From contig WRGW01000112.1 of NCBI GenBank assembly GCA_009786985.1, forward strand, positions 2,330-66,329: a stretch of DNA of 64,000 bases, given 5' to 3'. Positions 1-64,000 of the stretch are shown here, one piece after another. How positions within the stretch are numbered: position 1 is the stretch's first letter; each line of letters begins with the position of its first letter. Source of the stretch: Oscillospiraceae bacterium. GTDB lineage: Bacteria; Bacillota; Clostridia; Oscillospirales; Ruminococcaceae. The translations under genes and the position numbers were made by a program. The notes below the pieces were generated by a model. The model did not search any database, was not told where the DNA came from, and worked only from the letters and a program-made list of their open reading frames with translations.

Positions 1-489
1 TGATGACATTTCGATTACTGGTATGTCGAGCATACGAATCCCATGTCGTTTAGCAGGTTCGTCGTAATCAGAAGCACTTCCAGCCCTCGCAACTGCTACA
101 ACTGAACACTGTTCGAGAACTTGTTCATATCGAACCCATTTATGAAATTTTTCGACCATATCCGAACCAATTATAAGCGTGAACTCACTATCAGGGTAAG
201 TCTGATGTAACTTTTTCAGCGTATCAGCTGTATAGCTGTATTCAGGAGTATTTTCTATGTCTGAAATTTCACAATTCGGTACGTTAGCAAATGCCGCTTT
301 TGCTAACTCGAATCGCAAAGCAAAACTCGACATGGTTTCTTTGTGAGGAGGATTTCCAGTTGGAATAATAAGAATTTTATCGCATTTCAGCTGGTTCACG
401 ACCGATTTTACTAAGTTTATATGCCCCATATGAGGTGGGTCAAACGCTCCACCGAAAATTGCAATTTTTTGCTTATCATTTTTGTTCAT
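1..489 (-). CDS. nadD: Nicotinate-nucleotide adenylyltransferase, 3' end cut by window edge
   Basis: Own translation of minus strand from ATG 489: MNKNDKQKIAIFGGAFDPPHMGH (GGxFDPPHxGH motif), open to position 1, ending IEMSS; not in the ORF track. Confidence 0.9.
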   Translation of the reverse strand, partial: MNKNDKQKIAIFGGAFDPPHMGHINLVKSVVNQLKCDKILIIPTGNPPHKETMSSFALRFELAKAAFANVPNCEISDIENTPEYSYTADTLKKLHQTYPDSEFTLIIGSDMVEKFHKWVRYEQVLEQCSVVAVARAGSASDYDEPAKRHGIRMLDIPVIEMSS

Positions 490-495
490 AGTTCT

Positions 496-1116
496 TTACC
501 ATCCCCCTTCTAATTTTTGGACAAACTCCCGCAACGCTTTACCACGATGGCTGACAGCGTTTTTATCATCGGCTGACATTTCGGCGAATGACTGATGTTG
601 TTGGCTCTGCCAATGTACAGGAGACTTAAAGCCTTGCCTGCTGTCGAGATACAAGAATACGGGGTCATACCCAAATCCATTTTCGCCTTGTTCAGAAAAA
701 GCAATCTGCCCCTCACACTCTCCATGAACGAATTTTGTATGCTCCTTGCCATCTCCATTGACATAACATATGCAGCAAACAAATCGAGCTGTGCGTTTAT
801 CGGCTGGGACATCTTTCATACGTTCTAACAGCCAAGCATTATCATAATTCGCCGAATACACCCCTGGTTCGCCGTCAAGTGCGTCAACGCAAAGCCCCGA
901 ATCGTCCGAAATTACTGGAAGCCCAGTTTTTTTATAAATCGCCCTTGCTTTGAGGGCAGCATTTTTTTCAAAAGTATCGCCAGTTTCGGCAACACTTATA
1001 CAAACCCCAGCTTCGGATTGTGAAATCGCTTCATAACCAAGAGGGGCTAATAGTTGCTTAAATTCACGAACTTTTCCAACGTTGTTAGACGCTATAATGA
1101 TTTTCATTTTATTCAT
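496..1116 (-). CDS. rdgB: Non-canonical purine NTP pyrophosphatase (Ham1 family), carrying a ~16-aa repeat-derived insertion
   Basis: ASNNxGK, DDSGL, GFGYDPVF and SHRGKAL motifs. Confidence 0.95.
   Translation of the reverse strand: MNKMKIIIASNNVGKVREFKQLLAPLGYEAISQSEAGVCISVAETGDTFEKNAALKARAIYKKTGLPVISDDSGLCVDALDGEPGVYSANYDNAWLLERMKDVPADKRTARFVCCICYVNGDGKEHTKFVHGECEGQIAFSEQGENGFGYDPVFLYLDSRQGFKSPVHWQSQQHQSFAEMSADDKNAVSHRGKALREFVQKLEGGW
594..642 (-). repeat. Copy of hairpin repeat module inserted in frame in rdgB
   Basis: Minus strand AGCAGGCAAGGCTTTAAGTCTCCTGTACATTGGCAGAGCCAACAACA aligns ungapped to 50614-50660 AGCAGGCAAGACTTCAAGTTGCCTGCTCGTTGGCAGAGCCAACGACA. Confidence 0.85.
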
Positions 1117-2180
1117 ACGCCACTTTCGCCATCTGGAAACAGCACGTTGACATAATCTTCTGGCACAAAAGGCTGTAAATCGTCGAGCTTTTCGCCTACA
1201 CCCACTAATTTGACTGGAATCCCAAGTTCATTCTTGATTGATACGATTATTCCGCCTTTAGCAGTTCCGTCTAACTTAGTCAGAGCTATTCCGCTAATCG
1301 CTGTAACTTGATTAAAAAGCCGTGCTTGATTAACAGCGTTTTGCCCAGTAGTTGCATCAAGTACGAGTAGTGTTTCAAAGCTACAGTCTGGTAGCTGTGA
1401 ATTGACTGAACGTGCGATTTTTTTTAGCTCTTCCATAAGGTGCTTTTTATTATGAAGTCGCCCCGCTGTATCGATTAACAAAACATCTACCCCTCTGGAT
1501 TTTGCAGCATTACAAGCATCATATGCAACCGCAGCGGGGTCAGCACCCTCAGCGTGTTTGACTATGTCGACTTCTGCACGATTAGCCCACTCTGAAAGCT
1601 GTTCGATAGCGGCAGCACGAAACGTATCCGCCGCCGCTATGAGGACTTTTTTGCCGTCTTTTCTAAGATTAGCGGCAAGTTTCCCGATTGTAGTAGTCTT
1701 ACCAGCACCATTCACTCCGATTACAAGAACAACAGAGGGGCTTGTAGTGAGTTTAAGTTCGTTGTCACCAGTAAGCATTTGTGTGATGATTTGCCTAAGC
1801 ATTCCAGTAATCACCGACGTGTCAGTAGCACCCACTCGTTTAATTTCAGCACGTAACTGCTCACAAATTTCATCAGCGGTCTGTACTCCTAAATCAGAGA
1901 GAATTAATGTTTCTTCGAGTTCTTCAAAAAATTCCTCATCAATCTTGGTGAACGAATTCACTACCCTTGAGATACCTTCAGAAAAGTTGTCTTTAGTCTT
2001 CTGCAATCCAGCCTTTAGCTTGCCGAATAATCCAAGCGGTTTTGATGGCTCTGGTGATTCGATTATTTCGGGTTTTGCTATAATTTCAGGCGTTTCAGAC
2101 CTGGTTGGATTTTCAACCTGTGTTTCAAGTGTTTCTTGCACCGATTCTTGTGATTTTTTTCGCTTTGAAAACAAGCCCAT
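1113..2180 (-). CDS. ftsY: Signal recognition particle receptor
   Basis: GVNGAGKTTTIGKLA, DTFRAAA, DTAGR, TKLDGTAKGG motifs. Confidence 0.97.
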   Translation of the reverse strand: MGLFSKRKKSQESVQETLETQVENPTRSETPEIIAKPEIIESPEPSKPLGLFGKLKAGLQKTKDNFSEGISRVVNSFTKIDEEFFEELEETLILSDLGVQTADEICEQLRAEIKRVGATDTSVITGMLRQIITQMLTGDNELKLTTSPSVVLVIGVNGAGKTTTIGKLAANLRKDGKKVLIAAADTFRAAAIEQLSEWANRAEVDIVKHAEGADPAAVAYDACNAAKSRGVDVLLIDTAGRLHNKKHLMEELKKIARSVNSQLPDCSFETLLVLDATTGQNAVNQARLFNQVTAISGIALTKLDGTAKGGIIVSIKNELGIPVKLVGVGEKLDDLQPFVPEDYVNVLFPDGESGV

Positions 2181-2247
2181 TTAATTTGTTCCCTTCAGTC
2201 TATATAGTTGCTTAACTTAAAAGTTATACTTATCTAATTCTACCACA

Positions 2248-3270
2248 TTATTCAGCTATTGTCAACATCTCCCCATCATTAGATATAGTTGTTTGCGGAA
2301 AAATCTTCTGAACTGCTTTTGTGCCGTCATGTGGGCGTTCGAGGGCAGGGCTATAATGAGTCAGCCACAATCGTTTGGCACCACATTTGCTGGCTAGTTT
2401 CGCCGAATCCGAAAACAGCATATGGTTTTTTTCGTCGATTTTTTCACGCATTCGTTCATCGTAATACATACCCTCGCTGATTAGCAAGTCTACATCTTTA
2501 GCAAAATCTATCATTTGCGGAAAAGGTTTAGTATCGGTAAAGTAGCAAACCGAAATCGGACGACGGATTCCATCTAAAACCTGCTCTGGCAGAATAATAC
2601 GACCATTATCGAGAGTGACACTCTCACCTGAATGCAGGTGTTTGTAAAACTTTACTGGAACATCAAGCGACTTCGCTTTATCTGGATTAAACACTGGTTT
2701 CCTCGAAAGTTCGATTCTATATCCGAGGCAGTTCACACCGTGCCTCAAAGGTAGTGCTGTAATTTTTACTGGCGAGGTCTTTTCCCTAGAACTTGCACGG
2801 TACCCTGCATCATGACCGCCGACGTTTTGGAGATATAGCGGTTTTGGAGTACAAGGAACAGAAGTCGCAATTGGACTACCAGCAGTAGGTTGGTCTGACT
2901 TTACTGTTCGGCTGAATTGTAACTCTATAATTTCAAGAGGAAAAGGTAGGCGTGGTGCGATTACCGTCAGTGCCGAAACAATCCGCTTCAGCCCGACTGG
3001 ACCTGCAATAGTGAGTGGCTGTGTTCGCGCGGAATTTGCAAGAGTGAGCAAAATCCCAGGTAAGCCCGATACGTGGTCGGCATGAAAGTGTGTGATTAGG
3101 AGCAGTTCGATTCTCGCAGGTTTTAGCCCCGCTTTCTTGAGGGCAATTTGCGTTCCCTCACCGCAATCGATTAAAATCGCTGCACCTTGATGTTCAATCC
3201 AACAACAAGTTAGCCATCTATTCGGAAGCGGAAGCATTCCGCCAGTCCCAGGTAGACATACATCAAGCAT
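2248..3270 (-). CDS. rnz: Ribonuclease Z (tRNase Z), with a ~35-aa internal insertion
   Basis: LPGTGGMLP, DCGEG, THFHADH, HYS motifs; likely start ATG 3270 (MLDVCL) overlapping upstream gene's stop. Confidence 0.9.
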   Translation of the reverse strand: MLDVCLPGTGGMLPLPNRWLTCCWIEHQGAAILIDCGEGTQIALKKAGLKPARIELLLITHFHADHVSGLPGILLTLANSARTQPLTIAGPVGLKRIVSALTVIAPRLPFPLEIIELQFSRTVKSDQPTAGSPIATSVPCTPKPLYLQNVGGHDAGYRASSREKTSPVKITALPLRHGVNCLGYRIELSRKPVFNPDKAKSLDVPVKFYKHLHSGESVTLDNGRIILPEQVLDGIRRPISVCYFTDTKPFPQMIDFAKDVDLLISEGMYYDERMREKIDEKNHMLFSDSAKLASKCGAKRLWLTHYSPALERPHDGTKAVQKIFPQTTISNDGEMLTIAE

Positions 3271-5782
3271 TGTTTTCTTCGCTTTCTTTTTCTTTTTTGA
3301 ATTTGACTGGGTCGAGCAAAAATCCGTGTTCGTAAATAGACGGTACAATTTGTTTATCGACAAGAGCGTTCAGAGCTTCTTTGAGTTGTTCATTTAATGC
3401 TTGATAAGTAGTATCAGGGCTTTTAGAAGCCATTCGCCCCTTGGCATTAACACCTTGAAAATGTCTACGAATATCATAAATAGACGCATTGTGTTCAAAC
3501 TGAAGATTTCCGCAAACTGAATGTGGGAAAGGTTTCCCATCATTTCCAGTATGATAATATCGGAAAATTTCAAGCCCTGCATCATAAACCGCTCTTGCAT
3601 CTGGAGTTAGTTCTTCGGGGAGATTGCGTTCGTTAAGACATTCATACACAGTTTTATGCTTGAATGCAGCTTCATTCGTTCCTATTTGTTTTTCGCTAAA
3701 AGGAATCCAGTGGTTTTCGCCGTTAGCAATTGAAACATAGTTTTGATTGTGGAAAATTGCGAAAATCAGGCAGTTGTTCACAAAATGCTTGGAGCGTAAC
3801 GGAATCTTGCTTGGATAACAAAATTGTTCACGGTCGTTTAACCATGTTGCTTTCACAGAATGCCGAACCGAGAAGTAGATTGCAGAATAAAGTAGTTGTT
3901 TGTCGGAAACAGTAAATTCATGATGACCTCGCCCTTTAGAGGATAGAAAAACAAATGATTGATTTTGAAAATCGTTTCCCACAAATCCCATTTTAGCTAT
4001 TGGGATTGCATTTTTAGGTTCGTTTTTTAAGAAATCGTCTTTCCAATCGTTGATTAACTTGCATTCAAAATACGTATGAATTTGATGTTTAGTCAAAAAT
4101 TTGCCGTCTGATTTATAAGCATCAACTTCTATACACGGGGTTAATTCCCATTCAACACTTGAATCCCAGACTTTAAACCCTATTGGGAATTTGCCAGACA
4201 CGTTATCAAAAGTTTCAGCTGGAATCAAAAAGCAAGATTTAAGTTCTGGTTTAAACCATGTACGCATTTGCTCAAAATTAGGCGACTGTAAAATTTTAAG
4301 TTTTGAAAACTCACCTATAATACAGCCCTTAAATTCAAGATAAATACGTGCAATAAACTGTGCAAAAAGCTCTCCTTGTGCTTTGCCGAGGTTTTTGGAG
4401 TGAATTTCTTTAATCGACGTTTCGCCTATGCCTTTTCTGCCCTCTTTATCGGCACTCATTTTTTTGCCATCACCCTCCGCATAAGGTGGGTTAATCAAGA
4501 ACACTAGTTTTTTGCGACGTTCTTCGCATTCAAGAACGTCCACCAACGCATCGGGAACTTTTCCGCCATCAGACTTGCGTTTGATTTCGTCATTCAAAAA
4601 GTCAAACTGGAATACGTTTTCAGCGAAAGTCGGCTTTGTTTCGTTTGCGGTAATGAGTACGTTTTGACGGTCAATGTCAGAAGCGAAAACTTGTTTGCTG
4701 TTATACAATCCCGAAAGCAGATTACCCGTCCCTGTAGCACAATCCCAAATTGTGTATTCATCTTGCCAGTTGTCGCTTAAGACCTCTCTCAAGCAATCGT
4801 GAGCTTTATTCACCCATTTACGAGGAGTAAAAAATGCACCTCTACGCTCCATAACATCACGAGGAATCAAAATATCACGGCGGAGCAAAATATCTTCCCA
4901 CGGGGAAGTTACCATACCTTCAGTTTTTTCACGGCGTGGAGGGCGTTTGCAACGTTTCCAAAATTTCTCGTATTTTACGCCATTATCTTTGAAAGTAACC
5001 TCATTTAATGTAGGGTCATCAAATACACCTTCTCTCGCTACTTTTATGAAGTATCTATGAATTTTACCACACCTCATTTGAACCTGTAGCGTTTCGAGTG
5101 ATGTTTCGCCAAAATCTTCGTCAACGTACGCATCTGCTATAAAAAAATCCGCAGCGGCGACACCGTTTCTCCCCCATTCTTCCCAGTCATCATCAGATAA
5201 ATCGATTTGCGGCAGAACCTCATCACACCATTTATCGAAAATGTGATTTAGATTATACACCGTCATATCAAATGCTGTAAGTTCTGATTGCTTTTCTAAA
5301 TCGGTTTTAATAAACGTCTTGAATTCAGTTAAATCTTTTTTGTTACGCAAATCAACGACACGTTCTACTTTTACATAACGTTCGATTAGCCCTTGAAGCT
5401 GCTTAAAACGCTCATGCGAATGATTAGATGGGGTAGTACTCCATTCTATATCCTGGCGAAAGAGTAAATCTCTGAAATTTTCCATCTTGTAAAGTGTGAA
5501 TTTTTCAGGGTCAAACACAGCGAGGTATGATGGTGGCATTGCATCTTCGGTGAAGTAGAATTTTCGCACAGTAAACAACAACTGTGTTAGCATAACCTCA
5601 CACGCTGTGACATCTTTTTTAGCTTCCGCCCAGAGCAAATGACGCTCTTCGTCACGTGGTGAAATCAAACAGAAGTCTATTTTAGACTTCCCGAAATCTG
5701 GTTCGTATCGAAAAGGTGAAAACATATATTCGTACATAGCTTGTTTGTACTGCTCTTCTGACATCTTTGACTTATAAATCAT
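3263..5782 (-). CDS. Putative Type IIG-like restriction-modification fusion (PD-(D/E)xK nuclease + N6-adenine methyltransferase + specificity region)
   Basis: N-terminal IDF...WAEAKK (D...ExK), GAFFTP, motif I IWDCATGTGNL, motif IV INPPY. Confidence 0.7.
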   Translation of the reverse strand: MIYKSKMSEEQYKQAMYEYMFSPFRYEPDFGKSKIDFCLISPRDEERHLLWAEAKKDVTACEVMLTQLLFTVRKFYFTEDAMPPSYLAVFDPEKFTLYKMENFRDLLFRQDIEWSTTPSNHSHERFKQLQGLIERYVKVERVVDLRNKKDLTEFKTFIKTDLEKQSELTAFDMTVYNLNHIFDKWCDEVLPQIDLSDDDWEEWGRNGVAAADFFIADAYVDEDFGETSLETLQVQMRCGKIHRYFIKVAREGVFDDPTLNEVTFKDNGVKYEKFWKRCKRPPRREKTEGMVTSPWEDILLRRDILIPRDVMERRGAFFTPRKWVNKAHDCLREVLSDNWQDEYTIWDCATGTGNLLSGLYNSKQVFASDIDRQNVLITANETKPTFAENVFQFDFLNDEIKRKSDGGKVPDALVDVLECEERRKKLVFLINPPYAEGDGKKMSADKEGRKGIGETSIKEIHSKNLGKAQGELFAQFIARIYLEFKGCIIGEFSKLKILQSPNFEQMRTWFKPELKSCFLIPAETFDNVSGKFPIGFKVWDSSVEWELTPCIEVDAYKSDGKFLTKHQIHTYFECKLINDWKDDFLKNEPKNAIPIAKMGFVGNDFQNQSFVFLSSKGRGHHEFTVSDKQLLYSAIYFSVRHSVKATWLNDREQFCYPSKIPLRSKHFVNNCLIFAIFHNQNYVSIANGENHWIPFSEKQIGTNEAAFKHKTVYECLNERNLPEELTPDARAVYDAGLEIFRYYHTGNDGKPFPHSVCGNLQFEHNASIYDIRRHFQGVNAKGRMASKSPDTTYQALNEQLKEALNALVDKQIVPSIYEHGFLLDPVKFKKEKESEENNA

Positions 5783-6678
5783 AGTCTAATAGTTCCTCTA
5801 CTATGCAGATTAGAAATTTCTACGTTTTTATGCACACCGCCACTTTCGCCATCTAAGCACCATGCGATGTTCTGACCCTCTTCACTGGTGATTTTTACGT
5901 TTGACACACGTTCAAAAATAACATAATCTGAGTGGAATTTTTGTGCCGATAAATCCATCATAATTTTACTAAGCAGAATTGGATTATTTGGGTTTTTTAC
6001 GAGAATAAGTTCAAATTTTCCATCATCTAACTGAACTTTTGAGCGGTTTAGCTTAAACATTCCAGCGACTGAAGTTGTATTTGCAATCAAACCTACTGCA
6101 AATTCATCAGTCACCACGGTTCCGTCGTATTCAATTGTCATCTTGTATGCAGGAATATCGATTGTCTGCTTGACACCTTCCGCAACATACGCCAGATGCC
6201 CGAACACTTTTTTTGCACCTTGAGGAACTACGTAAGATACCGACGTAAATAATCCAAACGCCGCTACATACACAAAAAAACGCTCCCCCTCACTCGTAGT
6301 AATGCTACCAATATCAAGAGGCGAGTCAGCTCCGTTTATGATTTTTTCGACTGCACGTTCAACGTTTGTTGGCATAGAAACTGTTCGTGCAAAGTCATTA
6401 GAAGTTCCCGCTGTGATGAAGCTGAAGCTCGGCGGTTCAGAAATTCGCATAAGCCCGTTAATCGTTTCGGAAAGTGTTCCATCGCCGCCATAGCAAACAA
6501 CCAAGTCGAACGCCTTTCCGTTGATATAGGCTATTCTCTCGGCATCTCCTCTTTTTACTGTGGGGAAAACGGTAACTTCGTATCCGTTAGCAGAAAAAGC
6601 AGTCACTAATCGTAACAAAATTGAACCAGCTTTCATTCTACCAGCGTTAGGGTTTATGATTAATAATAATTTTTTCAT
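5779..6678 (-). CDS. Diacylglycerol/lipid kinase family protein (YegS/BmrU-like)
   Basis: IINPNAG, GGDGT, AGTSNDFAR, DGE motifs. Confidence 0.9.
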   Translation of the reverse strand: MKKLLLIINPNAGRMKAGSILLRLVTAFSANGYEVTVFPTVKRGDAERIAYINGKAFDLVVCYGGDGTLSETINGLMRISEPPSFSFITAGTSNDFARTVSMPTNVERAVEKIINGADSPLDIGSITTSEGERFFVYVAAFGLFTSVSYVVPQGAKKVFGHLAYVAEGVKQTIDIPAYKMTIEYDGTVVTDEFAVGLIANTTSVAGMFKLNRSKVQLDDGKFELILVKNPNNPILLSKIMMDLSAQKFHSDYVIFERVSNVKITSEEGQNIAWCLDGESGGVHKNVEISNLHSRGTIRL

Positions 6679-6729
6679 TCTTCCTACCAGCGTTAGGGTT
6701 TATGATTAATAATAATTTTTTCATTCTTC
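6638..6729. repeat. Perfect 46-bp tandem duplication covering the lipid kinase start
   Basis: CTACCAGCGTTAGGGTTTATGATTAATAATAATTTTTTCATTCTTC at 6638-6683 and 6684-6729. Confidence 0.95.
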
Positions 6730-7425
6730 TTCTATTTCTGTTTCTTGATTAGTGGTGATTGACCGTAAAGCTCGCTCGATTGCTAACCTAAAAAACAACG
6801 GGAGTCGTTGATGTTCGTTTTCGTTAGAAGGTGGAGGGTATCTATCAAGAAGAACATCAGAGTTATCGCCAAGAACATTAGAATCATCACCAGTTGGGAG
6901 TCTGTTATTCTCTTCACCATTTTCAACGCCAGTCAATGCAGTGCTATTGTCATCAGGCACAAAATCCTCTGATTCCGATGGAGAGGTTGGAAAACCAGAA
7001 TAATTTTCTGGATTTTTTGAATCGCTTGAATCAAAGGCTGTGTTATTATTATCAGCCGATTCTAATAAAACAACATTTCCTTCAAACAACAACCCAAATT
7101 CAGAGAGATTTATAAGATAAACAATCCCTACAATAATCACACAAGCAACGGCAGCAATAGAACTCCATACAAATTTAGAACGCCGTGTAATCGTAAAAGG
7201 TTTTAGTTCTTCGAGAGCGTTGTCTTGATTTTTGTCTCGACTTTTATGGACATTGCGTGTTGGTTTAATTTCCTTGATTTCTTGATTTAGACGAGTTTTT
7301 AAACTTTCTAAAAATTCATCACTTGGTTTAATTAGTTCTATATCTTTTTTATAAAGTGTTTTGAAATCGCCAGAGTGATTGTTGTCAGCATCACTGGCAT
7401 GATTAAAATTCAAGTTTTTCTCCAT
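6721..7425 (-). CDS. Putative single-pass membrane anti-sigma factor
   Basis: Directly downstream of and overlapping the ECF sigma gene; one TM segment (FVWSSIAAVACVIIVGIVYLI) and an acidic outer tail. Confidence 0.6.
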   Translation of the reverse strand: MEKNLNFNHASDADNNHSGDFKTLYKKDIELIKPSDEFLESLKTRLNQEIKEIKPTRNVHKSRDKNQDNALEELKPFTITRRSKFVWSSIAAVACVIIVGIVYLINLSEFGLLFEGNVVLLESADNNNTAFDSSDSKNPENYSGFPTSPSESEDFVPDDNSTALTGVENGEENNRLPTGDDSNVLGDNSDVLLDRYPPPSNENEHQRLPLFFRLAIERALRSITTNQETEIEEE

Positions 7426-7936
7426 AAAAATCCACCCCCTTTAGCTTTTCTTTGAGTCGTTTTCTCGCTCTATGTAACAGCGATTTGACGGTATTTGAAC
7501 CGAGTTTGGTTACTTCACAAATTTCAGAAATCTGCAAGTCTTCATAATAAAAAAGGTGAATTATTACACGCTCTTTTTCGGGGAGCGATGCAACAGCTGG
7601 GTATACAGTCATACGAGTTTCGATGCGATGTAACTCTTTATCGCTAGAGGCGTTTGCGGTATTATAAAACGCAAAATCGTCCGTTAAATCGCTTGCAAAC
7701 TCGTGCTGTTTGTACGCTTTTCGAGTGAGCGACGAACTTTCGTTAATAGTAAGCCGGATAAGCCATGCTTTTATATGCTCGCTATTCTCGAAAGCCTTAT
7801 TGTCGTTCTGTACTTGTAATGCTTTTAAGAACACGTTTTGCACAATATCTTCAGCGTCGTGAGAGTTACCAGTGCGTGAAAAAGCTATCCGATAAAGCAT
7901 TTCGGAGTATTCTGCTATTATTTTTTCGACCGTCAT
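7403..7936 (-). CDS. ECF RNA polymerase sigma factor
   Basis: DAEDIVQNVF, KAWLIR, LPEKERVIIHLFYYEDL..EI, TVKSLLHRARKRL. Confidence 0.9.
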   Translation of the reverse strand: MTVEKIIAEYSEMLYRIAFSRTGNSHDAEDIVQNVFLKALQVQNDNKAFENSEHIKAWLIRLTINESSSLTRKAYKQHEFASDLTDDFAFYNTANASSDKELHRIETRMTVYPAVASLPEKERVIIHLFYYEDLQISEICEVTKLGSNTVKSLLHRARKRLKEKLKGVDFYGEKLEF

Positions 7937-8024
7937 ATGCAAAATAAACCACCTTCTGATACTAACACGCAATAGCTTTCTGAAAGGTTGCGGAAAATTG
8001 TATGGAAGTTATATGAATTTACGA

Positions 8025-9395
8025 CTATACTTCCTTGTCTGGCTTAATCATCTTAATCATATCTCCGATTTTGACTCTATCACCATTATGCAAGATGATA
8101 TGCTCATAAACTTTTGCTACAAACAGTGCAAACAAAACTAATGTCGCTATAAGCACCAAAAGAGGGATTGCAATTTCGCTTCCACTAAGCTCACCAGACA
8201 AAATTGCTGGCGGCAATGCAAACGCTGATGAAATCGGAAGGTATCGTGAAAGTATAATCAGAGTATTGTCATTATCTGCTCCGAATATAAACGGAAAATA
8301 AGTCATATACAAACCAAGCGTTGCGAGAATTGCAAGCGGTTGATTCGCAGTTTGCAAATCTTCGATTTTACTGACACTCGCTCCTATTAGACCAGCAATC
8401 AACGAATAAAATAAAAAACCGAAAACAAAAATCACAACAATCAAGGCTATATTAAGCGGATTAAATCCTGCAAACGCATTCGGTAATTCTGCACGAATTT
8501 CCATAAACATAGGGTCATCAGTAGGAACCGAACCTATGATTTCCCCAATCGCTCCATAAGGTGCAGTTATAAAAAATGTCGCTGTTGCAACTCCGCCGAC
8601 TATAACTACAGTAAAAAGCACCACAAGCGTAGAAGCTAAAACTTTCCCGACTACAACAGCAAGCGGTTTAATTGAAGTAAGCAATAATTCCATAACACGT
8701 GACGATTTTTCGGTAGCAATTGCCTGCGATGTTAGCTGGCTATACGTTATAATCAAGACAAACAACAAAATAGAGAACACGGTAGTGACTACTGCACCTA
8801 TACCTTCAGCTACCGCCGAACGCCCTTCTTCTCCACCGACATTAACACTAGTATGAATAAACGCATTCGCTGCCATAAAATCTTCCATCGTTATACCAAG
8901 ATACTCGACATTAGCCACACGTACGATTCCTTCAAAAGTGACGAGTAGTTCAAAACAATCATTTGCATTGATAAGCTCAGTACTTTCGGGGCGTGACATG
9001 ACTACATCAAAACTACCATGTTCATTCGGCGAGATGAGCGTTAGCACAATCGCTTCATCGCTTTCGGTAACACGCTCCATAATCTGGTTGATTTGGTCTT
9101 GGCTAATTAGCTCATACCGAACGTCAATAATCGGCAAAGCACTAAAATCAAGTTGTAATTCTGTGTTGTTGTAGATATATACCTTGTCGATTTCAGATGC
9201 CACAGCTATGATATTTCCTTGGTCGTCGGTGATTAAATTAGGCTCATCGCTAAGCCATCCCGGTAAAAAATTACCCAAAGCAATCATAGCTGAAAGCAGC
9301 AGAGCAGTAATCGCTGTTCCCCAAATAAAAGTTTTAGCTTTGATTGTTTGCATAAAAGTAAATTTCAGAACTTTTTTCCAACCTTTGATTCTCAT
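8025..9395 (-). CDS. ABC-2 type permease (NatB/YhaP-like)
   Basis: One N-terminal TM, large loop, IATEKSSRVMELLLTS motif, multiple C-terminal TMs. Confidence 0.85.
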   Translation of the reverse strand: MRIKGWKKVLKFTFMQTIKAKTFIWGTAITALLLSAMIALGNFLPGWLSDEPNLITDDQGNIIAVASEIDKVYIYNNTELQLDFSALPIIDVRYELISQDQINQIMERVTESDEAIVLTLISPNEHGSFDVVMSRPESTELINANDCFELLVTFEGIVRVANVEYLGITMEDFMAANAFIHTSVNVGGEEGRSAVAEGIGAVVTTVFSILLFVLIITYSQLTSQAIATEKSSRVMELLLTSIKPLAVVVGKVLASTLVVLFTVVIVGGVATATFFITAPYGAIGEIIGSVPTDDPMFMEIRAELPNAFAGFNPLNIALIVVIFVFGFLFYSLIAGLIGASVSKIEDLQTANQPLAILATLGLYMTYFPFIFGADNDNTLIILSRYLPISSAFALPPAILSGELSGSEIAIPLLVLIATLVLFALFVAKVYEHIILHNGDRVKIGDMIKMIKPDKEV

Positions 9396-9442
9396 TTAAA
9401 TTAAATCCTCGCAATTTTTGAAATTTGGCTCTTGTATTGGTT

Positions 9443-10369
9443 TTATCCAGCACAGTCTTCTCCTGACTTAATTACATTTCCACCGCCGACTTTTTCGACG
9501 AAGATTTCGTGTAAGCTGGGTTCTCTAAGCTCAAACTTTACAAGAGTTATTCCGGCATTTACGATTTTGCCAAGAAGCTCTTGTGCTTGAGATTCAGATT
9601 TTGTTTTAAAATCAATTCCGTTCGGTGTTTGCGAAAGTGGTTCAAGCCCACATTCTTTTGCAAACGGCAGGATATTAGCATCAGCCTTAACCGACAAGTT
9701 TACTCGTCCATATCCTTTTTTGATTTCGTTTAGATTTCCTTGTAACACAACATCGCCACGGTTCATGATTACGATGTTTTCGCAAAATTCTTCCACCGTT
9801 GACATTTGATGGCTCGACATAATTACAAATTTGTTTCTAGCGATTTGTTCACGAATCACTTCTTTAAATAAATCGGCGTTTACAGGGTCTAATCCAGACA
9901 TAGGCTCGTCAAGAATCAATAGTTCAGGGTCAGAAATAAGTGCCGCCGCTAGCTGGACTTTTTGCTGATTTCCTTTAGAGAGCTGGTCGGCACGCTTCTT
10001 GCGATGTTCGTCCGCTTTGAGGCGTTCGAGCCAATAATCAATCGCAGTTGTAGCAGCTTTTTTCTTAACGCCTTTTAGTTCTGCAAAATGATGGAGTTGC
10101 TCGACTATGTTATATTTGGGATACAACCCACGTTCTTCGGCGAGGTAACCGATTTTTTCGTTTACAACATCAAGAGGGCGACCGTTCCAAGTCACCGTGC
10201 CAGATTCTTTGGCGAGCATTCCGAGTATAACCCGAATAGCTGTAGTTTTACCCGCACCATTTGTTCCGAGAAGTGCAAATACACCGGGGCGTTCAATCGA
10301 GAACGACAGGTGTTTGATTGCATAATAATCGCCATATTTTTTTCGCACATTTTCTACGTGTAGTGACAT
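9443..10369 (-). CDS. ABC transporter ATP-binding protein (NatA/YhaQ-like)
   Basis: GTNGAGKTT, LSKGNQQK, ILDEP motifs. Confidence 0.92.
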   Translation of the reverse strand: MSLHVENVRKKYGDYYAIKHLSFSIERPGVFALLGTNGAGKTTAIRVILGMLAKESGTVTWNGRPLDVVNEKIGYLAEERGLYPKYNIVEQLHHFAELKGVKKKAATTAIDYWLERLKADEHRKKRADQLSKGNQQKVQLAAALISDPELLILDEPMSGLDPVNADLFKEVIREQIARNKFVIMSSHQMSTVEEFCENIVIMNRGDVVLQGNLNEIKKGYGRVNLSVKADANILPFAKECGLEPLSQTPNGIDFKTKSESQAQELLGKIVNAGITLVKFELREPSLHEIFVEKVGGGNVIKSGEDCAG

Positions 10370-10393
10370 ATTTTCTCCTTCATATATAGCCGT

Positions 10394-10576
10394 TCAGTTT
10401 TTTTCACGTGTTTTTTTGTATCTCTCAAGTACTTTATTAACTTCTTCAATATCTTCTTTTTCCATGCGTGCTTCGGCAATTGCAATTTGTAAATTTATAT
10501 CTTCAGGAAAATGTTTTGCGATTAATAGTGCCATTAACGTATCTTTTTCTCCGTGCCTTGTATCAACTTGTGCCAT
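10394..10576 (-). CDS. Small hypothetical protein (60 aa)
   Basis: GGAGG RBS before ATG 10576; own minus-strand promoter-like TTGACA near 10760-10765; no family recognised. Confidence 0.6.
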   Translation of the reverse strand: MAQVDTRHGEKDTLMALLIAKHFPEDINLQIAIAEARMEKEDIEEVNKVLERYKKTREKN

Positions 10577-10615
10577 GTTTGTTTCCTCCATAAATAGAAT
10601 TTAATACCGCCCAAC

Positions 10616-10722
10616 TGTTTCGGTTGTCTGCCATAGGCAGACGAGAAACAGGGGCATTTTGAGCAACGAAAGTCACGAGCGGCTTTGCCGTGAGTGTGTA
10701 AGACTTTCGTTGCGGAGTAATA
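10616..10722 (+). repeat. Two-module palindromic repeat (TGTTTC-GTCTGC hairpin + GAAAGTC/GACTTTC hairpin)
   Basis: First module recurs at 10843-10894 (inverted) and 56753-56803; second recurs at 16251-16317 and partly at 24016-24041. Confidence 0.85.
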
Positions 10723-10802
10723 TTTCTTTATACATTAGTCTACCATATTAAGTTCATTTTGTCAATACTTTTCAAAAAATAGCGAATAAATCATCACAAA
10801 TC

Positions 10803-10831
10803 TTGACATTGGGGGTGAAAAGTGATATAAT
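10803..10831 (+). promoter_or_regulatory. SigA-type promoter for the amidohydrolase operon
   Basis: TTGACA-17 nt-TATAAT, perfect consensus. Confidence 0.8.
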
Positions 10832-10842
10832 AGTCAAATAGT

Positions 10843-10945
10843 ATTGCTCAAAAAGTACCTGTTTTTCGTCTGCTGATAGCAGACAACCGAAACATTTGTA
10901 CAATATTAAGCCTTGCAAAACGCAAGCGTTTTGTTGCGGTTTAAT
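10843..10945 (-). repeat. Inverted copy of the TGTTTC-GTCTGC hairpin module plus a repeat tail
   Basis: CCTGTTTTTCGTCTGCTGATAGCAGACAACCGAAACA is the reverse complement of the 10616-10652 motif with few changes. Confidence 0.85.
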
Positions 10946-10970
10946 ATAATAATATAAGGAAATAGAATAA

Positions 10971-12221
10971 ATGAAAATAAAATTATATAACGCAAGAATC
11001 ATGCAAAAAGATTTGTCTATTACAAGTGCCGAATTATTTATAGATAACGGTGTAATCGTATCAAGTTTTGATGACAGCGATGCGGACGAACTAATCGATT
11101 GTGGCGGGAATTTACTCACCCCAAGTTTTAAGAACGCACACACACATTCAGCGATGACTTTTTTACGTTCGCGTGCTGACGACCTCCCACTACAAGAATG
11201 GTTATTTGAACAGATTTTTCCGCAGGAAGCTAAATTAAACGCCGAACACATCTACGCCTTCACAAAACTTGCGATTTTAGAATACCTCTCTGGCGGAATC
11301 ACTGCCGCTTTTGATATGTACTTTGAACCTGAAGCCGTTTCAACGGCAGCAAAAGATATGGGTTTTAGACTGACTATGTGCGGCTCTGCTAATAATTTTG
11401 GAACTACTCCGGACAAGATGTTTAGCTTTTACCAAAAGTTCAAAAACAGCCATGAATTTATTGACTATAAGCTGGGTTTTCATGCTGAATACACAAATTC
11501 AATTGAGAACATGAAAGCGATTGCTGAAATGGCGAGGGAATATAAAGCACCAGTCTACACCCATATGTCAGAAACGCTTAGAGAACATGAGGAATGTATC
11601 GAACGTCATGGCAAAACTCCAGCGGCACTATTCGCCGAACTTGGGCTGTGGGAACATGGGGGAGGGGCGTTTCACGCTGTCCATGTTAGCGATGAAGACA
11701 TCAAACTTATGGCAAATCACGGTGTATGGGCGGTTAGCAACCCTGGTTCTAATTTAAAGTTGGCATCGGGCATAGCTCCGCTTTGTAAAATGCAGGAGGC
11801 GGGTGTGAAAATCGCTCTCGGAACAGATGGAGCTGCGAGCAATAATGCACTTTCTATGTTCCGTGAAATGCACTTTGCTTGCACGACACAAAAGCACTTC
11901 TGTAATGATGCTGCTGCTTGTTCTGCATTAAACGCATTAGAATGGGCAACATCTGGTTCGGCAAAAGCTATGGGGCTAGAAAATTGTGACACTCTTGAAG
12001 TCGGCAAAAAAGCCGATATAATTATGCTTGATTTGAACCGCCCGTCAATGCGTCCGCTCAATAACATCGCAAAAAATCTTGTCTATTCTGGCGATACAAG
12101 TTGTGTGAAAATGACTATAGTAAACGGCATAATTCGATATAAAGACGGCGATTTTTTTGTCGGCGAAAGTGCTACAAAAATCATCGAAAATGCTGAAAAG
12201 TTGATGAAAGATTTTGAGTAA
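10971..12221 (+). CDS. Amidohydrolase, MTA/SAH deaminase family
   Basis: NAHTH, FHAEY, THMSET, FHAVH, LGTDGAASNN metal-binding motifs. Confidence 0.85.
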   Translation: MKIKLYNARIMQKDLSITSAELFIDNGVIVSSFDDSDADELIDCGGNLLTPSFKNAHTHSAMTFLRSRADDLPLQEWLFEQIFPQEAKLNAEHIYAFTKLAILEYLSGGITAAFDMYFEPEAVSTAAKDMGFRLTMCGSANNFGTTPDKMFSFYQKFKNSHEFIDYKLGFHAEYTNSIENMKAIAEMAREYKAPVYTHMSETLREHEECIERHGKTPAALFAELGLWEHGGGAFHAVHVSDEDIKLMANHGVWAVSNPGSNLKLASGIAPLCKMQEAGVKIALGTDGAASNNALSMFREMHFACTTQKHFCNDAAACSALNALEWATSGSAKAMGLENCDTLEVGKKADIIMLDLNRPSMRPLNNIAKNLVYSGDTSCVKMTIVNGIIRYKDGDFFVGESATKIIENAEKLMKDFE

Positions 12222-12222
12222 T

Positions 12223-13437
12223 ATGGTATTACCAAGTCATGTGCAAGCGACTATAAACACTCTCGAACAATCGGGGCATGAAGCGTTTGTAGTCGGTGGA
12301 TGTGTTCGTGATTCGCTCTTAGGGCTTACTCCATATGATTATGATGTTACGACATCAGCTACCCCTGAAGAAATGAAAGCTGTGTTCACACCAGAAGCTG
12401 GTTTTAGAACGCACGACACTGGAATCAAGCACGGCACGATTACAGTAATTTCAAATTCACCAGACCAATCACCACCAATAGAAGTCACCACTTTTAGGAT
12501 TGATGGCGAATATAGCGACACTCGTCGCCCCGATACGGTTGAGTTCACACGCAATCTTAAAGAGGATTTGAGCCGTCGAGATTTCACTGTAAATGCAATG
12601 GCGTATTCGGGCAAAACAGGAATTGTTGATTGTTTTGATGGTAGAAAAGATTTAGCATTAAAACTAATCCGTGCAGTCGGCGAATCACACCAACGCTTCA
12701 CCGAAGACGGACTTAGAATTTTACGTGCATTACGCTTTGCAGCGGTATATGATTTTACGCTCGAACCTAAAACCGCTATCGCCGCACGTGAATTAAAAAG
12801 CCTCCTCCAAAAGATTTCGAGTGAACGAATCATGCAAGAGTTAAACAAGCTCATTTGTGGAAACAGTGCGGGTATAATCATTGAAAATTATGCTGATATA
12901 TTCGGGGAGTTTATTCCGCAAATCGTCGATTTAAGCAAAGCTACACTCATAAAATTAAATCAGCAGTTATCTAATAAAAAAGCATCAAATGACCGAATAG
13001 TAAGGCTTTCGTTTTTACTTGCACATCTTGGAGAAATGGGTGCTAATCAGGCTTTGCGGAAACTGAATTCGGACAACAATACTCGACGGAGTGTTGTGAT
13101 GCTAATAAAACATCATGGTATGCCACCAATCCCGCTTTGCAAAAAAACAATTAAGTTAATGTTTTTTGAATATGGTGTTGAAACTTTTTTTCGGATAGCA
13201 CATATTAGAAGAAGCGATGAAGTGGCATCAATGGCAACAAAAGTGATTGCAGATGAAGAGTGTTATTCTCTAAAACAACTTGCGATTAGTGGTAGTGATT
13301 TAATCGAGCTAAAAATCGACGGATTAGAGGGTGCGAAAATAGGTGAAGTTCTGAAATCATTGCTTCTTGCAGTTATAAACGAAGAGTGTGAGAATACACG
13401 TGAAAAATTATTGGAGTTAGTTCAAAAAATGAAGTAA
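12223..13437 (+). CDS. cca: tRNA nucleotidyltransferase (CCA-adding enzyme)
   Basis: VGGCVRD, DYDVTT, RRDFTVNAMA, EDGLRILRALRF. Confidence 0.9.
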   Translation: MVLPSHVQATINTLEQSGHEAFVVGGCVRDSLLGLTPYDYDVTTSATPEEMKAVFTPEAGFRTHDTGIKHGTITVISNSPDQSPPIEVTTFRIDGEYSDTRRPDTVEFTRNLKEDLSRRDFTVNAMAYSGKTGIVDCFDGRKDLALKLIRAVGESHQRFTEDGLRILRALRFAAVYDFTLEPKTAIAARELKSLLQKISSERIMQELNKLICGNSAGIIIENYADIFGEFIPQIVDLSKATLIKLNQQLSNKKASNDRIVRLSFLLAHLGEMGANQALRKLNSDNNTRRSVVMLIKHHGMPPIPLCKKTIKLMFFEYGVETFFRIAHIRRSDEVASMATKVIADEECYSLKQLAISGSDLIELKIDGLEGAKIGEVLKSLLLAVINEECENTREKLLELVQKMK

Positions 13438-13462
13438 TATAGGAAGGGCACGGTCATAGTAT

Positions 13463-14479
13463 ATGTCAAACATGGATATAGGAATTGACCTTGGTACAGC
13501 CAATGTCATCATAACTTTAGGTGGCGAAATCATTGTAAATGAACCCACCGTAGTGGCGTATAACAAAAAGAAAAATGCAGTAATTGCAGTCGGTGATGAG
13601 GCGTATAAAATGCTCGGAAGGACACCAGATTATATCGTGGCAGTTCGACCGCTAAAAGGCGGGGTAATTTCTGACCATGATATGACTATGCTTATGATTA
13701 AAGAATTTATTCATAAAGCGAGCCGTAATCTTATGGTGAAACCACAAATCATCATTTGTGTTCCATCGTCTGTTACTGATGTAGAAAGTCGTGCAGTAGT
13801 CGAAGCGGCATTGGCGGCTGGTGCCCGAAAAGTCTTTTTAATCAAAGAACCGATTGCGGCTTTACTCGGTGCGGGGGTAGACATTACCGAAGCGTCTGGC
13901 ACGATGGTGGTTGATATAGGTGGCGGAACTTCTGACGTAGCAGTGGTGTCGTTTAACGGAATTGTGTGTGACGCATCAGTCAAGATGGCTGGAAATAAGT
14001 TCGACCAAGCAATTATTCGACATTTTGTGAATAAAGATAAAATTTTAATTGGCGAAAAATCAGCCGATGCCGCTAAACGTGCAATCGGTTGCGTGTTTGA
14101 ACCAGAGGCAAGCACGACCATGACGATTAAGGGGCGAAATCTAATGAAAGGTTTACCTCAAGCACTTGAAGTCAATCAAGTTGAAATGTTTGATGCTTTG
14201 TATCCTTGTGCAATGGAGATTGTTGCAAAAATTAAAAGTGTTTTAGAAATCTCTCCCCCGGAGCTTGTTGGCGATATTCTCACCAACGGGATTGTTTTGA
14301 CTGGTGGGGGTGCGATGTTGGGTGGTTTAGATAAGTTGATTGCTGAGCATACAAAAGCTCCATGTCGATTGGCTGACCGCCCTCTTGAATGTGTGGCACT
14401 CGGTGTCGCCAAAGCGTTTGAATGTTCCGACTCTCTCTTAGACGGGTTTGAAAAAGTGAGTGTCTATAAATACAAGTGA
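13463..14479 (+). CDS. MreB/Mbl-like actin homolog
   Basis: IDLGTAN, EPIAAL, DIGGGTSD, LTGGGA. Confidence 0.92.
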   Translation: MSNMDIGIDLGTANVIITLGGEIIVNEPTVVAYNKKKNAVIAVGDEAYKMLGRTPDYIVAVRPLKGGVISDHDMTMLMIKEFIHKASRNLMVKPQIIICVPSSVTDVESRAVVEAALAAGARKVFLIKEPIAALLGAGVDITEASGTMVVDIGGGTSDVAVVSFNGIVCDASVKMAGNKFDQAIIRHFVNKDKILIGEKSADAAKRAIGCVFEPEASTTMTIKGRNLMKGLPQALEVNQVEMFDALYPCAMEIVAKIKSVLEISPPELVGDILTNGIVLTGGGAMLGGLDKLIAEHTKAPCRLADRPLECVALGVAKAFECSDSLLDGFEKVSVYKYK

Positions 14480-14486
14480 GGTTTAA

Positions 14487-14647
14487 GAGCCTGTTCAAAA
14501 TTTCGCTCGCAGCGAAATTTTCGGTAAATTTTCCGTCATGCTGCGTTGAAATTTTCTTAAATATCAACGGATATTCGCAAAAATTCCGCCTTGTCTAACG
14601 AAAAATTTACTCGAAAATCTGCTCGTTTGGAGATATTGAACAGCCTC
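14487..14647. mobile_element. MITE-like non-autonomous element (161 bp)
   Basis: Terminal inverted repeats GAGCCTGTTCAA / TTGAACAGCCTC (11/12); internal core homologous to the reverse complement of 42808-42890; no ORF. Confidence 0.7.
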
Positions 14648-14661
14648 TAAGTAAAATTATA

Positions 14662-15363
14662 ATGAAAATATTAATCACATCGGGGGGGACTTTTGAGAAA
14701 ATCGATTCCGTCCGAAAAATTACTAACATGGCGTCTGGCAGACTTGGGGCGTTAATTGCAGATGAGTTCGCTAAGTGCGGGGAGAGTTCTCCGCAAATCT
14801 TTTATGTATGCGGCGAAAGTGCAATCAAACCCACCGCATCTGGTGTTGATATAATCGAAATCAGTTCGGTTAAAGACCTTCTCTACGAACTCACCGTGCT
14901 TTTTGAAAAGCACAAGTTCGATGCAGTAATCCACGCAATGGCGGTGAGCGATTATACTGTACAGAAAGTCATCCAACCTGACGGAACTGGTTATGAATCT
15001 TCTGAAATCACCTCCGAAAATCTTCGAGAAAACAAAATCAGTTCAGAACTTGATGAACTTATAATTGTGATGAAAAAAACCCCTAAAATCATCCGTATGA
15101 TTAAAACAGTACAGCCCGATACGGTATTAGTAGGATTCAAGCTACTCTCTGGAGTCACCGATGACGAGCTTCGTCTTGCTGGCTACAATCTGCTGGTTAA
15201 AAATAATTGTGATTTTGTATTAGCGAACGATTTAACACAAATCGAAGGTGCCAACCATCGTGGGCTTTTGATAGCTCCTGACTCTAATTACACCAGCTTT
15301 TCTACTAAGCAAGAAATCGCTTGTGGGATTGTTTCGAGCGTTCTAAAAAGCATACAAAATTGA
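14662..15363 (+). CDS. coaB: Phosphopantothenate--cysteine ligase (stand-alone CoaB)
   Basis: ILITSGGTFEKIDSVRKITNMASGRLG, HAMAVSDY, LVGFKL, VLANDL; no CoaC domain. Confidence 0.88.
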   Translation: MKILITSGGTFEKIDSVRKITNMASGRLGALIADEFAKCGESSPQIFYVCGESAIKPTASGVDIIEISSVKDLLYELTVLFEKHKFDAVIHAMAVSDYTVQKVIQPDGTGYESSEITSENLRENKISSELDELIIVMKKTPKIIRMIKTVQPDTVLVGFKLLSGVTDDELRLAGYNLLVKNNCDFVLANDLTQIEGANHRGLLIAPDSNYTSFSTKQEIACGIVSSVLKSIQN

Positions 15364-15398
15364 AAAATCTACTCGTTTTGTAGATATTGAACAGGCTC
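15361..15398. mobile_element. Second right end of the 14487 MITE
   Basis: GAAAAATCTACTCGTTTTGTAGATATTGAACAGGCTC matches 14613-14647; last 12 nt are a perfect inverse of the left TIR; followed by TTAA. Confidence 0.75.
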
Positions 15399-15502
15399 TT
15401 AATAGATACTCTAATAAAAATATATTGTAAATTCACTTGACAAAATCATATATTTGTATTAAAATAGATATAAAAGAAGTCAAATTAAAAGGAGAATCGA
15501 AA

Positions 15503-16150
15503 ATGAAACTATTTATTGATACGGCGAATATCGCCGACATTAAGCGTGCTAATGATATGGGCGTGATTTGCGGTGTAACCACAAACCCATCTCTGATTGC
15601 AAAAGAAGGTAGGGATTTTAAGACAGTAGTAAAAGAAATCACTGAAATGGTAGATGGTCCTATTTCTGCGGAAGTAATTTCGCTCGAAGCTGATAAAATG
15701 GTTGAAGAGGCGTTGCCGCTCGCAAAAATCCACAAAAATGTTGTAATCAAGCTCCCTATGAACGAAGAAGGACTTAAAGCCTGCAAAATCCTCACCGATA
15801 AGGGCATTGATACTAACGTAACTTTAATCTTTTCTGCGGCACAAGCACTCCTCGCTGCAAAAGCTGGCGCGACTTACGTAAGCCCGTTCCTTGGAAGACT
15901 TGACGATATCGGAACGCGTGGTATGGAACTAATAGAAGAAATTGTCGATATTTTTGATGTGCAAGGGCTTGAATGCGAAATCATTGCAGCGTCAATCAGA
16001 AACCCTATTCATGTTACTAGGGCGGCTCGATTTGGTTGCCATATCGCTACAATTCCGCCTAATGTAATCTGGCAAATGTTAGAACATCCTCTTACCGAGT
16101 CTGGAATTGAAAGATTCTTAAAAGACTGGGAAGGTTTTGAAAATAAATAG
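15503..16150 (+). CDS. Transaldolase / fructose-6-phosphate aldolase family
   Basis: [35 protein letters not shown]; GGAG RBS. Confidence 0.93.
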
Positions 16151-16180
16151 AAAACGTTCTCCCAATTAAAATATTAATTC

Positions 16181-16317
16181 GCACGATTAGTCGTGACGAA
16201 TTAATCGGCTAGTTGCGGCGGTTATTTTCGCAGAAAATGAGCCGCAGAGCCATTTTGAGTGCGAAAAGTCCCGAGCGGCTTTGCCGTGAGAGCTAAGACT
16301 TTTCGTGCGGGTTAATA
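16181..16317 (+). repeat. Structured repeat in the glyA leader
   Basis: 16251-16317 CATTTTGAG..GAAAAGTC.CGAGCGGCTTTGCCGTGAG...TAAGACTTTTCGTGCGGGTTAATA matches 10655-10722. Confidence 0.8.
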
Positions 16318-16349
16318 TTACGAATTTTTTGAAAATAGGAGTAACCATA

Positions 16350-17606
16350 ATGTATAAAGACCTACAAGATTCAATCGGGTATGTAACAACAGTTGATAAA
16401 GAAATCGGCGACGCTATGAACGCCGAACTTTCTCGACAAAGGCGTAACTTAGAACTAATCGCCAGTGAGAATATAGTTAGCCCAGCGGTAATGGCGGCTA
16501 TGGGGAGCGTTCTTACAAACAAATATGCAGAAGGCTACCCCGGCAAGCGTTACTATGGAGGCTGTGAATGCGTTGACGTAGTGGAGAGCATTGCAATCGA
16601 ACGTGCAAAAAAACTGTTCGGTTCTAATTTCGCAAACGTTCAAGCGCACTCGGGTTCGCAAGCGAATATGGCGGCTTATTTTGCACTCTTAGAACATGGC
16701 GACACAGTCATGGGTATGAACTTAGACCACGGCGGGCACCTCACCCACGGATTGCCAGTCAACATTTCTGGTAAGTATTTCAACTTTGTAGCATATGGGG
16801 TTGAAGATGATACTCAAATGCTTAATTATGACAAAATCGAAGAAATCGCTAAAAACTGTAAGCCGAAAATGCTTGTTGCAGGAGCCACTGCGTATACTCG
16901 TGAAATTGACTTCAAACGCTTACGTCAAATTGCTGATTTGGTTGATGCTTATCTAGTGGTAGATATGGCACACATCGCTGGGCTTGTTGCAACTGGTGAG
17001 CATATGTCGCCGATTCCTTACGCTCATGTGACTACTACTACTACTCATAAAACCTTACGCGGACCAAGGGGTGGTGCAATTTTTACGAACGATGAAAAAA
17101 TCGCAACTAAAATCGACCGTGCGATTTTCCCAGGGACACAAGGTGGTCCTCTTATGCACGTGATTGCAGCAAAAGCGGTTTGTTTCGCTGAAGCTATGAA
17201 ACCTGAATTTAAGGCATACGGTGTTCAAGTCCGAAAAAATGCTGCTGCTCTAGCAACTGCTTTAATCGAGCGTGGAATCAATCTTGTATCTGGTGGAACT
17301 GATAATCACCTGTTATTAGTAGACCTGCAAAACTTTAATATTACGGGCAAAGTTTTTGAAAAACAGCTCGATGAAGTGTATATCACAGCTAATAAAAACA
17401 CAGTCCCTAATGACCCGCAATCTCCTTTTGTGACAAGCGGGCTAAGGCTTGGAACGCCAGCTGTAACCACACGTGGGCTTGTTGAAGCGGATATGGCGAT
17501 AATCGCTGAATGCTTGTCGTTAACCGCAAAAGATTTCGAGGGTAACGCTGACCAAGTACGCAAATTAGTGACTGAACTTTGCACTAAATATCCGTTGTAT
17601 GAATAG
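16350..17606 (+). CDS. glyA: Serine hydroxymethyltransferase
   Basis: [35 protein letters not shown]. Confidence 0.98.
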
Positions 17607-17664
17607 GCTTCCACAGAAACTAATGTGAAAACAAAAGTGGGGGATTTCCCCCTACATAAGATTG

Positions 17665-17717
17665 AATGTTCGGTAACACCGCAGGGCGGAATATTACACA
17701 CCCGAACTTTCCAATAA
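17665..17717 (-). repeat. Cassette repeat copy 1 (minimal, 53 bp)
   Basis: Reverse complement TTATTGGAAAGTTCGGGTGTG...TGCGGTGTTACCGAACATT. Confidence 0.85.
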
Positions 17718-17740
17718 AAAAAATGAGGGATTAAATAAGT

Positions 17741-18895
17741 ATGACTAATATAAACACACGCCCATGTATAGCACCACTTGCTGTAGTAGCTCTTGAAAGT
17801 GCAAGAAACATGGGCAAGAAAATCGATAAGCATTTGATTGAATGGGTGAGCGAACATGGTTCGGCGAACCCAGAAGACGCTCCTAAAACTTTTTTGGTTA
17901 ATTCTGAATGTCCTAGGTTTTCGTCTGGTGATGCTAAAGGTGTGATTCGTAAATCAGTCCGTGGTAATGACCTTTTTCTTATTGTCGACGTAGGTAACTA
18001 TAGCTGTACTTATGAGATGTTTGGTAAGACAAACCAGATGTCTCCCGATGACCATTTTCAAGATTTGAAACGAATGATTCAAGCGTGTGGCGGTAAAGCA
18101 CAACGAGTAAACGTGATTATGCCGATTCTTTACGGCGGAAGACAGCATCGCAGAAACTTCCGTGAATCACTTGATTGTGCGGTCGCTTTGCAAGAACTCC
18201 AAGAAATGGGTGTTGAAAATATTATCACTTTTGACGCACATGACGCACGTGTCTGTAACGCTGTTCCATTGATGGGGTTTGATAACGTAATCCCATCATA
18301 TCAGGTACTAAAAACGCTATTCAAAAGCGTGGATGACCTTAAAATCAATGCTGATACATTTGCAGTAATCAGCCCTGATGAAGGTGCGTTACATCGAAAT
18401 ATGTACTATGCTTCCGTACTCGGAGTAGAACTCGGAATGTTCTATAAACGTCGTGATTATTCAAAGATTATCGATGGACGTAACCCGATTGTCGCACATG
18501 AATACCTCGGAAACTCAGTCGAAGGGAAAGATGTGTTTATCACTGATGATATCATTTCTTCTGGAGAATCTATGCTTGAAGTTGCGAGCGAACTCAAAAA
18601 AAGAAAAGCACGCCGTGTATTTGCATATGCGACATATCCAATTTTTACTGGAGGTCTTAGCGTGTTCGACCAAGCCCACAAAGATGGGTTGATTGACCAC
18701 GTGTTCGGAACTAACTTGACTTATCTTACACCAGAACTTTTAACACGTGACTGGTTTCATGAAGTTGATGTGTCTAAATACATCGCATACCTAATCGCCG
18801 CTTTGAACCATGGTGTTTCAATTAGCAAAGTTATTAACCCGCATGAAAAAGTTGCCGCTCTTTTAGAGCGATATGGCGTTAAGAAACAGGGATAA
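17741..18895 (+). CDS. prs: Ribose-phosphate pyrophosphokinase (clostridial long type)
   Basis: RFSSGDAKG, YGGRQHRR, FDAHD, SPDEG, DDIISSG. Confidence 0.93.
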   Translation: MTNINTRPCIAPLAVVALESARNMGKKIDKHLIEWVSEHGSANPEDAPKTFLVNSECPRFSSGDAKGVIRKSVRGNDLFLIVDVGNYSCTYEMFGKTNQMSPDDHFQDLKRMIQACGGKAQRVNVIMPILYGGRQHRRNFRESLDCAVALQELQEMGVENIITFDAHDARVCNAVPLMGFDNVIPSYQVLKTLFKSVDDLKINADTFAVISPDEGALHRNMYYASVLGVELGMFYKRRDYSKIIDGRNPIVAHEYLGNSVEGKDVFITDDIISSGESMLEVASELKKRKARRVFAYATYPIFTGGLSVFDQAHKDGLIDHVFGTNLTYLTPELLTRDWFHEVDVSKYIAYLIAALNHGVSISKVINPHEKVAALLERYGVKKQG

Positions 18896-18915
18896 AAAGT
18901 AACGGAGGACATATT

Positions 18916-19866
18916 ATGTTTTGTAGTAATTGTGGCAATAAATTAGATGTCGGGGCGACTTTTTGTAAAAGCTGTAGCCACCCATTAGAGCAAGTTTCAC
19001 CTACACCAACAAACGCAGGATTACCAGTCACTGGCGATGATTCTATGTTGACTACTGAGCAATACCAGAAGCAAATGCAAGAAGCGGATAGGGAACGTGA
19101 AATAGCAGCAGCCAGTGCTACTCCAAACACGGCTCACAATCCATACGTGAACCCTTACAATCAAGCACATAACCCATACGCACAATCAAGTGATAATCCT
19201 TTTGAAGAAAGAACATATATTCCGCCAGTTCAGCCTTCTGAGGCTATGGGTATGGCTCAGCAATCACCACCTCCACCGCCACCACATATGGCAGGCTCAC
19301 AATACCCGACTTCTCCACCACCGCCACCGCCTAATCCTTACCTCAACCCTTATTCGAGTAATCCGTTTAGTGAGTTTAATCAAAAGAGCACTGTCCCAGG
19401 AAAAAACTATATCTTAGTTCCAGCGATTTTGATTTTGATTTGGGGTGGGATTTCATTCCTTTCAAACGCATTTGAGTTGGCAATTATAGACACGTGGCTA
19501 AACGACTTTGGAGGCGAATCTGCTCGAAATAGATGGATTATTCACCATGCGAACGAAACAATTTTCGGTGCTGTCGGCATAACGTTCGGGATTTTAGGGT
19601 TGATATATCATAAAAGTATCGAAAAAGGCAAACTGTTGATGAGCTTGGCGTTCGGTTACATTGCTGCGACTGTTGTAAACTATGTGATTTATTTCGCTGT
19701 TGATGTAAGTAGTTTAATCCTTGAAGCGTCGGATTTAGGTGAATTTGCACCACTTGCCTCTGGTATAACACTTGTTTTCTTACCAGCATTACTTGTACTA
19801 CCGATTTTGTATGCTATCGGTGCACATAAAAACAAAAAGCATTATGAAAACACCAAAAATCTATAA
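18916..19866 (+). CDS. Zinc-ribbon, Pro/NPY-rich membrane protein
   Basis: MFCSNCG...FCKSC ribbon, low-complexity linker, about 4 C-terminal TM segments. Confidence 0.75.
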   Translation: MFCSNCGNKLDVGATFCKSCSHPLEQVSPTPTNAGLPVTGDDSMLTTEQYQKQMQEADREREIAAASATPNTAHNPYVNPYNQAHNPYAQSSDNPFEERTYIPPVQPSEAMGMAQQSPPPPPPHMAGSQYPTSPPPPPPNPYLNPYSSNPFSEFNQKSTVPGKNYILVPAILILIWGGISFLSNAFELAIIDTWLNDFGGESARNRWIIHHANETIFGAVGITFGILGLIYHKSIEKGKLLMSLAFGYIAATVVNYVIYFAVDVSSLILEASDLGEFAPLASGITLVFLPALLVLPILYAIGAHKNKKHYENTKNL

Positions 19867-19881
19867 AGCACGAGGAAACTC

Positions 19882-21153
19882 ATGAGTCCATTAGCTGCAC
19901 AAATCCGCCCTAAAAATCTTGATGAGGTTGTCGGTCAGTCACACTTGCTCGGTAAGGGTAGACCTTTGCGTGAAATCATCAGAAATCTTGACATACACGG
20001 AAATGTTCCGTGTATGTTGTTTTACGGTCCGTCTGGAATTGGAAAGACAACAATCGCTAATATCATCGCCGAAAAAGCTAATATGACGCTTCGTCGCCTT
20101 AACGGAACATCATGCTCAACCGCTGATATTAAAGCGGTAATCGCAGACATTGGTGGTTTTTCTAACAGCGAAAATGGAATTTTATTGTATCTTGATGAAA
20201 TCCAGTTTTTGAACAAAAAGCAGCAACAGAACCTGCTTGAATATATTGAGAATGGTGACATAACACTAATCGCTTCAACGACTGAAAATCCATATTTCTA
20301 TGTATACGGTGCGATTTTATCGCGCTGTACTGTATTTGAGTTTAAAGCACTCACTCCAGATGAAACGCTTCCTGCAATCAAGCGTGCGTTTGAATTCACT
20401 GAATGCGAACTGCCATCTGATGAAGCCTTGCAGACAATCGCCCAAGGTTGTGGCGGTGATGTTCGCAAAGCACTCAATGCTGTGGAACTCTGCGTTATGA
20501 TGGCAGAAGGTGAAAGCGAACCAATCACTGTTGAACTCGTCAAACAACTGGTTAGTAAGAGCGGATTTCGCTATGACCGTTCTGGTGATGAACATTTTGA
20601 TACATTGTCGGCATTTCATAAGTCAATGCGTGGTTCGGACGAGAATGCCGCTTTGCATTATTTAGCTAGACTGATTATCGCTGATGACCTGCCATCAATT
20701 TGTAGAAGGCTCTTATGTGTTGCGTGTGAAGATGTAGGATTGGCGTTTCCGAATGCGATTACAATTGTGAAGGCTTGTGTTGATTCGGCAATCCAGCTCG
20801 GATTCCCTGAAGCACGGCTTCCGCTTAGTCAAGCGACTATTCTTTTATGCACTGCACCTAAATCTAACTCGGCATTGATTGCAATTGATACCGCTTTAGC
20901 TGACGTTCGTGCTGGTAGAACGGGCGAATTTCCGCGTACTTTACAAAACGTTCATTGCGATGGGGCGGACATAAGCTCACCTGGTCAAAACTATCTCTAC
21001 CCTCATGATTATCCTATGAATTATGTCGAGCAACAATACTTGCCAGACGTTCTAAAAGACAGAATTTATTACAACTTTGCTGATAACAAGTATGAAAAAA
21101 ACGCACTAAATTATCGTAATACGATACAGAAAGGAAAGCCTCAAAATGGCTAA
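19882..21153 (+). CDS. rarA: Replication-associated recombination protein A (MgsA/RarA)
   Basis: [43 protein letters not shown]. Confidence 0.95.
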
Positions 21154-22591
21154 AAATAATCAAAAATTAGTATCCGAAATTACATCTCGTGATGTGGATT
21201 TTGCTAAATGGTACACCGATATTGTAAAAAAAGCAGAACTAATCGAATATTCAAGTATCAAAGGTTGTTTGGTAATTCGTCCTTATGGTTACGCAATTTG
21301 GGAGAACATTCAAAAATGCCTTGACAAGCGTTTTAAGGAAACTGGTCATGAAAATGTTTATATGCCGATGTTTGTTCCGGAAAGCCTCTTGAATAAAGAA
21401 AAAGACCATGTGGAGGGTTTTGCACCAGAGGTTGCGTGGGTCACTCATGGGGGGAGCGAACCTCTCGCTGAACGTATGTGCGTTCGCCCAACGTCTGAAT
21501 GTCTGTTTTGTGAGCATTACGCCAATGTAATCACCTCGTACAGAGATTTACCGAAACTTTACAACCAATGGTGTTCGGTGGTGAGATGGGAAAAGACTAC
21601 TCGCCCTTTCTTACGTTCGCGAGAGTTCTTGTGGCAAGAGGGACACACCGTCCATGCAACTGCTGAAGAAGCAGTTCAAGAAACCGAAAGAATGCTTGAT
21701 GTCTATGCCGATTTCTGTGCGGAAGACTTAAATATGCCAGTAATCAAAGGCAAAAAGACCGAAAGCGACAAATTCGCTGGTGCAGTTTCGACTTATTGCA
21801 TTGAAGCACTCATGCACGACGGACAGGCTCTCCAAGCAGGGACGAGCCACTATTTCGGCGATGGATTCGCCAAAGCGTTCGACATTACGTTCACTGACAA
21901 AGATAACAAAATCAAACATCCACATCAAACTTCATGGGGAGTTAGCACACGTTTAATCGGTGGAATAATCATGGCTCATGGTGATGATTCAGGATTAGTT
22001 CTCCCGCCAAATGTTGCACCGATTCAAGTTGTAGTAATTCCAGTAGCACAGCACAAAGAAGGTGTTTTAGAGAAAGCAAGCGAACTTTTAGAAAAGCTAA
22101 AAACCGCAGGGTTTAGAGCGAAATTAGACGATTCCGACAACTCTCCAGGTTGGAAATACGCAGAATATGAAATGAAAGGTGTTCCGCTAAGAGTCGAAAT
22201 CGGTCCTAAAGATATCGAAAACAATCAGTGTGTAATAGTACGTCGCGATACTCGTGAAAAAGCGTTTATTCCACTTGATGAGCTTGAGGCTTCTGCAAAT
22301 AGATTGATGAACGAGTTATCAGAAGGCATTTATGACAAGTGCGTAGCGAATATTAAATCAAGAACCTATACTTGCACAACACTTGATGAAATTAGCAATG
22401 TCATAGCCGAAAAAGGAGATGGATTTGTAAAAGCAATGTGGTGTGGCGATGAATCGTGTGAAGAATCCGTTAAAGAAAAAACCAGCGTAGGGAGTCGTTG
22501 TATTCCTTTTGAGCAAGAAAATATTTCTGATAAGTGCATATGTTGCGACAAGCCAGCTAAGTTTATGGTTTATTGGGGAAAGGCGTATTAA
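21146..22591 (+). CDS. proS: Proline--tRNA ligase (archaeal/eukaryote-like type)
   Basis: [39 protein letters not shown]-terminal GKAY. Confidence 0.97.
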
Positions 22592-22609
22592 GGGGATTTT
22601 GAATAAAGA

Positions 22610-22643
22610 TAAGAGCAGGTCTTTAGTTTTAGACCTGCTCTTA
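22610..22643. terminator. 13-bp inverted repeat after proS
   Basis: TAAGAGCAGGTCT / AGACCTGCTCTTA between convergent genes. Confidence 0.6.
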
Positions 22644-22711
22644 ATCAGTTTAATAATACTTGAGTATTATTAAATATATCAATACATATCTACTAAGTCG
22701 ACGTTGTTTTT

Positions 22712-22756
22712 TTAGTATATCAGAATCAATAAGCTATAAAGCTCATAAACAGTCAT
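22712..22756 (-). CDS. Candidate 14-aa hydrophobic small ORF (possible truncated type I toxin-like peptide)
   Basis: AAGAGGTGGTGAAA-ATG then MTVYELYSLLILIY*. Confidence 0.3.
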   Translation of the reverse strand: MTVYELYSLLILIY

Positions 22757-22772
22757 TTTCACCACCTCTTTG

Positions 22773-22943
22773 TTAATCTTTATCTTTTTCAAGATTGTCA
22801 ACGGCGTAATTCAAGCACTGAATTACAAGTTGGTTAAGAGATAGTTTATTCCGTGCCGCTAACACGCTTAATCTTTCGGTCAATTCAATTGGCAATCTAA
22901 ATGTCTTACTTTCACTGTCATATCCACTTTGTATTTTAAACAT
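22773..22943 (-). CDS. Ribbon-helix-helix protein (HicB/Arc-like)
   Basis: SKTFRLPIELTERLSVLAARNKLSLNQLVIQCL; AAGGAG RBS. Confidence 0.75.
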   Translation of the reverse strand: MFKIQSGYDSESKTFRLPIELTERLSVLAARNKLSLNQLVIQCLNYAVDNLEKDKD

Positions 22944-23086
22944 AATAACACGCTCCTTTTGTACCATTATGCACTATATTTATGTGTTTGTATAGACTTA
23001 TTATTCAATATAAAATGCTTGCAAAAATATTGCTAATGTGTTATACTAATTATTATACAACTAAGCTCGACAACGGTTGCGAGCCT

Positions 23087-23725
23087 TCAAGCACCAAGAA
23101 TAATATGTGTATAAGATTCTGGAACGTATCCGATAATTACCGTTTGTGCGACGATGAACTGTGTTTCTATGTTAATCGATGTGGTGTAACCTGGAACAAT
23201 CGCAGCAATGTCCGTCGAAACGCTTAATACGATTTGATGGAGCGTTTGATTAATCCCACTTTCGGAAAATTTACTGATTAAATCAATTGTTGCCGAACCA
23301 CGTGGCATTAGCCTAACTGGAATGGCTACTCCACGCCCATATAAAAGATTAAATCCCGAAATCGTCCCGATTGGGATTTTCAGGGTGCTGTCTTCAATAG
23401 TGCTAAGTTCAGCGTTTATGAGTTCAGCTATTCGTGCTTTTAGGCGATTGATGCTCGCCATATCGCTCTCAATTGAAACGACATTGCCGTTATTATCACG
23501 TGTGAGAGTTATGAGAGAACTGTACGCCGCTCGCTCTAACTCTTCGCTAACGGCATTGTTGATTAGCCTTACCGCAATCATCTGACACTGAAATTCCCCA
23601 GCGGCACGAATCATCGGGCGAACTCGTATATCGATTGCAATTAGGGCGATTATTACGATAATTCCTATTATAATCAGCCGAATGCCGATTTTTCTAACTT
23701 TCAGATTTTTTCGTTTTATAAGCAT
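23087..23725 (-). CDS. yunB: Sporulation protein YunB family
   Basis: N-terminal TM, KIPIG, G..IPVRL.P.G, FSESGINQTLH, IG.VPE.Y pattern. Confidence 0.85.
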   Translation of the reverse strand: MLIKRKNLKVRKIGIRLIIIGIIVIIALIAIDIRVRPMIRAAGEFQCQMIAVRLINNAVSEELERAAYSSLITLTRDNNGNVVSIESDMASINRLKARIAELINAELSTIEDSTLKIPIGTISGFNLLYGRGVAIPVRLMPRGSATIDLISKFSESGINQTLHQIVLSVSTDIAAIVPGYTTSINIETQFIVAQTVIIGYVPESYTHIILGA

Positions 23726-23871
23726 AGGTTTATTCGCCTTTCATTTTTAGAAACGCCCTTGTTTAGCTGTTCTTCGGCAGACATAAAAAGCCCGGCAAAG
23801 CCGACCTTTGTTATGCCCTTGTTTAGCTTACTATATGAATATGCCAAATAAAAAGTGAGTAGGACAAGGTC

Positions 23872-23900
23872 TTGACTTTTTTGTGAAAGTATGATATAAT
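23872..23900 (+). promoter_or_regulatory. SigA-type promoter of trpEG
   Basis: TTGACT-17 nt-TATAAT with TG extension. Confidence 0.7.
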
Positions 23901-23904
23901 AGTC

Positions 23905-24041
23905 AAACAAGAGCGGAGGTGTCAGTGGCTGAGCCAATGAGCAGTCCGCTTGACGACAAGCCAAACAAGAACTCAAGGTCGACTGAACACAAGCTCGATG
24001 AAGCCTGCGCGCGGTGTTAAGACTTTGTTGGTGGGGTAATA
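23905..24041 (+). repeat. Mosaic of repeat modules forming the trpE leader
   Basis: 23920-23945 is the inverted CTGCTC-NNN-GGC-NNN-GCC-NNN-GACAC hairpin; tail TAAGACTTTGTTGGTGGGGTAATA matches 10699-10722. Confidence 0.7.
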
Positions 24042-24078
24042 CAAACTACAAGCTATGAGAGGAATTTAACTTAATACA

Positions 24079-25566
24079 GTGTTAAATCAAAAAAATAAAA
24101 GCTATCAAGAATTTAAAAATATAATCATAAAACTGCAAAAATCTGGTGAAGATTATAATGTTTATCCTATGAGCCTTGAGATGTTATCGGATATGTATAC
24201 GCCTATGCGAGTTATGAAAACACTCAAAAGTCCGAACTCTTCAGCTAAACATTGTTTTGTTCTTGAAAGTGTGGGAGAAGGTGAAAAATTTGATAGATAC
24301 ACCTTTTTAGGATACAACCCTAATCCTGAGCTTAAAATCAACAGTAGTCAAGATGGTGACCTCAATGAACGAATTAAAGAAGTTCTAAAAAAATATAAAG
24401 CCCCTAAGTTAGAAGAACTTCCACCGTTTTGTGGAGGATTGGTGGGCTATTTTGCTTACGATTATGCCAAATATTACGAATCGTCACTGGAACTGAACGC
24501 AAAAGACCGCTGTTTTTTTCAAGATGTCGATTTAATGCTTTTTGACAAAGTAATCGCTTTTGATAACAAGCACCACAAAGTCACGCTTATTGTTAATGTC
24601 AGAATTGATGATGACAACAATCTAAAGTCAGAATACGAGCGTGGTTATGCCGAACTCGAAAAGCTAAAAAATTTAGTCAAAAGTATTGAAGATGTTCAGT
24701 CACCTCCTCAAGCTAAGCTAAAATCTGAATGGAACGCACTTTTTTCTAAAGACGAATATTGTGAGATGGTCGAAAAAGCTAAACATTATATCAAAGAGGG
24801 CGACATTTTCCAGGTCGTATTGTCTAATCGGTTTGAAGCTGATTTTGAAGGTAGTCTTTTTGATACGTATCGAGTTTTGCGGGGCATGAATCCATCGCCG
24901 TATATGTTCTATTTCAGTGGTGATGATTTTGAGTTCGCTGGTGCGTCGCCTGAAACTCTCGTCAAGTTGGAAAATGGCAGGCTATACACCTATCCACTCG
25001 CAGGTACTCGTAAACGCGGAAAAGATGACATAGAAGACAAAGCCCTTGAAAAAGAACTGTTGGCTGATGAAAAAGAACTCGCTGAGCATAATATGCTGGT
25101 GGATTTGGGGCGTAATGATTTAGGCAAAATCGCAAAATTCGGTAGCGTAAAAGTCAACAAAAAGGATTATAAACGAATCCTGCGGTTTTCACACGTAATG
25201 CACATCGGTAGCGTAGTGAGTGCTGATATTCTTGATAGTAAAACTGGGCTTGATGCGATTGGTGCAGTCTTACCAGCGGGTACACTTTCTGGCGCACCGA
25301 AAATCCGTGCTATGCAGATTATTGACGAACTCGAAGGTTGCAAGCGTGGAATTTATGGTGGTGCAATTGGCTACCTCGATTTTACTGGAAACATGGATAC
25401 TTGTATTGCAATTCGCTTAGCTTACAAAAAAGGCAACAAAATCTTTGTGCGTTCTGGTGCAGGAATAGTCGCCGATAGCAACCCAGAAAATGAATATCAG
25501 GAGTGTGTGAACAAAGCTGCCGCAGTAAAAACAGCGTTAGAACAATCACAAGGGGGATTAGATTGA
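24079..25566 (+). CDS. trpE: Anthranilate synthase component I (or related chorismate-binding enzyme)
   Basis: GDIFQVVLS, NPSPYM, ASPETL, PLAGTR, EHNMLVDLGRND, PAGTLSGAPK. Confidence 0.85.
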   Translation: MLNQKNKSYQEFKNIIIKLQKSGEDYNVYPMSLEMLSDMYTPMRVMKTLKSPNSSAKHCFVLESVGEGEKFDRYTFLGYNPNPELKINSSQDGDLNERIKEVLKKYKAPKLEELPPFCGGLVGYFAYDYAKYYESSLELNAKDRCFFQDVDLMLFDKVIAFDNKHHKVTLIVNVRIDDDNNLKSEYERGYAELEKLKNLVKSIEDVQSPPQAKLKSEWNALFSKDEYCEMVEKAKHYIKEGDIFQVVLSNRFEADFEGSLFDTYRVLRGMNPSPYMFYFSGDDFEFAGASPETLVKLENGRLYTYPLAGTRKRGKDDIEDKALEKELLADEKELAEHNMLVDLGRNDLGKIAKFGSVKVNKKDYKRILRFSHVMHIGSVVSADILDSKTGLDAIGAVLPAGTLSGAPKIRAMQIIDELEGCKRGIYGGAIGYLDFTGNMDTCIAIRLAYKKGNKIFVRSGAGIVADSNPENEYQECVNKAAAVKTALEQSQGGLD

Positions 25567-26210
25567 TGTTTCTACTAATCGATAATTACGACAGCTTTTC
25601 TTATAATCTATACCAGTATATTGGTGAAATTTTGCAAGGCGATTCGAGCGGTTCTGATAACCCAAACACGCCGAATCTAAAAGTCATTCGTAATGATGAA
25701 CTCACGGTCGAACAAATCGAAGAACTGAACCCTCAAAAGATTGTGATTTCCCCAGGTCCCGGAAAACCAGCAGATGCTGGCTGTTGTGTGGAAGTTGTCC
25801 GGAAATTGTATGCTAAAATTCCGATTCTCGGCATATGCTTAGGACATCAAGCTATTTTTGAGGCTTTTGGCGGAACGGTGAGTTACGCAAAAGCCCTAAT
25901 GCACGGCAAGTCTTCCTTAATCGAGTTTGAAAGTGAGTGTCCGTTGTTTGCAGGGAAAATCCCGAAATTTTCAAAAAACTCAAATTCGGGAGAAGCTCAT
26001 ACGCTTATACAAGTCGCACGATATCATTCTTTAGCAGGGATTTACGAAACGCTCCCCGCTGATTTAAAAGTAATCGCTAAGGCAGAGTGTGGAGAAATTA
26101 TGGGTGTTTCTCATAAAGAACATCACGTGTACGGACTACAGTTCCATCCTGAATCTATTCTTACTGAGGGCGGTTTTGAAATGCTCAAAAATTTTTGCGA
26201 ACTGGTGTGA
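25566..26210 (+). CDS. trpG: Anthranilate synthase component II, glutamine amidotransferase
   Basis: IDNYDSF, SPGPG, GICLGHQ, RYHSL, QFHPES. Confidence 0.88.
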   Translation: MFLLIDNYDSFSYNLYQYIGEILQGDSSGSDNPNTPNLKVIRNDELTVEQIEELNPQKIVISPGPGKPADAGCCVEVVRKLYAKIPILGICLGHQAIFEAFGGTVSYAKALMHGKSSLIEFESECPLFAGKIPKFSKNSNSGEAHTLIQVARYHSLAGIYETLPADLKVIAKAECGEIMGVSHKEHHVYGLQFHPESILTEGGFEMLKNFCELV

Positions 26211-26347
26211 TTTTAATTCATGATATATATGATAATCCAAGGTTTTGAAAATTCGTCATTTTGTACAAAAATTATGTCGATTTTGTGTGGTTTTATGCAG
26301 TGTTTTTGTGCAAAACGCCGAAAAAAAGATAACCATAAAATTCATAG

Positions 26348-26376
26348 TTGACACACTCTCTAAAACGTGGTATAAT
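26348..26376 (+). promoter_or_regulatory. SigA-type promoter of the VTC cluster
   Basis: TTGACA-17 nt-TATAAT. Confidence 0.8.
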
Positions 26377-26476
26377 ATAAAGACTGTAAAGTTATCGTGA
26401 ATTAATCTTTAGGTAACTTAGGCGAGATTGTAGCATTATTAAGTATTATAAATATAATTAAGAAAGGGGTGGCAAC

Positions 26477-27337
26477 ATGGCTATAGAGGTTTTTAAGAGA
26501 CTTGAAATCAAATACATTATGGATTCGGAGCGGTACAAACACATTACTGACTTTCTTACACGGTACATGAACTTAGACGAGTTTAATCAAGGTGGTAATT
26601 TTTATTCAATTGCGAATATTTATTACGATACGGTTGACCACAACATTATCCGTCAATCCGTTGCAAAACCGAAATATAAAGAGAAGTTACGGTTAAGAGC
26701 TTATGGCGTACCCGAACTCGATGACAAGGTTTATCTTGAAATCAAGAAAAAATATAAAGGAATCGTGTATAAACGGCGCGTAACCATGAAGTTACATGAA
26801 GCATATGATTTCATCAATACGTGGGAGGTTCCAGCCGAGAAAAGCAAAAAATTTGTAAGAAATCAGGTGTTCCAAGAACTTAAGCACACCTTGAATTTCT
26901 ACAATCCAGTTCCAATGATTTATTTGGCTTATGACCGTATTGCGTATTTCGGGAAAAGCCCAGATGAGGGTGGTCCTGGGCGTGATTTGCGGATTTCGTT
27001 TGACTTTAATGTACGAACTCGGCGCGAAAACACTGGGCTTGAACTCGGCGACCATGGCGAACAACTACTCCCAGGTGGGAAGGTGATTATGGAAGTTAAG
27101 TCGGCGACTCCGCTACCACAATGGTTGCTTGACTATTTTGCAGAACATGGTATGAGGCGCGGTAGCTTCTCTAAATATGGGCAGGAGTACAAGCGTTTCA
27201 TAAAACGCCAGCTTGAGGATGGGCGTTCGATTATTGAGCCTGCAACGATTACTGGTGATATCAAGCCGCCACCGCCGATTCAAGTGGCTGAACCGGTCGC
27301 TGAAGCTCAGACTACTACTGCCACTCATACGGCGTAA
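26477..27337 (+). CDS. VTC / polyphosphate polymerase domain protein (CYTH-like)
   Basis: FKRLEIKY, IYYDT, KEKLRLRAYG, LEIKKK, YDR.A, LRISFD, MEVK, FSKY. Confidence 0.88.
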   Translation: MAIEVFKRLEIKYIMDSERYKHITDFLTRYMNLDEFNQGGNFYSIANIYYDTVDHNIIRQSVAKPKYKEKLRLRAYGVPELDDKVYLEIKKKYKGIVYKRRVTMKLHEAYDFINTWEVPAEKSKKFVRNQVFQELKHTLNFYNPVPMIYLAYDRIAYFGKSPDEGGPGRDLRISFDFNVRTRRENTGLELGDHGEQLLPGGKVIMEVKSATPLPQWLLDYFAEHGMRRGSFSKYGQEYKRFIKRQLEDGRSIIEPATITGDIKPPPPIQVAEPVAEAQTTTATHTA

Positions 27338-27514
27338 AGCCAAACAAGATGTCCGTAAGCGGAGCTTTGCTTCGCTATAGGACATTGCCGTAGGAACCCT
27401 TATATTAACCCCATTTAACTATTGTCTTGACATTTAGATGGGGAGCTACCTGTGGTTTTGCCCTATTTCAAAAAATCAAAAAATTAAATTATAAATAAAG
27501 GAGATTCTTTAACA

Positions 27515-28306
27515 ATGTCAACATTATTACTTGCTAATCCATTTACCGGAGGCGGTAGCTCGCACATTGGTGATGTTTCGTCTGTCGACTTTTCGTTTGG
27601 TGATTTATTTACGTTTGGTAACGTAATTCCTCTTGACTGGTATGGTGCGAGGGTTGCACCTACAATCGTTTTCTTTTTCATAGTAATATCAGCTCTCGTA
27701 ATGGGTTTTGTTATGAGTTCGTTATACAAGTCGGTGACAAAAAAAGGCACACCATCGCAAAACTTTGCAATTACTCTTATGATTTTGCCTCCAGTAATTG
27801 CGGCAGTTGTTTTCTTAATCGGTGACAACTTTGCAGCAGCATTCTCGTTAGCAGGTATTTTCTCGTTCACACGATTTAGGAGTGCGGCTGCAAACTCGAA
27901 AGACCTTTCGTTCATATTTGTAACGATGGCAATCGGTATTGCGTGCGGTACTGGTTTTGTATTCTACGGTACTGTAATTGCGATTCTTCTCTGCGTTGTT
28001 CTTTCGGTTCTCAGCTCGATTAGCTACGGCGAATCTAAGAGTGAACCTAAAGTTTTGCGGATTAACGTTCCAGAAAGTATCAGCTATGGTGAAATGTTTA
28101 CGCCAATTTTCGAAAAATACGCATATTCGTGGGACATAGCACGCGTAAAACTCGTAGACCTTGGTGCTACTTATGAAGTTTCTTACTCAATCTCACTAAA
28201 ACAAGGCATCGACGAAAAAGCAATGATTGACGAACTAAGAACTCGTAACGGTAACTTAAATATCACTCTCATGCTTGCTAAGAGAGACGATAGAGTTCAA
28301 ATGTAA
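27515..28306 (+). CDS. DUF4956 family membrane protein
   Basis: FSLAGIFSFTRFRS, DLSFIFVTMAIG.ACG.G; typical partner of VTC genes. Confidence 0.85.
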   Translation: MSTLLLANPFTGGGSSHIGDVSSVDFSFGDLFTFGNVIPLDWYGARVAPTIVFFFIVISALVMGFVMSSLYKSVTKKGTPSQNFAITLMILPPVIAAVVFLIGDNFAAAFSLAGIFSFTRFRSAAANSKDLSFIFVTMAIGIACGTGFVFYGTVIAILLCVVLSVLSSISYGESKSEPKVLRINVPESISYGEMFTPIFEKYAYSWDIARVKLVDLGATYEVSYSISLKQGIDEKAMIDELRTRNGNLNITLMLAKRDDRVQM

Positions 28307-28310
28307 GCAA

Positions 28311-28410
28311 GCAAGAGCTGCAGGGGTGGCTCTGCCAACCCTCAAAAACCCGAAACCCACAACGGCGAAGTTCTCTCAAGTTACCTGCTCAGTGGCAGAG
28401 TTGCCGACAC
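28311..28410 (+). repeat. Two repeat modules (GGTGGC-TCT-GCC hairpin; CTGCTC..GACAC hairpin)
   Basis: 28313-28342 resembles 60443-60475 and 63908-63940; 28385-28410 resembles 50636-50661. Confidence 0.65.
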
Positions 28411-28554
28411 CCCGCAATTCTCGTTTTGATAAACATCGTGTAGTAATTTGCACGATGTTTTCTACATACTTATGTCTTAACAGCATAAAATGTTCATAAA
28501 AAAACACTTAATTATAATCTTAACATATAGTATAGAATGAAAGGTCGAAATAAA

Positions 28555-30264
28555 ATGGAAAAAATAAAAGAAATCTTCGGAAATTGTAAAGAAACCTTTT
28601 CAAAATTACCCAAAAACACCAAAATCATCGCAATCGGTGGTTCGGGAGTTTTGGTGCTTGCACTAATTGGTGCGGTTGTAGTTGCCACTGGTGATAGCAC
28701 AGGTGGTAATTCTCCAGTTTTTATAACTACTGACGCAGAGAATGTCGAAGACTCACGTGACCAACGTGAAACTGACCCACCTGATGTAGTAGTTTCAGAG
28801 TATCAAGTTCTACTATGCGGAACAGTAATAAATGTTTTGACTGGTGAGGAAGTCGCTTTAGAAGATGTCACCTGCCCCGACACAAGAAGACAAGCAGAAT
28901 CAGTGATTGCTGCATTACTTACTGAAAGCGACATCGATGAAACCACTGCTGAAACCACACTTGCTACAACAGTTACGACTACTGTAGCTACATCACCAGT
29001 TGCGACAACGCCTGGAGAAACTACTCCTGCTACGACTACCGTGGCAACCACTACTGGTACAACTGCTCCTCGTAACTACACTAACGTGATTACACTTAGA
29101 GGTGGCGAAAGACCAACTGCTGATGCGTCTAATGATTGTGTGCGTGTCGATAGCATAGACAACGGTGCGTGGCGTATTTCGATTAGACGACCAGGGCGCT
29201 ATACAATTAATGGCACGATGAATAACGGCATAGTAGTTGTCGGGCGTAATGATGGTTTCCCAGGTGGTGAGGTACATCTCACTCTAAACAACGTTAATAT
29301 CACGAATAACGCAGGTCCTGCGATTCGTGCAACGAGCAGAGTGGGTTCTCTTATAGTCTACAGCCCTGCTGGAACGACTAACAATCTAACTGATACACGT
29401 GCACCAAGGCTTACTGACGAAGAACTCGAAGAAACAAACGCAAATGAAGATACGCTTGCAGATAATAATAACCGTAATGCCGCTTTGTTTACATCTGAAA
29501 CCCCGTTGACTGTAACTGGTAGTGGAACGCTGAATCTTCGTGGGGGACACGCACACGGTATTCACGCACGCGGAACGACTCTTACCGTTTCAAATACAAA
29601 TCTAAACGTTCAGTCGGCACACGCTAACGGGCTTCGTTCGCGTCACGCTATGGTAATTGATAACTCTCGACTTAATCTAAATGTAAATAGAAAAGGTTTA
29701 CGTGTGGCGGGTGCACAACATGGCAACCTCACAATTCGTAACGGCTCTATACTTAACATAACATCTCGTAGCGATGCTGTTCATGCTGAAGTTAATGTTA
29801 ATATTCTTGGTAATAGTAATATAACCGCAACAGTTGGCGGTGGCTTTGGGAGAGGTAACAACGTCCCTGCAGATATCGGAAGTAGACGTGGTATTCGTGC
29901 GACAGGGAATATCGTTATTACTGGCGGAACTTTTGTTCTTGACGTAGCTGAAGACGGCATTAACGCTTCTGGAAGTACTACGGTTAATAACGCAACTTTG
30001 AGAATTGCAGCACATAATCGCGGAATACGCGGTCAATCTGGTTTAACTCTCAACAACACCACTACAACGATTGCTTATTCAAGATTGGCGTTTCATGGTG
30101 GTGGTGTGCGTGGCTCACACGTTACAATCAATGGTGGAAGAACTACTGCTCATTTCTTAGAAACCGTAAACAACATGAATCTTCCACGATTCACTCACCC
30201 AGATAATGTTAATTTTAGCAGATGTCAAGGAAGAAATTGTAACGTATCACACAACGTGAGTTAA
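28555..30264 (+). CDS. Membrane-anchored carbohydrate-binding beta-helix protein (Cthe_2159/DUF4353-like)
   Basis: N-terminal TM, Thr-rich linker, ITISxxGxY-like and V.L.LNNVNITN motifs, GSGTL, DAVH, EDGINA; gene context VTC-DUF4956. Confidence 0.75.
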   Translation: MEKIKEIFGNCKETFSKLPKNTKIIAIGGSGVLVLALIGAVVVATGDSTGGNSPVFITTDAENVEDSRDQRETDPPDVVVSEYQVLLCGTVINVLTGEEVALEDVTCPDTRRQAESVIAALLTESDIDETTAETTLATTVTTTVATSPVATTPGETTPATTTVATTTGTTAPRNYTNVITLRGGERPTADASNDCVRVDSIDNGAWRISIRRPGRYTINGTMNNGIVVVGRNDGFPGGEVHLTLNNVNITNNAGPAIRATSRVGSLIVYSPAGTTNNLTDTRAPRLTDEELEETNANEDTLADNNNRNAALFTSETPLTVTGSGTLNLRGGHAHGIHARGTTLTVSNTNLNVQSAHANGLRSRHAMVIDNSRLNLNVNRKGLRVAGAQHGNLTIRNGSILNITSRSDAVHAEVNVNILGNSNITATVGGGFGRGNNVPADIGSRRGIRATGNIVITGGTFVLDVAEDGINASGSTTVNNATLRIAAHNRGIRGQSGLTLNNTTTTIAYSRLAFHGGGVRGSHVTINGGRTTAHFLETVNNMNLPRFTHPDNVNFSRCQGRNCNVSHNVS

Positions 30265-30268
30265 GTCA

Positions 30269-30318
30269 AATGTTCGGTAACACCGCAGAGCATCGGGGTA
30301 TCACACCCGAACTTTCAA
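30269..30318 (-). repeat. Cassette repeat copy 2 (minimal)
   Basis: AATGTTCGGTAACACCGCAG...CACACCCGAACTTTCAA. Confidence 0.85.
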
Positions 30319-30356
30319 AAAACTCACCTGTCATTTTCAGACAGGTGAGTTTTTTT
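30317..30356. terminator. Bidirectional intrinsic terminator
   Basis: AAAAAACTCACCTGTC / GACAGGTGAGTTTTTT between convergent genes. Confidence 0.85.
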
Positions 30357-30372
30357 GCGACCATCAGCGACA

Positions 30373-31152
30373 TCACCTCACCACAAGTCCATAGGAACGA
30401 AACAATTCTTTAACACGTTTTGTTTCGGTGATTGTCGGTTCAGGCGTGGATTTCAGTTTGTAATCAAGGCTCAATTCTTCCCACTTGAACGCGCCGAGTT
30501 GGTGGAACGGCAAAATTCCGACTGCTTCGACGTTGGAAAGCGTCTGAATATAAGACGCTAATTCGTGAAGTTCGTTTTCGTTGTCAGTAAGCGCTGGTAC
30601 TAGTACGAACCTCACCCAAGTTGGGATGCTTAGTTCTTTCAAAAGCTCACTAAAACGCAAAACACGTTCCAGTTCGCCGACACCGCCAGTTGTCTTCTTG
30701 TATGTGTCAGCGTTAATACTCTTGATGTCGAGCAGAACTAAATCAGTAAGGTGCAAGATTTCTTTCACGTCGTCATCTATTTCGATATCACCGCAAGTGT
30801 CGAGGACTGTGTGCAAACCCTCTTTCTTGCACTCGGCGAACATGGACTTGGTGAAGTTTTTCTGCAACAGCGGTTCACCTCCTGTGAGGGTGATTCCTCC
30901 GCCCGAAAAGTGAAAATATGAGCGGTATTTTAACACGTCCTCCAAGACCTCTTCTACTGATTTGATATGAGCACTCTTGCTTTTTTTTCGCCAAGTATCA
31001 GGGTTGTGACAGTATATACATCGAAGCGGACAACCCTGCATAAAAACTACGTACCGAATACCAGGTCCATCTACAGTCCCACAAGTTTCGATTGAATGGA
31101 TTGTTGCAGTTTGGTTTAGATTTTCTATTACGATTACCTCATATTTTTTCAT
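30373..31152 (-). CDS. pflA: Pyruvate formate-lyase activating enzyme
   Basis: [37 protein letters not shown]. Confidence 0.95.
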
Positions 31153-33376
31153 GGAAAGTTCTTTGAATAACATCAAGCTGTTGTTCTTTAGTCAGCTTGA
31201 CAAAATTGACGGCGTAACCAGATACACGGATGGTAAGTTGTGGATACAATTCTGGTTTTTCCATCGCATCAAGTAACGTTTCACGGTCGAATGCGTTTAC
31301 ATTTATATGATGTCCGTTATCGGCGAAATAACCGTCCAAAATTCCACAAAGGTTGTTTATTCGAGCGGTTTCATTTTTGCCAAGTGCAGAAGGTACAATC
31401 GAAAAAGTGTAAGAAATGCCATCGAGAGCATAAGCATACGGTAGGTTAGAAACTGATGCCAGTGATGCAATCGCACCTTTCTTGTCACGCCCGTGCATAG
31501 GGTTGGCTCCAGGAGCAAACGGCTCACCGTCTTTGCGCCCGTCAGGAGTTGCCCCGGTCTTCTTGCCGTATACTACGTTTGAAGTTATGGTGAGAATCGA
31601 CGTTGTAGAAACGGCTTCTCTATAAGTTGAATGTTTTTTGAGCTTGGTCATAAAAGACTTAACTAAATCAGCTGCAATTTCGTTGACTTCAGCGTCATTA
31701 TTTCCGAAAGCAGGGTAATCGCCTTCGATTTCGTAATCAATCGCAAGTCCAGTGTCATCTCTGATAGCTTTGACTTTGGCGTGTTTAATCGCCACAAGTG
31801 AATCCACCACGACAGACAATCCCGCAATCCCAGTTGCTTGAGTTCTAAGGATTTCTTTGTCGTGTAATGCCATCTGAAGGCTTTCATAATTATATTTGTC
31901 GTGCATATAATGAATGACGTTTAGGGTGCTGATATACAGCCCTGCTAGCCACTCCATCACTTGGTCGAATTTGCGGCAAACTTCATCATAATTGAGGTAT
32001 TCGTTCGTAATCGGAGCAAATTCAGGTCCTACTTGAACCCCGCTCTTTTCATCTCTGCCGCCGTTAATTGCATACAGAAGTGCCTTAGCTAAATTCGCCC
32101 TTGCCCCAAAGAACTGCATTTGTTTGCCGAGCTTCATCGCGGAAACGCAACAAGCGATTGCATAATCGTCTCCCCAGTATCCGCGCATGAGGTCGTCATT
32201 TTCGTATTGGATTGAACTTGTATCAATTGACACTTTGGCACAATAATTCTTGAACGCTCGAGGGAGATTTACACTCCATAACACAGTCAAATTCGGTTCA
32301 GGTGCGGCACCTAAGTTGTAGAGTGTACGAAGAACTCTAAATGAAGTTTTAGTTACAAGAGTTCGCCCGTCTTCGCTCATACCGCCGATACATTCAGTCA
32401 CCCACGTTGGGTCGCCTGAAAAAAGATTGTTGTACTCAACCGAGCGCAAAAATCTAACCATACGCAGTTTCATTACAAAATGGTCGATTAACTCTTGAGC
32501 TTTTACTTCGGTTAAAACACCGTTTTTGATGTCACGTTCAATATAAATATCAATAAAAGTTGAAACACGCCCCAAACTCATAGCTGCACCGTCTTGTTGT
32601 TTGATTGCAGCTAAGAACCCAAAATAAGTCCATTGAATAGCTTCACGAGCGGTTGTAGCTGGCTTAGAAATGTCAAATTCATAACTACTTGCCATCGCCA
32701 CTAATTCTTTGAGTGACTGGATTTGTTCGCTGATATTCTCTCTAAGTCGAATAGTCGCATCATCCATTTCAGAGCAATCAAGCTCTTTCTTTTCAGATAA
32801 CTTTTGTTCGATTAGAAAGTCAGTTCCATAAAGTGCTACCCTGCGATAGTCACCGATAATCCGCCCACGCCCATACGCATCTGGAAGCCCAGTGATAATT
32901 CCGCTTTTACGAGCTTTTAGCATCTCTTCGGTGTAGACATCAAACACACCGTCATTATGTGTTTTACGATATTCGGCGAAGATTTTTTCAGTATCAGGGT
33001 GGAGTTCATATCCGTAAGATTTGAGAGCACTTCTAACAACGTTTAGTCCACCAAAAGGCATAATCCCACGCTTGAGAGGTTTATCAGTTTGTAATCCTAC
33101 CACCTTTTCAATATCACGATTGATATACCCTGGTTTATATGCCGAGATTTTAGAAGGCACCTTGGTTTCAGCGTCAAGAATGCCGTATTCATTTTCGATT
33201 TTGCAGTATTCTAAAACACACTGCCATAGTTCAATTGAATCTTCAGTCGGCGGTTGTAAGAAAGACTCGTCACCCTCATACGGGGTATAGTTTAAGTCGA
33301 TAAATCCCCTAACATCAATCTCACGCTCCCACAAACCAGATTTAAATTCGTTCCACCCAATACGTTCGTTATTCAT
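31139..33376 (-). CDS. pflB: Formate C-acetyltransferase
   Basis: [32 protein letters not shown] glycyl-radical motif. Confidence 0.98.
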
Positions 33377-33409
33377 ATGACCATGAATTCCTTTCATCTA
33401 TTAGAGTCT

Positions 33410-35800
33410 CTAAAATACACTTTTGGCAATATCGACAGCACCCTTGGCATCTTTAGCGTAAAAATCCGCTCCGATTGATTTGGCATAATCGGCGTTTAGA
33501 ACTGCCCCACCCACCATGACTTTACAATCATGTCCGCGTGATTTCAAAAGCTCAATTGTTTGCTCCATCGGAGGGAGCGTGGTCGTCATCAACGCTGACA
33601 GCCCGATTAGCTTAACCGCATTTTCTATTGCACAATCGACAATAGTTTCTGGTGCAACATCTTTGCCAAGGTCGATGATTTTATAGCCATAATTCTGTAA
33701 CAGAACTTTTACGATATTTTTGCCAATATCATGAATATCGCCTTGAACTGTCGCCAAAATAATAGTGTTAATAGATTCAGAAGCCTCATCAGAATTTCCC
33801 GTTTCACCAGACTTAGCTACTTTTGTACGCACTAAATCAAAGCAGACACCAACAGTTTCTGCCGCACGAATCAATTGTGGTAAGAACAATTTCCCACTCT
33901 CGAACTCGCTACCGACTTTGTCGAGTGCGGGAATTAAGTGTTCGTTTATAATCTCCAGTGCGGGTAAAGTTTGCAGAAGATTTTCGGTAACACTAAGTGC
34001 ATCTTTTTTGAGTCCAGCAATTACAGCATCTGAAATCGAAATGCTTTTAGTCGAATCAGGCTTAGCTGAATCAATTTTAGAACCCGCTGAATCAGAATAT
34101 GCCTTGATATATTCTTCAGAATTGATATCGTAATCGTTTAAGGCTTTGAAAGCTCTAACAGCGTTCATTTCGCCAACAGCATTTGGATTTATAATCGGTA
34201 AATCAAGCCCGTTGTGTAATGCTTGAGTCAAAAAAGTCGCATTTAGAATCCCACGTTGCGGAAGCCCAAAAGACACGTTTGATACACCAAGAGTTGTTTT
34301 GCAACCGAGTTCAGCTTTTACAAGCCTTACCGCCTCAAGCGTGGTGAGTGCAGCTTTGGAGTTGGTCGAAACCGTCATAGTCAGACAGTCAATCAAAACA
34401 TCTTCTTTGCTAATTCCATAAGAGGTTGCGGCTTCTAAAATCGACCGTGCAATTTGTAAGCGTTCTTCAGCCGTGTCTGGAATGCCATTATTATCAAGCG
34501 TCAGCCCGATTACCGATGCACCGTATTTTTTTACGATTGGCAGAATTGCCGAAAGGCTTTCCGCTTTGCCATTAACCGAATTAACAATTGCTTTACCATT
34601 GTATCGCCTGAGTGCTGTTTCTATGACTAAAGGGTCGCTACTGTCTATTTGTAGAGGTAAGTCACATACACTCTGTAATGCTTCGGTAACAGTAAGCATC
34701 ATCTTACATTCATCGATTTCAGGTAGACCAACGTTTACATCAAGAATGTCGGCACCTGCTTTGATTTGCTCAAACGCTTGTCCTAAAATATAATCAGTGT
34801 CGTTATTTTTGAGGGCTTCTTTGAATAGTTTCTTACCAGTCGGGTTGATTCGTTCGCCGATTACACGTGGCTGGTCGAGCAAAACAGTTTTAGTTCCAGA
34901 ACATACCGCTACTATTTCGGGCGGTTTGACCAGTACTGGTTTTAGACCAGTCACAGCTTTTCTAAGTTGGCGAATATGCTCTGGAGTAGTTCCGCAACAA
35001 CCACCAAGAAGTTTTACGCCACTCTTTGCCATAGGTAGCATTTCTTGAGTGAATTCATCGGCGTTTAGCCCAAACTCACCAGTTACAGGGTCTGGTAGAC
35101 CAGCATTTGGTTTCAACGCTACTGGAACTTGGCTAAACCTCAAAAGTTCATTCGCAATGCCACTAAGTTCTTTTGGACCTAGTGAACAGTTTACTCCGAT
35201 TAAGTCTGCCCCTAATCCAGATGCCGTAATCGCAAACGCCGAAACCGGACATCCTGTAAAAGTTCGACCTGTATCCTCAAAAGTCATCGAGCAAATTACT
35301 GGTAAGTCTGAATTTTCTTTTACAGCGAGGATTGCGGCTTTTAGTTCAAGCAAATCTGAAAAAGTCTGCAAAGCGACCAAGTCCGCTCCTGCTTTTACTC
35401 CAGCTTTGACTTGTTCGGCGAAAAGAACATACGCTTCATCGAAAGACAAAGTCCCAGTAGGGCAAAGTAGCTGACCAATCGGACCTATGTCGTGTGCGAC
35501 TAATACGTCTGGAAAGTCACTAACTGCTTTTCGTGCGATTTCTACAGCAGTGGCAATTACTTCGTGAGGAGTTTTCGATAAATCTGATAGCTTATAACGA
35601 TTAGCACAAAAAGTATTCGCACTGATTATGTCAGAGCCAGCTTCAGCGTATGCACGGTTGACTTCGGCAACTTTTTGAGGTGAAGTGAAATTAAACAGCT
35701 CGGCAGCTTCTCCAGGTTTGAGCCCTCTCTTTTGCAATTCCGTTCCCATTGCTCCGTCGAATATTATAAAATCTTTCTTTAATAGATTTTGAAAAGTCAT
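33410..35800 (-). CDS. metH: Cobalamin-dependent methionine synthase (homocysteine-, pterin- and B12-binding domains; no activation domain)
   Basis: FDGAMGT, GGCCGTTP, IGERINPTGK, DIHDIGKNIV, SALMTTT. Confidence 0.92.
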   Translation of the reverse strand: MTFQNLLKKDFIIFDGAMGTELQKRGLKPGEAAELFNFTSPQKVAEVNRAYAEAGSDIISANTFCANRYKLSDLSKTPHEVIATAVEIARKAVSDFPDVLVAHDIGPIGQLLCPTGTLSFDEAYVLFAEQVKAGVKAGADLVALQTFSDLLELKAAILAVKENSDLPVICSMTFEDTGRTFTGCPVSAFAITASGLGADLIGVNCSLGPKELSGIANELLRFSQVPVALKPNAGLPDPVTGEFGLNADEFTQEMLPMAKSGVKLLGGCCGTTPEHIRQLRKAVTGLKPVLVKPPEIVAVCSGTKTVLLDQPRVIGERINPTGKKLFKEALKNNDTDYILGQAFEQIKAGADILDVNVGLPEIDECKMMLTVTEALQSVCDLPLQIDSSDPLVIETALRRYNGKAIVNSVNGKAESLSAILPIVKKYGASVIGLTLDNNGIPDTAEERLQIARSILEAATSYGISKEDVLIDCLTMTVSTNSKAALTTLEAVRLVKAELGCKTTLGVSNVSFGLPQRGILNATFLTQALHNGLDLPIINPNAVGEMNAVRAFKALNDYDINSEEYIKAYSDSAGSKIDSAKPDSTKSISISDAVIAGLKKDALSVTENLLQTLPALEIINEHLIPALDKVGSEFESGKLFLPQLIRAAETVGVCFDLVRTKVAKSGETGNSDEASESINTIILATVQGDIHDIGKNIVKVLLQNYGYKIIDLGKDVAPETIVDCAIENAVKLIGLSALMTTTLPPMEQTIELLKSRGHDCKVMVGGAVLNADYAKSIGADFYAKDAKGAVDIAKSVF

Positions 35801-35805
35801 AAACT

Positions 35806-36291
35806 TTAATTACTCCTAATTCCTACAATTCTCGTAATTGATTTTTGAGGCGTAAGCATAAATGAGTCCAGAACACAAATCCCGATTTTTTTTGAAGCGT
35901 CAAGCACTGTAACAATCTCACGGTTGACGCTTAACGGAAAATCACCGTATCCTGGGCTGAACCCTACTGCATTTGAGTTTGCAACAACGCTCGATAATTC
36001 CAAAACCTCACAGTCTTTTTCACAACAAAACTTATGCAATCGTTTGCCTGAAAGCCTATCTAAAATAAAAGCACCAGCCATGTCTTCGAGCTGAAGTTGT
36101 CGCAGTGTTTTGTCAAATTCCGATCCGAGAGTAGCGGCACTAATCAAGAGCTTTTTACAATCCTTGATATGATGTTTGATGTCATCGCCGATTAGTGGTA
36201 CCGGACAGCCTTCTACAGTAAATACTCGACCTATATATTTCGGAATGAATCGGTTTAGAATGTCTTCATATTGCTTTTCGTCTATAGTCAT
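35806..36291 (-). CDS. Stand-alone methionine synthase activation-domain protein
   Basis: AATLG, FSPGYGDFPL, P.KSIT.IVG; between metF and metH. Confidence 0.85.
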   Translation of the reverse strand: MTIDEKQYEDILNRFIPKYIGRVFTVEGCPVPLIGDDIKHHIKDCKKLLISAATLGSEFDKTLRQLQLEDMAGAFILDRLSGKRLHKFCCEKDCEVLELSSVVANSNAVGFSPGYGDFPLSVNREIVTVLDASKKIGICVLDSFMLTPQKSITRIVGIRSN

Positions 36292-37154
36292 AGCAGACCT
36301 TTGATATTATCGTAAATTTTTCGGGCGACATAAGGGCTATTCATAGCATAAAAGTGAATGCCCTCTACGTTGTTTGCAATCAAGTCGATAATTTGTTCTG
36401 TTGCATAAGCAATTCCCGCATCACGCAATGCTTCAGGACGCGATTCATACTTGGCAATCATTTTCGCAAATTTAGGCGGGAGTGACGCTCCACACATTGA
36501 CACCATACGTTCAATCTGCTTTTTGCTAGTGACTGCGATAATTCCAGCAGATATCGGAACTTCAATTCCGATTAGCCTTGATTTCTCGGCGAAATCATAA
36601 AAAAACGCATTATCAAAGAATACCTGACTAATTAGCGTTTGGCAACCAGCGTCTACTTTTTTCTTGAGGTTCTTTAAATCAGCATTTTTATTTTCCGCCT
36701 CACTATGACCTTCTGGATAACAAGCAGCCGATACCTCAAATCCGCCTTGTTTGATTATAAACGCCGCTAAGTCTGAAGCATAGGTGAAATCGTTCTTTCG
36801 TGGAATGTCGGGGTTAATATCTCCTCTAAGTGCGAGTATGTTTTCAATGTTATGAGCTTTTAGAGCAGATAACGTTTGTTCAACTTCAGTTTTAGTTGAA
36901 GCCACACAAGTGAGGTGAGCAACAGTTTCTATTTTGCACTTGTTTTTTATTAGCGATGAAACCTCAATCGTAGGTGTGCCACCGCCAGAGTCGCTCCCTC
37001 CAGCACCGCAGGTCACACTTATGTAGTCTGGTTTAATCGATGCGATTTCTTCAAGTGCGGCATAAATTTTTTCAGTCGCCATCCCTTTTTTAGGAGGAAA
37101 AGCCTCTACTCCGAATACAGTTTTACCTTTATTATATATTTGTGAAATTTTCAT
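36288..37154 (-). CDS. metF: 5,10-methylenetetrahydrofolate reductase
   Basis: EAFPPK, VAHLTC, LALRGD, ACYPEGH, HFYAMN. Confidence 0.95.
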   Translation of the reverse strand: MKISQIYNKGKTVFGVEAFPPKKGMATEKIYAALEEIASIKPDYISVTCGAGGSDSGGGTPTIEVSSLIKNKCKIETVAHLTCVASTKTEVEQTLSALKAHNIENILALRGDINPDIPRKNDFTYASDLAAFIIKQGGFEVSAACYPEGHSEAENKNADLKNLKKKVDAGCQTLISQVFFDNAFFYDFAEKSRLIGIEVPISAGIIAVTSKKQIERMVSMCGASLPPKFAKMIAKYESRPEALRDAGIAYATEQIIDLIANNVEGIHFYAMNSPYVARKIYDNIKGLL

Positions 37155-37343
37155 TATATTTAGAACTTCCCTTGTTTGATTTTTCTATTCTATCACTATT
37201 CTATCACAAAAATACGATTTTGTCAACAGATATTGCCCTACACCGAAACGGTGAAGCGTTTCGGGTTGATTTTTATGAGATTTTACAAATTATACAAATT
37301 GAATTACTATAATGGTAATCGACTATAAACTTAGGAATGTATA

Positions 37344-37376
37344 TTTAGGGCTGTTGATTTATTCAACAGCCCTAAA
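37344..37376. terminator. Hairpin after the DUF4097 gene
   Basis: TTTAGGGCTGTTGA-TTTAT-TCAACAGCCCTAAA; near-identical inverted copy at 63858-63890. Confidence 0.7.
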
Positions 37377-37379
37377 GGT

Positions 37380-38267
37380 CTAATATACACTCATAATCCT
37401 AATTCTACCAGAAGTCAAATTCAATTCTGCGGTTTGAATATTTTCTCCACCGAAGTTTATTCCGCTTGCTGTACCTATTCTTCCAGAATCATCACCTAAC
37501 TCATAATGAATTCTCCCTGAAGTCACCCTACTATTAAGCCTAATGCCAGAGTTTTCAGGGAGGTGAATGTTCAAATCTCCACTTGTTACGTTTGCTTTGA
37601 AAGATTCGTTCCATTTTACATATCGCAACGTAACATTACCAGAGGTCAGTCTAACCTCGCCATTACCCGAAACGCCGTTTAAATCTACTGTGCCAGAAGT
37701 CACCCTCACTGTATAGTTTTCGTAAACAGAAACATCTGCTTCTATACGCCCGCTGGTAATTCGTGTATTTAGATTTTTACTATCAAGCGTGAAGTTTTCG
37801 GTGGCGAGACTTCCGCTAGTCAAACGTAGATAGATGTTGTCATATTGTCTTTTGGGAAGCCAAATTCGCATATTAACTCGTGCGTTAATGCCGAATAGTT
37901 GAATGCCCCGTCGCCATCTTTCACGAACGTAGAGTGTATCGTTTTGCACTATAGTTTCGAGCGAGGCTAAATTATTGCTATGTGAAAACTCGATTCTCGT
38001 TTTTTCATCATCAGAAGCGGCAATCACTATATTAGAACTTACACCATGTATGTTGACGTTTGAGAATATTTCGTCTATTTCGGTTATTTCGCCATTGTTT
38101 AAGTTGGTACCAGTAATATTCGCAAAATCACCCCACGAAATGTGTAGATACGGCATAGTATCGTTTGGCGAACTTAACATAGTTACAGCAAAGCCCAAAG
38201 ACGAAATCGCAAATACAGTTGCAAATATAATTGCCAAATTCCTAATTAGTTTTTTTGATTTTTTCAT
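37380..38267 (-). CDS. DUF4097 family beta-strand repeat protein
   Basis: N-terminal TM/signal, repeated xTSGx motifs; context PadR-DUF1700. Confidence 0.8.
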   Translation of the reverse strand: MKKSKKLIRNLAIIFATVFAISSLGFAVTMLSSPNDTMPYLHISWGDFANITGTNLNNGEITEIDEIFSNVNIHGVSSNIVIAASDDEKTRIEFSHSNNLASLETIVQNDTLYVRERWRRGIQLFGINARVNMRIWLPKRQYDNIYLRLTSGSLATENFTLDSKNLNTRITSGRIEADVSVYENYTVRVTSGTVDLNGVSGNGEVRLTSGNVTLRYVKWNESFKANVTSGDLNIHLPENSGIRLNSRVTSGRIHYELGDDSGRIGTASGINFGGENIQTAELNLTSGRIRIMSVY

Positions 38268-39100
38268 GCTGAAACCTCACTTTCTGATATTTCTGTTGTT
38301 TCTGAACATTCTGATTCTTCCAATTGGGTGGATTTAGGTGTGAAAACCTTTTTTCCACAAATCCACATTCCGTGAAGGTCTATAATTGATTTTATGCAAC
38401 CTATAAAGCCTTTAGCAATGCTGATTCCAAGAATCCCTCCAAGCCCACTTAGCGCTAAGAACGCAATTCCGAGGAAGACCATACCCATTGTTGAAATCGA
38501 AGTATCAATTACTAGTGGCAATACAAATGATATTGGCACACCAAGTACTAACGCAATACCGGTTCCAAAAAAACTTATTACTATGCTGAAATAACCGAGA
38601 ATAACTGAGAACAAAGCAGGAATCGCCCACGAAAATACAAATATATCTAGGGCAAGAATCCCGATTAATCCGCCAATGTCAACTTTATTCCCAAACTCGT
38701 TAACTTGAGAACCTATTTTATCGCCAATCTCAGAAGCCTGATTTCTTACGGCAGGCATAAAGTGAGTCAAATGAATTGCCTCATTTATGCCCTTGCTTGG
38801 CTTACCGACTACATTTGCAAATTCTTCAAAATTTAGCTTTAACTTTTCGGACTTGAATTTACTGTCGGTGTTTGTTGTTTGTTCGTTATACTGGCTGGCG
38901 ATTTCTTTAACATCGCCTAAGTTTTCACTGATTTGTTGTTCGGTTAAACCGTGAGAAATACCCTCTTCAAAATGCCTTTCAAAATCATTTAGAATTTCTT
39001 CTTTTTCATTCGGCAAAATTTTAAACTTATCAAGCTCGCTCGAAAGGTTCACCATAAATTCAAACGTGCTATTATTATGATTTTTATTCATCGCTACCAC
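38264..39100 (-). CDS. DUF1700 family membrane protein
   Basis: E.EEIL.DFE.HFEEG...GL.E..I...LG motif then TMs. Confidence 0.82.
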   Translation of the reverse strand: MVAMNKNHNNSTFEFMVNLSSELDKFKILPNEKEEILNDFERHFEEGISHGLTEQQISENLGDVKEIASQYNEQTTNTDSKFKSEKLKLNFEEFANVVGKPSKGINEAIHLTHFMPAVRNQASEIGDKIGSQVNEFGNKVDIGGLIGILALDIFVFSWAIPALFSVILGYFSIVISFFGTGIALVLGVPISFVLPLVIDTSISTMGMVFLGIAFLALSGLGGILGISIAKGFIGCIKSIIDLHGMWICGKKVFTPKSTQLEESECSETTEISESEVSA

Positions 39101-39407
39101 CTCCGTTTATTATTTTTTTGACACCATTTATAAATTCTTGCCATTCTTGTAGCTGAACTTGTTTTGTACGTTCGCCCTCTTCAGTAATTGAATAGTATTT
39201 ACGTGGCGGACCTTCCTGCGATTCTACTATATATGAATCAATGCTCCCTTGCTCTTTAAGTCTCTTTAATAGCGGATAAATCGTGCCTTCGGTAATCTGC
39301 ATACACGCCGAAATCTGGTTGATTAATTCATATCCATAACAGTCTTTACGGCTGACAATTACTAACACACACATTTCGAGCGTTCCACGCTTTAATTGTG
39401 AATTCAT
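39084..39407 (-). CDS. PadR family transcriptional regulator
   Basis: QLKRGTLEMCVL, YGYEL, EGTIYPLLKRL, GPPRKYY. Confidence 0.93.
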   Translation of the reverse strand: MNSQLKRGTLEMCVLVIVSRKDCYGYELINQISACMQITEGTIYPLLKRLKEQGSIDSYIVESQEGPPRKYYSITEEGERTKQVQLQEWQEFINGVKKIINGGGSDE

Positions 39408-39646
39408 ATATTTCCCTCCTTTTGGGTTTGTAGTTTAACCAAGTACATAACAACACAAAGTACTTTATAATCATTATAGCACACATTGTTTTATTTTACA
39501 AGGCTTTTTGCGAAATTTCTTGAATTTTTTTAAAATTGCAAATCTAAAACGCATTTTCAAGGTATTTTTAGTGATTAACTGAATATATTTTAACCAATAT
39601 TAAGGACAAACTAAGAGCAAATTTTATAACCAAAGGAAGTGCAATA

Positions 39647-42310
39647 ATGATTCAATTTAATGACTTTACTGAAAAAGCCAACATCGCATTAAATCAAGCA
39701 GTTAAATCTGCTGAAAACCTCGGGCATATTTATATAGGGAGCGAACATATCTTATGTGGATTGCTTAGCGAAAATGAAGGCAATGCTGATGATTCTGACA
39801 ATCAAAACACTAAAAATTTCAGCATGGCAAAAAAAGCATTAGCTAAGCACAAAATTGAAAAAGATGCTCTTGTAGCAAAAATAGAAGAAGTGGTGGGGCG
39901 AGGAATCCCCACTAAGCTAACTTCGGGTGACTTTACTCCACGAAGCAAACGCATTCTCGAAGCGGCACTCTTTGAGGCAAAATCATCACCGATTGCTGGT
40001 GCGTTAGCGAGTTCAAATTCACACGTACTAATAGGAACCGAACATCTATTGCGTGCGTTAATCAAAGACCATGATTGTTACGCTGCCCAGATTATACGTG
40101 AATTTGGCGTAAATCTTACCGAGCTTTTGAACGATTGTCCAGTCATCAACGCTGAACATTATTCTGACAAGCATGGCGGTTACAGAAGGGGTTCTAATCA
40201 CAACAGTTTTGGTGATGATGACCTGCTTAGTGATATAGGTTATGGAAGTGGTTCATCAAAATCCACATCAAGAAGTTTGAATTCAGGGAGTGGTTCTGGA
40301 ACAGGAACAGTTACTAAAAAGCAAAAAAACTCTGCTTTGTACAAATACTGTCGCGACCTTACCGAAATGGCAAGGCAGAATAAAATCGACCCTGTTGTGA
40401 GCCGTGATGACGAAATCGAACGTGTAATTCAATCTCTCATGCGTCGTCGCAAAAATAATCCTTGCTTAGTCGGCGAAAGCGGTGTCGGTAAAACTGCAGT
40501 AGCTGAAGGATTAGCACTCAAAATCGCATTAGGGAACGCCCCGAAACTGCTCAAACACAAGCGAATTTTAATGCTTGACCTTTCGTCAATGCTCGCAGGT
40601 GCAAAATATCGTGGTGATTTTGAGGAGCGAATTAAATCCGCACTCGACGAAACGATTAAAGACGGAAATGTCATACTCTTTATAGATGAACTACACTCGA
40701 TTATAGGAGCAGGTGCGGCAGAAGGTGCAATCGATGCCGCAAATATTTTGAAGCCAATGTTAGCGCGAGGAGAAATTCAGCTAATTGGTGCTACCACTAA
40801 CGAAGAATATCGCAGATTTATAGAAAAAGATTCGGCTTTAGAAAGGCGGTTTCAACCTATTACAATTGAAGAACCAGATGAAGCTACAGCGATTTGTATT
40901 CTGGAAGGACTTAGGGATAAGTATGAAGTTCATCACGATGTGAAAATATGTGACTGTGCAATCAAAGCGGCGGTTGAACTTTCATCGCGTTATATTAGTG
41001 ACCGTTTCCTCCCAGATAAAGCCATAGATTTAATCGATGAGGCGGCATCACTAATGCGACTTAGAATGTTTACTACACCTCCAGAACTTCGCCAAGTAGA
41101 AGAAAAATTAAAGCGGGTTACTGGAGAAAAAATCGCCGCAATCAATACACAAAATTTTGAGACAGCGGCATCACTTCGCGATAAAGAACGTGAATTAAAA
41201 GCAGAATTACAAAGCTTTAAATCTAATGAAAATCCCGAAGTTTTGAGTAGAGAACTCACCGCCGATTCAATCGCAGAACTTGTAGCAAAGCAAACAGGAA
41301 TTCCAGTAAATCGAATCACTTTTGATGAGGCAACAAAAGTTGGCGTTCTTGAAGACAATTTGCGAAAACAAGTCATTGGGCAAGATAAGGCAATTACGGT
41401 GCTGTCACAAGCGATTAAACGTAGCAGAGTTGGATTTTCTAACCCTGAACGCCCAATCGGAACATTTATTTTCTTAGGTCCTACTGGTGTGGGAAAAACC
41501 GAACTTAGTAAAGTACTCGCCAAAGAGCTTTTTGGCTCATCGTCAGCGTTAATCAGGCTTGATATGTCGGAATTTATGGAGAAACATTCAATCTCAAAGC
41601 TAATAGGTTCACCACCAGGATACGTGGGTTATGATGACGGGGGGAAGCTCACCGAAAAAATTCGCCGTAAACCATATTCAGTGATTTTGTTTGACGAAAT
41701 CGAAAAAGCTCACCCTGATGTATACAATATCTTCTTGCAGATTATGGAAGATGGGGTTTTGACTTCTTCAGATGGGCGTAAAGTTTCTTTCAAGAATTGT
41801 GTTTTGATTATGACATCAAATGTTGGTGCATCTATGATTACTGATGAACGCACACAAATCGGATTTAGTGCGGATGTGCTAACCGCTGATGCTGAATCTA
41901 ACGCTGTGAATAAAAGAGTTATGAACGAACTCAAAAAAGCATTCAAACCTGAATTTGTTAATCGATTAGATGACATAATCGTATTTGAAAAGCTATCACA
42001 CAATTCAATATCCAATATTTGTAGATTGTTGTTGTCTGAAGTTGTCGAACGTGCAAAATCCCTCGAAATTTCGCTTAGTTTTTCAGACGAAGTCATAGAT
42101 AACCTTTCGCAAAAAGGCTATGACAAAGAATATGGTGCAAGACCGCTCAGGCGATTGATTACCGCAAAAATTGAGAACCCATTATCCGAAAAGCTGTTGT
42201 CTAACGAAATTGTTAGTGGTGATGATGTTGTAATCAAATTAAGAACAAATGTAGAAAATGGAGAATTTGAAATATGCAGCAAACGCCTTTCCCAATTGAA
42301 GAAGTGTTAG
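39647..42310 (+). CDS. clpC: ATP-dependent Clp protease ATPase
   Basis: Clp N-repeats, GESGVGKT, UVR region, GPTGVGKT, LIGSPPGYVG, GARPLRR. Confidence 0.93.
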   Translation: MIQFNDFTEKANIALNQAVKSAENLGHIYIGSEHILCGLLSENEGNADDSDNQNTKNFSMAKKALAKHKIEKDALVAKIEEVVGRGIPTKLTSGDFTPRSKRILEAALFEAKSSPIAGALASSNSHVLIGTEHLLRALIKDHDCYAAQIIREFGVNLTELLNDCPVINAEHYSDKHGGYRRGSNHNSFGDDDLLSDIGYGSGSSKSTSRSLNSGSGSGTGTVTKKQKNSALYKYCRDLTEMARQNKIDPVVSRDDEIERVIQSLMRRRKNNPCLVGESGVGKTAVAEGLALKIALGNAPKLLKHKRILMLDLSSMLAGAKYRGDFEERIKSALDETIKDGNVILFIDELHSIIGAGAAEGAIDAANILKPMLARGEIQLIGATTNEEYRRFIEKDSALERRFQPITIEEPDEATAICILEGLRDKYEVHHDVKICDCAIKAAVELSSRYISDRFLPDKAIDLIDEAASLMRLRMFTTPPELRQVEEKLKRVTGEKIAAINTQNFETAASLRDKERELKAELQSFKSNENPEVLSRELTADSIAELVAKQTGIPVNRITFDEATKVGVLEDNLRKQVIGQDKAITVLSQAIKRSRVGFSNPERPIGTFIFLGPTGVGKTELSKVLAKELFGSSSALIRLDMSEFMEKHSISKLIGSPPGYVGYDDGGKLTEKIRRKPYSVILFDEIEKAHPDVYNIFLQIMEDGVLTSSDGRKVSFKNCVLIMTSNVGASMITDERTQIGFSADVLTADAESNAVNKRVMNELKKAFKPEFVNRLDDIIVFEKLSHNSISNICRLLLSEVVERAKSLEISLSFSDEVIDNLSQKGYDKEYGARPLRRLITAKIENPLSEKLLSNEIVSGDDVVIKLRTNVENGEFEICSKRLSQLKKC

Positions 42311-42726
42311 AACACTTTCGGCGAAAGTATGCCGAAAACGCCGAGTATGCAGAAAAATCAGAGAACAATGAAAAAAACTCCAAAACCCACGAAAATCCAA
42401 AACTACCAGCAGTTTCTGAAACGTTTGACATTTTGGAGACTGTTGGAGATATTGGTGTTCGTACAAACACACTAAATGATATTCAAGGCGAAAAAATGCC
42501 GACTTTTACCGATGATGCCTTTCTTTCAAAGAAAGAAAGGCGTGTTTTTTCCCGCAAATCTCGAAACACTCGTAATAGCAGAAATTTCAGTTTTGTAAAA
42601 ATACTTTGTATTCAAGCGATATTAGCTGTGGCGATTGTATTTTCGGTGACAATTGTAAGATTCATCGAACCAGAGCTGTATGAACAAATTCAAGAATTAT
42701 TACAAGCAATGCTCATTAGAGCTTGA
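42274..42726 (+). CDS. Hypothetical protein with C-terminal TM
   Basis: 150-aa ORF overlapping the clpC end; one hydrophobic segment; start uncertain. Confidence 0.5.
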   Translation: MQQTPFPIEEVLEHFRRKYAENAEYAEKSENNEKNSKTHENPKLPAVSETFDILETVGDIGVRTNTLNDIQGEKMPTFTDDAFLSKKERRVFSRKSRNTRNSRNFSFVKILCIQAILAVAIVFSVTIVRFIEPELYEQIQELLQAMLIRA

Positions 42727-42751
42727 CTTCTTTGTAAAATTGTGATATAGT
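42723..42751 (+). promoter_or_regulatory. SigA-type promoter upstream of uppP
   Basis: TTGACT-17 nt-TATAGT. Confidence 0.6.
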
Positions 42752-42757
42752 AGTAAT

Positions 42758-42917
42758 AGACCTCCACGGAAACTAACTGCGTGTGGACTTGAACGCTAAT
42801 TTTTTGCTATACAAGGCAATTTTGAGGCGAATATCTGAGGATATTTAACGAAAAATTAACGCAGTAAGGTGGAAAATTAGCCGAAAAGCCGCTGTGCGTT
42901 AGTTTCTGGGGAGGTCT
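42758..42917. mobile_element. MITE-like element (160 bp) in the uppP leader
   Basis: TIRs AGACCTCCACGGAAACTAAC / GTTAGTTTCTGGGGAGGTCT (18/20), flanked by AAT on both sides; core homologous to the 14487 element. Confidence 0.75.
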
Positions 42918-42947
42918 AATGTATCAATTATATATAGGAGATAAACA

Positions 42948-43820
42948 ATGGAGTACATAACAATTTTAATCCAAGCGATTGTTCAAGGACTTACTGAATT
43001 TATTCCAGTTTCCAGTTCAGGTCACTTGTCGGTTGCACAACATTTTATGAGTATTGAAGACCATGGGCTGACGATATCAATAGTTCTTCATGCAGGAACG
43101 CTTGTTTCTATATTTATAGCTTTTAGACAGGCGGTATATGGAATTATTCGTGAGTTTTTTTTATCTATAGTTGATATTTTTACTCTAAAATTCTCATGGT
43201 CTGATATGAACGATGATAGACGAATGCTGTTTATGGTGATTATAGGAACTGCTTGTTTAATACCTGCTTCATTCTTTTCAAGTTTTTTTACAGCACCGAT
43301 TGGTGATGGCGACATTATTTTTGAAGGTGTGGCGTTTACATTCACGGCGATGTTATTGTTTTTAGCTGACACTTGTGTTAAAGGCATAAAACAAGGTAGC
43401 GATATGCGTGTTAAAGATGCGTTGTTAGTCGGTTTTTTTCAAGTGGTTGCACTTTTCCCTGGTATATCGCGTTCGGGTTCGACCATAAGTGTGGGGCTGT
43501 TTAGAGGGCTTTCGCGAAAGACAGCGGTGACATTCTCGTTCCTACTCGGAATCCCCGCAATCGCTGGAGGGACTTTGCTTGAGGGCATCGAATTAGCACA
43601 AGCTTACCGTGATGGCGTTTCCGATTCGCTCAACTGGGGAGCTTTAACACTCGGATTCTTTGTTGCGATGATTGTGGGGTTGATGGCAATAAAATTAGTG
43701 AAATATGTGGTAAAGAAAGAAAAATTTAAAATCTTTGCGATTTATGTAATGACGCTTGGTATACTCTGTGTTATCTGGGGCGTATTTGAAAACATTACTG
43801 GAATTACTGTGAGATTATAA
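42948..43820 (+). CDS. uppP: Undecaprenyl-diphosphatase
   Basis: QGLTEFIPVSSSGHL, PGISRSGST, FSFLLGIPA. Confidence 0.95.
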   Translation: MEYITILIQAIVQGLTEFIPVSSSGHLSVAQHFMSIEDHGLTISIVLHAGTLVSIFIAFRQAVYGIIREFFLSIVDIFTLKFSWSDMNDDRRMLFMVIIGTACLIPASFFSSFFTAPIGDGDIIFEGVAFTFTAMLLFLADTCVKGIKQGSDMRVKDALLVGFFQVVALFPGISRSGSTISVGLFRGLSRKTAVTFSFLLGIPAIAGGTLLEGIELAQAYRDGVSDSLNWGALTLGFFVAMIVGLMAIKLVKYVVKKEKFKIFAIYVMTLGILCVIWGVFENITGITVRL

Positions 43821-43838
43821 AAATTAGGAAGAGCAAAA

Positions 43839-46592
43839 ATGGCAGAACGTAAAAAAACTAATTCAAAAACGGCAGAAAAAGCTCGCCGTGATTTAGAAAA
43901 AGAACAGGCAATCAAACGAAACCAAAGAAAACGCCACATTTATTCGGTGCTACTGTTTGTCATCGGGTTGTTAGTGATGGCGTTTTCGGTCGTTTCTCTT
44001 AGCGACACTGGTCCCGCTTGGTACGCTATTCATAGATTTTTGCGAGGAGTTTTTGGACTATCGGTTTTTGTGATTGGTCCTGTTTTGATTTATGCGTCAG
44101 TCATGTTAGCGAAAACTGTTCATAAATCGGCATTAGTGGTTAAGATGCTCCAATTGACTGTGATGATTCTTTTAGCAAGCGGTGCTGTACAGGTGATTGC
44201 GGTGGGAGAAGTCGTTGGAATCGGCGAAATGTACCGTGCTGGACAAGAGCTTTCTGGTGGTGGTGTTGTCGGAATGATTCTCGGTTTCCCGCTAAGCCTG
44301 TTTGGTCGAGTTGGGGGGAGCATTATTGTACTCCTAATCCTTTTTGTATTTATTATGCTTATGGGAAATATCACTGTAGATGCGTTTTTGAAACTGGTTG
44401 TAAAGCCTTTTAAAAAAGCTCACTCTTTCGCAAAACAACAGCACGCACTACATAAACAAGAAGCTGAATATTTAGCCGAAGCAAGAGAAGAAACTGCCAA
44501 ACAAGCTGAAACTGATATGGCATACGCAAAAATGAAAGCGGCGGAGCAAAAAATCGAGGAAGAAATCGGTGGCAAAGCTAAGCTCGGCGAAATAGAAGCA
44601 GTGATTGAATCTGACGTTTCTGACGTGCCAGAAGTTCCAAACAAATCTGATGTAACAAATGAATCGGAGTCTGATGCTATAGATGAATCAGACATAATCA
44701 CTGATTCAAAAACGCTGGACTTACCTACACCTCCTGTGTATATCGCACCTGACGAAAATTCAGATGAACCACCATTCGACATAGAATCAGTCGATAATCC
44801 TGCTGTTGTTGCACTTGATGAACTTCAAAAGCAAGAAGGGCTCGAAAGTACTGAAAAAGAACAGCTGGAAAGCTCGGTTATAGCTAGCGTATCTGGAACT
44901 GCGACTGACTCAGAAGTTGGCAGTGTCACCGAAACATCAGATGATATAGAAAGTAAACCCAAATCAGATTTTGAACGACTAAACGCATTGGCAGCTTTTG
45001 CGGCACATCAACAACTTTATTCGCTACCAGGGGTCGATTTACTTGACGAAGTTGTTAAAAAACGCACTGAATCGGATGTCGAGTCCGAACTTGAAGCTAA
45101 TTCGATTAAGTTAGTTGAAACGCTAAAGAGCTTTGGGGTTTTGACTAAGATTGTTGGAGTAGTCCGTGGTCCGTCTGTAACTCGATATGAAATTCAACCA
45201 GCACCCGGTGTAAAAATCTCTAAGATTACCAATCTCACTGACGACATCGCACTAAATTTAGCGGCGGCGGGTGTACGAATGGAAGCACCTATACCAGGGA
45301 AATCGGCGGTTGGAGTAGAAGTCCCTAACACTATTCGTGATATGGTGGCTTTTCGTGAACTAATCGATTCTGACGAGTTTCGTAAAGCTGGTGAGAGTTC
45401 AGGTAATGGTGATGACGGCAAGCTTGCTACAGTAATCGGGCGAGATATTACGGGCGAAATCATTATTTCCGATATAGCAAAAATGCCACATATCTTGATT
45501 GCGGGGACAACTGGTTCTGGTAAATCAGTTTGTGTAAACTCGATTATTATGAGTATTCTTTACAGAGCGACACCCGACGAAGTCCGTCTGATGATGATTG
45601 ACCCTAAGATGGTGGAGTTTGCTATTTATAGCGGAATCCCTCATTTATTAACACCAGTAGTCACCGACCCTAAAAAAGCCGCAGGTGCATTGGGTTGGGC
45701 GGTTAATGAGATGACACGGCGGTATTCATTATTCGCTGAAAATAACGTGCGTAATATAGGGGAGTTTAATCAAAAAGTCAAGAACACGAAGTCTGACGTG
45801 GCGTTTACTGATACTAAGCGTGGCGATATTTCAGATGAAGACCTTTTACTAAATGAAGAACAAAAACCCGAACTTGAGTTCATGGCAAAAATCATAATTT
45901 TTATCGATGAGCTTGCCGACCTTATGATGACTGCTGCTAAAGAAGTTGAGGGCAATATATGCAGATTAGCACAACTTGCAAGAGCAGCGGGAATCCATCT
46001 TGTAATCGCAACCCAACGCCCTACCACTAATGTCGTGACTGGGCTAATCAAAGCAAATATTCCGAGCAGAATAGGGCTGAAAGTTGCATCACAAGTTGAC
46101 TCACGCGTTATTTTCGATACAGCAGGTGCCGAAAAGCTACTTGGTAATGGTGATATGCTTTACGCCCCTACTGGTAGCCCTAAACCTATTCGAGTTCAGG
46201 GGTGCTGGGTTGCAAATGAAGAAATCAACCGAGTTGTAAAGTTCGTTAAAGATAATTTTGACTTTAGTTACGACACTGATGTAATTGAAGAAATCGAACG
46301 CCATACAGCGGCACTCGATGAAAAAGACAGCAAAGGTGGCGACGCAATCGAGGAGTTTGAGATGAGCGACGATAAGTTGGAAGACGCAATCGAAGCAGTA
46401 ATTGACGCTGGAAAAGCTTCGACTTCTTACTTACAGCTCAAGCTAAAATTAGGATACGGGAGAGCTGCTCGTATTATGGATATTATGGAACGAATGGGGG
46501 TAATCGGGAAATCAACTGGTGCAAGTAAACCGCGTGAAGTTTTGATGACTCGTCAAGACTGGTTGGAGAGGAAGTTGCATCAGAATGAATGA
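43839..46592 (+). CDS. ftsK: DNA translocase FtsK/SpoIIIE
   Basis: N-terminal TMs, GPSVTRYE, AGTTGSGKS, MIDPK, ATQRP, GAEKLLG.GDML, gamma domain. Confidence 0.95.
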   Translation: MAERKKTNSKTAEKARRDLEKEQAIKRNQRKRHIYSVLLFVIGLLVMAFSVVSLSDTGPAWYAIHRFLRGVFGLSVFVIGPVLIYASVMLAKTVHKSALVVKMLQLTVMILLASGAVQVIAVGEVVGIGEMYRAGQELSGGGVVGMILGFPLSLFGRVGGSIIVLLILFVFIMLMGNITVDAFLKLVVKPFKKAHSFAKQQHALHKQEAEYLAEAREETAKQAETDMAYAKMKAAEQKIEEEIGGKAKLGEIEAVIESDVSDVPEVPNKSDVTNESESDAIDESDIITDSKTLDLPTPPVYIAPDENSDEPPFDIESVDNPAVVALDELQKQEGLESTEKEQLESSVIASVSGTATDSEVGSVTETSDDIESKPKSDFERLNALAAFAAHQQLYSLPGVDLLDEVVKKRTESDVESELEANSIKLVETLKSFGVLTKIVGVVRGPSVTRYEIQPAPGVKISKITNLTDDIALNLAAAGVRMEAPIPGKSAVGVEVPNTIRDMVAFRELIDSDEFRKAGESSGNGDDGKLATVIGRDITGEIIISDIAKMPHILIAGTTGSGKSVCVNSIIMSILYRATPDEVRLMMIDPKMVEFAIYSGIPHLLTPVVTDPKKAAGALGWAVNEMTRRYSLFAENNVRNIGEFNQKVKNTKSDVAFTDTKRGDISDEDLLLNEEQKPELEFMAKIIIFIDELADLMMTAAKEVEGNICRLAQLARAAGIHLVIATQRPTTNVVTGLIKANIPSRIGLKVASQVDSRVIFDTAGAEKLLGNGDMLYAPTGSPKPIRVQGCWVANEEINRVVKFVKDNFDFSYDTDVIEEIERHTAALDEKDSKGGDAIEEFEMSDDKLEDAIEAVIDAGKASTSYLQLKLKLGYGRAARIMDIMERMGVIGKSTGASKPREVLMTRQDWLERKLHQNE

Positions 46593-48495
46593 GCAGTATA
46601 AAGGTTTCCTGCCGATTAGCCAAAGAGAACTTGAAATAGGCGAACAGCTTGATTTTATTTGCGTCACTGGTGACGCTTATGTAGATCACCCGTCTTTCGG
46701 AATAGCGATTGTATCACGACTTTTACAGAGCCGTGGCTTTAGCGTTGGTATAATCGCACAGCCAGTCAGCGATTCGGCGTTTTCGGAGTTTGGAGAACCG
46801 CGTTATGCTTTTATGGTGAGTGGTGGCAATATAGATTCAATGGTAGCAAACTACACCGTGTCTGGCAAGAAACGCCATAAAGATGATTATAGTGCTGGCG
46901 GTGTCGGCGGAAAACGTCCTGATTATGCTGTAAAAACGTATTGTAAAACAATCAAACGCCTTTTTCCGAACGTTGGAATAATTATAGGAGGGCTTGAAGC
47001 ATCGTTACGACGATTCGCACACTATGATTTCTGGAGCGACAAAGTCCTCCCTTCTTTGTTGATTTCAAGCGGTGCAGATTTGCTGATTTACGGCATGGCA
47101 GAACTCACGTTAGTTCAACTTTGTGACAAATTGCATAACGGCGATTCTTTGCGAAATATTACAGATTTACTCGGAACGTGTTATACAGCTTCTCCAGATA
47201 AAATGATAGAATTGCAAGGTAGAGAGGCTAAGGAAAATTTTAAAGGAATCCGCCAGTGTGACAGTTTTGAACTGGTTTCGACTAATAAGACTTGTTATGC
47301 CAAATCAGCGGTGATTCAGCATGAAGAGCAGGATGAAGTTAGCGGGCGAATGATTGTTCAAAGACATGGCGAAGTCATGCTGGTACAAAACCCTCCACAA
47401 CGTAGCCTTGCCGAGAGTGAACTCAGTCAGATTTACGAACTACCATTTATGCGAAAACCCCACCCCATCTATAAACCAGTTGGTGGTGTTCCTGCGATTA
47501 GAGAAGTCGAGTTTTCGCTTACTTGGAATCGGGGTTGTTTTGGTGGATGCAATTTTTGTTCGATTGCTTTACATCAAGGGCAAAAAGTCCAGTCACGTAG
47601 CGAAAGTTCGGTTTTAGCTGAAGCCGAAAAATTTCTTGAAAATCGTGATTTTAAGGGTTACATACACGATGTCGGCGGTCCGACTGCAAACTTTTCTTCC
47701 TCTGCTTGCAAAAAACAGAGCCAACAAGGTGCGTGCAAGCGAAAATGCTTAGTACCTACACCTTGTCCTAATCTAAAAATCACGCACGAAAAATATCTAC
47801 AGCTTTTGCGAAAACTCCGTAAAATCGACGGTGTTAAAAAAGTGTTTATTCGCTCTGGAATCCGCTATGATTACCTGCTCGCCGACCAAAGCAAAGCTGG
47901 GCGGGAATTTTTTCGCGAATTAGTGGTAGAGCATACATCAGGTCAACTAAAAGTCGCACCAGAGCATTGCAAATCTGGCGTACTTGATATGATGGGTAAG
48001 CCAAAAATTTCAGTGTTCGAGAAGTTTTGTAATGAATTTAACACAATTACTAAACGTGCGGGAAAAGAACAGTATCTTGTTCCGTACCTAATGTCGTCTC
48101 ATCCAGGGGCAACTCTTGATGATGCGTTGGACTTAGCGGTATGGCTAAAAAAACGCAAAATTCGCCCTGAACAAGTGCAGGACTTTTATCCAACACCGGG
48201 GACGATTTCTACCGCAATGTATTACACAGGGTTAAATCCGTATACTCTCGAAAAGATTTATGTCGCAAAATCTCAACAGCAGAGAGCCACTCAACGAGCA
48301 TTATTACAATACTACAAGCACGAAAACAGAGCGTTATTTGAAAAGCTGTTGGCACAGCGTGAAAAACGCAATAGTTCTAACAATAACAAAAGAGGTAAAA
48401 TCAATGCCAATAAATTCAAACAGAGCAGCCCAAAAAATAATTCGAGCCAAAACCAGAATGCCCAGAAATTCAAGAAGACGCGGAAAAAGAAATAG
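46585..48495 (+). CDS. YgiQ family radical SAM protein
   Basis: GDAYVDHPSFG, RGCFGGCNFCSI, HDVGGPTAN, QVQDFYPTP. Confidence 0.92.
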   Translation: MNEQYKGFLPISQRELEIGEQLDFICVTGDAYVDHPSFGIAIVSRLLQSRGFSVGIIAQPVSDSAFSEFGEPRYAFMVSGGNIDSMVANYTVSGKKRHKDDYSAGGVGGKRPDYAVKTYCKTIKRLFPNVGIIIGGLEASLRRFAHYDFWSDKVLPSLLISSGADLLIYGMAELTLVQLCDKLHNGDSLRNITDLLGTCYTASPDKMIELQGREAKENFKGIRQCDSFELVSTNKTCYAKSAVIQHEEQDEVSGRMIVQRHGEVMLVQNPPQRSLAESELSQIYELPFMRKPHPIYKPVGGVPAIREVEFSLTWNRGCFGGCNFCSIALHQGQKVQSRSESSVLAEAEKFLENRDFKGYIHDVGGPTANFSSSACKKQSQQGACKRKCLVPTPCPNLKITHEKYLQLLRKLRKIDGVKKVFIRSGIRYDYLLADQSKAGREFFRELVVEHTSGQLKVAPEHCKSGVLDMMGKPKISVFEKFCNEFNTITKRAGKEQYLVPYLMSSHPGATLDDALDLAVWLKKRKIRPEQVQDFYPTPGTISTAMYYTGLNPYTLEKIYVAKSQQQRATQRALLQYYKHENRALFEKLLAQREKRNSSNNNKRGKINANKFKQSSPKNNSSQNQNAQKFKKTRKKK

Positions 48496-49423
48496 AAGTG
48501 GCGGAGTTATGCTCTTGCTTATAATCATAATTGGAATTGCTGTCCTTATAAATCATTATGGTTGGGAACGTATTACTGACTTTCTAGGTCTTAGCGAGAA
48601 CACACCACCAGCACCTCCACCTGCCGAAGGAGCAGTTCAGGTTCATTTTATTGATGTAGGTCAAGGTAGTGCAACACTAATTATTTCGGAAGAGAGGAGT
48701 GTTTTAATCGACACGGGTGACAGGCGGTACTACAGCCGACTAATCGGGTATATCAGACGTATGGGAATCGAACGGCTTTGCTTGATTATTACTACTCATC
48801 CTCATGCTGACCATATCGGTGGAGTTGATAGAGTGATTAGCCGAATCGGCACAGACAGGCTTATGAAACCACAAATCGCCGAGCAATTTCGACCGACTAC
48901 CGCTACCTATGGGCGTAAACTCGATGCTGTAGAACGGTATGGCGTTCCAGTGGTTTACTCAACAGTCGGTTATGTATTCTGGCTTAGTGATAGTGCGTTT
49001 ATTGAAATTCTTGCTCCGTATGATTGTTTTGGTAATAACGTCAACAATCATTCGATTATTGCAAGGTTGGTTCATGGTGACAACTCATTTTTATTTACTG
49101 GCGATGTTGAACGTGATGGCGAAGATTGTCTAATTTATCGGCGTGTGAATTTGTCGGCGAACGTCCTCAAAGTTTCACATCACGGTAGCAGAACTTCGAG
49201 CCAACGAGCTTTTCTTGAAGCAGTCACACAAAATATTTTTCCCTACAATGATTTATATGCGGTGATTAGTGTTGGTTCGCCCAACCGCTACAATCACCCT
49301 ACTGACGAGGTTTTGAACAGACTAGATGTGATGGGGTTTGATATTCTTAGAACCGATACACATGGTCATATAGTTTTTACGAGTACTGTTGATGGGGTGG
49401 AATTGGTGTATAGTGATGAGTAA
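48404..49423 (+). CDS. ComEC/Rec2-like metallo-beta-lactamase, membrane anchored
   Basis: FIDVGQG, THPHADHIGG, FTGD, KVSHHGS, YNHP. Confidence 0.88.
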   Translation: MPINSNRAAQKIIRAKTRMPRNSRRRGKRNRSGGVMLLLIIIIGIAVLINHYGWERITDFLGLSENTPPAPPPAEGAVQVHFIDVGQGSATLIISEERSVLIDTGDRRYYSRLIGYIRRMGIERLCLIITTHPHADHIGGVDRVISRIGTDRLMKPQIAEQFRPTTATYGRKLDAVERYGVPVVYSTVGYVFWLSDSAFIEILAPYDCFGNNVNNHSIIARLVHGDNSFLFTGDVERDGEDCLIYRRVNLSANVLKVSHHGSRTSSQRAFLEAVTQNIFPYNDLYAVISVGSPNRYNHPTDEVLNRLDVMGFDILRTDTHGHIVFTSTVDGVELVYSDE

Positions 49424-49443
49424 AGGTCTTGCAGAGAATCCTC

Positions 49444-49472
49444 TTGACATTTGACTTCAAATGATGTATAAT
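49444..49472 (+). promoter_or_regulatory. SigA-type promoter of yicC
   Basis: TTGACA-17 nt-TATAAT with TG extension. Confidence 0.8.
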
Positions 49473-49504
49473 GTAAGAGAATCTAAGAGGTGGGAGGAAA
49501 AACT

Positions 49505-50383
49505 ATGGCAATCAGTAGTATGACCGGATTCGGACGGGAACAATGTGTATTAAACGGCAGGGAAATCACAGTAGAAATTCGTGCGGTGAATCATCGTTTT
49601 CATGAGTTTACGGCAAGAATCCCGCGACAATACAGCAAACTTGAAGAGCTGATTAAATCTAAAATTTCCACAAAAGTCAAACGCGGAAAAGTAGAGGTAA
49701 GTGTCATAATTCACAATATCGAAGGGCGTGAAGCGACTGTTATTCTTAACAAAGAACTTGTGAATGCCTATTTATCCGAATTGCGTTTGGCACAAAGTGA
49801 ACTTGGGCTTTTAAGTGATTTTAATTTTTCGGATGTGTTCAAAATCCCTGATGCGTTTAATGTCATTAAAAAAGAAGTTGATGAAGACGAAATATCAAAA
49901 GATGTCGGCGAAGTTCTAGATGTAGCCCTGAGCAATTTCTTGTCTATGCGTAAAAACGAGGGTGCGAAAATGCAGGCAGATATTCAATCAAAATTGGCTA
50001 AAATTTCGGTAGCAACAAACCAAATCGACAAAGCTGTCCCGCAAATCGCAGAAAAACATCGACAGAAACTTACAGCAAAAATCACCGAATTTGTAGGTTC
50101 AGGTGTAGATGAACAAAGAATTATACTTGAAGCGGCAATTTTTGCCGAAAAATCCGCCGTTGATGAAGAGATTGTTAGGTTAAAAAGTCACATCTCACAA
50201 GTTCGGGAAATCTTAGAAAATGAAGATGTAGTAGGTAGAAAACTGGATTTTATCGTTCAAGAAATAAACCGTGAAATCAATACAATAGGCTCAAAATCGC
50301 ATGAAGTTGACATTACACGTATAGTAGTTGACTTAAAAAGCGAACTCGAAAAAATCAGAGAACAGATTCAAAACATTGAGTAA
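49505..50383 (+). CDS. yicC: YicC/YloC family endoribonuclease
   Basis: SMTGFGR, EIRAVNHRF, EEIVRL.SH, GRKLDF..QE.NRE.NTIGSK, REQIQNIE. Confidence 0.93.
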   Translation: MAISSMTGFGREQCVLNGREITVEIRAVNHRFHEFTARIPRQYSKLEELIKSKISTKVKRGKVEVSVIIHNIEGREATVILNKELVNAYLSELRLAQSELGLLSDFNFSDVFKIPDAFNVIKKEVDEDEISKDVGEVLDVALSNFLSMRKNEGAKMQADIQSKLAKISVATNQIDKAVPQIAEKHRQKLTAKITEFVGSGVDEQRIILEAAIFAEKSAVDEEIVRLKSHISQVREILENEDVVGRKLDFIVQEINREINTIGSKSHEVDITRIVVDLKSELEKIREQIQNIE

Positions 50384-50460
50384 AAGCTGTCTCTAAAAAT
50401 ACAAATTAGAGTGTAAATTCAAATTTTTATTTAAAAAAACAAAAAAAATCCCATAAACGC

Positions 50461-50489
50461 TTGACAAATCGTTTGAAATAGTTTATAAT
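50461..50489 (+). promoter_or_regulatory. SigA-type promoter of the rpmH operon
   Basis: TTGACA-17 nt-TATAAT. Confidence 0.85.
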
Positions 50490-50505
50490 TTATTAGTTAG
50501 TGAAT

Positions 50506-50726
50506 TTATTGAAAGTTCGGGCGTAATATCCTGGCGAGTTTGGGTGTAATACCCCCGACGCTTTGCGTTGATTATCTCGGGCGAAGTGAGAGAGGTGCAT
50601 GGCGAGTCTGTCAAGCAGGCAAGACTTCAAGTTGCCTGCTCGTTGGCAGAGCCAACGACACTTCAACTCTCGCGCTTTGCAAAGCCTGCTCTTCGAGAGC
50701 TTTGCCATGCGGTGTTACCGAACATT
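50506..50726 (+). repeat. Cassette repeat copy 3 (longest, 221 bp, nested modules)
   Basis: TTATTGAAAGTTCGGG ... TGCGGTGTTACCGAACATT with a second left end at 50536 and an inserted hairpin module at about 50622-50680. Confidence 0.9.
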
Positions 50727-50791
50727 TGAGGGATATTACAGCGTGGATAATAAATAACAAGGTTTATGAAAACTGATGGAGGTATAGAAAA

Positions 50792-50926
50792 ATGAAAAGA
50801 ACTTATCAACCGAAAAAACGCCAAAGACAAAAAGAACACGGCTTCAGAAAGAGAATGTCTACAAGAAGTGGGCGTAAAATCCTTTCTGCGAGAAGAGCTA
50901 AAGGGCGTAGAAAATTATCTTACTAA
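50792..50926 (+). CDS. rpmH: 50S ribosomal protein L34
   Basis: Own translation [44 protein letters not shown]; GGAGG RBS. Confidence 0.97.
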
Positions 50927-51429
50927 TGGAGTTAATGGCGACAACACCGTTCAAACCAATAACACCAAGCATTAGTTACAAAAAGAAATACGTTTCGATT
51001 CGTAAAGCAAGTGACTTTCAGCGAATGTATAAATTAAGCAAGCAAGGTGGCATTAGAACTCAAGGCAAACAAAATAATCTCTATGCTGATAGCGGGAGTT
51101 TTGTTAGCTTTGCGTTTGTTTGCTATTACCGGAAAACCACTTTTGAGCAAAATCGGTTCGGGGTAGTTGCAAGCAAAAAGGTCGGAAACGCAATTAAACG
51201 CAATCGTGCAAAACGACTGATTCGCGAGGGGTTTCGACTTTACGAACCACGATTACGTGAGTTCACTGACAAAACATATGATTTTGTATTCGTAGCACGT
51301 GCTAAAACACCTGAATTAAACTCAACCCAAGTAGGCAAATTGATTGGAGACTTGCTTTGCAAAATCGCTCAAAATAGCAATCTTCCAAAAGGTCGCCACT
51401 CTGGTAACGAGCGGAGCGGACAAGCATGA
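50926..51429 (+). CDS. rnpA: Ribonuclease P protein component (unusually long)
   Basis: [33 protein letters not shown]; position after rpmH. Confidence 0.93.
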
Positions 51430-51653
51430 AATACGTATTTATCGGTTTGATTAAATTATATCAAGCTACCATATCTAAAATAACACCACCCGTATGCCGA
51501 TTCACTCCGAGCTGCTCTGCATACGCTGTAACAGCTTTCGGGCGTTTCGGCGTGTTCAAGGGTGGCTATTTGACTTTGCGGAGAATTTTGCGATGTCACC
51601 CGTTTAGTGAGGGTGGATATGACCCTGTTGAACAGTCGACAGTTGACGGTTGA
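51426..51653 (+). CDS. yidD: Membrane protein insertion efficiency factor
   Basis: [23 protein letters not shown]. Confidence 0.95.
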
Positions 51654-51688
51654 CTGTTTCCGACTATATTTACGTTACGGAGAATTTA

Positions 51689-53119
51689 ATGGATTTTTTG
51701 TTTAATCTACCTTTGATTACCCCTGCTTTAGGGTTTATCATGCGACTTTGTTATTCTTTGGTAGGGAATGTAGGAGTTGCGATTATTGTGTTCACAATTA
51801 TTATAAGGATTGTGATGTTCCCGCTTTCTGTGAAACAGCAGAAAAATACCTCTAAAACGCAGATTTTTGCACCACGTCTTCGCGAAATTCAACAGAAATA
51901 TCGTGGAAATACACAGATGATGCAAGCGGAAATGGCAAAGTTGCAAAAAGAGGGGTATAATCCTGCAAGTGGTTGTCTTCCGACTCTCGCTACTATGCTT
52001 ATACTCTTCGGGGTACTTGGTGTAGTTTATAGCCCGTTGACTTATTTTGAGAGAATCGATGATACACAACTTGAAGTAATTGAAAGCATAGCTATTCGAG
52101 TTGACGCTGAGGGAATTTATGCCGAACTAATCGACCAGCATATTATGGCTAACCCAGTAACTCTTGATGAACCGAGTGATGAAGATAGTGACACTGACAC
52201 CTCCGAAACTGTTCGTGAACCTATACTTTTGGAATACGAAGATATAGACGAAGAGGTGCGTGGAGAACTTCGTGCAACAGCAGCAAGCCGTGCTCAAATA
52301 CCTTTTAACCGCATTCAAAGTCAGCTTGAAATTATGCGTGTCTTCCGCGAAAATCCTGAAGCGTTTTCGGGGATTGATTCTGAATCACGTCGTAAGATGG
52401 AAATCATTCAAAGACGAATTGTTTTCGCTGGAATCGATTTTAGCGAAACACCTACACGTTCATGGCCTACGATTATGATTCCACTCTTGTCGTTTATATT
52501 TGCGGCAGGACAGACTATAATCATGCAATACGTTCAGAAAAAAACATCACCCGAAGCTGTTAAACAGATGGGTATGATGCGATATATGATGTATGGTATG
52601 CCGATTATGTCGCTTGTAATTGCGTTCCAGTTTCCAGCTGGTGCAGGTTTTTACTGGGCGATTTCTGGAGCAGTCGGAATTATTCAAAGTTTAGTGATTT
52701 TCAAAATCTGGCCACCAGACAAATTGCGTGAAGAGGTTATGGCGGCTCTGGACAGCAAGGGTGGCGACAATGTTGTTGTAATCGAAAAACATGATGGACG
52801 CAAAGTTGAGAAAAAAGCCTCACAAATGTCTGGAAAAGAAGAGAAAGAATATTATCGCAAAAAGCTAGAAGAAGCTCGAAAAGCTGATTTGAAAAAATAC
52901 GGTGAAGTCGGCGAGTTACCACCAGAAGTGAGTGAAAAGCTAGAAAAACTCGACCAATCAGAAGAACCTGAAAGTTTTGAAACGCCAATGATTGAAGTTG
53001 ATTCTGCAGTTTCTGTTGAATCACAAAATTCAGATGCCACACTAATCACCTGTAAAGACTGTGGAGCTACTAACGATAACGAACGCCAGAAATGTCGCTC
53101 ATGTGGCAAAAAACTGTAA
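51689..53119 (+). CDS. yidC: YidC/Oxa1 membrane protein insertase with large loop and C-terminal zinc ribbon
   Basis: PL..KQQK, GCLP, FPAG.GFYW; operon position; likely start ATG 51689. Confidence 0.9.
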   Translation: MDFLFNLPLITPALGFIMRLCYSLVGNVGVAIIVFTIIIRIVMFPLSVKQQKNTSKTQIFAPRLREIQQKYRGNTQMMQAEMAKLQKEGYNPASGCLPTLATMLILFGVLGVVYSPLTYFERIDDTQLEVIESIAIRVDAEGIYAELIDQHIMANPVTLDEPSDEDSDTDTSETVREPILLEYEDIDEEVRGELRATAASRAQIPFNRIQSQLEIMRVFRENPEAFSGIDSESRRKMEIIQRRIVFAGIDFSETPTRSWPTIMIPLLSFIFAAGQTIIMQYVQKKTSPEAVKQMGMMRYMMYGMPIMSLVIAFQFPAGAGFYWAISGAVGIIQSLVIFKIWPPDKLREEVMAALDSKGGDNVVVIEKHDGRKVEKKASQMSGKEEKEYYRKKLEEARKADLKKYGEVGELPPEVSEKLEKLDQSEEPESFETPMIEVDSAVSVESQNSDATLITCKDCGATNDNERQKCRSCGKKL

Positions 53120-53153
53120 ATCTGACAACATTAGAAAGGAAGCTCATACCGAT

Positions 53154-54233
53154 ATGGAGAAAAACGAAATATTTACTGCCAAAAAAATTGATGAAGCCAA
53201 AGAAATGGCGGCAAACGCATTTGATGTGCTTATATCAGACATTGATTTTGAAATAATCGAACAGCCTAAAAAAGGATTGTTTGGTGCGAAGGGTGATTTT
53301 AGGGTTCGAGCGATTTACACTCCAAAACAAACCTCTGCTAACAGTGGAATTAGTGTAACGTCGCAAACTTCGCAATCGGCTAAATTACCATCTAAGTTAA
53401 AAGCTACACCGATTACTGACCCTGATGTTCTCTCAAAATTTGCACCGACTATTGGTTATATCAAAAAAATTTTAGATGAGATTACAACTAAAAGCTATGA
53501 AGTCACTGTCAAAAAATCAGGGGATAATAACGTAATCGACATTACAGGTGATTCTTTAGGTATGGTAATTGGTAGACGTGGTGAAACGCTTGACGCACTA
53601 CAATACCTCGCAATACTCGCCAATAATCGTATTGGTGAAGAGAATGAACGCCTCCGTATCGTGGTTGACTGTAACGGCTATCGTGAAAAACGTACCGAAA
53701 CCCTCGAAGCGTTGGCGGCGAGAACTGCTGCTAAAGTAAAGTTTAAGGGTAGAAGAATTACCTTAGAACCTATGAATCCTTACGAACGCCGTGTAATCCA
53801 TAGCAAAGTTTCTGAACTCGAAGGCGTGTACAGCAATTCCATTGGTGAAGAACCGTATCGTAAAGTCGTTATTTCAGCGGAACTCCCTAAAAAACGCGCT
53901 ACTTCTGTTGGAGGTTCTGGTGGGCGTACGGCTGACGGAAAAAATGGTAACAATCGAGATAATCGTGATAGAAATCGCCGTGATTACGGACATTCGACTA
54001 GAAACGATAATGACGTAATTCCACAAAGAATCCCTGGAGAAGTTTCTAACGCAGTTCATAGTCGCTCGTACAAAAAATCGACTGGTTTTTCCACGTCGTT
54101 TGAACGAGAATATCAGCGTTCGTTGACCGAAGAAAAATCGCAAAATCTGCCTGAAGGACAGGTTTCTGAATTTTCACAAGATACGATTGATGCTGAAAAA
54201 AGTGCTACTTTGTACGGAAAGATTGAGCTGTGA
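53154..54233 (+). CDS. jag: Jag/EloR RNA-binding protein
   Basis: KKGLFG, IGRRGETLDALQYL, LEPMNPYERRVIH, GEEPYRKVVI. Confidence 0.93.
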   Translation: MEKNEIFTAKKIDEAKEMAANAFDVLISDIDFEIIEQPKKGLFGAKGDFRVRAIYTPKQTSANSGISVTSQTSQSAKLPSKLKATPITDPDVLSKFAPTIGYIKKILDEITTKSYEVTVKKSGDNNVIDITGDSLGMVIGRRGETLDALQYLAILANNRIGEENERLRIVVDCNGYREKRTETLEALAARTAAKVKFKGRRITLEPMNPYERRVIHSKVSELEGVYSNSIGEEPYRKVVISAELPKKRATSVGGSGGRTADGKNGNNRDNRDRNRRDYGHSTRNDNDVIPQRIPGEVSNAVHSRSYKKSTGFSTSFEREYQRSLTEEKSQNLPEGQVSEFSQDTIDAEKSATLYGKIEL

Positions 54234-54269
54234 ATTTAGAGAACAATCCAAAATTCGAGAGGTGAGTGT

Positions 54270-54498
54270 ATGGCAAAAATCATTACTTTTTTTCAACCAT
54301 AAGGGCAGGGTTGGTAAAGATACGCTCAATTATAATGTTGCATGGGGGTTTAGTATGCAAAATCAAAAAGTTTTGATGCTTGATGCAAAAATATTAAATA
54401 ATCACAAGCTAAATACAGACCACTATAGACAAAAAATTTTAGATTTTAAAACAGAGTACAATAAAATCATTGATGGTCTGATTATTAAATGCTCATAG
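54270..54498 (+). pseudogene. Degraded ParA/Soj-like ATPase fragment
   Basis: GAGGTG RBS, MAKIITFF then frameshift in a T7 run; shifted frame NHKGRVGKDT (decayed Walker A) ..KVLMLDA, then a premature end. Confidence 0.7.
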
Positions 54499-54507
54499 GT
54501 GAAAGCT

Positions 54508-55023
54508 ATGCCTAAACATTCAACAGTGTTCGGTAACATCGCATGGCAAAGCTCTCAAAGAGCAGGTTTTGCTTGCCTGACAGAGTCACACCTGTCGCTC
54601 TCCCGCTTCGTGCGTGAGAACCGCCCTAAAAGGCGTGGTATTCCCCCCGAACTTTTAATAGAACCAGAAAAATCAAGCCCATGTGAAATAATAGAAAAGA
54701 AATCGCGTTTTATAGGATTTGCAAAGCGAGTAGCCACCGAAGAAGAGGCAAAGGCGTTCATTGAAAAAGTGCGTTTGGAGCATCGAAAATCTCGCCATAT
54801 TGCATTTGCTTATGTGCTTTCTAATACCGCTAAAACAAATGATGATGGTGAACCTAAAGGGACTGCGGGTCTTCCGATTTATAACACAATCATTCGGCGT
54901 GAATTACAGAATGTCGTGGTAGTAGTCGTGCGATATTTTGGTGGGATTTTGCTCGGAAAAGGTGGCTTGATTCGTGCGTATGGCAGGGCGGCAGGTTTGG
55001 CACTTGAGCATTTGAGAGATTAA
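54508..55023 (+). CDS. yigZ: YigZ/IMPACT family protein with repeat-derived N-terminal insertion
   Basis: EKKSRFIG, DDGEPKGTAG, VVVVRYFGGILLGKGGLIRAY; AGGTGA RBS before ATG 54508. Confidence 0.88.
   Translation: MPKHSTVFGNIAWQSSQRAGFACLTESHLSLSRFVRENRPKRRGIPPELLIEPEKSSPCEIIEKKSRFIGFAKRVATEEEAKAFIEKVRLEHRKSRHIAFAYVLSNTAKTNDDGEPKGTAGLPIYNTIIRRELQNVVVVVVRYFGGILLGKGGLIRAYGRAAGLALEHLRD
54525..54660 (-). repeat. Cassette repeat copy 4, in frame inside yigZ
   Basis: Reverse complement TATTAAAAGTTCGGGG...GACTCTGTCAGGCAAGCAAAACCTGCTCTTTGAGAGCTTTGCCATGCGATGTTACCGAACACT aligns to copy 3. Confidence 0.9.
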
Positions 55024-55111
55024 GAACTTCTTGTTTTAATATTTGAATTGGATTTTTTTTCAAATTAATGTGATTATATTATACAAATCATTAACTTTTT
55101 TCAAAAAAGTA

Positions 55112-55205
55112 TTGACATTTACAAAAAGATATGATATAATAGCAAAGCAAGAGTGGAGCTATGCTTCGGCTTTTGCTTGACGAGTCTTAAAATTTATGAT
55201 ATAAT
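55112..55205 (+). promoter_or_regulatory. Tandem SigA-type promoters for tRNA-Gly
   Basis: TTGACA-17-TATAAT (55112-55140) and TTGACG-17-TATAAT (55177-55205). Confidence 0.75.
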
Positions 55206-55236
55206 AGTGTAGTTGAATTGCGAAAGTGATAAAACT

Positions 55237-55307
55237 GCGGGTGTAGTTCAATGGTAGAATCCCAGCCTTCCAAGCTGGTTGTGTGGGTTCGATCCCCATC
55301 ACCCGCT
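55237..55307 (+). tRNA. tRNA-Gly (TCC), CCA not encoded
   Basis: GCGGGTG acceptor pairs with CACCCGC; anticodon arm CCAGC-CTTCCAA-GCTGG; GGTTCGA T-loop. Confidence 0.96.
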
Positions 55308-55364
55308 TTAATATGAAAAAGTCCTCTTGTCTTTATATGGGAGAGAGGCAAGCAATCTTCTTTG

Positions 55365-55400
55365 AAAACGGTATGACCGAATGGGTCATACCGTTTTTTT
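55365..55400 (+). terminator. Intrinsic terminator after tRNA-Gly
   Basis: AAAACGGTATGACC / GGTCATACCGTTTT followed by T run. Confidence 0.85.
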
Positions 55401-55500
55401 GACTATAGCAGTTTAGTTGCTCTTATAGTCAATCAGTTTAATAATACTCGAGTATGGATTGTACTGTTAAAAGTAGACACAAAATAACACCTCAATTTAA

Positions 55501-55665
55501 AACCATCTGCTCTTTTTCGTTGGGCGACGAATTCAACCAATGGGCAATACCTCTCGTTTAATCGAAGTCCCTAATGGAGTTAGAACTGCTGGAGCACCTG
55601 TACAGATTTGGAACAGAGTCGCTGGCACCTCATGGCAATATTGGGAGTTTGTAAGAATAAACTGA
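55501..55665 (+). pseudogene. Remnant of a ricin-type beta-trefoil lectin repeat
   Basis: Own translation IQPMGNTSRLIEVPNGVRTAGAPVQIWNRVAGTSWQYWEFVRIN* (G..V..W.......Q.W pattern); stops upstream. Confidence 0.55.
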
Positions 55666-55853
55666 GAGCTGAAGGGGTCGTAGTGAAATTCTTACCCAAT
55701 TCGAAATCGTGCTTAATGCTTATATGATTATGCAGAGCCCTAATTGGTGTATTGGCACATATGCGCAACTGTCGCCACAGTACTGCCGTAATTTGAAAGA
55801 GTGATTGGGTATTATGAATTTGGTTATGCGGTTGGTCTCGCCTGAATTTTATT

Positions 55854-55895
55854 AGAAGCTGTGTTCATAGGGCTAAGCCTATGAACACAGCTTCT
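55854..55895. terminator. 18-bp perfect inverted repeat downstream of sigK
   Basis: AGAAGCTGTGTTCATAGG / CCTATGAACACAGCTTCT. Confidence 0.6.
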
Positions 55896-55943
55896 TACTA
55901 CTTTTTGAGGGATTATATGTCAACTATTAACAGTGCAATCCAT

Positions 55944-56657
55944 TTAACGATGGGTGAATTTTTCTCGCAATTTTTCGAGTGCTTTTTTTTCAATTCGTGA
56001 CACGTAGCTTCGTGATATACCCAAACATTTAGCCACTTCATGTTGTGTCAAAGGTTTTTCAACTTTAGGTTTGCCACCATTATTATAGAGAAGCCCATAA
56101 CGCTTACAAATTATTTGTCGTTCACGAGGATTAAGGACTTCGTTTATGTATTTATACAACATTTTTAAGTCGGCTCTTAATTCGGTAACATCTTCTATGT
56201 TCACTGGGTCTTGAAAAAAATCAATAAGGCTTATTTGATTTCCTTCTTTATCTGGAGTTGCAGTTCCATTCAGAGGGAGTTCTTTTTGTTGGTTTTTGAT
56301 TTTGCGAAAATACATTTTAATTTGATTGTCAATACATTTTCCAGCATAAGTCGAAAAATTCACATTTTTATCCGAACTAAAAGTTTCGACCGCACGAATT
56401 AAACCTATACTCCCGATTGAAATAAGGTCATCGGTATCTTTGTGAGAATAATAATGTTTGTTGACTATGTAGGCAACTAAACGGAGATTATGCTCGATTA
56501 ATTTATTTCGTGCCGAAGTATCGCCTTCTATTATTTTTGCAATACACTCGTTCTCTTCTTCTTTTGACAATTTTGGCGGAAAGGTGCTTCCACCTTCTAA
56601 ATGGAGTGCTAAATAAGCTAAGTTCTGAAACGCTAACTGAATTAATGTGGTAAACAT
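55944..56657 (-). CDS. sigK: Sporulation sigma factor pro-sigma-K, uninterrupted
   Basis: Hydrophobic pro-sequence, FP.KLS..EE, LIEHNLRLVA, DDLISIGSIGLI, TQ.EVA..LGISRSYVSRIEKKAL. Confidence 0.88.
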   Translation of the reverse strand: MFTTLIQLAFQNLAYLALHLEGGSTFPPKLSKEEENECIAKIIEGDTSARNKLIEHNLRLVAYIVNKHYYSHKDTDDLISIGSIGLIRAVETFSSDKNVNFSTYAGKCIDNQIKMYFRKIKNQQKELPLNGTATPDKEGNQISLIDFFQDPVNIEDVTELRADLKMLYKYINEVLNPRERQIICKRYGLLYNNGGKPKVEKPLTQHEVAKCLGISRSYVSRIEKKALEKLREKFTHR

Positions 56658-56703
56658 AATTACACCATACCTTTTCTTGATTTGCTCAAAAATTTATAGA
56701 AAT

Positions 56704-56835
56704 TTATTGAAAGTTCGGGTATATAGCAGTTTGACCTGCGGTGTTATAACCGTTGTTTCTGTTGTCTGTTATCAGCAGACGAGAAACAGGTACTTTTCGA
56801 GCAATACTATGCCGAACTTTAAGGGTATTTCTAAA
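56704..56835 (+). repeat. Cassette repeat copy 5 with embedded TGTTTC-GTCTG hairpin module
   Basis: TTATTGAAAGTTCGGGT...TGCGGTGTTA, then 56753-56803 module, then CCGAACTTTAAGGGTATTT. Confidence 0.8.
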
Positions 56836-57023
56836 GTATATGCGGTGTAAGTTTGTCTTGTTACAAGGGTATGTTGAATAATTGCTTGTTGTTTGATTAC
56901 GTTCCAGAAATTTTCGTGCAAACTTTGTGTTTTAGAGAGTATTTTTTAGTTATACTTAAACAGCCTTTAAGCAAAAATTATTTTGCGAAAACGCTTGTAT
57001 TTTGCTGTAAAATCTGCTATAAT

Positions 57024-57475
57024 TATGAGGATATAATTTATGATTTACCGGCAAACGCAAAAATACAACCAAAACAAGGCGACTTGCTCGTTTCAAAAGT
57101 AAGACCATATAGAGGTGCTGTTACGGTAATTAGTGAAAACATAACCGATTTAGTCGTTAGTGGTGCGTTTACTGTGCTACGTTCAAAGAATGATTATCCC
57201 GTTGAGGTGTTAGCTGTCATTTTTCGTTCAAACATTTATCGGATTGGTTTATGAAATGGAATGTCGGTAGTTCATACCCTGTTATTCGTGATGATGATGT
57301 ACTGAATATACCTATCCCGATTCTTGATAAGAAAACTCAACAACAAATCGCCGATTTAGTCCAAAGTTCGTTTGCTTTACGGCGTGAGTCGGAGCGGTTG
57401 CTTGAAACGGCAAAACGGGCGGTTGAGGTTGCGATTGAGGTGGGAGAAGAAAAAGCGATTAATGTTTTAAGTTAA
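57024..57475 (+). pseudogene. 3' fragment of a Type I restriction specificity subunit (HsdS-like), frameshifted
   Basis: DLPANAKI..GDLLVSKVRPYRG, SGAFTVLR; frameshift near 57243; then KWNVGSSYPVI, IPIPIL....QQQIADLV; no 5' part. Confidence 0.75.
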
Positions 57476-57506
57476 GCTACTATACCGAACATTTCAGGGT
57501 ATTTTT

Positions 57507-57561
57507 AAAACACATAACTATAGGGAGTGGCAAATCGCCACTCCCTATAGTTATGTGTTTT
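57507..57561. terminator. 25-bp perfect hairpin between convergent genes
   Basis: AAAACACATAACTATAGGGAGTGGC-AAATC-GCCACTCCCTATAGTTATGTGTTTT. Confidence 0.7.
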
Positions 57562-57571
57562 TGTTGACGAC

Positions 57572-58312
57572 TTAAACGATTTTAGCAATTAGCTGGATTG
57601 TATTGTAATACTTTCCACCTTCTGCTTTCATCATGTCTAAATCCCATTTATGCTCTTCGTTGTTTGGGTCGCGACTGTTAAGATACTCTTCCCAAGCGAT
57701 GTTGTGGCAAGTTTGTTCGCTGATGTTTATGATTTCTACGCCTTTGGCTTTGCTCCACAACTCACGCCACCAGTCAATACCACGGACGTATTTTGCCACT
57801 TCTGGAACGTTCCAGAATGGTTGCATTTCCAGCGGAACGTTTTCTCCAAAATCAGCTTTTAATCCTGGGAACGAAACTGCGATATAACCGCCTTTTTTTA
57901 CATAAGTCGCAATGTTCGTGAGTGAATCTTCATGAATTCCGAACATATTATACGCACCTACTGAAAAGGCAACATCAAAATACCCTTTCGCAAACGGCAT
58001 AGATTGTGTTACGTCAAGCGTCATCGGAATGATTTTGTCTGCAATTCCTATAGTTTTGAAACGCTCGTGATTTTCTGTCGGGTCTGCGTATAAATCAGTA
58101 GCGAAGACATTAGCATCATGTGCTTTAACTAAATACAAAGCCGATAAACCAGTGCCACACCCTAAATCGAGTATTTTTGTATTCCCCGTAATTTCCAGGT
58201 GCGATGCTAATTCCTCAGACTGTCGTATACCGTTTGGACCCCACATTAGTTCATTTAACAATGCAAGGTTGTTTTCGTCGGCGACGAACTTGTTTGAAAA
58301 TGTGTTACACAT
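57572..58312 (-). CDS. Class I SAM-dependent methyltransferase
   Basis: LMWGPN, ILDLGCGTGLS, FD..FSVGAY, KGGYIAV. Confidence 0.88.
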   Translation of the reverse strand: MCNTFSNKFVADENNLALLNELMWGPNGIRQSEELASHLEITGNTKILDLGCGTGLSALYLVKAHDANVFATDLYADPTENHERFKTIGIADKIIPMTLDVTQSMPFAKGYFDVAFSVGAYNMFGIHEDSLTNIATYVKKGGYIAVSFPGLKADFGENVPLEMQPFWNVPEVAKYVRGIDWWRELWSKAKGVEIINISEQTCHNIAWEEYLNSRDPNNEEHKWDLDMMKAEGGKYYNTIQLIAKIV

Positions 58313-58477
58313 TATTTTTTTCCTCCGTTAAAGTTAAGTTTGCCTTGAAAGGGCTTAAATAACTGTGGGAGGTTTTAACACAAGATTATTTTATGCAAAC
58401 CTCCCGGTTTGCTACTATCTGTGTTTTATTGTTTTTACGCATAAAAATCTCCTTTCCTCTTTATTATACTTTAAGAT

Positions 58478-58611
58478 TCGTCAAGCCGACTGCCGTCAAG
58501 CAAAGCTCGCCGCACCACGGCTCTTGTTTTACCTGCGTCAAACGGCTCAAAACCTGAACCGCCATTTGCCGCTTCGTCAGGCTCCCTGCTCACCGGCAGA
58601 GCCGGTGACAC
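58478..58611. repeat. Mosaic of repeat modules immediately 3' of the tRNA
   Basis: 58586-58611 CTGCTCACCGGCAGAGCCGGTGACAC covaries with 50636-50661; 58478-58529 resembles 27342-27375 and 55143-55183 on the opposite strand. Confidence 0.7.
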
Positions 58612-58616
58612 TTACC

Positions 58617-58690
58617 TGCACCATCAGGGACTCGAACCCCGGACCTACCGGTTATGAGCCGGTAGCTCTAACCAACTGAGCTAATGGTGC
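58617..58690 (-). tRNA. tRNA with CAT anticodon, probably tRNA-Ile2 (lysidine type) rather than Met
   Basis: GCACCAT/ATGGTGC acceptor, ACCGG-CTCATAA-CCGGT arm, GGTTCGAG; C4:G69 and CTCATAA loop resemble Firmicute Ile2. Confidence 0.9.
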
Positions 58691-58700
58691 AATACAAAAG

Positions 58701-58800
58701 TTATTGAAAGTTCGGGTGTAATACCTCCGACGCTCTGCGTCGGTTCTCTCGAGCGAAGCGAGAGGGGTGCAGAGCTTGCCCTGCGGTGTTACCAAACATT
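58701..58800 (+). repeat. Cassette repeat copy 6 (100 bp)
   Basis: TTATTGAAAGTTCGGGTGTAATACC...TGCGGTGTTACCAAACATT. Confidence 0.9.
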
Positions 58801-59027
58801 GTAACATAAAAAACTGAATACGTCAAGCAAAATAAAGCCAAAGCACAGCTTTGTCTTTGTTTTGCTCTTGCTATTATAACACATTTTTTTGAAAATTGCA
58901 AGCAAAATTTTGAATTTTGAAAAAAAAATTAAAAATTTTGCAACCTTTCTATATCGAGAAGCGTTTTATTAGTATTAAGTCACCGACAAAGTCATGGTTT
59001 AATAATTGTACGAAAGGTAAAAAATTC

Positions 59028-60425
59028 ATGAAAAATACTAAAGGTTCTAAAAAAACACTCAAAATTATGGCACTGGCGTTAATTACGATGCTCCTGCTCA
59101 CATTGGTGGCTTGTAATAGCGATGATATAAACCATGTGGTTGAAAACGTTCCTGAACGTGGACGCACTAGTGAAAACGGTGAGGCTGATAATAATTCAGT
59201 GCTTGAAGGGCATTCTGCTGATTACGCACTTGAAGGCGATTCCGTTGATGACATAGTAGATATAGTAGTGGGGGGCGTAGATTTAGGGGAAGTGGGCGAT
59301 GTTGATAGCGATATGAGAATGAGCGACGATGAACATCATTTTGTGGAACCAATCCCTCCTGCTGGTGGCGAAACACAATACCCTGATATAGAGCTTTTGC
59401 CAATCGAACCGGGTCAACTTACAGCTGGTGAGTGGAACGATAACGCTAATTTGGATTTGTGGAACTCTCTTTTCCGCAATGCACCGTGGCGAAATTTCCC
59501 GCAGACGTGGGGGCTTTCGACTGCGAATCGTATTATAGTGAATGTCACAAATGGCGATTCACCAATACGTAATGCGCGTGTCGAGCTTTTTGGTAGCAAT
59601 GATGACCCACTTTGGGTTTCACGCACTGACCATAATGGGAGAGCGTTTGTGTTCGGTGACTCTGACCCACAATCACAAACTGGGGCTTCTCACATAATTG
59701 TGACTATGGGTTCGATTGAAGAGCGTGTGAATGTCGGGAGTTCTGATACTATAACAGTCGATTTAAGTGGTGCAACTTCTCCAACCCGAGCGCTTGATTT
59801 GATGTTTGTAATCGACACCACTGGTTCAATGGGAGATGAATTGCGTTATTTGCAAGCCGAACTTGAAGATGTGATTGATTCTGTTCGTAGCCAAAATTCT
59901 AGCTTGCCGATTAGGCTTTCGATGAACTTCTACCGTGACCACGGTGATGATTATGTAGTTCTCCCTCATTCGTTTACCGAAGATATTCCTGAAGCTATTC
60001 GTATTCTTGGTAGGCAGAGTGCGGCTGGTGGCGGTGACTGGCCTGAAGCTGTAGCCGAAGCACTCGAAAACGCCGTGTTTGAACACGATTGGCACGAAGA
60101 TTCGATAAAGTTGATGTTTTTAGTTCTCGACGCACCAGGTCACGAAAACCCAGAGTCGATTGCAACTATAAACAAAGCCGTGCGTGAAGCAAGCGAAAAA
60201 GGAATACGTATAATCCCTATTCAAGCGAGTGGGAATATGGGTTTGTATGATACAATCACCGAATTTAAAATGCGTGCATTCAGTATTTTGACTGGTGGAA
60301 CTTATACCTTCCTTACCAGTGATTCAGGCATAGGTAATCCACACAACGAACCTACCATCGGTGCATTTCAAGTTGAAATGTTAAATGAAATGTTGGTGCG
60401 GATTATTAACGAATATATTTCATGA
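59028..60425 (+). CDS. Lipoprotein with von Willebrand factor A domain
   Basis: Lipobox LVAC, DLMFVIDTTGSM MIDAS motif, GGGDWPEAV, LDAPGH. Confidence 0.88.
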   Translation: MKNTKGSKKTLKIMALALITMLLLTLVACNSDDINHVVENVPERGRTSENGEADNNSVLEGHSADYALEGDSVDDIVDIVVGGVDLGEVGDVDSDMRMSDDEHHFVEPIPPAGGETQYPDIELLPIEPGQLTAGEWNDNANLDLWNSLFRNAPWRNFPQTWGLSTANRIIVNVTNGDSPIRNARVELFGSNDDPLWVSRTDHNGRAFVFGDSDPQSQTGASHIIVTMGSIEERVNVGSSDTITVDLSGATSPTRALDLMFVIDTTGSMGDELRYLQAELEDVIDSVRSQNSSLPIRLSMNFYRDHGDDYVVLPHSFTEDIPEAIRILGRQSAAGGGDWPEAVAEALENAVFEHDWHEDSIKLMFLVLDAPGHENPESIATINKAVREASEKGIRIIPIQASGNMGLYDTITEFKMRAFSILTGGTYTFLTSDSGIGNPHNEPTIGAFQVEMLNEMLVRIINEYIS

Positions 60426-60440
60426 AATTTGAAGCAAAAC

Positions 60441-60552
60441 AAGAGCGCGTCCTGCAAAGGCGGCTTTGCCGTCTTGAAGGGATTAGCTTGAAGAAGTGCT
60501 TCGTCGAGAGTTCGCCCACTACAGACGAGCAAAGCCCGTATGTAGTGGGCAT
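60441..60552 (+). repeat. Repeat module plus hairpin between convergent genes
   Basis: GAGCGCGTCCTGCAAAGGCGGCTTTGCCGTCTTGAAGGGATTAGCT matches 63908-63954; GCCCACTACA/TGTAGTGGGC hairpin follows. Confidence 0.75.
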
Positions 60553-60565
60553 ACTTTTGTTTTGC

Positions 60566-61942
60566 TTACATCAACTCAAACCTTAATCGCCCGATTCGCC
60601 TGCCCTCCATCGTTAGAACGGTGATTTTAAAAAGTTCACTCACTGTAATTTCACCTGCTTCAGGGATTTTCCCGAAAAGTTCAAATACCCAGCCACCCAC
60701 GGTATTACGTTCTGATTTGATTATGAATTGTGGCGATTTTTCTGATTCATCAGATTTGAAGGCCTTGTCTGCACGGTCGGCGAAAAAACGATTAAAGTCA
60801 ATTATACTAAGTTCGCTCTGAACTTCAAACACACCATCAACGTCTGGCTTAAATTTGATTGGTTGAGTTTCTTCATCTCCCTCATCCCAAATTTCGCCGA
60901 CGAGTTCTTCTAAGATATCCTCAAGTGTGACAATTCCAGCAGTTCCGCCATACTGGTCTAACACGACCGCAAGGTGGGATTTTTGACGCTGCATAAGTTT
61001 GAGTGCCTCGGACAATTTCATCAAAGCGGGGAGTTTTATTATATCGTCTTGAACTAAATCTCTCACTAAATTTGGTGGTTCTGGATTTTCTGAAAGCTCT
61101 ACGTTTTTAGTGGTTTCGGTATTTTCAGAATGAGCCGATTTTTCTGATTGGGTAGATAACAGGCGTTTCATAAACTCCTTATTGCTAATCATACCGACGA
61201 TTTTGTCGAGGCTTTCTTCATATACGGGTAGGCGTGAATAGCCCTCTTTCAAAAAAACGTCACGCACTTTCTCAACCGAATCGTTAATCGAAACGGCGAC
61301 TATATCAACACGTGGAGTTTGGATTTTCTCGACTGTCGTTTCGTCAAATACTAACGCAGAACGCACCAAATCACTCTCGTGTTCTTCTAACACACCCTCG
61401 TCTTCGATTTCGTCGATAATCTGTAATAGTTCTTCTTCAGTAACGCTGACTTGTGCTTCTTCCTTAGCGAAAATTTTTGTCACCCCACGTTGTAGTAAGA
61501 GCATGACGGACGAAATTGGCATAAACAGCCACATCACAAAAGTGAGGACTCCTGCCGCAGTAAGCACAAACCAGTCAGCGTGTTCGCGTGCGAGGGTTTT
61601 AGGCAAAATGTCAGAAAAAATAATCAAAGCCACTGTGAGCACTGCCGATGAAACGGCGACAACAAACCCCTCGTCCCAATCAGCGGTGCGTGCTAAATCA
61701 ATTGCAAGCAAAGTCGCTACTGATGCCACGATAATTGTGAGGACATTTACACCGATTAAAAGGGTAGCAAGCATTCGGTCATAGTTTTCAAGTAGTCTTA
61801 ACACTTTTTTCGCAGAAACAGAACCGTTTTCGGCACGATGTTTAATCCGAATACGGTTAGTTCCTGTTATTGCGGTTTCGCTCGATGCGAAAAATCCAGA
61901 TAATAAAATCAAGATTATAATTACAGCGATTTGCCAAGCCAT
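60566..61942 (-). CDS. HlyC/CorC family (CNNM + CBS) transporter-associated protein
   Basis: SGFFASSETA, TPRVDI, YSRLPVY, DQYGGTAGIVTLEDILEELVGEIWDE. Confidence 0.93.
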   Translation of the reverse strand: MAWQIAVIIILILLSGFFASSETAITGTNRIRIKHRAENGSVSAKKVLRLLENYDRMLATLLIGVNVLTIIVASVATLLAIDLARTADWDEGFVVAVSSAVLTVALIIFSDILPKTLAREHADWFVLTAAGVLTFVMWLFMPISSVMLLLQRGVTKIFAKEEAQVSVTEEELLQIIDEIEDEGVLEEHESDLVRSALVFDETTVEKIQTPRVDIVAVSINDSVEKVRDVFLKEGYSRLPVYEESLDKIVGMISNKEFMKRLLSTQSEKSAHSENTETTKNVELSENPEPPNLVRDLVQDDIIKLPALMKLSEALKLMQRQKSHLAVVLDQYGGTAGIVTLEDILEELVGEIWDEGDEETQPIKFKPDVDGVFEVQSELSIIDFNRFFADRADKAFKSDESEKSPQFIIKSERNTVGGWVFELFGKIPEAGEITVSELFKITVLTMEGRRIGRLRFELM

Positions 61943-62740
61943 TTAGCTTTTACTCCTATCTGATACAATCAGCTTACGAACAGCTTCGACTGCACATTTA
62001 ATCGCACGACTATTGTCTTTACATACACTATCTGGAAGCCCAGCTTTTGAGCGTTCAACATTCCAGAGTGCGGTTAAAACAGCACCTGCACGAACTTCTC
62101 TCACGAGTGCGACTGAAAACAAAGTTGCCGCCTCCATTTCAGAAGCAAGACATCCCGCTTTTAGATACGCATTCCATCTATTATGAAGATGTGGTGCAAT
62201 CGGCATGGTTTCGGGTGCAACTTCGCCATAAAACGAATCTTTGCTCTGAACCACACCCACGTGGTAAGCGTTGCCAGCGTTCGTGGTAGAGCTTTGTTTG
62301 GCAGCCTCGGCTAAAGCTGAAACGACCTCAAAATCAGCCACTGCTGGATAGCAAGATGGTAGATATTCAGCACTCGCCCCATCACCACGAATTGCGGCTG
62401 AAGCTATGACTAAATCTCCGCCATGAACTTTTAGATTGATTCCCCCAGAAGTCCCAACTCTCACAAAAGTATGACAACCACATTTGACTAGCTCTTCAAT
62501 CGCAATCGCAGCTGACGGACCGCCGATTCCTGTCGAAACCACGCTTACAGGAGTTCCATCTAAACTCCCAGTATAAGTCACGTATTCTCGATTAGTTGCT
62601 ATGTGTTTGGGGTCATCTAAGTATTCGGCGATTTTTGAAACTCTCCCAGGGTCTCCCGGTAAAATCACGTATTTACCGACTTGGTTTTTATCAGCAGAAA
62701 TCTGTAGATGATACTGAAAATTCGGGTCTAACAAAGCCAT
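61943..62740 (-). CDS. udp: Uridine phosphorylase
   Basis: LPGDPGRV, STGIGGPSAAIA.EEL, RVGTSGG, SKDSFYG, SEMEAA; likely start ATG 62740. Confidence 0.92.
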   Translation of the reverse strand: MALLDPNFQYHLQISADKNQVGKYVILPGDPGRVSKIAEYLDDPKHIATNREYVTYTGSLDGTPVSVVSTGIGGPSAAIAIEELVKCGCHTFVRVGTSGGINLKVHGGDLVIASAAIRGDGASAEYLPSCYPAVADFEVVSALAEAAKQSSTTNAGNAYHVGVVQSKDSFYGEVAPETMPIAPHLHNRWNAYLKAGCLASEMEAATLFSVALVREVRAGAVLTALWNVERSKAGLPDSVCKDNSRAIKCAVEAVRKLIVSDRSKS

Positions 62741-62766
62741 ATTTTTATTCTCTTTTCTTTTTCGAT

Positions 62767-62843
62767 TTATTGAAAGTTTGGGTGCATAGTCGGCTATATC
62801 AAGCAGGCAAAGCCTGCACATCGAGAGCTTTGTTACCAAACAT
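62767..62843 (+). repeat. Cassette repeat copy 7
   Basis: TTATTGAAAGTTTGGGTG...TCAAGCAGGCAAAGCCTGC..TCGAGAGCTTTGTTACCAAACAT. Confidence 0.88.
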
Positions 62844-62845
62844 CT

Positions 62846-63418
62846 TCAAGTTTTTTTAGAACTTTGAGATTTTGGAGTTTTTTTCTTGCGTCGTTTTGGC
62901 TTGTTAAAGCTATCGAGTACACTAGGTCTTTGTTTAGGCGAATCGTCAGATATGTTCATTTTATAAAGGCTTTGGCTAGGGTCATTTGGATTTCTGTATC
63001 CATCATTTCCAAGAATACTCTCAGCGGGCGCGTTGTGTTTTTGACGAGCTTTTTCTGCCATATCAATCCCCGCCATGGTAATGACTGTGAGAGTCGCTAT
63101 CAGTAACGGGAGATAAAAACCTCCGTTAAACACCATATTTTCTGTGATGTAGTCTAAAAAACCTAAGTGCAGAACTAATAGCAAGATTGCCCCACCAATC
63201 GACAAACCAGCAGCAATCCGATACATTTTTAGTTTCACGAAAACACAAGGCGTGATATATCCAGCGACCGTCGCAAACAACCACAAAATCGGGATATAGA
63301 CTGGTAAAGCCTCACCAATTTCAGAAAAAAGCAACATACTCAAAGGGAACACCACTCCAATTACAAGCCCCCATATTGCTACAATTATAAACATTATAAT
63401 TCTCAAAAATAATTTCAT
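62846..63418 (-). CDS. Hypothetical membrane protein (about 4 TM, basic tail)
   Basis: Hydrophobic segments; AAAGGGGA RBS. Confidence 0.75.
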   Translation of the reverse strand: MKLFLRIIMFIIVAIWGLVIGVVFPLSMLLFSEIGEALPVYIPILWLFATVAGYITPCVFVKLKMYRIAAGLSIGGAILLLVLHLGFLDYITENMVFNGGFYLPLLIATLTVITMAGIDMAEKARQKHNAPAESILGNDGYRNPNDPSQSLYKMNISDDSPKQRPSVLDSFNKPKRRKKKTPKSQSSKKT

Positions 63419-63563
63419 ATGACCATGATTCCCCTTTCACCACACGAATTTCCGCAAATACTGTCAAATTTTATATGTTGTCGAGGATTTTGGGTAAAGT
63501 GATAGACAAAGCCCATACAACGAAAATGTGAATGGGTTTTTGAAGGTTGCCTTATACTCATAG

Positions 63564-63593
63564 ATTATAACATACTAAACATACGTTTGTCAA
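63564..63593 (-). promoter_or_regulatory. SigA-type promoter for the membrane protein-udp-hlyC operon
   Basis: Minus strand TTGACA-18 nt-TATAAT. Confidence 0.6.
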
Positions 63594-63815
63594 TAGGGTA
63601 TTGCGTAAATTTAGGTACAGTTGCATCAAACCACAAAATCCCCTTGAGCTTGAAACAGGAATTGAAACACTTATTACTGAAGAATATTTGATGGACAAGA
63701 ATTCACAGCAATGTTCTAATTCAAGTGAAATAAATGTAATTTCAGACACGTACTACCCTAAAGAATAAAATCAAAAGATTTCTCAATCACTTTGAAACAT
63801 GACTGGTATTGAAAA

Positions 63816-63890
63816 CTGAACTTGATTTCTGGTAGAATTATGAGTGTATATTAGACCTTTAGGGCTGTTGAATAAATTAACAGCCCTAAA
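63816..63890 (+). pseudogene. Duplicated 3' end of the DUF4097 gene with its terminator
   Basis: Encodes LNLISGRIMSVY* versus LNLTSGRIRIMSVY* at 37380; same hairpin follows. Confidence 0.8.
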
Positions 63891-63907
63891 ATATATTTGC
63901 AAGACGA

Positions 63908-63954
63908 GAGCGCGTCCCGCAGAGGTGGCTCTGCCATCCTCGCAGGGATTAGCT
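63908..63954 (+). repeat. Repeat module
   Basis: GAGCGCGTCCCGCAGAGGTGGCTCTGCCATCCTCGCAGGGATTAGCT matches 60443-60488. Confidence 0.75.
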
Positions 63955-64000
63955 CTCCTCTTGTTTGGCTTACACTAAGATTTCACGCTGACTTGCGGCG

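Follow-up and report, generated by a model that had tools for sequence, protein, structure and literature searches.

Colonisation of housekeeping genes by palindromic repeats that sit in the reading frame is a textbook oddity of Rickettsia. Outside the Proteobacteria, to our knowledge, palindromic repeats of this kind have been noted in housekeeping genes only sporadically. The Rickettsia palindromic elements (RPEs) are in-frame palindromic repeats located inside genes (Ogata et al. 2000, Science 290:347, summarised in PMC10969869). Intragenic REPs have also been described in several phyla, and genes for replication and repair contain many of them (Di Nocera et al. 2013, PMC3733652). According to the same study, RPEs carry a CGTC tag, and the CGTC REPs, with stems of 8-9 bp, loops of 4-5 nt and a CCA tail of 3 nt, have no dedicated transposase. 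The texts of PMC10969869 and PMC3733652 do not mention Firmicutes or Clostridia. A literature search returned nothing on the repeat family described below, which is no proof of novelty. The kind of event is known from the Rickettsia RPEs and from intragenic REPs; the repeat family and the termite-gut Oscillospiraceae host appear to be new for it.

The locus compared here is rdgB, which encodes a non-canonical purine NTP pyrophosphatase of the Ham1/RdgB type. It lies in a window, the whole stretch of 64,000 nucleotides that was analysed, from a metagenome-assembled genome (MAG) of the termite gut. This genome (G000) comprises 1.81 Mb in 112 contigs and is 98% complete but fragmented. We consider it highly probable that a fragment of a selfish hairpin repeat was copied into a loop of rdgB, where it is likely translated and carried as a tolerated passenger, and that the same process has operated in other genes.

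Sixteen additional codons in an otherwise ordinary RdgB

The conserved motifs and the fold of the Ham1/RdgB family (PF01725) are both present in the host protein. The E. coli RdgB structures PDB 1k7k and 2pyu matched it at E = 1e-39 with an end-to-end alignment. The open reading frame is intact, and all residues that are invariant across alignments of 17 and 21 sequences have been kept. The gene is present as a single copy, with one match in the genome. Within the Ham1/RdgB/ITPA family the protein is therefore an ordinary member except for one spacing. The distance between GFGYDP.F and SFAEM is 21 residues, in comparison with 4-5 in 20 of 20 same-genus genomes, 7 in E. coli RdgB and 4-8 in characterised members. 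The alignment with E. coli RdgB opened a gap at the same place. At the DNA level, alignments with the relatives G003, G006 and G013 and with the P0002 gene showed a single 48-nt block gained in rdgB. The features are collected in Table 1.

Table 1. Coordinates of rdgB, its insert, the repeat copies and the other in-frame segments (positions in the window unless a contig is named).
Feature	Position	Strand	Basis
rdgB (Ham1/RdgB non-canonical purine NTP pyrophosphatase), 206 aa	496..1116	-	ORF; PF01725 homologues; PDB matches
Net gain of 48 nt, 16 codons SRQGFKSPVHWQSQQH, against all same-genus genomes compared	595..642	-	Protein and DNA alignments
Repeat-derived stretch, 57 nt	596..652	-	Local alignments to genomic copies; 38 module B copies
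3' end of M2 in rdgB, GTATCTCGAC	643-652	-	10-mer frequency
Linker in the rdgB stretch, AGCAGGCAAGG	632-642	-	Local alignments
5' two-thirds of module B in rdgB	596-631	-	Alignment to 38 module B copies
Surviving inner hairpin of module B in rdgB, TTGGC-AGA-GCCAA	600..613	-	Exact 14-mer shared with 50643-50656; fold
Closest intergenic module B copy with AGCAGG lead-in, in the composite repeat of the rpmH leader	50614..50685	+	nhmmer, C112:52947-53014; fold
Module B copy	23900..23960	-	nhmmer, C112:26229-26289, E = 7.6e-13
Module B copy	28374..28433	+	nhmmer, C112:30703-30762, E = 5.8e-11
F3 copy, ~20 aa, in frame as KPSKGINEAIHLTHFMPAVR in a HAAS-domain membrane protein (278 aa, ORF 38264..39100)	38745..38803	-	nhmmer, E = 5e-8
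ThrRS, 81 aa composed of M2, M2, B and partial M2, between SGHWQKYKDGMF and ALRPMTCP	C52:5363-5607		Absent in G013 and G021
PcrA/UvrD, ~50 extra aa including an F3 copy	contig C109		
IspE, ~13 extra aa, F3	contig C109		
RecF, ~50 extra aa including M2	contig C46		
RluD-like pseudouridine synthase, ~20 extra aa, F3	contig C70		

A preliminary description of this DNA had read the protein as GFGYDPVFLY, an insert and SFAEM, and had stated that few residues separate these motifs in the family. The reading agrees with the sequence of the frame between the motif flanks (GFGYDPVFLYLDSRQGFKSPVHWQSQQHQSFAEM), and the statement agrees with the spacings given above. It had named a shared loop in relatives as the observation to look for against an insertion, and none of the 20 same-genus genomes has the extension. 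Its estimate of about 16 inserted residues at these boundaries holds as a net gain of 48 nt, although some 6-10 nt of native loop codons were apparently replaced. Its further claim, that a palindromic repeat had inserted in frame, stands for the 16 lineage-specific, in-frame codons. As a palindrome the copy is incomplete, because it is truncated and has no 3' arm of module B.

Origin of the insert in module B and M2

The reverse complement of rdgB 596-642 aligned without gaps to positions 50614-50660 in the rpmH leader, with 39 of 47 positions identical (83%), in coordinates and count just as first described. In a genome-wide nhmmer search with this single leader copy as query, the rdgB site was recovered at E = 4.8e-5. 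With a family HMM built from 70 strong copies, from which the rdgB copy was excluded, the E-value was 1.7e-3. The copy is short and diverged, so the statistical support for it alone is moderate. Independent support comes from the exact coincidence of the nhmmer match with the 48-nt indel. In the window, exact copies of the 14-mer TTGGCAGAGCCAAC are confined to rdgB and the rpmH leader; when up to 2 mismatches were allowed, there were 4 matches where 0.4 were expected. The similarity also extends 10 nt beyond the match first described, into GTATCTCGAC, a sequence with 69 genomic copies against 2.9 expected, 63 of which lie inside repeats. Translated in the same frame, the leader copy reads SRQDFKLPARWQSQRH and its RdgB counterpart SRQGFKSPVHWQSQQH.

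The insert has no 3' arm of the module B outer stem, and the native CAG TCA TTC GCC (Q S F A) resumes at that point. At the left junction, relatives read TTC (A/T)TG (ATT/TAC) GGC GA(A/T), and the P0002 gene reads TTC TTG TAC GGC GAT. The flanks showed no terminal inverted repeats, and the sole direct repeat is a trivial CAG of 3 nt. The predicted fold of the insert reached -6.8 kcal/mol (z = -1.3), compared with -16.1 kcal/mol (z = -3.3) for the leader copy. The rdgB insert is a decayed relic; rather than a complete element, it is a fragment that straddles a module junction. Two other identities were considered and rejected. The inserts in rdgB and ThrRS are both truncated at both ends with no convincing target-site duplication, which does not suit MITEs. 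Nor is rdgB the source of the repeat, since the relatives do not have the segment and more than 100 intergenic copies show compensatory stem changes.

The partner in the rpmH leader had been called a non-coding repeat. It proved to belong to a real family in an iterated nhmmer search seeded with the leader copy, which gave 141 module B hits (E < 0.01) in 1.81 Mb. The module B consensus is 66 nt long. An alignment of 38 copies revealed a bulged hairpin of 16 bp within 42 nt, closed by an AGA triloop. In this alignment 92% of the cells were paired, and 10 of the 16 pairs had changed on both sides. The compensatory sets included AGCGGA..TCCGCT versus AGTTGC..GCAACT, and GTGGC/GCCAC versus TTGGC/GCCAA versus CGAC/GTCG. 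The hairpin score was reached by none of 500 shuffles, and registers slid along the alignment paired only 22-47% of the cells.

M2 is a compound hairpin of 55 nt with 133 hits in the genome. Its end, CTCGACG, occurs 230 times against 110 expected, and the rdgB copy reads CTCGACA. F3, a second hairpin repeat family, gave 76 hits; six of these copies are intragenic and five of the six read as KPNKGI...FMP. On contig C61, M2 and B alternate in a tandem array with a period of 125. Short repeats with at least 5 copies made up 4.2% of the genome by self-BLAST. With module B copies at the ends of about 20 contigs, this figure probably understates the true repeat load. An Rfam scan of the window returned two tRNAs only and no RNA family, ribozyme or intron matching the repeats. 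A search of the genome for the Y1/RAYT transposase (PF01797) gave no match, and its positive controls were matched.

Distribution of the repeat and of the RdgB loop extension

Of 40 relatives searched by BLAST, just two contained module B, namely G003 with 6 hits and G006 with 2. These two genomes also have the most similar RdgB (68% and 62% identity, respectively), and neither has the rdgB insert. A scan of 185,579 species genomes with the module B core pattern, which may leave out records of the window's own genome, detected three other termite-gut Oscillospiraceae MAGs (Nt197P3bin88, Th196P3bin48 and Th196P3bin137). An Acidimicrobiia and a Saccharibacteria MAG gave one match each, probably by chance. 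The scan gave no evidence of a wider known family. The restriction of module B to a few relatives indicates that the family is clade-specific and has expanded in this genome.

A search of 5.8 billion proteins gave 61-68% identity for the best RdgB matches beyond the window's own cluster; neither a closer relative nor an "empty site" allele of rdgB came to light. With the nearest relative only 68% identical in RdgB, the insertion event is poorly dated, and the ancestral junction sequence is an inferred one. Three metagenomic orthologues (P0006, P0007 and P0009) have unrelated extensions of 9-19 residues at the same loop position, implying some natural plasticity at the site. When these extensions were compared with module B and with this genome by nhmmer and BLAST, none gave a significant match. 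The loops of P0009 and P0006 contain perfect 7-bp hairpins, with fold z-scores of -2.0 and -1.5, respectively. These hairpins hint, without proof, at palindromic insertions that happened independently at this site.

Predicted structure of RdgB

An AlphaFold2 model computed from the 17-sequence alignment had a mean pLDDT of 86.9 and a pTM of 0.81. Residues 157 to 175 of the model had no secondary structure, and the mean pLDDT of the 161-170 block was about 50. Superposition on E. coli RdgB (1k7k) by Foldseek gave a TM score of 0.84 and 2.0 Å. The prediction fits a flexible loop grafted onto an intact fold. Judging from pLDDT and DSSP, the insert would lie in a surface loop. Of the tolerated surface loop proposed in the preliminary description, the model thus supplies the low-confidence coil on an E. 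coli RdgB-like fold, and the exposure of the coil would follow from the same prediction. The junction-spanning tryptic peptide predicted for the insert is SPVHWQSQQHQSFAEMSADDK. No RNA-seq run is listed as containing rdgB.

In-frame repeat segments in other genes

We screened the genome for repeat segments lying in long open frames, and checked the candidates with Pfam and PDB alignments. The largest segment lies in the catalytic domain of ThrRS, and this thrS gene is the only one in the genome. RecF, PcrA, IspE, the RluD-like synthase and the HAAS-domain protein gave further cases (Table 1). RecD2, a glycosyltransferase-like protein and a P-type-ATPase-like protein are additional in-frame candidates.

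Module B reads ..QGFKSPVHWQSQ.. in RdgB and ..ALQADCSTTKSPTPPLSS.. in ThrRS, which are different frames. This points to passive tolerance and argues against a selected peptide. Most frames of the GC-rich repeat modules are stop-free, so survival in frame is unremarkable once an insertion has happened. The genome-wide pattern, ThrRS above all, is more interesting than the modest case of RdgB. RdgB, the case in the preliminary description, is thus one of several. Its comparison with the Rickettsia elements proved apt, given that at least six other conserved genes contain in-frame repeat segments.

Comparison with described palindromic elements

The likeness to RPEs, compared by functional class, lies in dispersed palindromic families that occur in frame in unrelated housekeeping genes. 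In both systems peptide segments are added without loss of the open reading frame, at places where the fold is predicted to accommodate them, and several families occur together in one small genome. The rdgB copy belongs to a dispersed multi-copy family, is in frame and stop-free, and is absent from orthologues. The palindrome is evident in the family as a whole, and the rdgB copy keeps only a 5-bp inner hairpin of it. The differences are also clear. The host here belongs to the Bacillota (Oscillospiraceae of higher-termite guts), whereas RPE hosts are Alphaproteobacteria. The modules measure about 55-66 nt, in contrast to about 100-150 nt for RPEs, and the copies inside genes are truncated pieces of arrays instead of full elements. 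Module B has no conserved same-frame peptide, as RdgB and ThrRS illustrate, and F3 is read mostly in one frame.

The repeats also resemble the CGTC/GTAG REPs, which are small stem-loop families. The M2 end ...CTCGACG is the reverse complement of CGTCGAG and contains a CGTC-like tag, no dedicated transposase was found here either, and the hosts in this genome include RecF, PcrA, RdgB and the candidate RecD2. These parallels are suggestive. In stem, loop and tail the modules differ from CGTC REPs, as they are compound hairpins of 42-55 nt with triloops, and the rdgB copy has GACA instead of GACG. Modular intergenic repeats such as the BOX elements of pneumococci and the BIMEs and ERIC of enterobacteria (PMC10969869, PMC3184786) are alike in architecture, with a module mosaic that includes a tandem internal module, and with copies that sometimes overlap open reading frames. 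Here, residence in frame within essential enzymes is a much more prominent feature.

Alternative explanations

A misjoining of a repeat copy into rdgB during metagenome assembly would produce a chimeric gene of this appearance, and the MAG is fragmented into 112 contigs with some 20 contig ends in module B copies. The contigs of three termite-gut samples speak against this. In X1, a termite-gut metagenome run, one contig of 7.3 kb with a word depth of 301 spans positions 400-1200. In X2, which comes from a different sample and study, one contig (400-651) crosses the whole insert and a second covers 625-1121. The X3 contig covers 400-639 and ends inside the insert. All of them agree across the region with zero differences. 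No insert-free form of rdgB was present among the contigs of these runs, from which assemblers drop rare variants. Moreover, the reading frame of rdgB is preserved and the insert copy is unique in sequence. The insert is therefore no chimera, and we give that explanation practically no weight. The segment might instead be present in the DNA and absent from the protein, through removal from the mRNA or skipping by the ribosome. Ribosomal bypass of hairpin-forming mobile inserts has precedents in T4 gene 60 and the "byp" elements of yeast mitochondria, and a residual 5-bp hairpin persists in rdgB. Skipped inserts need no open frame, yet all intragenic copies examined are stop-free with the frame kept open, through 48 nt in rdgB and 81 codons in ThrRS, which counts against bypass. 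The rdgB hairpin is also weak (-6.8 kcal/mol, z = -1.3), and no Rfam ribozyme or intron was matched in the window. Bypass is barely credible on these grounds. Slightly more weight, but still very little, can be given to a natively variable RdgB loop that resembles the repeat by coincidence or convergence. The unrelated extensions in P0006, P0007 and P0009 and the modest family-HMM E-value (1.7e-3) would suit such a loop. Coincidence does not explain why the match falls exactly on the indel, spans 57 contiguous nt and runs into the repeat-specific GTATCTCGAC, nor why the same-frame translations of leader (SRQDFKLPARWQSQRH) and RdgB (SRQGFKSPVHWQSQQH) correspond. The absence of the extension from all 20 same-genus genomes is equally against it.

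The most serious competitor, although an improbable one, is a pseudogene in the making, in which a fragment placed between catalytic motifs inactivated RdgB and the frame is still open only through chance or the recency of the event. Many bacteria can dispense with RdgB, and this is a small (1.8 Mb), repeat-rich genome. The insert also lies between GFGYDP.F and SFAEM...SHR, motifs that line the nucleotide pocket in solved RdgB structures. Against recency, the diverged copy and the decayed hairpin argue for age, yet the open reading frame and the invariant residues are intact in a gene that is single-copy. Larger in-frame inserts occur in essential genes, including ThrRS (sole copy), PcrA and IspE, which implies that such inserts are compatible with function in this organism. 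We thus prefer a tolerated insert, with which RdgB would probably have retained its enzyme activity.

Proposed course of the insertion

If a repeat fragment was copied into rdgB as we propose, about 54-57 nt from an M2/B array, spanning the M2-B junction, would have entered the loop-coding part of the gene. The junction sequences are most simply read as an exchange in which roughly 6 nt of native codons (GGC GAY) gave way to about 54 nt of repeat DNA, a net gain of 48 nt. The gene stayed open because this gain is a multiple of three and the repeat frame has no stop. The insert is most likely translated into 16 extra residues, which would form a flexible loop between GFGYDP.F and SFAEM. It would be carried as a tolerated passenger, with no role as a functional domain. 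The copy seems to have drifted since its insertion, to 83% identity with its nearest copy and with the loss of most of its hairpin potential. The same process has probably placed fragments of repeat arrays in frame into the genes of ThrRS, RecF, PcrA, IspE, the RluD-like synthase and others.

As the route of entry we favour copying at microhomologies (TAT on the left, CA/CAG on the right), through template switching or illegitimate recombination, over precise transposition. The reasons are that the inserts are truncated at both ends, that there are no terminal inverted repeats and no convincing target-site duplication, and that no Y1 (RAYT-type) transposase is present. A more far-reaching possibility, which we put forward only tentatively and regard as doubtful, is an active modular hairpin system in this clade of termite-gut Oscillospiraceae, without its own transposase. 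Fragments of its arrays would be template-switched into genes at microhomologies and repeatedly build segments of essential enzymes, and it would be the first RPE-like case in the Bacillota. Such a system may include B, M2 and F3 with their cassette ends, nested in one another, and may amount to about 350 or more copies and at least 4% of the genome.

Significance

For RdgB itself the consequence is modest, probably a neutral loop of 16 residues. Because the repeats break assemblies and lengthen open reading frames, they are a warning for the annotation and binning of these MAGs. The phenomenon known from Rickettsia appears to have arisen independently in a free-living or gut-associated Firmicute lineage of higher termites. 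In this genome the families can be counted, and large inserts are found in single-copy essential genes. This makes it a second natural system in which to study how proteins absorb random peptide insertions, and one in which to investigate how repeats spread when no transposase is obvious. If the more far-reaching possibility of an active system is true, selfish DNA would be building protein segments here by a mechanism distinct from RAYT- or TIR-based transposition.

In-frame repeat segments

The sole ThrRS gene of G000, the window's own genome, contains an 81-aa in-frame segment that is itself a repeat array with the order M2-M2-B-partial M2, from two hairpin families dispersed in this genome. 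The gene lies outside the window. The segment is located in the catalytic domain, flanked by SGHWQKYKDGMF and ALRPMTCP; the relatives G013 and G021 lack it. Other genes with repeats in their reading frames are listed in the table. F3, a further hairpin family with 76 copies, also enters coding sequence. Its copy in the HAAS-domain membrane protein translates in frame to KPSKGINEAIHLTHFMPAVR, and the frame KPNKGI...FMP is common to this protein, IspE, the RluD-like synthase and an ATPase-like protein. In the YigZ/IMPACT-like ORF (window 54499-55023), BLAST revealed a reverse-strand copy of module C, which is overlapped by the N-terminal ~50 codons of the longest ORF. This could be either an N-terminal in-frame repeat or the result of a wrongly set start codon.

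Modular organization of the repeats

The rpmH leader (window 50501-50760) is built as a mosaic from three or more repeat modules (A, B and C), each of which has dozens of copies at other sites. The left end of A and the right end of C were found again ~75 nt apart at many loci; module B looks as if it were cargo within a shorter element. In some module B copies, a second hairpin module of 40-50 nt is nested in the loop of the inner hairpin, and GGCAGA^AGCC is a fixed site for this repeat-into-repeat insertion. Modules also form tandem arrays, such as that on C61, where M2-B is repeated four times with a period of 125. Because about 20 G000 contig ends lie within module B copies, the repeats account for the fragmentation of the assembly.

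Coordinates of repeat modules and repeat-containing segments (C, contigs of G000; L, contigs from other genomes or metagenomes)
Feature	Location	Remark
Module A	window ~50501-50600	rpmH leader
Module B	window 50618-50685	rpmH leader
Module C	window 50679-50727	rpmH leader
Module C	window ~54527-54572	YigZ/IMPACT-like ORF
F3	window 38745-38803	HAAS-domain membrane protein, ORF 38264..39100, minus
Nested hairpin in module B	C58:2537-2639, C86:3115-3229, C105:3121-3222	
Tandem arrays	C61:11-446, C108:17961-18132, C78:16770-16888, C101:31649-31761	
ThrRS	C52:5363-5607	in-frame array
PcrA/UvrD	C109:17195-17251	repeat-derived, in frame; insertion confirmed against PDB homologues
IspE	C109:11968-12025	as PcrA/UvrD
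RecF	C46:7981-8104	as PcrA/UvrD
RluD-like synthase	C70:8027-8085	as PcrA/UvrD
RecD2	C87:3902-3962	candidate; repeat within open frame
Glycosyltransferase-like protein	C80:3480-3608	as RecD2
P-type-ATPase-like protein	C49:3185-3294	as RecD2
RdgB loop extension, P0009	L031:10480-10545	
RdgB loop extension, P0006	L032:557-600	
RdgB loop extension, P0007	L033:1180-1245	

Distribution of module B and the RdgB loop

Among 185,579 species genomes scanned, the module B core pattern occurred in the other termite-gut Oscillospiraceae MAGs Nt197P3bin88, Th196P3bin48 and Th196P3bin137, once each in one MAG of Acidimicrobiia and one of Saccharibacteria, and in none beyond these (contigs L034-L036, L039 and L040). 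The Acidimicrobiia and Saccharibacteria matches are probably due to chance. The RdgB loop that carries the insert is lengthened by 9-19 residues in three metagenomic orthologues (P0006, P0007 and P0009; 57-60% identical), with unrelated extensions. Perfect 7-bp hairpins are present in the extensions of P0009 and P0006, and none of the three extensions matched module B significantly. These extensions may represent independent palindromic insertions, with the RdgB loop serving as a permissive site.

Follow-up and report, generated by a model that had tools for sequence, protein, structure and literature searches.

A GGC-T(C/T)T-GCC hairpin tip caps a clade-restricted superfamily of short intergenic repeats in Oscillospiraceae

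We found that the sequence GGC-T(C/T)T-GCC is the conserved apex of hundreds of small intergenic hairpin repeats in the genome of an Oscillospiraceae bacterium, and that these cassettes form a clade-restricted superfamily of short hairpin repeats. With a probability of roughly 0.6, we read the tip as the apex of a REP/BIME- and MITE-like superfamily of non-autonomous mobile or selfish hairpins that act as single-stranded DNA (ssDNA) or RNA. The folded single strand (the T-loop strand, be it ssDNA or RNA) would then require the tip for its structure, and the triloop of the tip would be a preferred integration site for further cassettes, the loop being duplicated in the process, which would give rise to Russian-doll hairpins and mosaic arrays. 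Different families would share the tip for two linked reasons, namely because it is structurally required and because it serves as an integration site.

In the window, i.e., the whole 64-kb stretch of DNA that was analyzed, the pattern GGCTYTGCC occurred 10 times, versus 0.60 times expected from 100 dinucleotide shuffles (largest count 4). All ten tip sites listed in the first-pass annotation read GGCT[CT]TGCC on the strand given there, the last one starting at 63927 rather than 63926. Genome-wide (1.8 Mb), we counted 281 copies versus 11 of the reversed pattern, and these controls, together with the shuffles, ruled out chance or base composition as the source of the tip. Among all GGC-NNN-GCC words in the genome, the loops TTT/AAA (177) and TCT/AGA (104) ranked first, the next loop reaching 23. 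Counting the tip separately in intergenic and coding DNA, as the first-pass annotation had proposed, gave a density 16-fold higher outside ORFs (0.85 versus 0.054 per kb): 196 of the 281 copies lay outside ORFs of at least 80 aa, in ~13% of the DNA, while the remaining GGC-NNN-GCC words numbered 33 outside and 61 inside. Cassette DNA amounts to at least 45 kb, or 2.5% of the assembly, and 101 of 224 contig ends fall within cassettes, compared to 2.8% of random windows.

The tip caps hairpins of 50-75 nt and is borne by at least 12 sequence families. A typical cassette starts with the 5' frame GCAAAAC[AG]AGAG (300 genome copies versus 3 for a control), followed by a lower stem that varies and an internal loop rich in purines, often with GCA facing GNA; next come five covarying pairs, the tip, in which three G:C pairs close a pyrimidine triloop, and the 3' frame CTYGAMG (CT[TC]GA[AC]G), which is common to most families. 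The 3' frame is not the 5' frame inverted, and an inverted 5' frame occurs only in some cassettes. The modules had been taken to be otherwise different, which did not hold, as most have conserved 5' and 3' frames in common and only some, such as those at 10681 and 16277, lack them. The end frames are in fact more widespread than the tip and also bear other tips; about two thirds of the 5' frames have no exact 9-mer downstream, some of these being truncated or reversed copies. The tip is hence common among framed cassettes, but it is neither universal nor their most general common feature. On contig C1 and others, cassettes meet in head-to-head and tail-to-tail junctions with recurring linkers, as in BIME-type mosaics, and the arrays in genome G069 are mostly direct tandems.

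Table 1. Tip-bearing hairpins and related elements in the 64-kb window; bits are covariance-model scores, and MFE is the minimum free energy
Element	Positions	Strand	Tip	Context and details
Degenerate cassette fragment	594..642	+	603-611	In frame inside minus-strand rdgB/Ham1 gene (Ham1 domain); adds 16 residues
Long family 4 hairpin without end frames	10640..10735	+	10681-10689	5' region of amidohydrolase gene; MFE -28.7 kcal/mol, z -2.4
Second family 4 hairpin	16240..16320	+	16277-16285	Upstream of glyA
Framed cassette	23774..23827	-	23794-23802	20.2 bits
Framed cassette	23902..23956	+	Variant loop GGC-TGA-GCC	32.1 bits; upstream of anthranilate synthase gene
Framed cassette	27339..27391	+	Variant GAGC-TTT-GCTT	33.2 bits; begins 1 nt past stop codon of ORF 26477-27337
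Short framed cassette	28307..28356	+	28328-28336	17.5 bits
Nested pair	50608..50693	-	50645-50653	Complete family 2 cassette (~50625-50680) within triloop of minimal family 1 hairpin; model match 50624-50680
Family 1 element	54525..54660	+	Degenerate, GG-TTTTGCTT-GCC	In frame at 5' end of yigZ-like ORF
Promoter-type cassette	55130..55206 (cassette 55142-55194)	+		21.5 bits; upstream of tRNA-Gly
Framed cassette	58478..58532	-	Variant GAGC-TTT-GCTT	39.6 bits
Half cassette without 5' frame	58574..58619	-	58595-58603	18.4 bits; directly 3' of tRNA-Met
Canonical cassette	60434..60494	+	60462-60470	68.2 bits; 5' frame, lower stem, GCA/GAA internal loop, five covarying pairs, tip, 3' frame
Cassette	60501..60565	-	Variant GGC-TTT-GCT	33.3 bits; begins directly after TAA of CNNM-family gene (60566-61942, minus)
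Minimal family 1-type hairpin	62790..62830	-	62806-62814
Cassette	63899..63969	+	63927-63935	45.8 bits; 3' side is inverted 5' frame, giving one long hairpin; MFE -40.2 kcal/mol, z -5.9

Several elements of the window illustrate how cassettes sit in their surroundings (Table 1). The 16-aa insert in RdgB is missing from four congeners, and in the leader of the glyA ortholog, G490 has another cassette, while G006 and G461 have no element bearing the tip; from sequence comparison, both the in-frame insert and the turnover of the leader may be taken as signs of mobility. A riboswitch or leader role of the hairpins at 10681 and 16277 was rejected, as the genes downstream are unrelated (amidohydrolase and SHMT), at least 18 copies occur in mixed contexts, and the glyA leader varies between species. 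Upstream of the anthranilate synthase gene, the cassette begins directly 3' of a -10 box, TGATATAATA (23892-23901), and the promoter-type cassette near tRNA-Gly is bracketed by TATGATATAATA at 55130-55141 and again at 55195-55206, and contains a TTGACG of its own 17 nt before the second -10 box. In the nested pair, the host halves read ...AAGAGCA-GGC-TTT and TCTT-GCC-TGCTTGACAG, and the degenerate tip of the element in the yigZ-like ORF resembles what a nested insert would leave behind. Two further sites had been annotated as variants: the one at 23927 (GGC-TGA-GCC) genuinely belongs to the family, its loop having changed, whereas the one at 55871 (GGC-TAA-GCC) caps an unrelated terminator-like hairpin with a T-run after it. 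GC skew in the window tracks gene direction. Upon scanning the window with Rfam 15, only two tRNAs reached the gathering score, and a permissive scan of 60380-60620 returned a single miRNA match, at chance level.

Covariation, both within the genome and across organisms, supported the notion that the hairpin shape is under constraint. The stem covariation described in the first-pass annotation was exact (on the minus strand, GTGTC-GTT-GGC-TCT-GCC-AAC-GAGCAG at 50645 and GTGTC-ACC-GGC-TCT-GCC-GGT-GAGCAG at 58595), and genome-wide the pair adjoining GGC/GCC was C-G in 71 copies, T-A in 61, G-C in 49, and A-T in 27, with covariation extending over the five pairs below the GGC/GCC stem. The 29 distinct pairs of apical arms were 88% paired, versus 58% with shuffled partners. 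A cross-organism alignment of 56 sequences had 98.1% of its cells paired versus 81.9% in shuffles, and contained 139 double changes, at nine pairs, versus 45 in shuffles, a number reached in none of 500 shuffles; sliding the partner by 1-3 columns left just 38-57% paired. Quantifying the mismatches in the apical pairs, we obtained 158 G.T versus 45 A.C, and a G.U at the base helix was conserved in 49 of the 56 aligned sequences. The T-loop strand is accordingly predicted, by virtue of its G.U pairs, to be the better-folding strand: it was more stable by >2 kcal/mol in 146 copies and its complement in 23, the family median of T-loop versus complement folding was at or below 0 in 13 of 13 families, and the canonical cassette at 60434..60494 folded at -28.1 kcal/mol (z -3.2) on the T-loop strand versus -14.5 (z +0.2) on the complement.

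The triloop is also a precise insertion site. At least four different host hairpins hold a whole cassette within it, with a copy of the loop on either side, implying that something recognizes the triloop. Across four host types, the nested forms read GGC-TTC-[53 nt]-TTC-GCC, GGC-TTT-[..]-TTT-GCC, and GGC-TTT-[..]-TCTT-GCC, and a 39-nt cassette, reversed, occurs inside the tips of two other host families as well. Flanking duplications measured 3 nt at the nested loop sites versus 8-10 nt at the -10 region, where, at the one informative position, a cassette's own pair matched with a frequency of 0.91 and cross pairs with 0.37. This difference in length, a point against the mobile-hairpin reading, indicates that a single staggered-cut enzyme does not account for both.

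The superfamily has a narrow distribution. Its host can be placed as a spore-forming Firmicute, with a ClpC sharing about 51% identity with that of Clostridia/Acutalibacteraceae MAGs. A pattern scan of 400 genomes from 177 genera of the order found none with more than 8 matches, versus 75 here, and the covariance model located cassettes in 6 of 101 congeners (this bacterium and five near relatives: G000, G003, G006, G069, G461, and G490), all with small genomes, and in 0 of the other 95. The tip is kept in all six of these species while the stems differ, and compensated variants such as GGT-TTT-ACC occur. We infer that a trans-acting factor, presumably a protein, recognizes the tip. The earlier proposal that one protein recognizes this shape was supported in part, by the constrained shape, the tip kept across six species, and the precise triloop insertion, but not as regards a single protein or its identity.

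The placement of the cassettes relative to genes bears on the alternative that they are mainly functional mRNA modules, which stabilize or process transcripts or act at translation termination past stop codons, and at 5' ends, with an RNA-binding protein or RNase reading the tip and DNA mobility being secondary. For 38 of 67 cassettes here, and for 17 of 22 in relatives, no more than 1 nt separates the left end from a stop codon; many cassettes lie between promoter and start codon, and 28 begin 1 nt after the -10 box, so that they would form the very 5' end of transcripts. In co-directional spacers, moreover, the sense:antisense ratio was 9:0 in G069 and 13:1 in G461/G490 (22:1 together), and G.U pairs, including the one in the base helix, are tolerated only on the sense strand. 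Such a sense bias in three species and the adjacency to stop codons speak against the mobile-hairpin reading insofar as they could reflect RNA function rather than mobility. We nevertheless consider a mainly RNA-based role somewhat unlikely, as orientation in the window's genome is just 71:37 and its arrays mix both orientations, orthologous sites are not conserved, copies occur within coding regions and within one another, and no Rfam family matches; it also overlaps with the mobile-hairpin reading and does not exclude it. Convergence of intrinsic terminators or ordinary gene-end hairpins on a stable tip would likewise fit the many cassettes directly past stop codons and the GGC-NNN-GCC word on the terminator-like hairpin at 55871, but it is extremely improbable: the hairpins lack a downstream T-run, with no T enrichment 3' of the hairpin in the position table, many copies lie between promoter and start codon, in tandem arrays, or inside genes, and the conserved flanking frames together with the restriction to 6 of 101 congeners indicate common descent rather than convergence.

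As to the means of spreading, classical REP/REPIN elements moved by a REP-associated tyrosine transposase (RAYT) would explain short, GC-rich imperfect palindromes in high intergenic copy number, with BIME-like mosaics in alternating orientation that are targets for insertion, as REPs are (PMC1525189). We regard this as very unlikely and largely refuted, because a RAYT/IS200 search (Y1_Tnp, PF01797) matched 0 of 6 cassette-bearing genomes and 6 of 14 control genomes, and because the position table and frame search gave a 5' foot of A[AG]AC[AG]AGAG (AAC[AG]AGAG in the 5' frame) with no conserved 5' GTAG. The cassette-bearing genomes are metagenome bins, from which a multicopy IS may be missing; two of the six are at least 95% complete. 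In the window's genome, no TnpB, IS110, or intact IS3 transposase was found, a Y2 transposase search had no match there or in any control genome, and the only transposase-like remains were an rve remnant (5'-truncated, at a contig end) and a DDE_Tnp_1 pseudogene. A retroelement origin found no support, RVT_1 being present in only 1 of 5 cassette-bearing genomes. Two tyrosine recombinases are present in the window's genome. The lack of any transposase attributable to the cassettes counts against the mobile-hairpin reading. It is conceivable, though unlikely, that the cassettes are a new type of mobile element without a transposase of any known family, whose folded ssDNA or RNA with its triloop tip would integrate at single-stranded or easily melted DNA (hairpin triloops, -10 regions, and reading-frame ends), while its own -35 box would let the duplicated -10 box restore the split promoter.

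Among known systems, Correia/NEMIS MITEs and Rickettsia palindromic elements (RPE) are non-autonomous, hairpin-forming repeats co-transcribed with genes; Correia elements can supply promoter elements, and RPE can sit in frame within proteins. The in-frame copies in RdgB and YigZ resemble the latter, whereas, unlike MITEs, the cassettes have no regular terminal inverted repeats and no matching autonomous IS, and their flanking duplications appear to vary in length. IS1397 enters the loop of palindromic units with a 3-4 bp duplication, matching the 3-nt loop duplication of the cassettes. The small dispersed repeats (SDR) known from Nostoc and further cyanobacteria reportedly nest inside other repeats and hairpins; they belong, however, to another phylum and have other sequences, and the cassettes are longer, with fixed end frames and a defined triloop insertion point. 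SDR (Elhai et al. 2008, cited in PMC3116915) are very small and have no known transposase. REP/BIME elements, known from Enterobacteria and Pseudomonas, are imperfect palindromes, short and rich in GC, with hundreds of intergenic copies and mosaics that alternate in orientation with conserved linkers; they are recognized in folded, single-stranded form and serve as targets for further insertions (PMC1525189, PMC3333891, PMC2817692, PMC3116915). The analogy in architecture holds, as the cassettes are likewise short, GC-rich, high-copy, intergenic, and mosaic, but none of the six genomes has a RAYT gene, and the hairpins lack a 5' GTAG. The cassettes also differ in that their single-stranded end frames and triloop tip are conserved, that they nest within one another, and that their junctions with stop codons and -10 boxes are exact to the nucleotide. 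Site-specific insertion into the repeated REP hairpin is known for IS1397 and ISKpn1 (IS3 family) and for IS621 and ISPpu9 (IS110 family) (PMC1525189). By contrast, the inserted DNA here is a hairpin cassette of 40-60 nt rather than an IS with a transposase gene, and our literature search turned up nothing specific on hairpin repeats that nest.

Short hairpin repeats of the REP kind are common, but to our knowledge their mode of spread has been worked out only for systems with a RAYT. The present superfamily accounts for 2.5% or more of a small genome and sits at almost half of its contig ends, without the usual transposases. Its signs of movement are unusually clean, as cassettes insert into their own triloop and duplicate the loop, and as they meet stop codons and -10 boxes with single-nucleotide precision. 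Its presence in 6 and absence from 95 of 101 congeners makes a co-occurrence screen for the responsible factor directly feasible. In practical terms, the cassettes fragment metagenome assemblies, add residues to RdgB and YigZ, and would place structured RNA at the starts and ends of many transcripts.

The GGC-T(C/T)T-GCC core that the first-pass annotation had noticed across the window is real and highly non-random. The window holds 10 copies of GGCT[CT]TGCC, at the very sites where it had been noticed, versus 0.60 expected from dinucleotide shuffles, and the surrounding assembly (1.81 Mb, 112 contigs, 40% G+C) holds 281, versus 11 for the reversed pattern; among all GGC-NNN-GCC words of the assembly, the loops TTT (177) and TCT (104) lead, the next commonest reaching 23. 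Upon placing the copies on a greedy map of ORFs of at least 80 aa, we found 196 of the 281 outside ORFs, in 13% of the DNA (0.85 per kb, versus 0.054 per kb inside), an excess that was absent for other GGC-NNN-GCC words on the same map. With this intergenic enrichment, the observation stands.

Sorting and clustering of the flanks yielded at least 12 sequence families carrying the motif, which forms a hairpin tip in each. Most are built as cassettes, hairpin repeats of 50-75 nt with a 5' frame GC[ACT]A[AG]AC[AG]AGAG (300 copies versus 3 for a reversed control) and a 3' frame CT[TC]GA[AC]G in common, so that the modules are "otherwise different", as had been claimed, only where the tip sits on frameless hairpins, such as the long 'family 4' hairpin and a G-run-rich family. 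Conversely, the exact tip follows only ~119 of 337 5' frames, and other cassettes carry GAGC-TTT/TGT-GCTT, GGAA-TTCA-TTCC or GGCGAC-TTC-GTCGTC instead. Hence, as frames bear other tips and frameless hairpins bear this one, the tip is one module widely in common and not the sole link between families. A supposed variant at 55871 drops out of the set, its GGC-TAA-GCC capping an unrelated terminator-like hairpin with a 16-bp stem followed by a T-run.

The stem extensions covary, as had been proposed. The pair adjoining GGC/GCC occurs in all four Watson-Crick forms (C-G 71, T-A 61, G-C 49, A-T 27), the four pairs below it are also mostly complementary, and an internal loop rich in purines, most often GCA facing GGA, GCA, GTA or GAA, is conserved at a fixed five-pair distance. 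Among cassettes with the internal-loop pattern, the 29 distinct pairs of apical arms were 88% paired, versus 58% with shuffled partners (maximum 69% in 1000 shuffles). We then aligned 56 distinct cassettes from this genome, from G069 as a second species and from contigs left unbinned in the two source metagenomes, selected by a pattern that fixed the tip, GNA triplets and frames and left the tested stems free. RNAalifold returned three helices (a GAG/CUU base helix, the lower stem and an eight-pair apical stem), with both sides changed at nine pairs; 98.1% of cells were paired versus 81.9% in shuffles, and 139 cells versus 45 were double changes, neither value being reached in 500 shuffles, while shifting the 3' partner one to three columns out of register left only 38-57% paired. 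Judged by these comparisons, the hairpin structure is under selection.

Folding predictions indicate that one strand of the cassette, the T-loop strand reading GGCT[CT]TGCC, folds better than the other. Folded as RNA, this strand was more than 2 kcal/mol stabler in 146 copies and its complement in 23, with a median strand difference at or below 0 in 13 of 13 families; for one window copy the values were -28.1 kcal/mol (z -3.2) for the T-loop strand and -14.5 (z +0.2) for the complement. Where the five apical pairs departed from Watson-Crick, the cells were G.T in 158 cases and A.C in 45, and 49 of 56 sequences kept a G.U in the base helix.

Several features bear the marks of mobility. Four different host hairpins each hold a full 'family 2' cassette precisely within their triloop. 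The insert is flanked by TTC in a host with a TTC loop and by TTT in one with a TTT loop; since the triplet follows the host in this way, it represents a genuine target duplication, 3 nt long or, with the following GC counted, 5 nt. 'Family 2' and 'family 3' hosts also carry a 39-nt mini cassette, reversed, in their tips, and truncated inserts resembling footprints are also present. RdgB/Ham1 carries a 16-residue in-frame insert from a cassette fragment, between its GFGYDP motif and SFAEM, that is missing from four congeners, and in the glyA leader this genome has a 'family 4' hairpin, the congener G490 another cassette and two others (G006, G461) no tip-bearing element. Cassette DNA totals at least 45 kb of the assembly, and 101 of 224 contig ends lie in cassettes, versus 2.8% of random windows. 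Besides these features, the reading frame of a yigZ-like ORF runs at its 5' end through a 'family 1' element in which GG-TTTTGCTT-GCC stands in place of the tip, apparently left over from a nested insert. At three loci of G069 (L081, L082, L088), 2 to 4 cassettes follow one another in perfect tandem (period 51-73 nt), the array beginning at a stop codon and closing with an incomplete copy of the 5' frame.

Cassette features in the window and elsewhere (window positions unless a genome is named)
Feature	Position	Strand	Detail
Nested insert			GGC-TTC-[53 nt]-TTC-GCC in 'family 4' host; composite itself copied to at least 5 loci
Nested insert			GGC-TTT-[..]-TTT-GCC in host hairpin triloop
Nested insert			GGC-TTT-[..]-TCTT-GCC in 'family 0' host
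Nested insert	50608-50693	minus	GGC-TTT-[..]-TCTT-GCC in minimal 'family 1' host
Promoter-type cassette block	55130-55206		both -10 copies
-10 junction	10823-10838
-10 junction	23892-23907
-10 junction	58866-58881	minus
Stop-codon junction	27335-27391		cassette start 27339
Stop-codon junction	60501-60568	minus	cassette start 60565
Frameless 'family 4' hairpin	10681; 16277
Copy with folding energies	60434-60494
RdgB/Ham1 insert	594-642
yigZ-like ORF	54525-54660
Terminator-like hairpin	55840-55900
rve remnant (L093)	G000 C6:3201-3287
DDE_Tnp_1 pseudogene (L094)	G000 C106:40820-41017
Reverse transcriptase (L263)	G490 C11:14397-14990		401-aa ORF
Independent hairpin repeat	G236 C13:110-134		example copy

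Genome-wide, 28 cassettes start exactly 1 nt past a -10 box (TGnTATAATA|GC...). For no fewer than 11 of these promoters, the sequence upstream is unique and includes a TTGACA-like -35 at a distance of 17 nt. The cassette block in turn closes with a TTGACG of its own, followed after a spacer of 17 nt by another TGnTATAAT. As the sole variable base of the -10 box is identical in both copies in 10 of 11 cases (0.37 in cross-comparisons), the -10 region seems to have been duplicated over 8-10 nt, with the cassette bringing a new -35 and the promoter rebuilt downstream. Among cassettes with a long ORF ending at most 40 nt upstream, 38 of 67 here and 17 of 22 in relatives start no more than 1 nt from the stop codon, which could reflect a target preference, an element-supplied stop codon or an RNA function. 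In co-directional spacers, sense outnumbers antisense 71:37 in this genome, 9:0 in G069 and 13:1 in G461/G490, counting copies and not independent events; arrays in this genome combine both orientations.

The cassettes are narrowly distributed. The strict pattern GNA-N5-tip-N5-GNA matched 75 times here, 48 times in G069 and at most twice in each of 59 other congeners, and no genome exceeded 8 matches in an order-wide scan (400 genomes, 177 genera). A covariance model derived from the 56-cassette alignment found cassettes in 6 of 101 congeners (G000, which is this genome, G003, G006, G069, G461 and G490), all of 1.3-1.9 Mb, and none in the remaining 95. Frames and tip are kept in all six, while stems and internal loops diverge; tip variants are compensated or wobble (GGT-TTT-ACC, GGC-TTT-GCT, loops TTC or TCC). 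Metagenome matches fell almost only on contigs of two samples, the sources of this genome and G069. A distant relative from another family of the order (G236) has eight identical GAACCCCC-GGC-TTT-GCC-GGGGGGTA copies, an independent hairpin repeat sharing this tip.

The earlier interpretation is supported in part. Because the tip sequence is conserved over covarying stems and insertion is site-specific, the proposal that one protein may recognise this shape is a reasonable one. A recognising protein was not found: the most obvious one, RAYT, is excluded, as Y1_Tnp (RAYT/IS200) is absent from all six cassette-bearing genomes. Neither TnpB nor an IS110 transposase was found in this genome, whose only transposase traces are the 5'-truncated remains of an rve (IS3-like) integrase, located where a contig ends, and a DDE_Tnp_1 pseudogene interrupted by two stops; of five cassette-bearing genomes searched, just one had a reverse transcriptase. 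A single staggered-cut transposase leaves the unequal duplications (3 nt versus 8-10 nt) unexplained, and candidate alternatives to it are template switching guided by microhomology and attack on melted DNA. The asymmetry between strands, the sense bias and the closeness to stop codons speak for a single-stranded active form, and they likewise give room to a real RNA-level role, which would be compatible with mobility; no Rfam family matches the cassettes, and no T-run follows their hairpins.

The best-supported reading is that the cassettes form a REP/BIME- or MITE-like mobile hairpin superfamily specific to a small-genome subclade. Cyanobacterial SDRs, for which PMC3116915 cites Elhai 2008, are reported to be a precedent for such nesting of very small repeats. 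Like the cassette tips here, REPs are documented insertion targets (PMC1525189). The GGC-TYT-GCC tip would serve twice, as a conserved structural determinant and as a preferred docking site for new copies, and the superfamily thus described has several unusual, testable properties.

Follow-up and report, generated by a model that had tools for sequence, protein, structure and literature searches.

Small non-autonomous mobile elements with a cloverleaf fold, found 3′ of TTTATT in a termite-gut Oscillospiraceae genome

The window, a stretch of 64,000 nucleotides, harbors seven copies of a short repeat, which occurs in ~85 dispersed copies, young to decayed, in the 1.81-Mb Oscillospiraceae metagenome-assembled genome (MAG, termite gut) to which the window belongs. 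The element is real, mobile, and non-autonomous, and represents a selfish repeat of a broadly familiar kind. At a probability of roughly 55%, the copies are small DNA elements that insert site-specifically 3′ of T(T)TATT and are moved as a folded single strand or small circle by an enzyme acting in trans.

Copies in the window and forms of the family

The sequence-only reading of the window had listed seven copies with shared ends. All seven are confirmed at their positions, whereas chance alone would give ~0.05. With ≤3 mismatches allowed, the left end TTATTGAAAGTTCGGGTG is matched seven times in the window (0.06 by chance) and is present in every copy. The right end TGCGGTGTTACCGAACATT is matched only five times (0.04 by chance), because it is degenerate in the copies at 56704 (CCGAACTTT) and 62767 (CCAAACAT), and thus it is shared by five of the seven. 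An element with the ends of the family would read TTTAT followed by TGAAAGTTCGGGTGTAATACC on the left and GGTGTTACCGAACAT on the right. The features of the copies are as follows.

58701-58800, plus strand: canonical copy, 100 nt (111 bits)
58701-58705, plus strand: TTATT target of the canonical copy
58710-58715 and 58719-58725, plus strand: 5′ arm of its outer stem (GTTCGG and TAATACC)
58727-58743, 58744-58766, and 58769-58784, plus strand: its hairpins 1, 2, and 3
58785-58791 and 58792-58797, plus strand: 3′ arm of its outer stem (GGTGTTA and CCAAAC)
58798-58800, plus strand: its right-hand ATT
54525-54661, minus strand: copy of the 137-nt subfamily, in which an M3 module lengthens hairpin 3
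50506-50726, plus strand: 221-nt composite of a partial extra left end, a 137-type body, and a nested M4-family repeat
30269-30321, minus strand: short form, 53 nt (outer stem and loop)
17665-17717, minus strand: short form, 52/53 nt, between the genes for SHMT and ribose-phosphate pyrophosphokinase
56704-56835, plus strand: short form split by an M5-family hairpin (56755-56807)
62767-62843, plus strand: recombinant form, 77 nt, built from the left end, the M3 module, and the degenerate right end

The main form of 99 nt takes on a cloverleaf fold, in which an outer stem is formed by both ends and surrounds three hairpins. The variable cargo of 50-220 bp that had been described does not form a continuum of sizes; the lengths fall into classes of ~53, 99, and ~137 nt with a few composites. 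The ~53-nt subfamily arose through a deletion between CTGCG repeats and the 137-nt subfamily through the one-off capture of another hairpin module. In the rare composites, other, separate repeat families (M4, M5, M3-like) are nested inside the element. The M4-family repeat of the composite at 50506 sits inside the M3 hairpin loop (~50628-50667), and in the copy at 56704 the M5-family hairpin separates GGTGTTA from CCGAAC, with the degenerate right end at ~56815-56823. The copy at 62767 lacks hairpins 1 and 2. What had been proposed as an assembly of hairpin modules is better explained by rare nesting of separate repeat families and by amplification of subfamilies, among them the 137-nt form. 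An M4 insert is also found within rdgB.

Of the seven copies, one at most has entered a coding gene. The copy at 54525-54661 lies in frame between the ATG at 54508 and the YigZ (UPF0029) domain, at the N-terminus of the protein, and the other six are intergenic. The canonical copy is flanked by tRNA-Met (58616-58691, minus strand) and a minus-strand promoter (58826-58798) and is therefore transcribed antisense, in the tRNA leader. The composite lies upstream of rnpA and begins 17 nt past a 12/12 promoter match (50461-50489). The short form at 30269-30321 occupies a T-tract behind a terminator-like hairpin; the genes on its two sides are convergent, and the ORF 28537-30264 has its stop codon 4 nt away. 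The PNP_UDP_1 gene (minus strand) has its real ATG 28 nt downstream of the copy at 62767, which is therefore outside of the coding sequence. In the annotation of the window, the element accounts for several ORFs that had been extended falsely and for seven intergenic stretches that looked “odd.”

Fold, decay, and distribution between genomes

The pairing of the ends that had been read from the window (GTTCGG/CCGAAC and TAATACC/GGTGTTA) is real, and a T·G pair is conserved at alignment columns 26/111. Stem positions are paired in 92.8% of cases, as compared to 37-62% with slid partners, and 12 pairs are changed on both sides. The covariance model (R2) has its structure mapped from the consensus fold and superseded a first model (R1) with a poor RNAalifold structure. 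That the TAATATT variant of the copy at 17665 pairs through G·T on one strand only follows directly from the sequence, as it forms three G·T pairs with GGTGTTA. In the family, three U·G wobbles are conserved, all of them on the same strand. This strand also gives the more stable consensus fold (-46.4 vs -41.3 kcal/mol on the other).

The consensus sequences of two genomes with multiple copies, G000 and G006, show 15 differences, nearly all of which are compensatory in stems or located in loops, and the blocks TTATTGAAAG, GGGTGTAATACCCC, and GGGGTGCAGGGCTTGCCCTGCGGTGTTACC are identical. The fold and the unpaired blocks have been kept in the consensus of sister species, which stands for the inferred master copy, through compensatory changes. 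Individual copies, which carry 1 to 27 differences from the consensus, decay about neutrally, because A·C mismatches are about as frequent as G·U pairs outside of the three fixed wobble pairs (49 vs 68).

Within the genus, five of 108 genomes carry the family; among other members of the order, none of 400 does. Multiple copies are present in four related termite-gut genomes (G000, which has the most copies, G006, G460, and G462). At two loci with three copies in G006, an Oscillospiraceae MAG from termite gut (its contig C4 is WRLX01000004.1), the orthologous place in G000 has no copy. Conversely, G000 has a copy between rplB and rpsS that G003, G006, and G013 lack. None of the insertion sites tested between species is shared. 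The patchy distribution, the non-orthologous sites, and the paralogous empty sites described below show that the family has moved, which agrees with the mobile, non-autonomous nature that had been suggested for it.

Neither a conspecific empty site nor an excision product was obtained from termite-gut runs and metagenome contigs. Three termite-gut runs with the same strain yielded no contigs that skip the element, and metagenome relatives of the neighboring vWA protein share ≤55% identity and carry no copy. An identical S19 protein is encoded on a single further contig, and the element is present there as well. G003 was rejected as a source of base-exact junctions, as its S19 is 96% identical but its DNA only ~70%. 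A conserved rplB-rpsS hairpin of other genus members was considered as a sister family and discarded as unrelated, since it is single-copy per genome. In an exact-pattern scan of contigs with 15 specified bases, matches are nearly all due to chance, and of 27 pattern matches in viral contigs, none was confirmed by the covariance model.

Structured RNAs that function as cis-acting leaders or stabilizers or as small RNA genes, and that are kept by selection on their fold instead of being spread by transposition, would account for the one-sided wobbles, the more stable folding of that strand, and the several copies in transcribed leaders just past promoters. This explanation is highly improbable, however, given the neutral ratio of mismatches in decaying copies and the lack of conserved sites across species. 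Copies are transcribed in either orientation, and antisense, in which the fold is weaker, is the commoner one. Among the sequences split by copies are a promoter cassette, a spacer in an r-protein operon, and an ORF. In Rfam, two tRNAs alone reach the gathering score in the window, and seven loci, including L135 with its copy, give no match at E ≤1. In RNA runs, sharing is seen at the tRNA level only.

Insertion site and the search for a mobilizing enzyme

In two paralogous pairs of empty and filled sites, TTTATT was there before the insertion and the element follows it immediately on the 3′ side. The first empty site reads ...GGC TTTATT TTGCTTGAC (25 intact cassettes), and its filled counterpart (C87:15886-15971) reads ...GGC TTTATT[GAAAG...CCGAACATT]TTGCTTGAC. 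The second filled site (C100:21257-21355) is on the other flank, with the target GTC TTTATT CTGCTC. The TT ahead of ATT is conserved in >90% of the copies and is already present in both empty sites; of 57 copies, 41 have T at position -1. The right-hand ATT is unchanged where the left end is TTTTT, TTACT, TTGTT, or CTATT, and left ends do not track the right-end variants ATC, AAT, and ACT. As the right ATT does not covary with left-end variants, there is no target-site duplication, and the constant TTAT(T) boundary without duplication that had been noted is upheld by flanks and paralogous empty sites alike. A general preference for terminator hairpins was dropped, since the 40 nt upstream of copies are no more structured than those of random TTATT sites (mean folding energy -4.8 vs -4.5 kcal/mol). 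A strong hairpin precedes about one copy in seven.

If the family were a classical DDE-type MITE with ATT as a 3-bp target-site duplication, the element proper would be confined to GAAAGTTCGG...CCGAAC with imperfect inverted repeats. Both filled sites can indeed be written as TT-ATT-[GAAAG...CCGAAC]-ATT, and AA(A/T)GTTCGG forms a near-terminal inverted repeat. The independence of the right ATT from the left-end variants makes this origin improbable, and the conserved, pre-existing TT implies a target longer than the putative duplication. Moreover, the inverted repeats would stop short of the tips, where TTATTG and CATT are not inverted repeats, and G000 contains no repeats of IS size.

The junction keeps a 3-nt ambiguity (ATT), which leaves room for other chemistries. 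A rival explanation is site-specific recombination through a small circle. Strands would be exchanged within the ATT/TTATT common to element and target by a recombinase of the tyrosine, serine, or DEDD (IS110-like) type, which may be a host enzyme. The joined ends CCGAAC-ATT-GAAA-GTTCGG would form a neat hairpin with the crossover triplet in its loop, and the junction would read CCGAACATTGAAAG. The ATT that borders the net insert left and right in each of the two filled sites, the pairing of the ends, the failure to find an HUH enzyme, and the IS110-type genes of G006 speak for this route. It is nevertheless unlikely, as G000, richest in copies, has no match to the IS110 transposase (PF01548) and no circle junction was observed. 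IS110-type elements are not known to leave gene-less derivatives of 50-140 nt in such numbers.

In the preferred reading, that of site-specific insertion by an enzyme in trans, the mobile form of the element would be either a folded single strand or a small circle with a hairpin at its joined ends. The enzyme would cut after TTTAT(T) at the left and after ...CCGAACAT(T) at the right, which would resemble the “peel-and-paste” of IS200/IS605 PATEs. A circle or single-strand junction would then read ...CCGAACAT(T)/(T)GAAAGTTCGG... Inserted copies would be passive passengers in 5′ leaders and operon spacers or next to terminators. Their sites in a tRNA leader, an r-protein operon, and promoter cassettes offer a natural probe of the tolerance of transcripts to strong hairpins.

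The gene for such an enzyme is absent from the window, as had been stated. Y1 transposase/RAYT (PF01797) is absent from G000, G006, G460, and G462 (98%, 86%, 95%, and 96% complete, respectively), with positive controls, and the TnpB TNB domain (PF07282) is absent from G000, G006, G041, and G003. A check for reverse transcriptase genes, which had been named as candidates, found none in the genome of the window, and no gene-bearing unit between matching ends was found. The enzyme census of G000 covers four families in a binned genome. When co-directional genes are used as proxy for replication direction, 34 copies are antisense and 16 sense. This orientation bias is weak and, provided that the strand with TTTAT is the active one, runs counter to the lagging-strand rule that applies to IS608/ISDra2. 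Together with the missing PF01797, it argues against the HUH-type mobilization that had been proposed.

The family is thus probably either orphaned now or served by an unbinned or unrecognized enzyme. Duplication-free, PATE-like insertion at TTTATT thrives in four related termite-gut genomes with no detectable HUH transposase. If binning of MAGs systematically hides the helper element, this is a caution for mobilome surveys; if another enzyme does the job, the known ways of moving hairpin DNA are widened. It is decidedly unlikely that enzymes of a class with no link to transposition so far move the family together with the nested hairpin families M3, M4, and M5 by recognizing folded hairpin DNA and inserting hairpins after TTTATT or into GGC-WWW-GCC loops. 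If true, it would mean self-nesting, “fractal” palindrome growth in a 1.8-Mb genome without Y1, TnpB, IS110, and reverse transcriptase genes.

Comparison with known systems

A literature search for the end sequence gave no match. Integron attC sites were rejected, as these adjoin cassettes and need RYYYAAC (R″) followed by GTTRRRY (R′), whereas the ends here read GTTCGG...CCGAAC on either strand; the outer ends in G006 are GTAAGG...CCTTAC.

Rickettsia palindromic elements (RPE) are hairpin repeats of ~100-150 nt that can be in frame within protein genes. The YigZ copy and the M4 insert in rdgB resemble them, but the family is mostly intergenic, belongs to an unrelated host lineage, and is not similar to them in sequence. 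Pneumococcal BOX elements and enterobacterial BIMEs are modular, intergenic, and co-transcribed with their neighbors, with no known transposase. They share with the family the variable combination of hairpin units. They are unrelated to it in sequence, and the family differs in its defined target and in nesting modules in hairpin loops rather than in tandem. RAYT-mobilized REP/REPIN sequences are similar as abundant intergenic palindromes with a long hairpin, a conserved consensus structure, and a narrow lineage. In contrast to these, the genomes have no RAYT (PF01797), a GTAG-type head is missing, the target is defined, and the 5′ tail (TTATTGAAA) is fixed and asymmetric.

A precedent is given by IS605-family elements of a Firmicute, in which the TTTAT transposon-adjacent motif of ISGst2 and gene-less PATEs have been described (PMC10055086). 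The family departs from PATEs in that host genomes searched have no Y1 TnpA or TnpB, in that its weak orientation bias is contrary to the expected one, and in that it has no sequence similarity to a catalogued RNA or end (no Rfam match). Its ends pair together into a four-way junction, unlike the two similar subterminal hairpins of IS608-type ends. The distance to the left tip is 25 nt for hairpin 1, and that to the right tip is 16 nt for hairpin 3; the two differ in sequence, and there are short forms that lack both. Like the PATEs of ISGst in Geobacillus stearothermophilus, IS608, and ISDra2, however, the family is short, non-coding, and present in many copies that need mobilization in trans, and it has hairpins near both ends. 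It is likewise inserted directly 3′ of a fixed, unduplicated pentanucleotide, with the TTTAT of ISGst2 being nearly the same as TTTAT(T) here.

Repeat family, host and distribution

The repeat family proposed in the sequence-only reading is real. It is mobile and non-autonomous, has a defined target, and its four-way fold is conserved. Its host genome (G000) is a 1.81-Mb assembly of 112 contigs (40.5% G+C, 98% complete), in which the window occupies C112:2330-66329. Since the window DNA recurs nearly letter for letter in three termite-gut metagenome runs, the host is an uncultured termite-gut Oscillospiraceae (Clostridia) bacterium. The seven copies first noticed (17665-17717, 30269-30318, 50506-50726, 54525-54660, 56704-56835, 58701-58800 and 62767-62843) were borne out on reading all of them, four on the plus and three on the minus strand; the right ends of 56704 and 62767 are degenerate. 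At up to three mismatches, the left-end word TTATTGAAAGTTCGGGTG matches the window seven times (0.06 expected), and the right-end word TGCGGTGTTACCGAACATT has five matches (0.04 expected). Genome-wide, 94 left and 79 right ends are found, 61 of them directly paired. A BLAST census with three consensus forms as queries, counting loci of at least 45 nt, yields 91 loci, or about 0.5% of the genome. Besides two tRNAs, an Rfam search of the window matched nothing.

A search with R2, a covariance model with the structure mapped from the consensus fold, detects the main family in 5 of 108 genomes of the genus.

Copies of the main family per genome
G000: at least 66 copies
G006: 25 copies
G460: 28 copies
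G462: 2 copies
G041: a single hybrid copy whose ends are foreign (L133 2488-2577, G041:C151)

The family was found neither in 400 genomes from elsewhere in the order (178 genera, model search) nor in IMG/VR contigs, and the element is restricted to a few termite-gut species. The hybrid copy keeps the family core (GGGTGTAATAC...GGTGTTA), and its right side leads into TATAGTCGATTAAC, which also adjoins two G000 copies (C111:16038 and C90:23328).

Fold, subfamilies and nested repeats

In the fold of the 99-nt consensus, TTATTGAAAGTTCGGGTGTAATACCCCGACGCTCTGCGTCGGTTCTCTCGAGCGAAGCGAGAGGGGTGCAGGGCTTGCCCTGCGGTGTTACCGAACATT, an outer stem encloses three hairpins. In the outer stem, which has a GTG bulge, GTTCGG and TAATACC pair with GGTGTTA and CCGAAC. 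The RNA folding energy is -46.4 kcal/mol on this strand and -41.3 kcal/mol on the opposite one; window copies beat their shuffles on each of the two strands (z-scores -1.8 to -3.8).

Size classes and nested units
About 99 nt: more than 30 copies, the commonest size
136-141 nt: about 14 copies
45-55 nt: about 7 copies
150-260 nt: composites, few copies
50628-50667: M4 unit nested in a main-family copy
56755-56807 and 10841-10893: M5 copies, with four more in G000

The variable content described earlier as modular cargo is present, and consists of several nested small repeat families combined with subfamily amplification. In the 137-nt class, hairpin 3 is lengthened by the M3 module at a position identical across all members, so the class is a subfamily amplified as a unit. 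The 53-nt form is the consensus minus the stretch between two CTGCG words, and a private GATGC variant common to two such copies hints that the short form was itself copied onward. The M4 repeat family (CAAGTTGCCTGCTCGTTGGCAGAGCCAACGACAC) has 22 matches in G000, of which 20 lie outside the main family, often at contig ends; in the 221-nt window copy, an M4 unit sits within the M3 loop of a 137-type body. The M5 hairpin family (GTTTCTGTTGTCTGTTATCAGCAGACGAGAAACAGG) has six matches in G000, some nested in main-family copies at one constant internal point after GGGTGTAATA, and in the 132-nt window copy an M5 hairpin divides a short form.

The R2 alignment comprises 61 full copies, drawn from G000 and G006. 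Standard pairs fill 92.8% of cells, compared with 37-62% once partners are shifted by 1-3 columns, and two-sided changes occur at 12 pairs (79 cells). As the alignment was fitted to R2, these figures are biased towards the structure. Most of the double changes go back to a small number of events that many copies inherited. The double-change events distinguish the species consensuses, taken as inferred master copies: GTTCGG/CCGAAC in G000 corresponds to GTAAGG/CCTTAC in G006, G460 and G462 (GTTAGG/CCTAAC in some copies), and CCGACGC/GCGTCGG to CCGCCCC/GGGGCGG in the same three genomes. The G000 and G006 consensuses differ at 15 positions, nearly all in loops or compensatory, with no difference in the unpaired blocks TTATTGAAAG, GGGTGTAATACCCC and GGGGTGCAGGGCTTGCCCTGCGGTGTTACC. 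The "sense" strand has three fixed U.G wobbles; outside these, single copies carry 49 A.C versus 68 G.U mismatches. Each copy diverges from its own consensus at 1-27 positions. Selection thus acts on the sequence that gets copied, not on each resident copy. A functional RNA family is an alternative reading; the selection pattern marks a mobile element, not a set of about 85 functional RNAs.

Further repeats occur in the window. A 32-nt direct repeat (88% identical; 56805-56836 and 57478-57509, 670 nt apart), made of the element right end plus flank, brackets an ORF fragment without Pfam match (56853-57254) and is followed, after its second unit, by a strong bidirectional terminator-like hairpin (57511-57557). 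At 60433-60515 and 63896-63955 contig depth rises 6- to 14-fold in the source run, and joints connect the two across opposite strands; more short repeat families break the assembly here.

Target site and genomic setting

No empty site was found in a close strain. Filled and empty sites are available in a repeated ~80-nt "promoter cassette" (TTGCTTGAC-N17-TATAAT, then ...CAGAATAAAGACGGAGCTGTGCTTCGGCTTTATT), which has a short hairpin after TATAAT, between AATAAA and TTTATTTT. G000 holds 25 intact cassette hairpin cores, in tandem with up to three consecutive units.

Promoter cassettes in the window
55112-55205 (+): before tRNA-Gly
58798-58901 (-): before tRNA-Met

The filled cassette at C87:15886-15971 reads GGC-TTTATT-[GAAAG...CCGAACATT]-TTGCTTGAC, versus GGC-TTTATT-TTGCTTGAC when empty. 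On the other flank of the same hairpin (C100:21257-21355), GTC-TTTATT-[GAAAG...CCGAACATT]-CTGCTC stands against GTC-TTTATT-CTGCTC. TTTATT is already in both empty sites, and what each filled site gains is the element without its TTATT. T occupies position -1 in 41 of 57 complete copies. The exact junction is ambiguous by 3 nt (ATT). Alternative mechanisms are a DDE MITE with an ATT duplication and recombination within the shared ATT/TTATT core via a small circle. The right-hand ATT stays constant beside the left-end variants TTTTT, TTACT, TTGTT and CTATT, and the reverse likewise, so ATT is part of the element and not a target duplication. Both the cassette pairs and the non-varying right ATT bear out the earlier description of a constant TTAT without target-site duplication.

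Presence/absence polymorphism at orthologous sites is seen both ways and favours mobility, in comparisons between species only. For two G006 loci that together carry three copies, the flanks have clear orthologues in G000 (C101:20.3-22.2 kb and C106:15.9-18.1 kb), and G000 has no copy at either. In the S10 operon, the G000 spacer between rplB and rpsS contains a copy 3 nt past the rplB stop; the spacers of G003, G006 and G013 are short and without a copy. The sequence-only reading had made mobility hinge on such polymorphism, and the copies missing at orthologous sites thus answer that point for mobility.

The rplB-rpsS spacer of most genus genomes contains a conserved, covarying hairpin that is single-copy (TTGTTAATAAG...ATTAACTTGCA, then CTTGAAAGGAAA before the rpsS ATG; loci L140-L159; for example, L160 at G017:C1:2526209-2526269). 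It is absent in G000, G003, G006 and G013, has no Rfam match and could be an undescribed r-protein leader.

Based on rough ORF calls, and taking the element as plus in every case, both neighbouring genes are antisense in 34 cases and both sense in 16; they diverge in 13 and converge in 13. Two window copies sit in leaders just past strong promoters, 50506 behind the one at 50461-50489 and 58701 between tRNA-Met and a minus-strand promoter (58826-58798), and some copies adjoin stop codons and terminator-like hairpins (e.g. 30321). Upstream hairpins are no commoner before copies than before random TTATT sites.

Entry into coding genes had also been suggested; six window copies are intergenic, and the 54525 copy is in frame with YigZ. 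The ORF apparently holding the 62767 copy is an extension artefact, the PNP gene starting at an ATG 28 nt beyond it. The 54525 copy lies between the YigZ domain and ATG 54508, which has a GGTGA ribosome-binding site. There is no later start in frame, and the product is ~45 residues longer than PDB 1VI7 and 2CVE. Either the in-frame insertion is tolerated or the gene is dead, both being possible readings. An M4-like ~42-nt piece is in frame inside rdgB (~594-642), with 13-14 added residues compared with E. coli RdgB (1K7K).

Mobilisation and known systems

PF01797 (Y1 transposases, RAYTs) is absent in G000, G006, G460 and G462, with control genomes positive, and the TnpB domain PF07282 is absent in G000, G006, G041 and G003. 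G000 has no match to IS110 (PF01548) or reverse transcriptase (PF00078), and neither IS-size repeats nor a gene-bearing unit between matching element ends were found there. Multicopy IS elements are often lost in MAG binning, so a helper on unbinned DNA is possible. The orientation bias is weak and opposite in direction to the lagging-strand rule.

IS200/IS605 "peel-and-paste" elements and their gene-less derivatives (PATEs) have a fixed left pentanucleotide, make no duplication and carry hairpins, and the gene-less copies are mobilised in trans. The main family is alike in its fixed left motif, lack of duplication, hairpins and gene-less copies. IS200/IS605 elements carry two like end hairpins, whereas the main-family ends pair with each other. 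In Geobacillus ISGst2, the adjacent motif is TTTAT (PMC10055086). PATE-type movement is the best available model, but tested points tell against membership. The element has no recognisable mobilising enzyme and resembles the small structured repeats of the PATE, REPIN and BOX kind.

What the first reader, a model, noticed from the sequence alone, without database searches (positions are those of the whole stretch)
28555..30264. Extracytoplasmic domains are almost free of lysine across the whole window
Seen (hand counts from the ORF track): the beta-helix protein has 6 Lys in the 23 residues before its TM but only 1 in the ~525 after it, with abundant Arg, His and Asn. Other outer regions: vWA lipoprotein 4 in ~437 (none in the first ~330); ComEC-like 3 in ~290; DUF4097 5 in ~265; YidC large loop 1 in ~140; ABC permease loop 1 in ~150; anti-sigma tail 1 in ~128. 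Cytoplasmic proteins and tails from the same low-GC genome are Lys-rich. Established: Lys-to-Arg/His shifts are reported in secreted enzymes of alkaliphiles. Inference: selection on surface-exposed amines from a very alkaline niche (for example an insect gut segment), amine-reactive phenolics/quinones, or Lys-specific proteases. The signature could also serve to predict topology.
Basis: partly seen in the sequence, partly recalled or inferred. Interest (0 to 1): 0.75.

Follow-up and report, generated by a model that had tools for sequence, protein, structure and literature searches.

The report
Lysine-purged surface proteins, alkaline-gut bacterium
A bacterium from the extremely alkaline first hindgut chamber of a termite has replaced almost every lysine (mostly by arginine) and many tyrosines (by phenylalanine) in all protein parts that face outside the cell; this is a whole-proteome, convergently evolved version of a trick so far described only in a few alkaline detergent enzymes.

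Summary
In this 1.81-Mb MAG, cytoplasmic proteins have 8.1% Lys. Domains behind an N-terminal membrane anchor or signal have 2.0% (median 1.2%), while Arg rises to 5.9%. Exported proteins without a signal peptide (flagellar hook and rod, prophage baseplate) are Lys-poor too. So the bias follows final location, not the Sec route.

The genome matches Nt197P1_bin1 from the highly alkaline P1 hindgut compartment of the humus-feeding termite Neocapritermes taracua. Median outside Lys forms a gradient among same-genus species:
- P1: 1.2%
- two P3-compartment congeners: 3.6%
- ten other congeners, including two traced to rabbit and other animal guts: 5.4%

Ortholog alignments show one-way substitutions outside the cell only: K→R 83 vs R→K 10, and a second, previously unnoticed stream, Y→F 91 vs F→Y 2. 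Catalytic lysines of PBPs are kept. At least one unrelated termite-gut Clostridia lineage shows the same K/R/Y/F shift. A plasmid sample of the alkaliphile A. pseudofirmus does not.

Best reading: side chains that titrate near pH 10–10.5 were purged from the exposed proteome. The principle is known at the single-enzyme level. The scale, sharpness, Tyr component and convergence appear new.

The parts
28537..28623 (+).
   Evidence: 8 Lys in 29 residues, or 6 in 23 from M7.
28624..28686 (+). Single transmembrane anchor (about residues 30-50, IIAIGGSGVLVLALIGAVVVA)
   Evidence: Hydropathy scan.
28687..30264 (+). Extracytoplasmic part: Thr/Pro-rich linker plus Cthe_2159 carbohydrate-binding beta-helix (Pfam domain at 29176-30015). 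525 aa with a single Lys (K386, nt 29692-29694).
   Evidence: PF14262, E 3e-43. K1 R40 H14 N58 Y5 F9.
58917..60425 (+). VWA-domain lipoprotein or anchored protein. Tail is Lys-rich, outside part Lys-poor.
   Evidence: 13 K in the first 45 aa, 4 K and 22 R in the 433 aa outside.
37380..38267 (-). DUF4097 (toastrack) anchored protein
   Evidence: 5 K and 20 R in the 269 aa outside.
52049..52465 (+). Large extracytoplasmic loop of YidC (gene 51650-53119)
   Evidence: 1 K and 14 R in 139 aa. The cytoplasmic C-tail has 20 K and 6 R in 138 aa.
8820..9269 (-). Large extracytoplasmic loop of the ABC-2 permease (gene 8025-9395)
   Evidence: 1 K and 5 R in 150 aa. The N-tail has 6 K in 21 aa.
6724..7080 (-). 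Extracytoplasmic tail of the anti-sigma factor (gene 6721-7425, downstream of ECF sigma 7403-7972)
   Evidence: 1 K and 6 R in 119 aa, against 11 K in the 82-aa cytoplasmic part.
48488..49420 (+).
   Evidence: <=3 K in 311 aa. PF00753.
23087..23725 (-). Sporulation protein YunB, anchored, with an outside domain
   Evidence: 3 K and 8 R in 171 aa.

Best explanation
This is a proteome-wide adaptation of everything the cell exposes to the very alkaline fluid of the termite P1 hindgut. At about pH 10.5-12 the Lys amine (pKa about 10.5) and the Tyr phenol (pKa about 10) lose or change their charge. They also become reactive nucleophiles. Selection has therefore removed them from extracytoplasmic domains, exported flagellar parts and virion proteins. 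Lys is replaced chiefly by Arg, which stays protonated, and otherwise by E/Q/N/S/A. Tyr is replaced chiefly by Phe. Only functionally indispensable lysines are kept, such as SxxK and K(S/T)G in the penicillin-binding proteins. The cytoplasm is pH-buffered, so cytoplasmic proteins and inside-facing tails keep ordinary Lys content and Lys alone carries the positive-inside signal.

Shown here: the compositional contrast, its direction, its restriction to exposed proteins, the P1 origin, the gradient across congeners, and convergence in another lineage.

Inferred: that pH is the selective agent. Also unresolved is whether the cost of Lys and Tyr is loss of charge and fold stability, or covalent damage to the deprotonated side chains.
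For: 1. Size and sharpness. K is 8.1% inside and 2.0% outside (median 1.2%), while R rises from 5.0% to 5.9%. Segment Lys content is bimodal.

2. It is not a GC or HGT artefact.
- GC3 is equal inside and outside (0.35 vs 0.34).
- The contrast occurs within single proteins such as YidC, the permease and the anti-sigma factor.
- The genome has 40% GC, which by itself favours Lys.

3. It follows location, not export route. FlgE has 0.3% K, rod proteins 1.2%, and prophage baseplate J, Mu gp48 and YqbQ-like proteins 0.8-2.5% K with about 10% R. None of these has a signal peptide.

4. Source. The MAG is Nt197P1_bin1 from N. taracua P1, the 'highly alkaline' compartment.

5. Gradient within one genus. 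Median outside K is 1.16% in P1, 3.56% in the two P3 congeners and 5.40% in ten other congeners, of which two were traced to rabbit and other animal guts. Same-order genomes have 6.67%. Mann-Whitney p values are 1.5e-16, 3e-6 and 1.5e-3.

6. Directional substitution in orthologs. Outside: K->R 83 vs R->K 10 (p 2e-15) and Y->F 91 vs F->Y 2 (p 9e-25). Cytoplasm: K->R 76 vs R->K 84. The two residues lost are the two that titrate near pH 10.

7. Catalytic lysines are retained.

8. Convergence. A PBP on a termite-gut contig (L207) has the same K/R/Y/F/H shift but nests in another family. A third Lys-poor PBP (L192), of unknown habitat, groups elsewhere again.

9. The direction (K down; R, H, N up; Tyr down) matches what crystallographers reported for single alkaline enzymes.
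Against: - I have no measured pH for this termite's P1, only the source paper's general statement.
- The compartment is known for three of the 13 congeners sampled, and the two termite P3 species are sisters of the P1 species. The gradient therefore rests on few independent contrasts.
- The compartment of the second lineage (L207) is unknown.
- The only cultured alkaliphile I could sample is A. pseudofirmus OF4, and only 200 kb of its plasmid. It lowers both K and R and raises D+E rather than swapping K for R. The swap is therefore not a universal alkaliphile trait.
- Asn, which deamidates at high pH, goes up rather than down.
- No Mrp antiporter gene was found.
- Gene calling and topology came from my own crude ORF and hydropathy scripts.
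Confidence: 0.8

Rival explanations
1. Covalent chemistry is the primary agent rather than charge or stability. Lys amines and Tyr phenolates are removed because they would be tanned by quinones and oxidised humic phenolics, or form lysinoalanine or dityrosine cross-links, in the humus-filled gut.
For: The host is a humus feeder. Both lost residues are nucleophiles once deprotonated. Ser, a dehydroalanine precursor, is also lower outside than in congeners (-1.7 points).
Against: His, which also adds to quinones, rises by 0.85 points, and Cys, the best quinone nucleophile, is unchanged. This chemistry itself needs high pH, so it is a sub-variant of the alkaline explanation rather than an alternative.
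Confidence: 0.12
2. The organism avoids a Lys-specific protease, its own, a competitor's or the host's, acting in the gut lumen.
For: Lys is removed while Arg is kept. A general trypsin-like threat would not produce that.
Against: It does not explain the equally strong one-way Tyr->Phe stream (91:2). It does not explain the graded P1 < P3 < neutral-gut series. It does not explain why internal periplasm- or wall-embedded rod proteins are also purged. I did not search the genome for Lys-specific protease genes, so none has been identified.
Confidence: 0.03
3. Lysine economy: a lysine-limited or auxotrophic cell avoids spending Lys on proteins it cannot recycle.
For: Secreted proteins are lost to the cell, and plant-derived diets are poor in lysine (general knowledge).
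Against: Cytoplasmic proteins carry 8% Lys and inside tails 15%. A near-full-length diaminopimelate decarboxylase homolog is present (below the equivalog cut-off). Membrane-bound, recyclable proteins are purged too. Tyr->Phe is unexplained.
Confidence: 0.02
4. It is an artefact: mis-binned or horizontally acquired higher-GC genes, or a Sec-translocation constraint on Lys.
For: K->R raises local GC. The window segment with the focal gene has 43% GC against about 40%.
Against: GC3 is the same inside and outside. The switch happens within single housekeeping proteins. CheckM-type contamination is 0.02%. Proteins exported by the flagellar route or released by phage lysis show the same bias.
Confidence: 0.02

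Closest known systems
Alkaline adaptation of single secreted enzymes from alkaliphilic Bacillus (M-protease, alkaline cellulase K; Shirai et al. 1997, as summarised in PMC8153356; GH5 mannanases, PMC3059134)
   Same: Same direction of change: fewer Lys, more Arg, His and Asn, and fewer Tyr in the mannanases. Same rationale: Arg keeps its charge at high pH.
   Different: [quoted passage not shown] Here nearly every exposed domain of the proteome is affected. That includes housekeeping membrane proteins, flagellar parts and a prophage. Lys is driven to about 1%, with a paired Tyr->Phe stream, and acidic residues are not lowered.
'Acidic surface' strategy of alkaliphilic Bacillaceae (for example Alkalihalophilus pseudofirmus OF4)
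   Same: Both are adaptations of the exposed proteome to pH above 10 while the cytoplasm is kept near neutral.
   Different: In 200 kb of the OF4 plasmid, outside domains lower both K (4.1%) and R (2.7%). K/(K+R) is the same as inside (0.60), and D+E is 15-25%. The termite bacterium keeps total K+R (7.9%) and D+E (13.8%) and swaps K for R, giving K/(K+R) 0.25 outside against 0.62 inside. Caveat: plasmid genes only.
Positive-inside rule of membrane-protein topology
   Same: Positive charge marks cytoplasmic tails and loops. N-tails here have 14.8% K and 8.0% R.
   Different: Here Lys is almost exclusively inside, whereas Arg is as frequent outside as inside or more so, even in long domains to which the rule does not normally apply.
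Genome-based prediction of growth pH from extracellular-versus-intracellular amino-acid composition (Barnum et al. 2024, bioRxiv 10.1101/2024.03.22.586313)
   Same: Uses the same contrast between exported and cytoplasmic proteins, and lists R/(R+K) among its features.
   Different: The pH correlate highlighted in the passages I read is the Glu difference. In those passages (a keyword look-up, not the whole paper) I found no report of a near-complete Lys purge, a Tyr->Phe stream or insect-gut cases.

Membership tests
Alkaline-adapted extracellular proteins (Shirai pattern) | Fewer Lys than neutral-pH homologs | tested here: met
   Outside K is 2.0% against 5.7% in non-termite congeners. Only 17.5% of congener Lys positions are kept outside, against 55% in the cytoplasm.
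Alkaline-adapted extracellular proteins (Shirai pattern) | More Arg and more neutral hydrophilic His/Asn/Gln | tested here: met
   Difference of differences against congeners: R +2.9, N +1.0, H +0.85, Q +0.27 points.
Alkaline-adapted extracellular proteins (Shirai pattern) | Fewer Asp/Glu | tested here: inconclusive
   E -0.6, D 0.0 points. Total D+E outside (13.8%) is about the same as inside (13.9%).
Alkaline-adapted extracellular proteins (Shirai pattern) | Protein is active and stable at pH >= 10 | not testable with these tools
   Needs expression and pH profiles of, for example, the GH5-like enzymes on contigs C85 and C90.
Alkaliphile 'acidic surface' proteome (Bacillaceae type) | Exposed proteins enriched in D+E and depleted in both K and R | tested here: not met
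   In G000, K+R outside is 7.9% with R enriched, and D+E is not raised. The OF4 plasmid sample does show this pattern.
Resident of the alkaline P1 compartment of higher termites | Genome recovered from a P1 sample | tested here: met
   Exact match of size (1,812,795 bp), 112 contigs, longest contig 71,721 and GC 40.5% to Nt197P1_bin1. The two unlabelled numeric fields in that table row (396.311; 1.31022) look like coverage and % relative abundance. All holding runs are termite gut metagenomes.
Cthe_2159 carbohydrate-binding beta-helix family (focal protein) | Match to PF14262 over its whole length, above the gathering score | tested here: met
   148 bits against a cut-off of 25.8, profile positions 5-259 of 262.

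The most novel reading that the evidence does not exclude
A joint purge of Lys and Tyr from the exposed proteome (Lys->Arg, Tyr->Phe) is a general, convergently evolved and quantitatively graded signature of life above about pH 10 in insect guts. It is distinct from the acidic-surface strategy of cultured Bacillus alkaliphiles. The inside/outside K and Y contrast would then work as a genome-only 'pH-meter' that assigns uncultured gut bacteria to their micro-niche (P1 vs P3 vs neutral). It would also predict membrane topology and flag the few indispensable lysines in each exported protein.
Probability: 0.5. Interest if true: 0.75.

Novelty: new variant of a known kind. Interest (0 to 1): 0.66.

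Why it matters
- It gives direct genomic evidence that an uncultured termite-gut Clostridium lives in, and is shaped by, the pH 10-12 compartment rather than merely passing through it.
- It offers a simple index, outside versus inside Lys and Tyr, for locating other uncultured microbes along steep gut pH gradients.
- It is a natural, proteome-scale mutagenesis experiment. Hundreds of cellulases, proteases, binding proteins and PBPs have been rebuilt almost without Lys and with little Tyr. This amounts to a design rule and a parts list for alkali-stable enzymes. The surviving lysines mark catalytically essential positions.
- It shows a second evolutionary solution to extreme alkalinity (charge-preserving K->R) beside the acidic-surface solution of Bacillus.
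- Prophage virion proteins track the same constraint.

Tried and rejected
- Multi-pass loop test. I oriented proteins by K+R in short loops and read Lys in long loops. The effect was only moderate (6.9% vs 4.8%), because my hydropathy-based TM calls make parity errors. I relied on N-anchored proteins and the segment histogram instead.
- Alkaliphily gene marker. Mrp antiporter subunit G (PF03334) is absent from G000 and all 20 relatives, so it is uninformative.
- Flagellin as an extra exported control. No PF00669 match in the MAG.
The 174-kb contig of the second lineage gave none either.
I reached the lineage through a JGI contig instead.
- Two further Lys-poor PBP representatives (P0038, P0085) lie on contigs of 61-64% GC whose cytoplasmic genes are also Lys-poor. 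I discarded them as GC effects.
- A search of 400 genomes of the order for the species carrying P0121 found nothing closer than 46% identity.
- Eight literature searches found no report of this proteome-wide pattern in termite-gut bacteria. That is absence from the searchable library, not proof of novelty.
- The accession CP001879 was not in the plasmid collection; NC_013792 worked.
Full report
**1. The observation**

The ORF at 28537-30264(+) encodes a 575-aa protein. It has a short tail, one TM helix, a Thr/Pro-rich linker and a Cthe_2159 carbohydrate-binding beta-helix (PF14262, E 3e-43). Lys occurs at residues 2, 6, 9, 11, 18, 23, 26 and 29, then only once more, at K386. The 525-aa ectodomain has K1, R40, H14, N58. 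At the cytoplasmic Lys frequency of this genome, the probability of at most 1 Lys in 518 residues is 6e-18.

- VWA protein: 4 K in 433 aa
- DUF4097: 5 K in 269 aa
- YidC loop: 1 K and 14 R in 139 aa, while its cytoplasmic C-tail has 20 K and 6 R in 138 aa
- ABC-2 permease loop: 1 K in 150 aa
- anti-sigma tail: 1 K in 119 aa
- a metallo-beta-lactamase ('ComEC-like') protein: <=3 K in 311 aa

**2. Genome-wide test**

The whole assembly was laid in the Python box (1.81 Mb, 112 contigs, 40.5% GC). I called about 1,400 genes with a codon-usage ORF picker and classified them by hydropathy.

- Proteins without any hydrophobic stretch: 8.06% K, 4.99% R (130,509 aa).
- Domains following a single N-terminal TM or signal, 160 proteins, 54,556 aa: 1.99% K (median 1.16%), 5.93% R.
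- Tails preceding that TM: 14.8% K.
- Twenty-one outside domains of 80-890 aa have no Lys at all.

Lys content of all non-membrane segments >=40 aa is bimodal here (modes <1% and 8-10%) but unimodal in relatives.

The Lys-rich tail of my 'outside' class turned out to be cytoplasmic enzymes with a hydrophobic N-terminus, or RNase Y, whose domain is cytoplasmic. Examples are IF-3, acetylglutamate kinase, GlmM, SpoIIIAA, NAD synthase and prephenate dehydrogenase. The real contrast is therefore cleaner than the means. GC3 is the same inside and outside (0.35 vs 0.34). The switch occurs within single housekeeping proteins. This rules out a GC, HGT or binning artefact.

**3. Location, not export route**

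Among 703 proteins >=150 aa without a predicted TM, 20 have <=2.5% Lys. The ones I annotated are:
- flagellar hook FlgE (679 aa, 0.3% K)
- flagellar rod proteins (1.2% K)
- prophage baseplate J, Mu gp48-like and YqbQ-like proteins (0.8-2.5% K, about 10% R)

These leave the cell by the flagellar export apparatus or by lysis. The bias therefore tracks exposure to the medium, not passage through Sec.

**4. Where the genome comes from**

The window is held only by 'termite gut metagenome' runs. Supplementary table 2 of Hervé et al. 2020 (PMC7024585) lists one MAG with exactly 1,812,795 bp, 112 contigs, longest contig 71,721 and 40.5% GC. It is Nt197P1_bin1, from Neocapritermes taracua (a humus feeder), compartment P1. 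The two unlabelled numeric fields in that table row (396.311; 1.31022) look like coverage and % relative abundance. The paper describes P1 as 'highly alkaline' and P3/P4 as 'moderately alkaline or circumneutral'. From general knowledge, P1 of humus- and soil-feeding Termitidae reaches about pH 10-12.

**5. Relatives**

The genome search supplied 12 same-genus and 8 same-order genomes. I fetched 19-152 kb from each and ran the same pipeline.

| Group | Median outside Lys | Outside domains with <2.5% K |
|---|---|---|
| G000 (P1) | 1.16% | 71% |
| two P3 congeners | 3.56% | 28% |
| ten other congeners | 5.40% | 6% |
| same-order genomes of comparable GC | 6.67% | 3% |

Pooled named rumen and gut Clostridia gave 8.9% outside Lys (pooled mean). 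Cytoplasmic Lys in the same-genus samples is 6.2-8.5%. Mann-Whitney p values are 1.5e-16 for G000 vs other congeners, 3e-6 for G000 vs P3, and 1.5e-3 for P3 vs other congeners.

- The two intermediate genomes were identified by exact longest-contig matches as Nt197P3_bin88 (N. taracua P3) and Th196P3_bin48 (Termes hospes P3).
- A congener with ordinary Lys (G005) is held by rabbit-gut runs.
- Another (G004) is held by 'gut' and 'wildlife' metagenome runs.

The three known habitats form a dose series.

**6. Direction of change, and a second residue**

The outside-minus-inside differences in G000, relative to the same differences in the non-termite congeners, are:
- K -4.4, R +2.9
- F +1.2, G/N/P about +1.0 each, H +0.85
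- Y -1.5, S -1.7

In reciprocal ortholog alignments against those congeners:
- A congener Lys is conserved at 55% of cytoplasmic sites but at only 17.5% of outside sites.
- Outside: K->R 83 vs R->K 10 (p 2e-15). Cytoplasm: K->R 76 vs R->K 84.
- Outside: Y->F 91 vs F->Y 2 (p 9e-25). Cytoplasm: Y->F 51 vs F->Y 26.
- Against the P3 congeners the same asymmetries hold: K->R 37 vs R->K 5, and Y->F 42 vs F->Y 8.

Lys and Tyr are the two side chains that titrate at about pH 10-10.5. The Lys that survive include the SxxK and K(S/T)G active-site lysines of both class-B PBPs.

**7. Convergence**

A scan of 1.84 billion representative proteins with the PBP ectodomain returned 150 homologs with median Lys 5.9%. 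The outliers divide as follows.
- Two lie on high-GC contigs and were discarded.
- P0121 (0.7% K, 8.2% R) lies on a 40.5%-GC contig whose cytoplasmic neighbours have 4.6-6.5% K.
- P0090 (1.2% K) lies on a 52%-GC contig.

An 84%-identical copy of P0121 sits on a 174-kb JGI contig (L207). Its PBP has 5 K and 58 R in 717 aa outside, and the Lys content of the cytoplasmic neighbours is 4.8-10%. That contig is held by a different termite-gut sample.

Its nearest genomes in the order belong to another family (f21, <=46% identity), and their PBPs are ordinary. The PBP compositions are:

| PBP source | K | R | Y | F |
|---|---|---|---|---|
| f21 relatives (mean) | 5.6 | 2.8 | 6.0 | 2.5 |
| L207 | 0.7 | 8.1 | 2.7 | 3.9 |
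| non-termite congeners of G000 (mean) | 5.0 | 2.6 | 5.7 | 2.4 |
| P3 congeners (mean) | 4.4 | 5.4 | 4.0 | 2.6 |
| G000 | 1.9 | 6.8 | 3.1 | 3.7 |

The P3 congeners fall in between.

A quick IQ-TREE of 33 PBPs (the careful search did not finish) gives this placement:
- G000 groups with the two P3 species inside its genus (support 100).
- L207/L191 sit inside the f21 clade (support 96) on a long stem.
- L192 groups with a third family (support 91, long branch, so uncertain).

Shared composition would tend to pull these sequences together, yet they fall apart. There are therefore at least two, probably three, independent origins.

**8. Comparison with a cultured alkaliphile**

The only one reachable was Alkalihalophilus pseudofirmus OF4, through 200 kb of plasmid pBpOF4-01. 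Its outside domains have K 4.1%, R 2.7% and K/(K+R) 0.60, the same ratio as inside. D+E is 15-25%. This is the familiar acidic-surface strategy without a Lys->Arg swap. The termite bacterium keeps K+R at 7.9% and D+E at 13.8%. The comparison is limited to plasmid genes.

**9. Rivals**

- Lys-specific proteases do not explain Tyr->Phe, the compartment gradient or the purge in rod proteins.
- Lysine economy is contradicted by 8-15% Lys inside and a near-full-length lysA-like gene (263 bits, below the equivalog cut-off of 298).
- Quinone and cross-linking chemistry could contribute. But His rises and Cys is unchanged, and that chemistry itself depends on deprotonation at high pH.
- Whether the cost of Lys and Tyr is electrostatic or covalent cannot be decided from sequence.

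**10. What is known**

- Fewer Lys and more Arg, His, Asn and Gln were described for M-protease and alkaline cellulase (Shirai et al., as summarised in PMC8153356).
- Fewer Tyr and more Arg were described for alkaline GH5 mannanases. Those authors thought such changes 'specific for each protein' (PMC3059134).
- Barnum et al. 2024 use extracellular-versus-intracellular composition, including R/(R+K), to predict growth pH.
- I found no report of a proteome-wide, topology-sharp Lys purge, of the paired Tyr->Phe stream, or of either in termite-gut bacteria.

**11. Verdict**

It is a new, extreme and proteome-wide variant of a known principle.

Main caveats:
- home-made gene and topology calls
- few independent habitat contrasts
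- no measured pH
- a weak alkaliphile comparator

Noticed in passing
genome contig C54:5413-10531 (not in the window): Prophage tail and baseplate genes (YqbQ-like, baseplate J, Mu gp48-like) have 0.8-2.5% Lys and about 10% Arg. Upstream genes on the same contig have 5-7.6% Lys. Virion proteins seem to follow the same alkaline constraint as the host's surface.
   Followed up: partly
genome contigs C102:8355-10751 and C82:7636-9909: The two class-B PBPs keep Lys at the SxxK (GSVFK, GSTYK) and K(S/T)G (GGKSGT, AYKTGT) motifs while losing most others. Across the exoproteome, the surviving lysines may act as a natural lysine scan for essential positions.
   Followed up: partly
genome contigs C85:2913-5219, C88:18666-21377, C64:2986-7419, C98:3128-6817, C104:9602-11596 and others: Many large secreted enzymes (GH5-like and other large exoproteins) carry short Cys-rich modules with a recurring C-x3-(N/T)-C-x2-C motif (for example CLVPNCPLC, CQVPNCPDC, CPIPNCTTC). 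Some also carry dockerin-like 'ITIADALAILRYLVDL' repeats. The function of the Cys modules is unknown, and 16 proteins match the loose pattern.
   Followed up: no
orthologs of G000 vs its P3-compartment congeners: Outside domains are only about 52% identical while cytoplasmic orthologs are about 77% identical. The PBP tree shows long stems leading to the Lys-poor clades. The exposed proteome seems to have evolved much faster.
   Followed up: partly
window 48260-48495: The longest ORF of the metallo-beta-lactamase protein overlaps the preceding radical-SAM gene (46585-48495) by about 235 nt. The true start is probably further downstream.
   Followed up: no
whole assembly: Flagellar hook and rod genes are present (contig C103), but no flagellin (PF00669) gene was found. 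It was possibly lost in assembly or binning.
   Followed up: no
window 28900-29040: The linker of the focal protein is an extreme Thr/Pro/Ala-rich stretch (…TTAETTLATTVTTTVATSPVATTPGETTPATTTVATTTGTTAP…), typical of glycosylated linkers of cellulolytic Clostridia.
   Followed up: no
window, several places (earlier notes e1-5258132 to e1-5258142): Other first-stage notes on this window describe families of small intergenic hairpin, cassette and MITE-like repeats, some read through in frame inside genes. They are unrelated to the lysine finding and I did not examine them.
   Followed up: no
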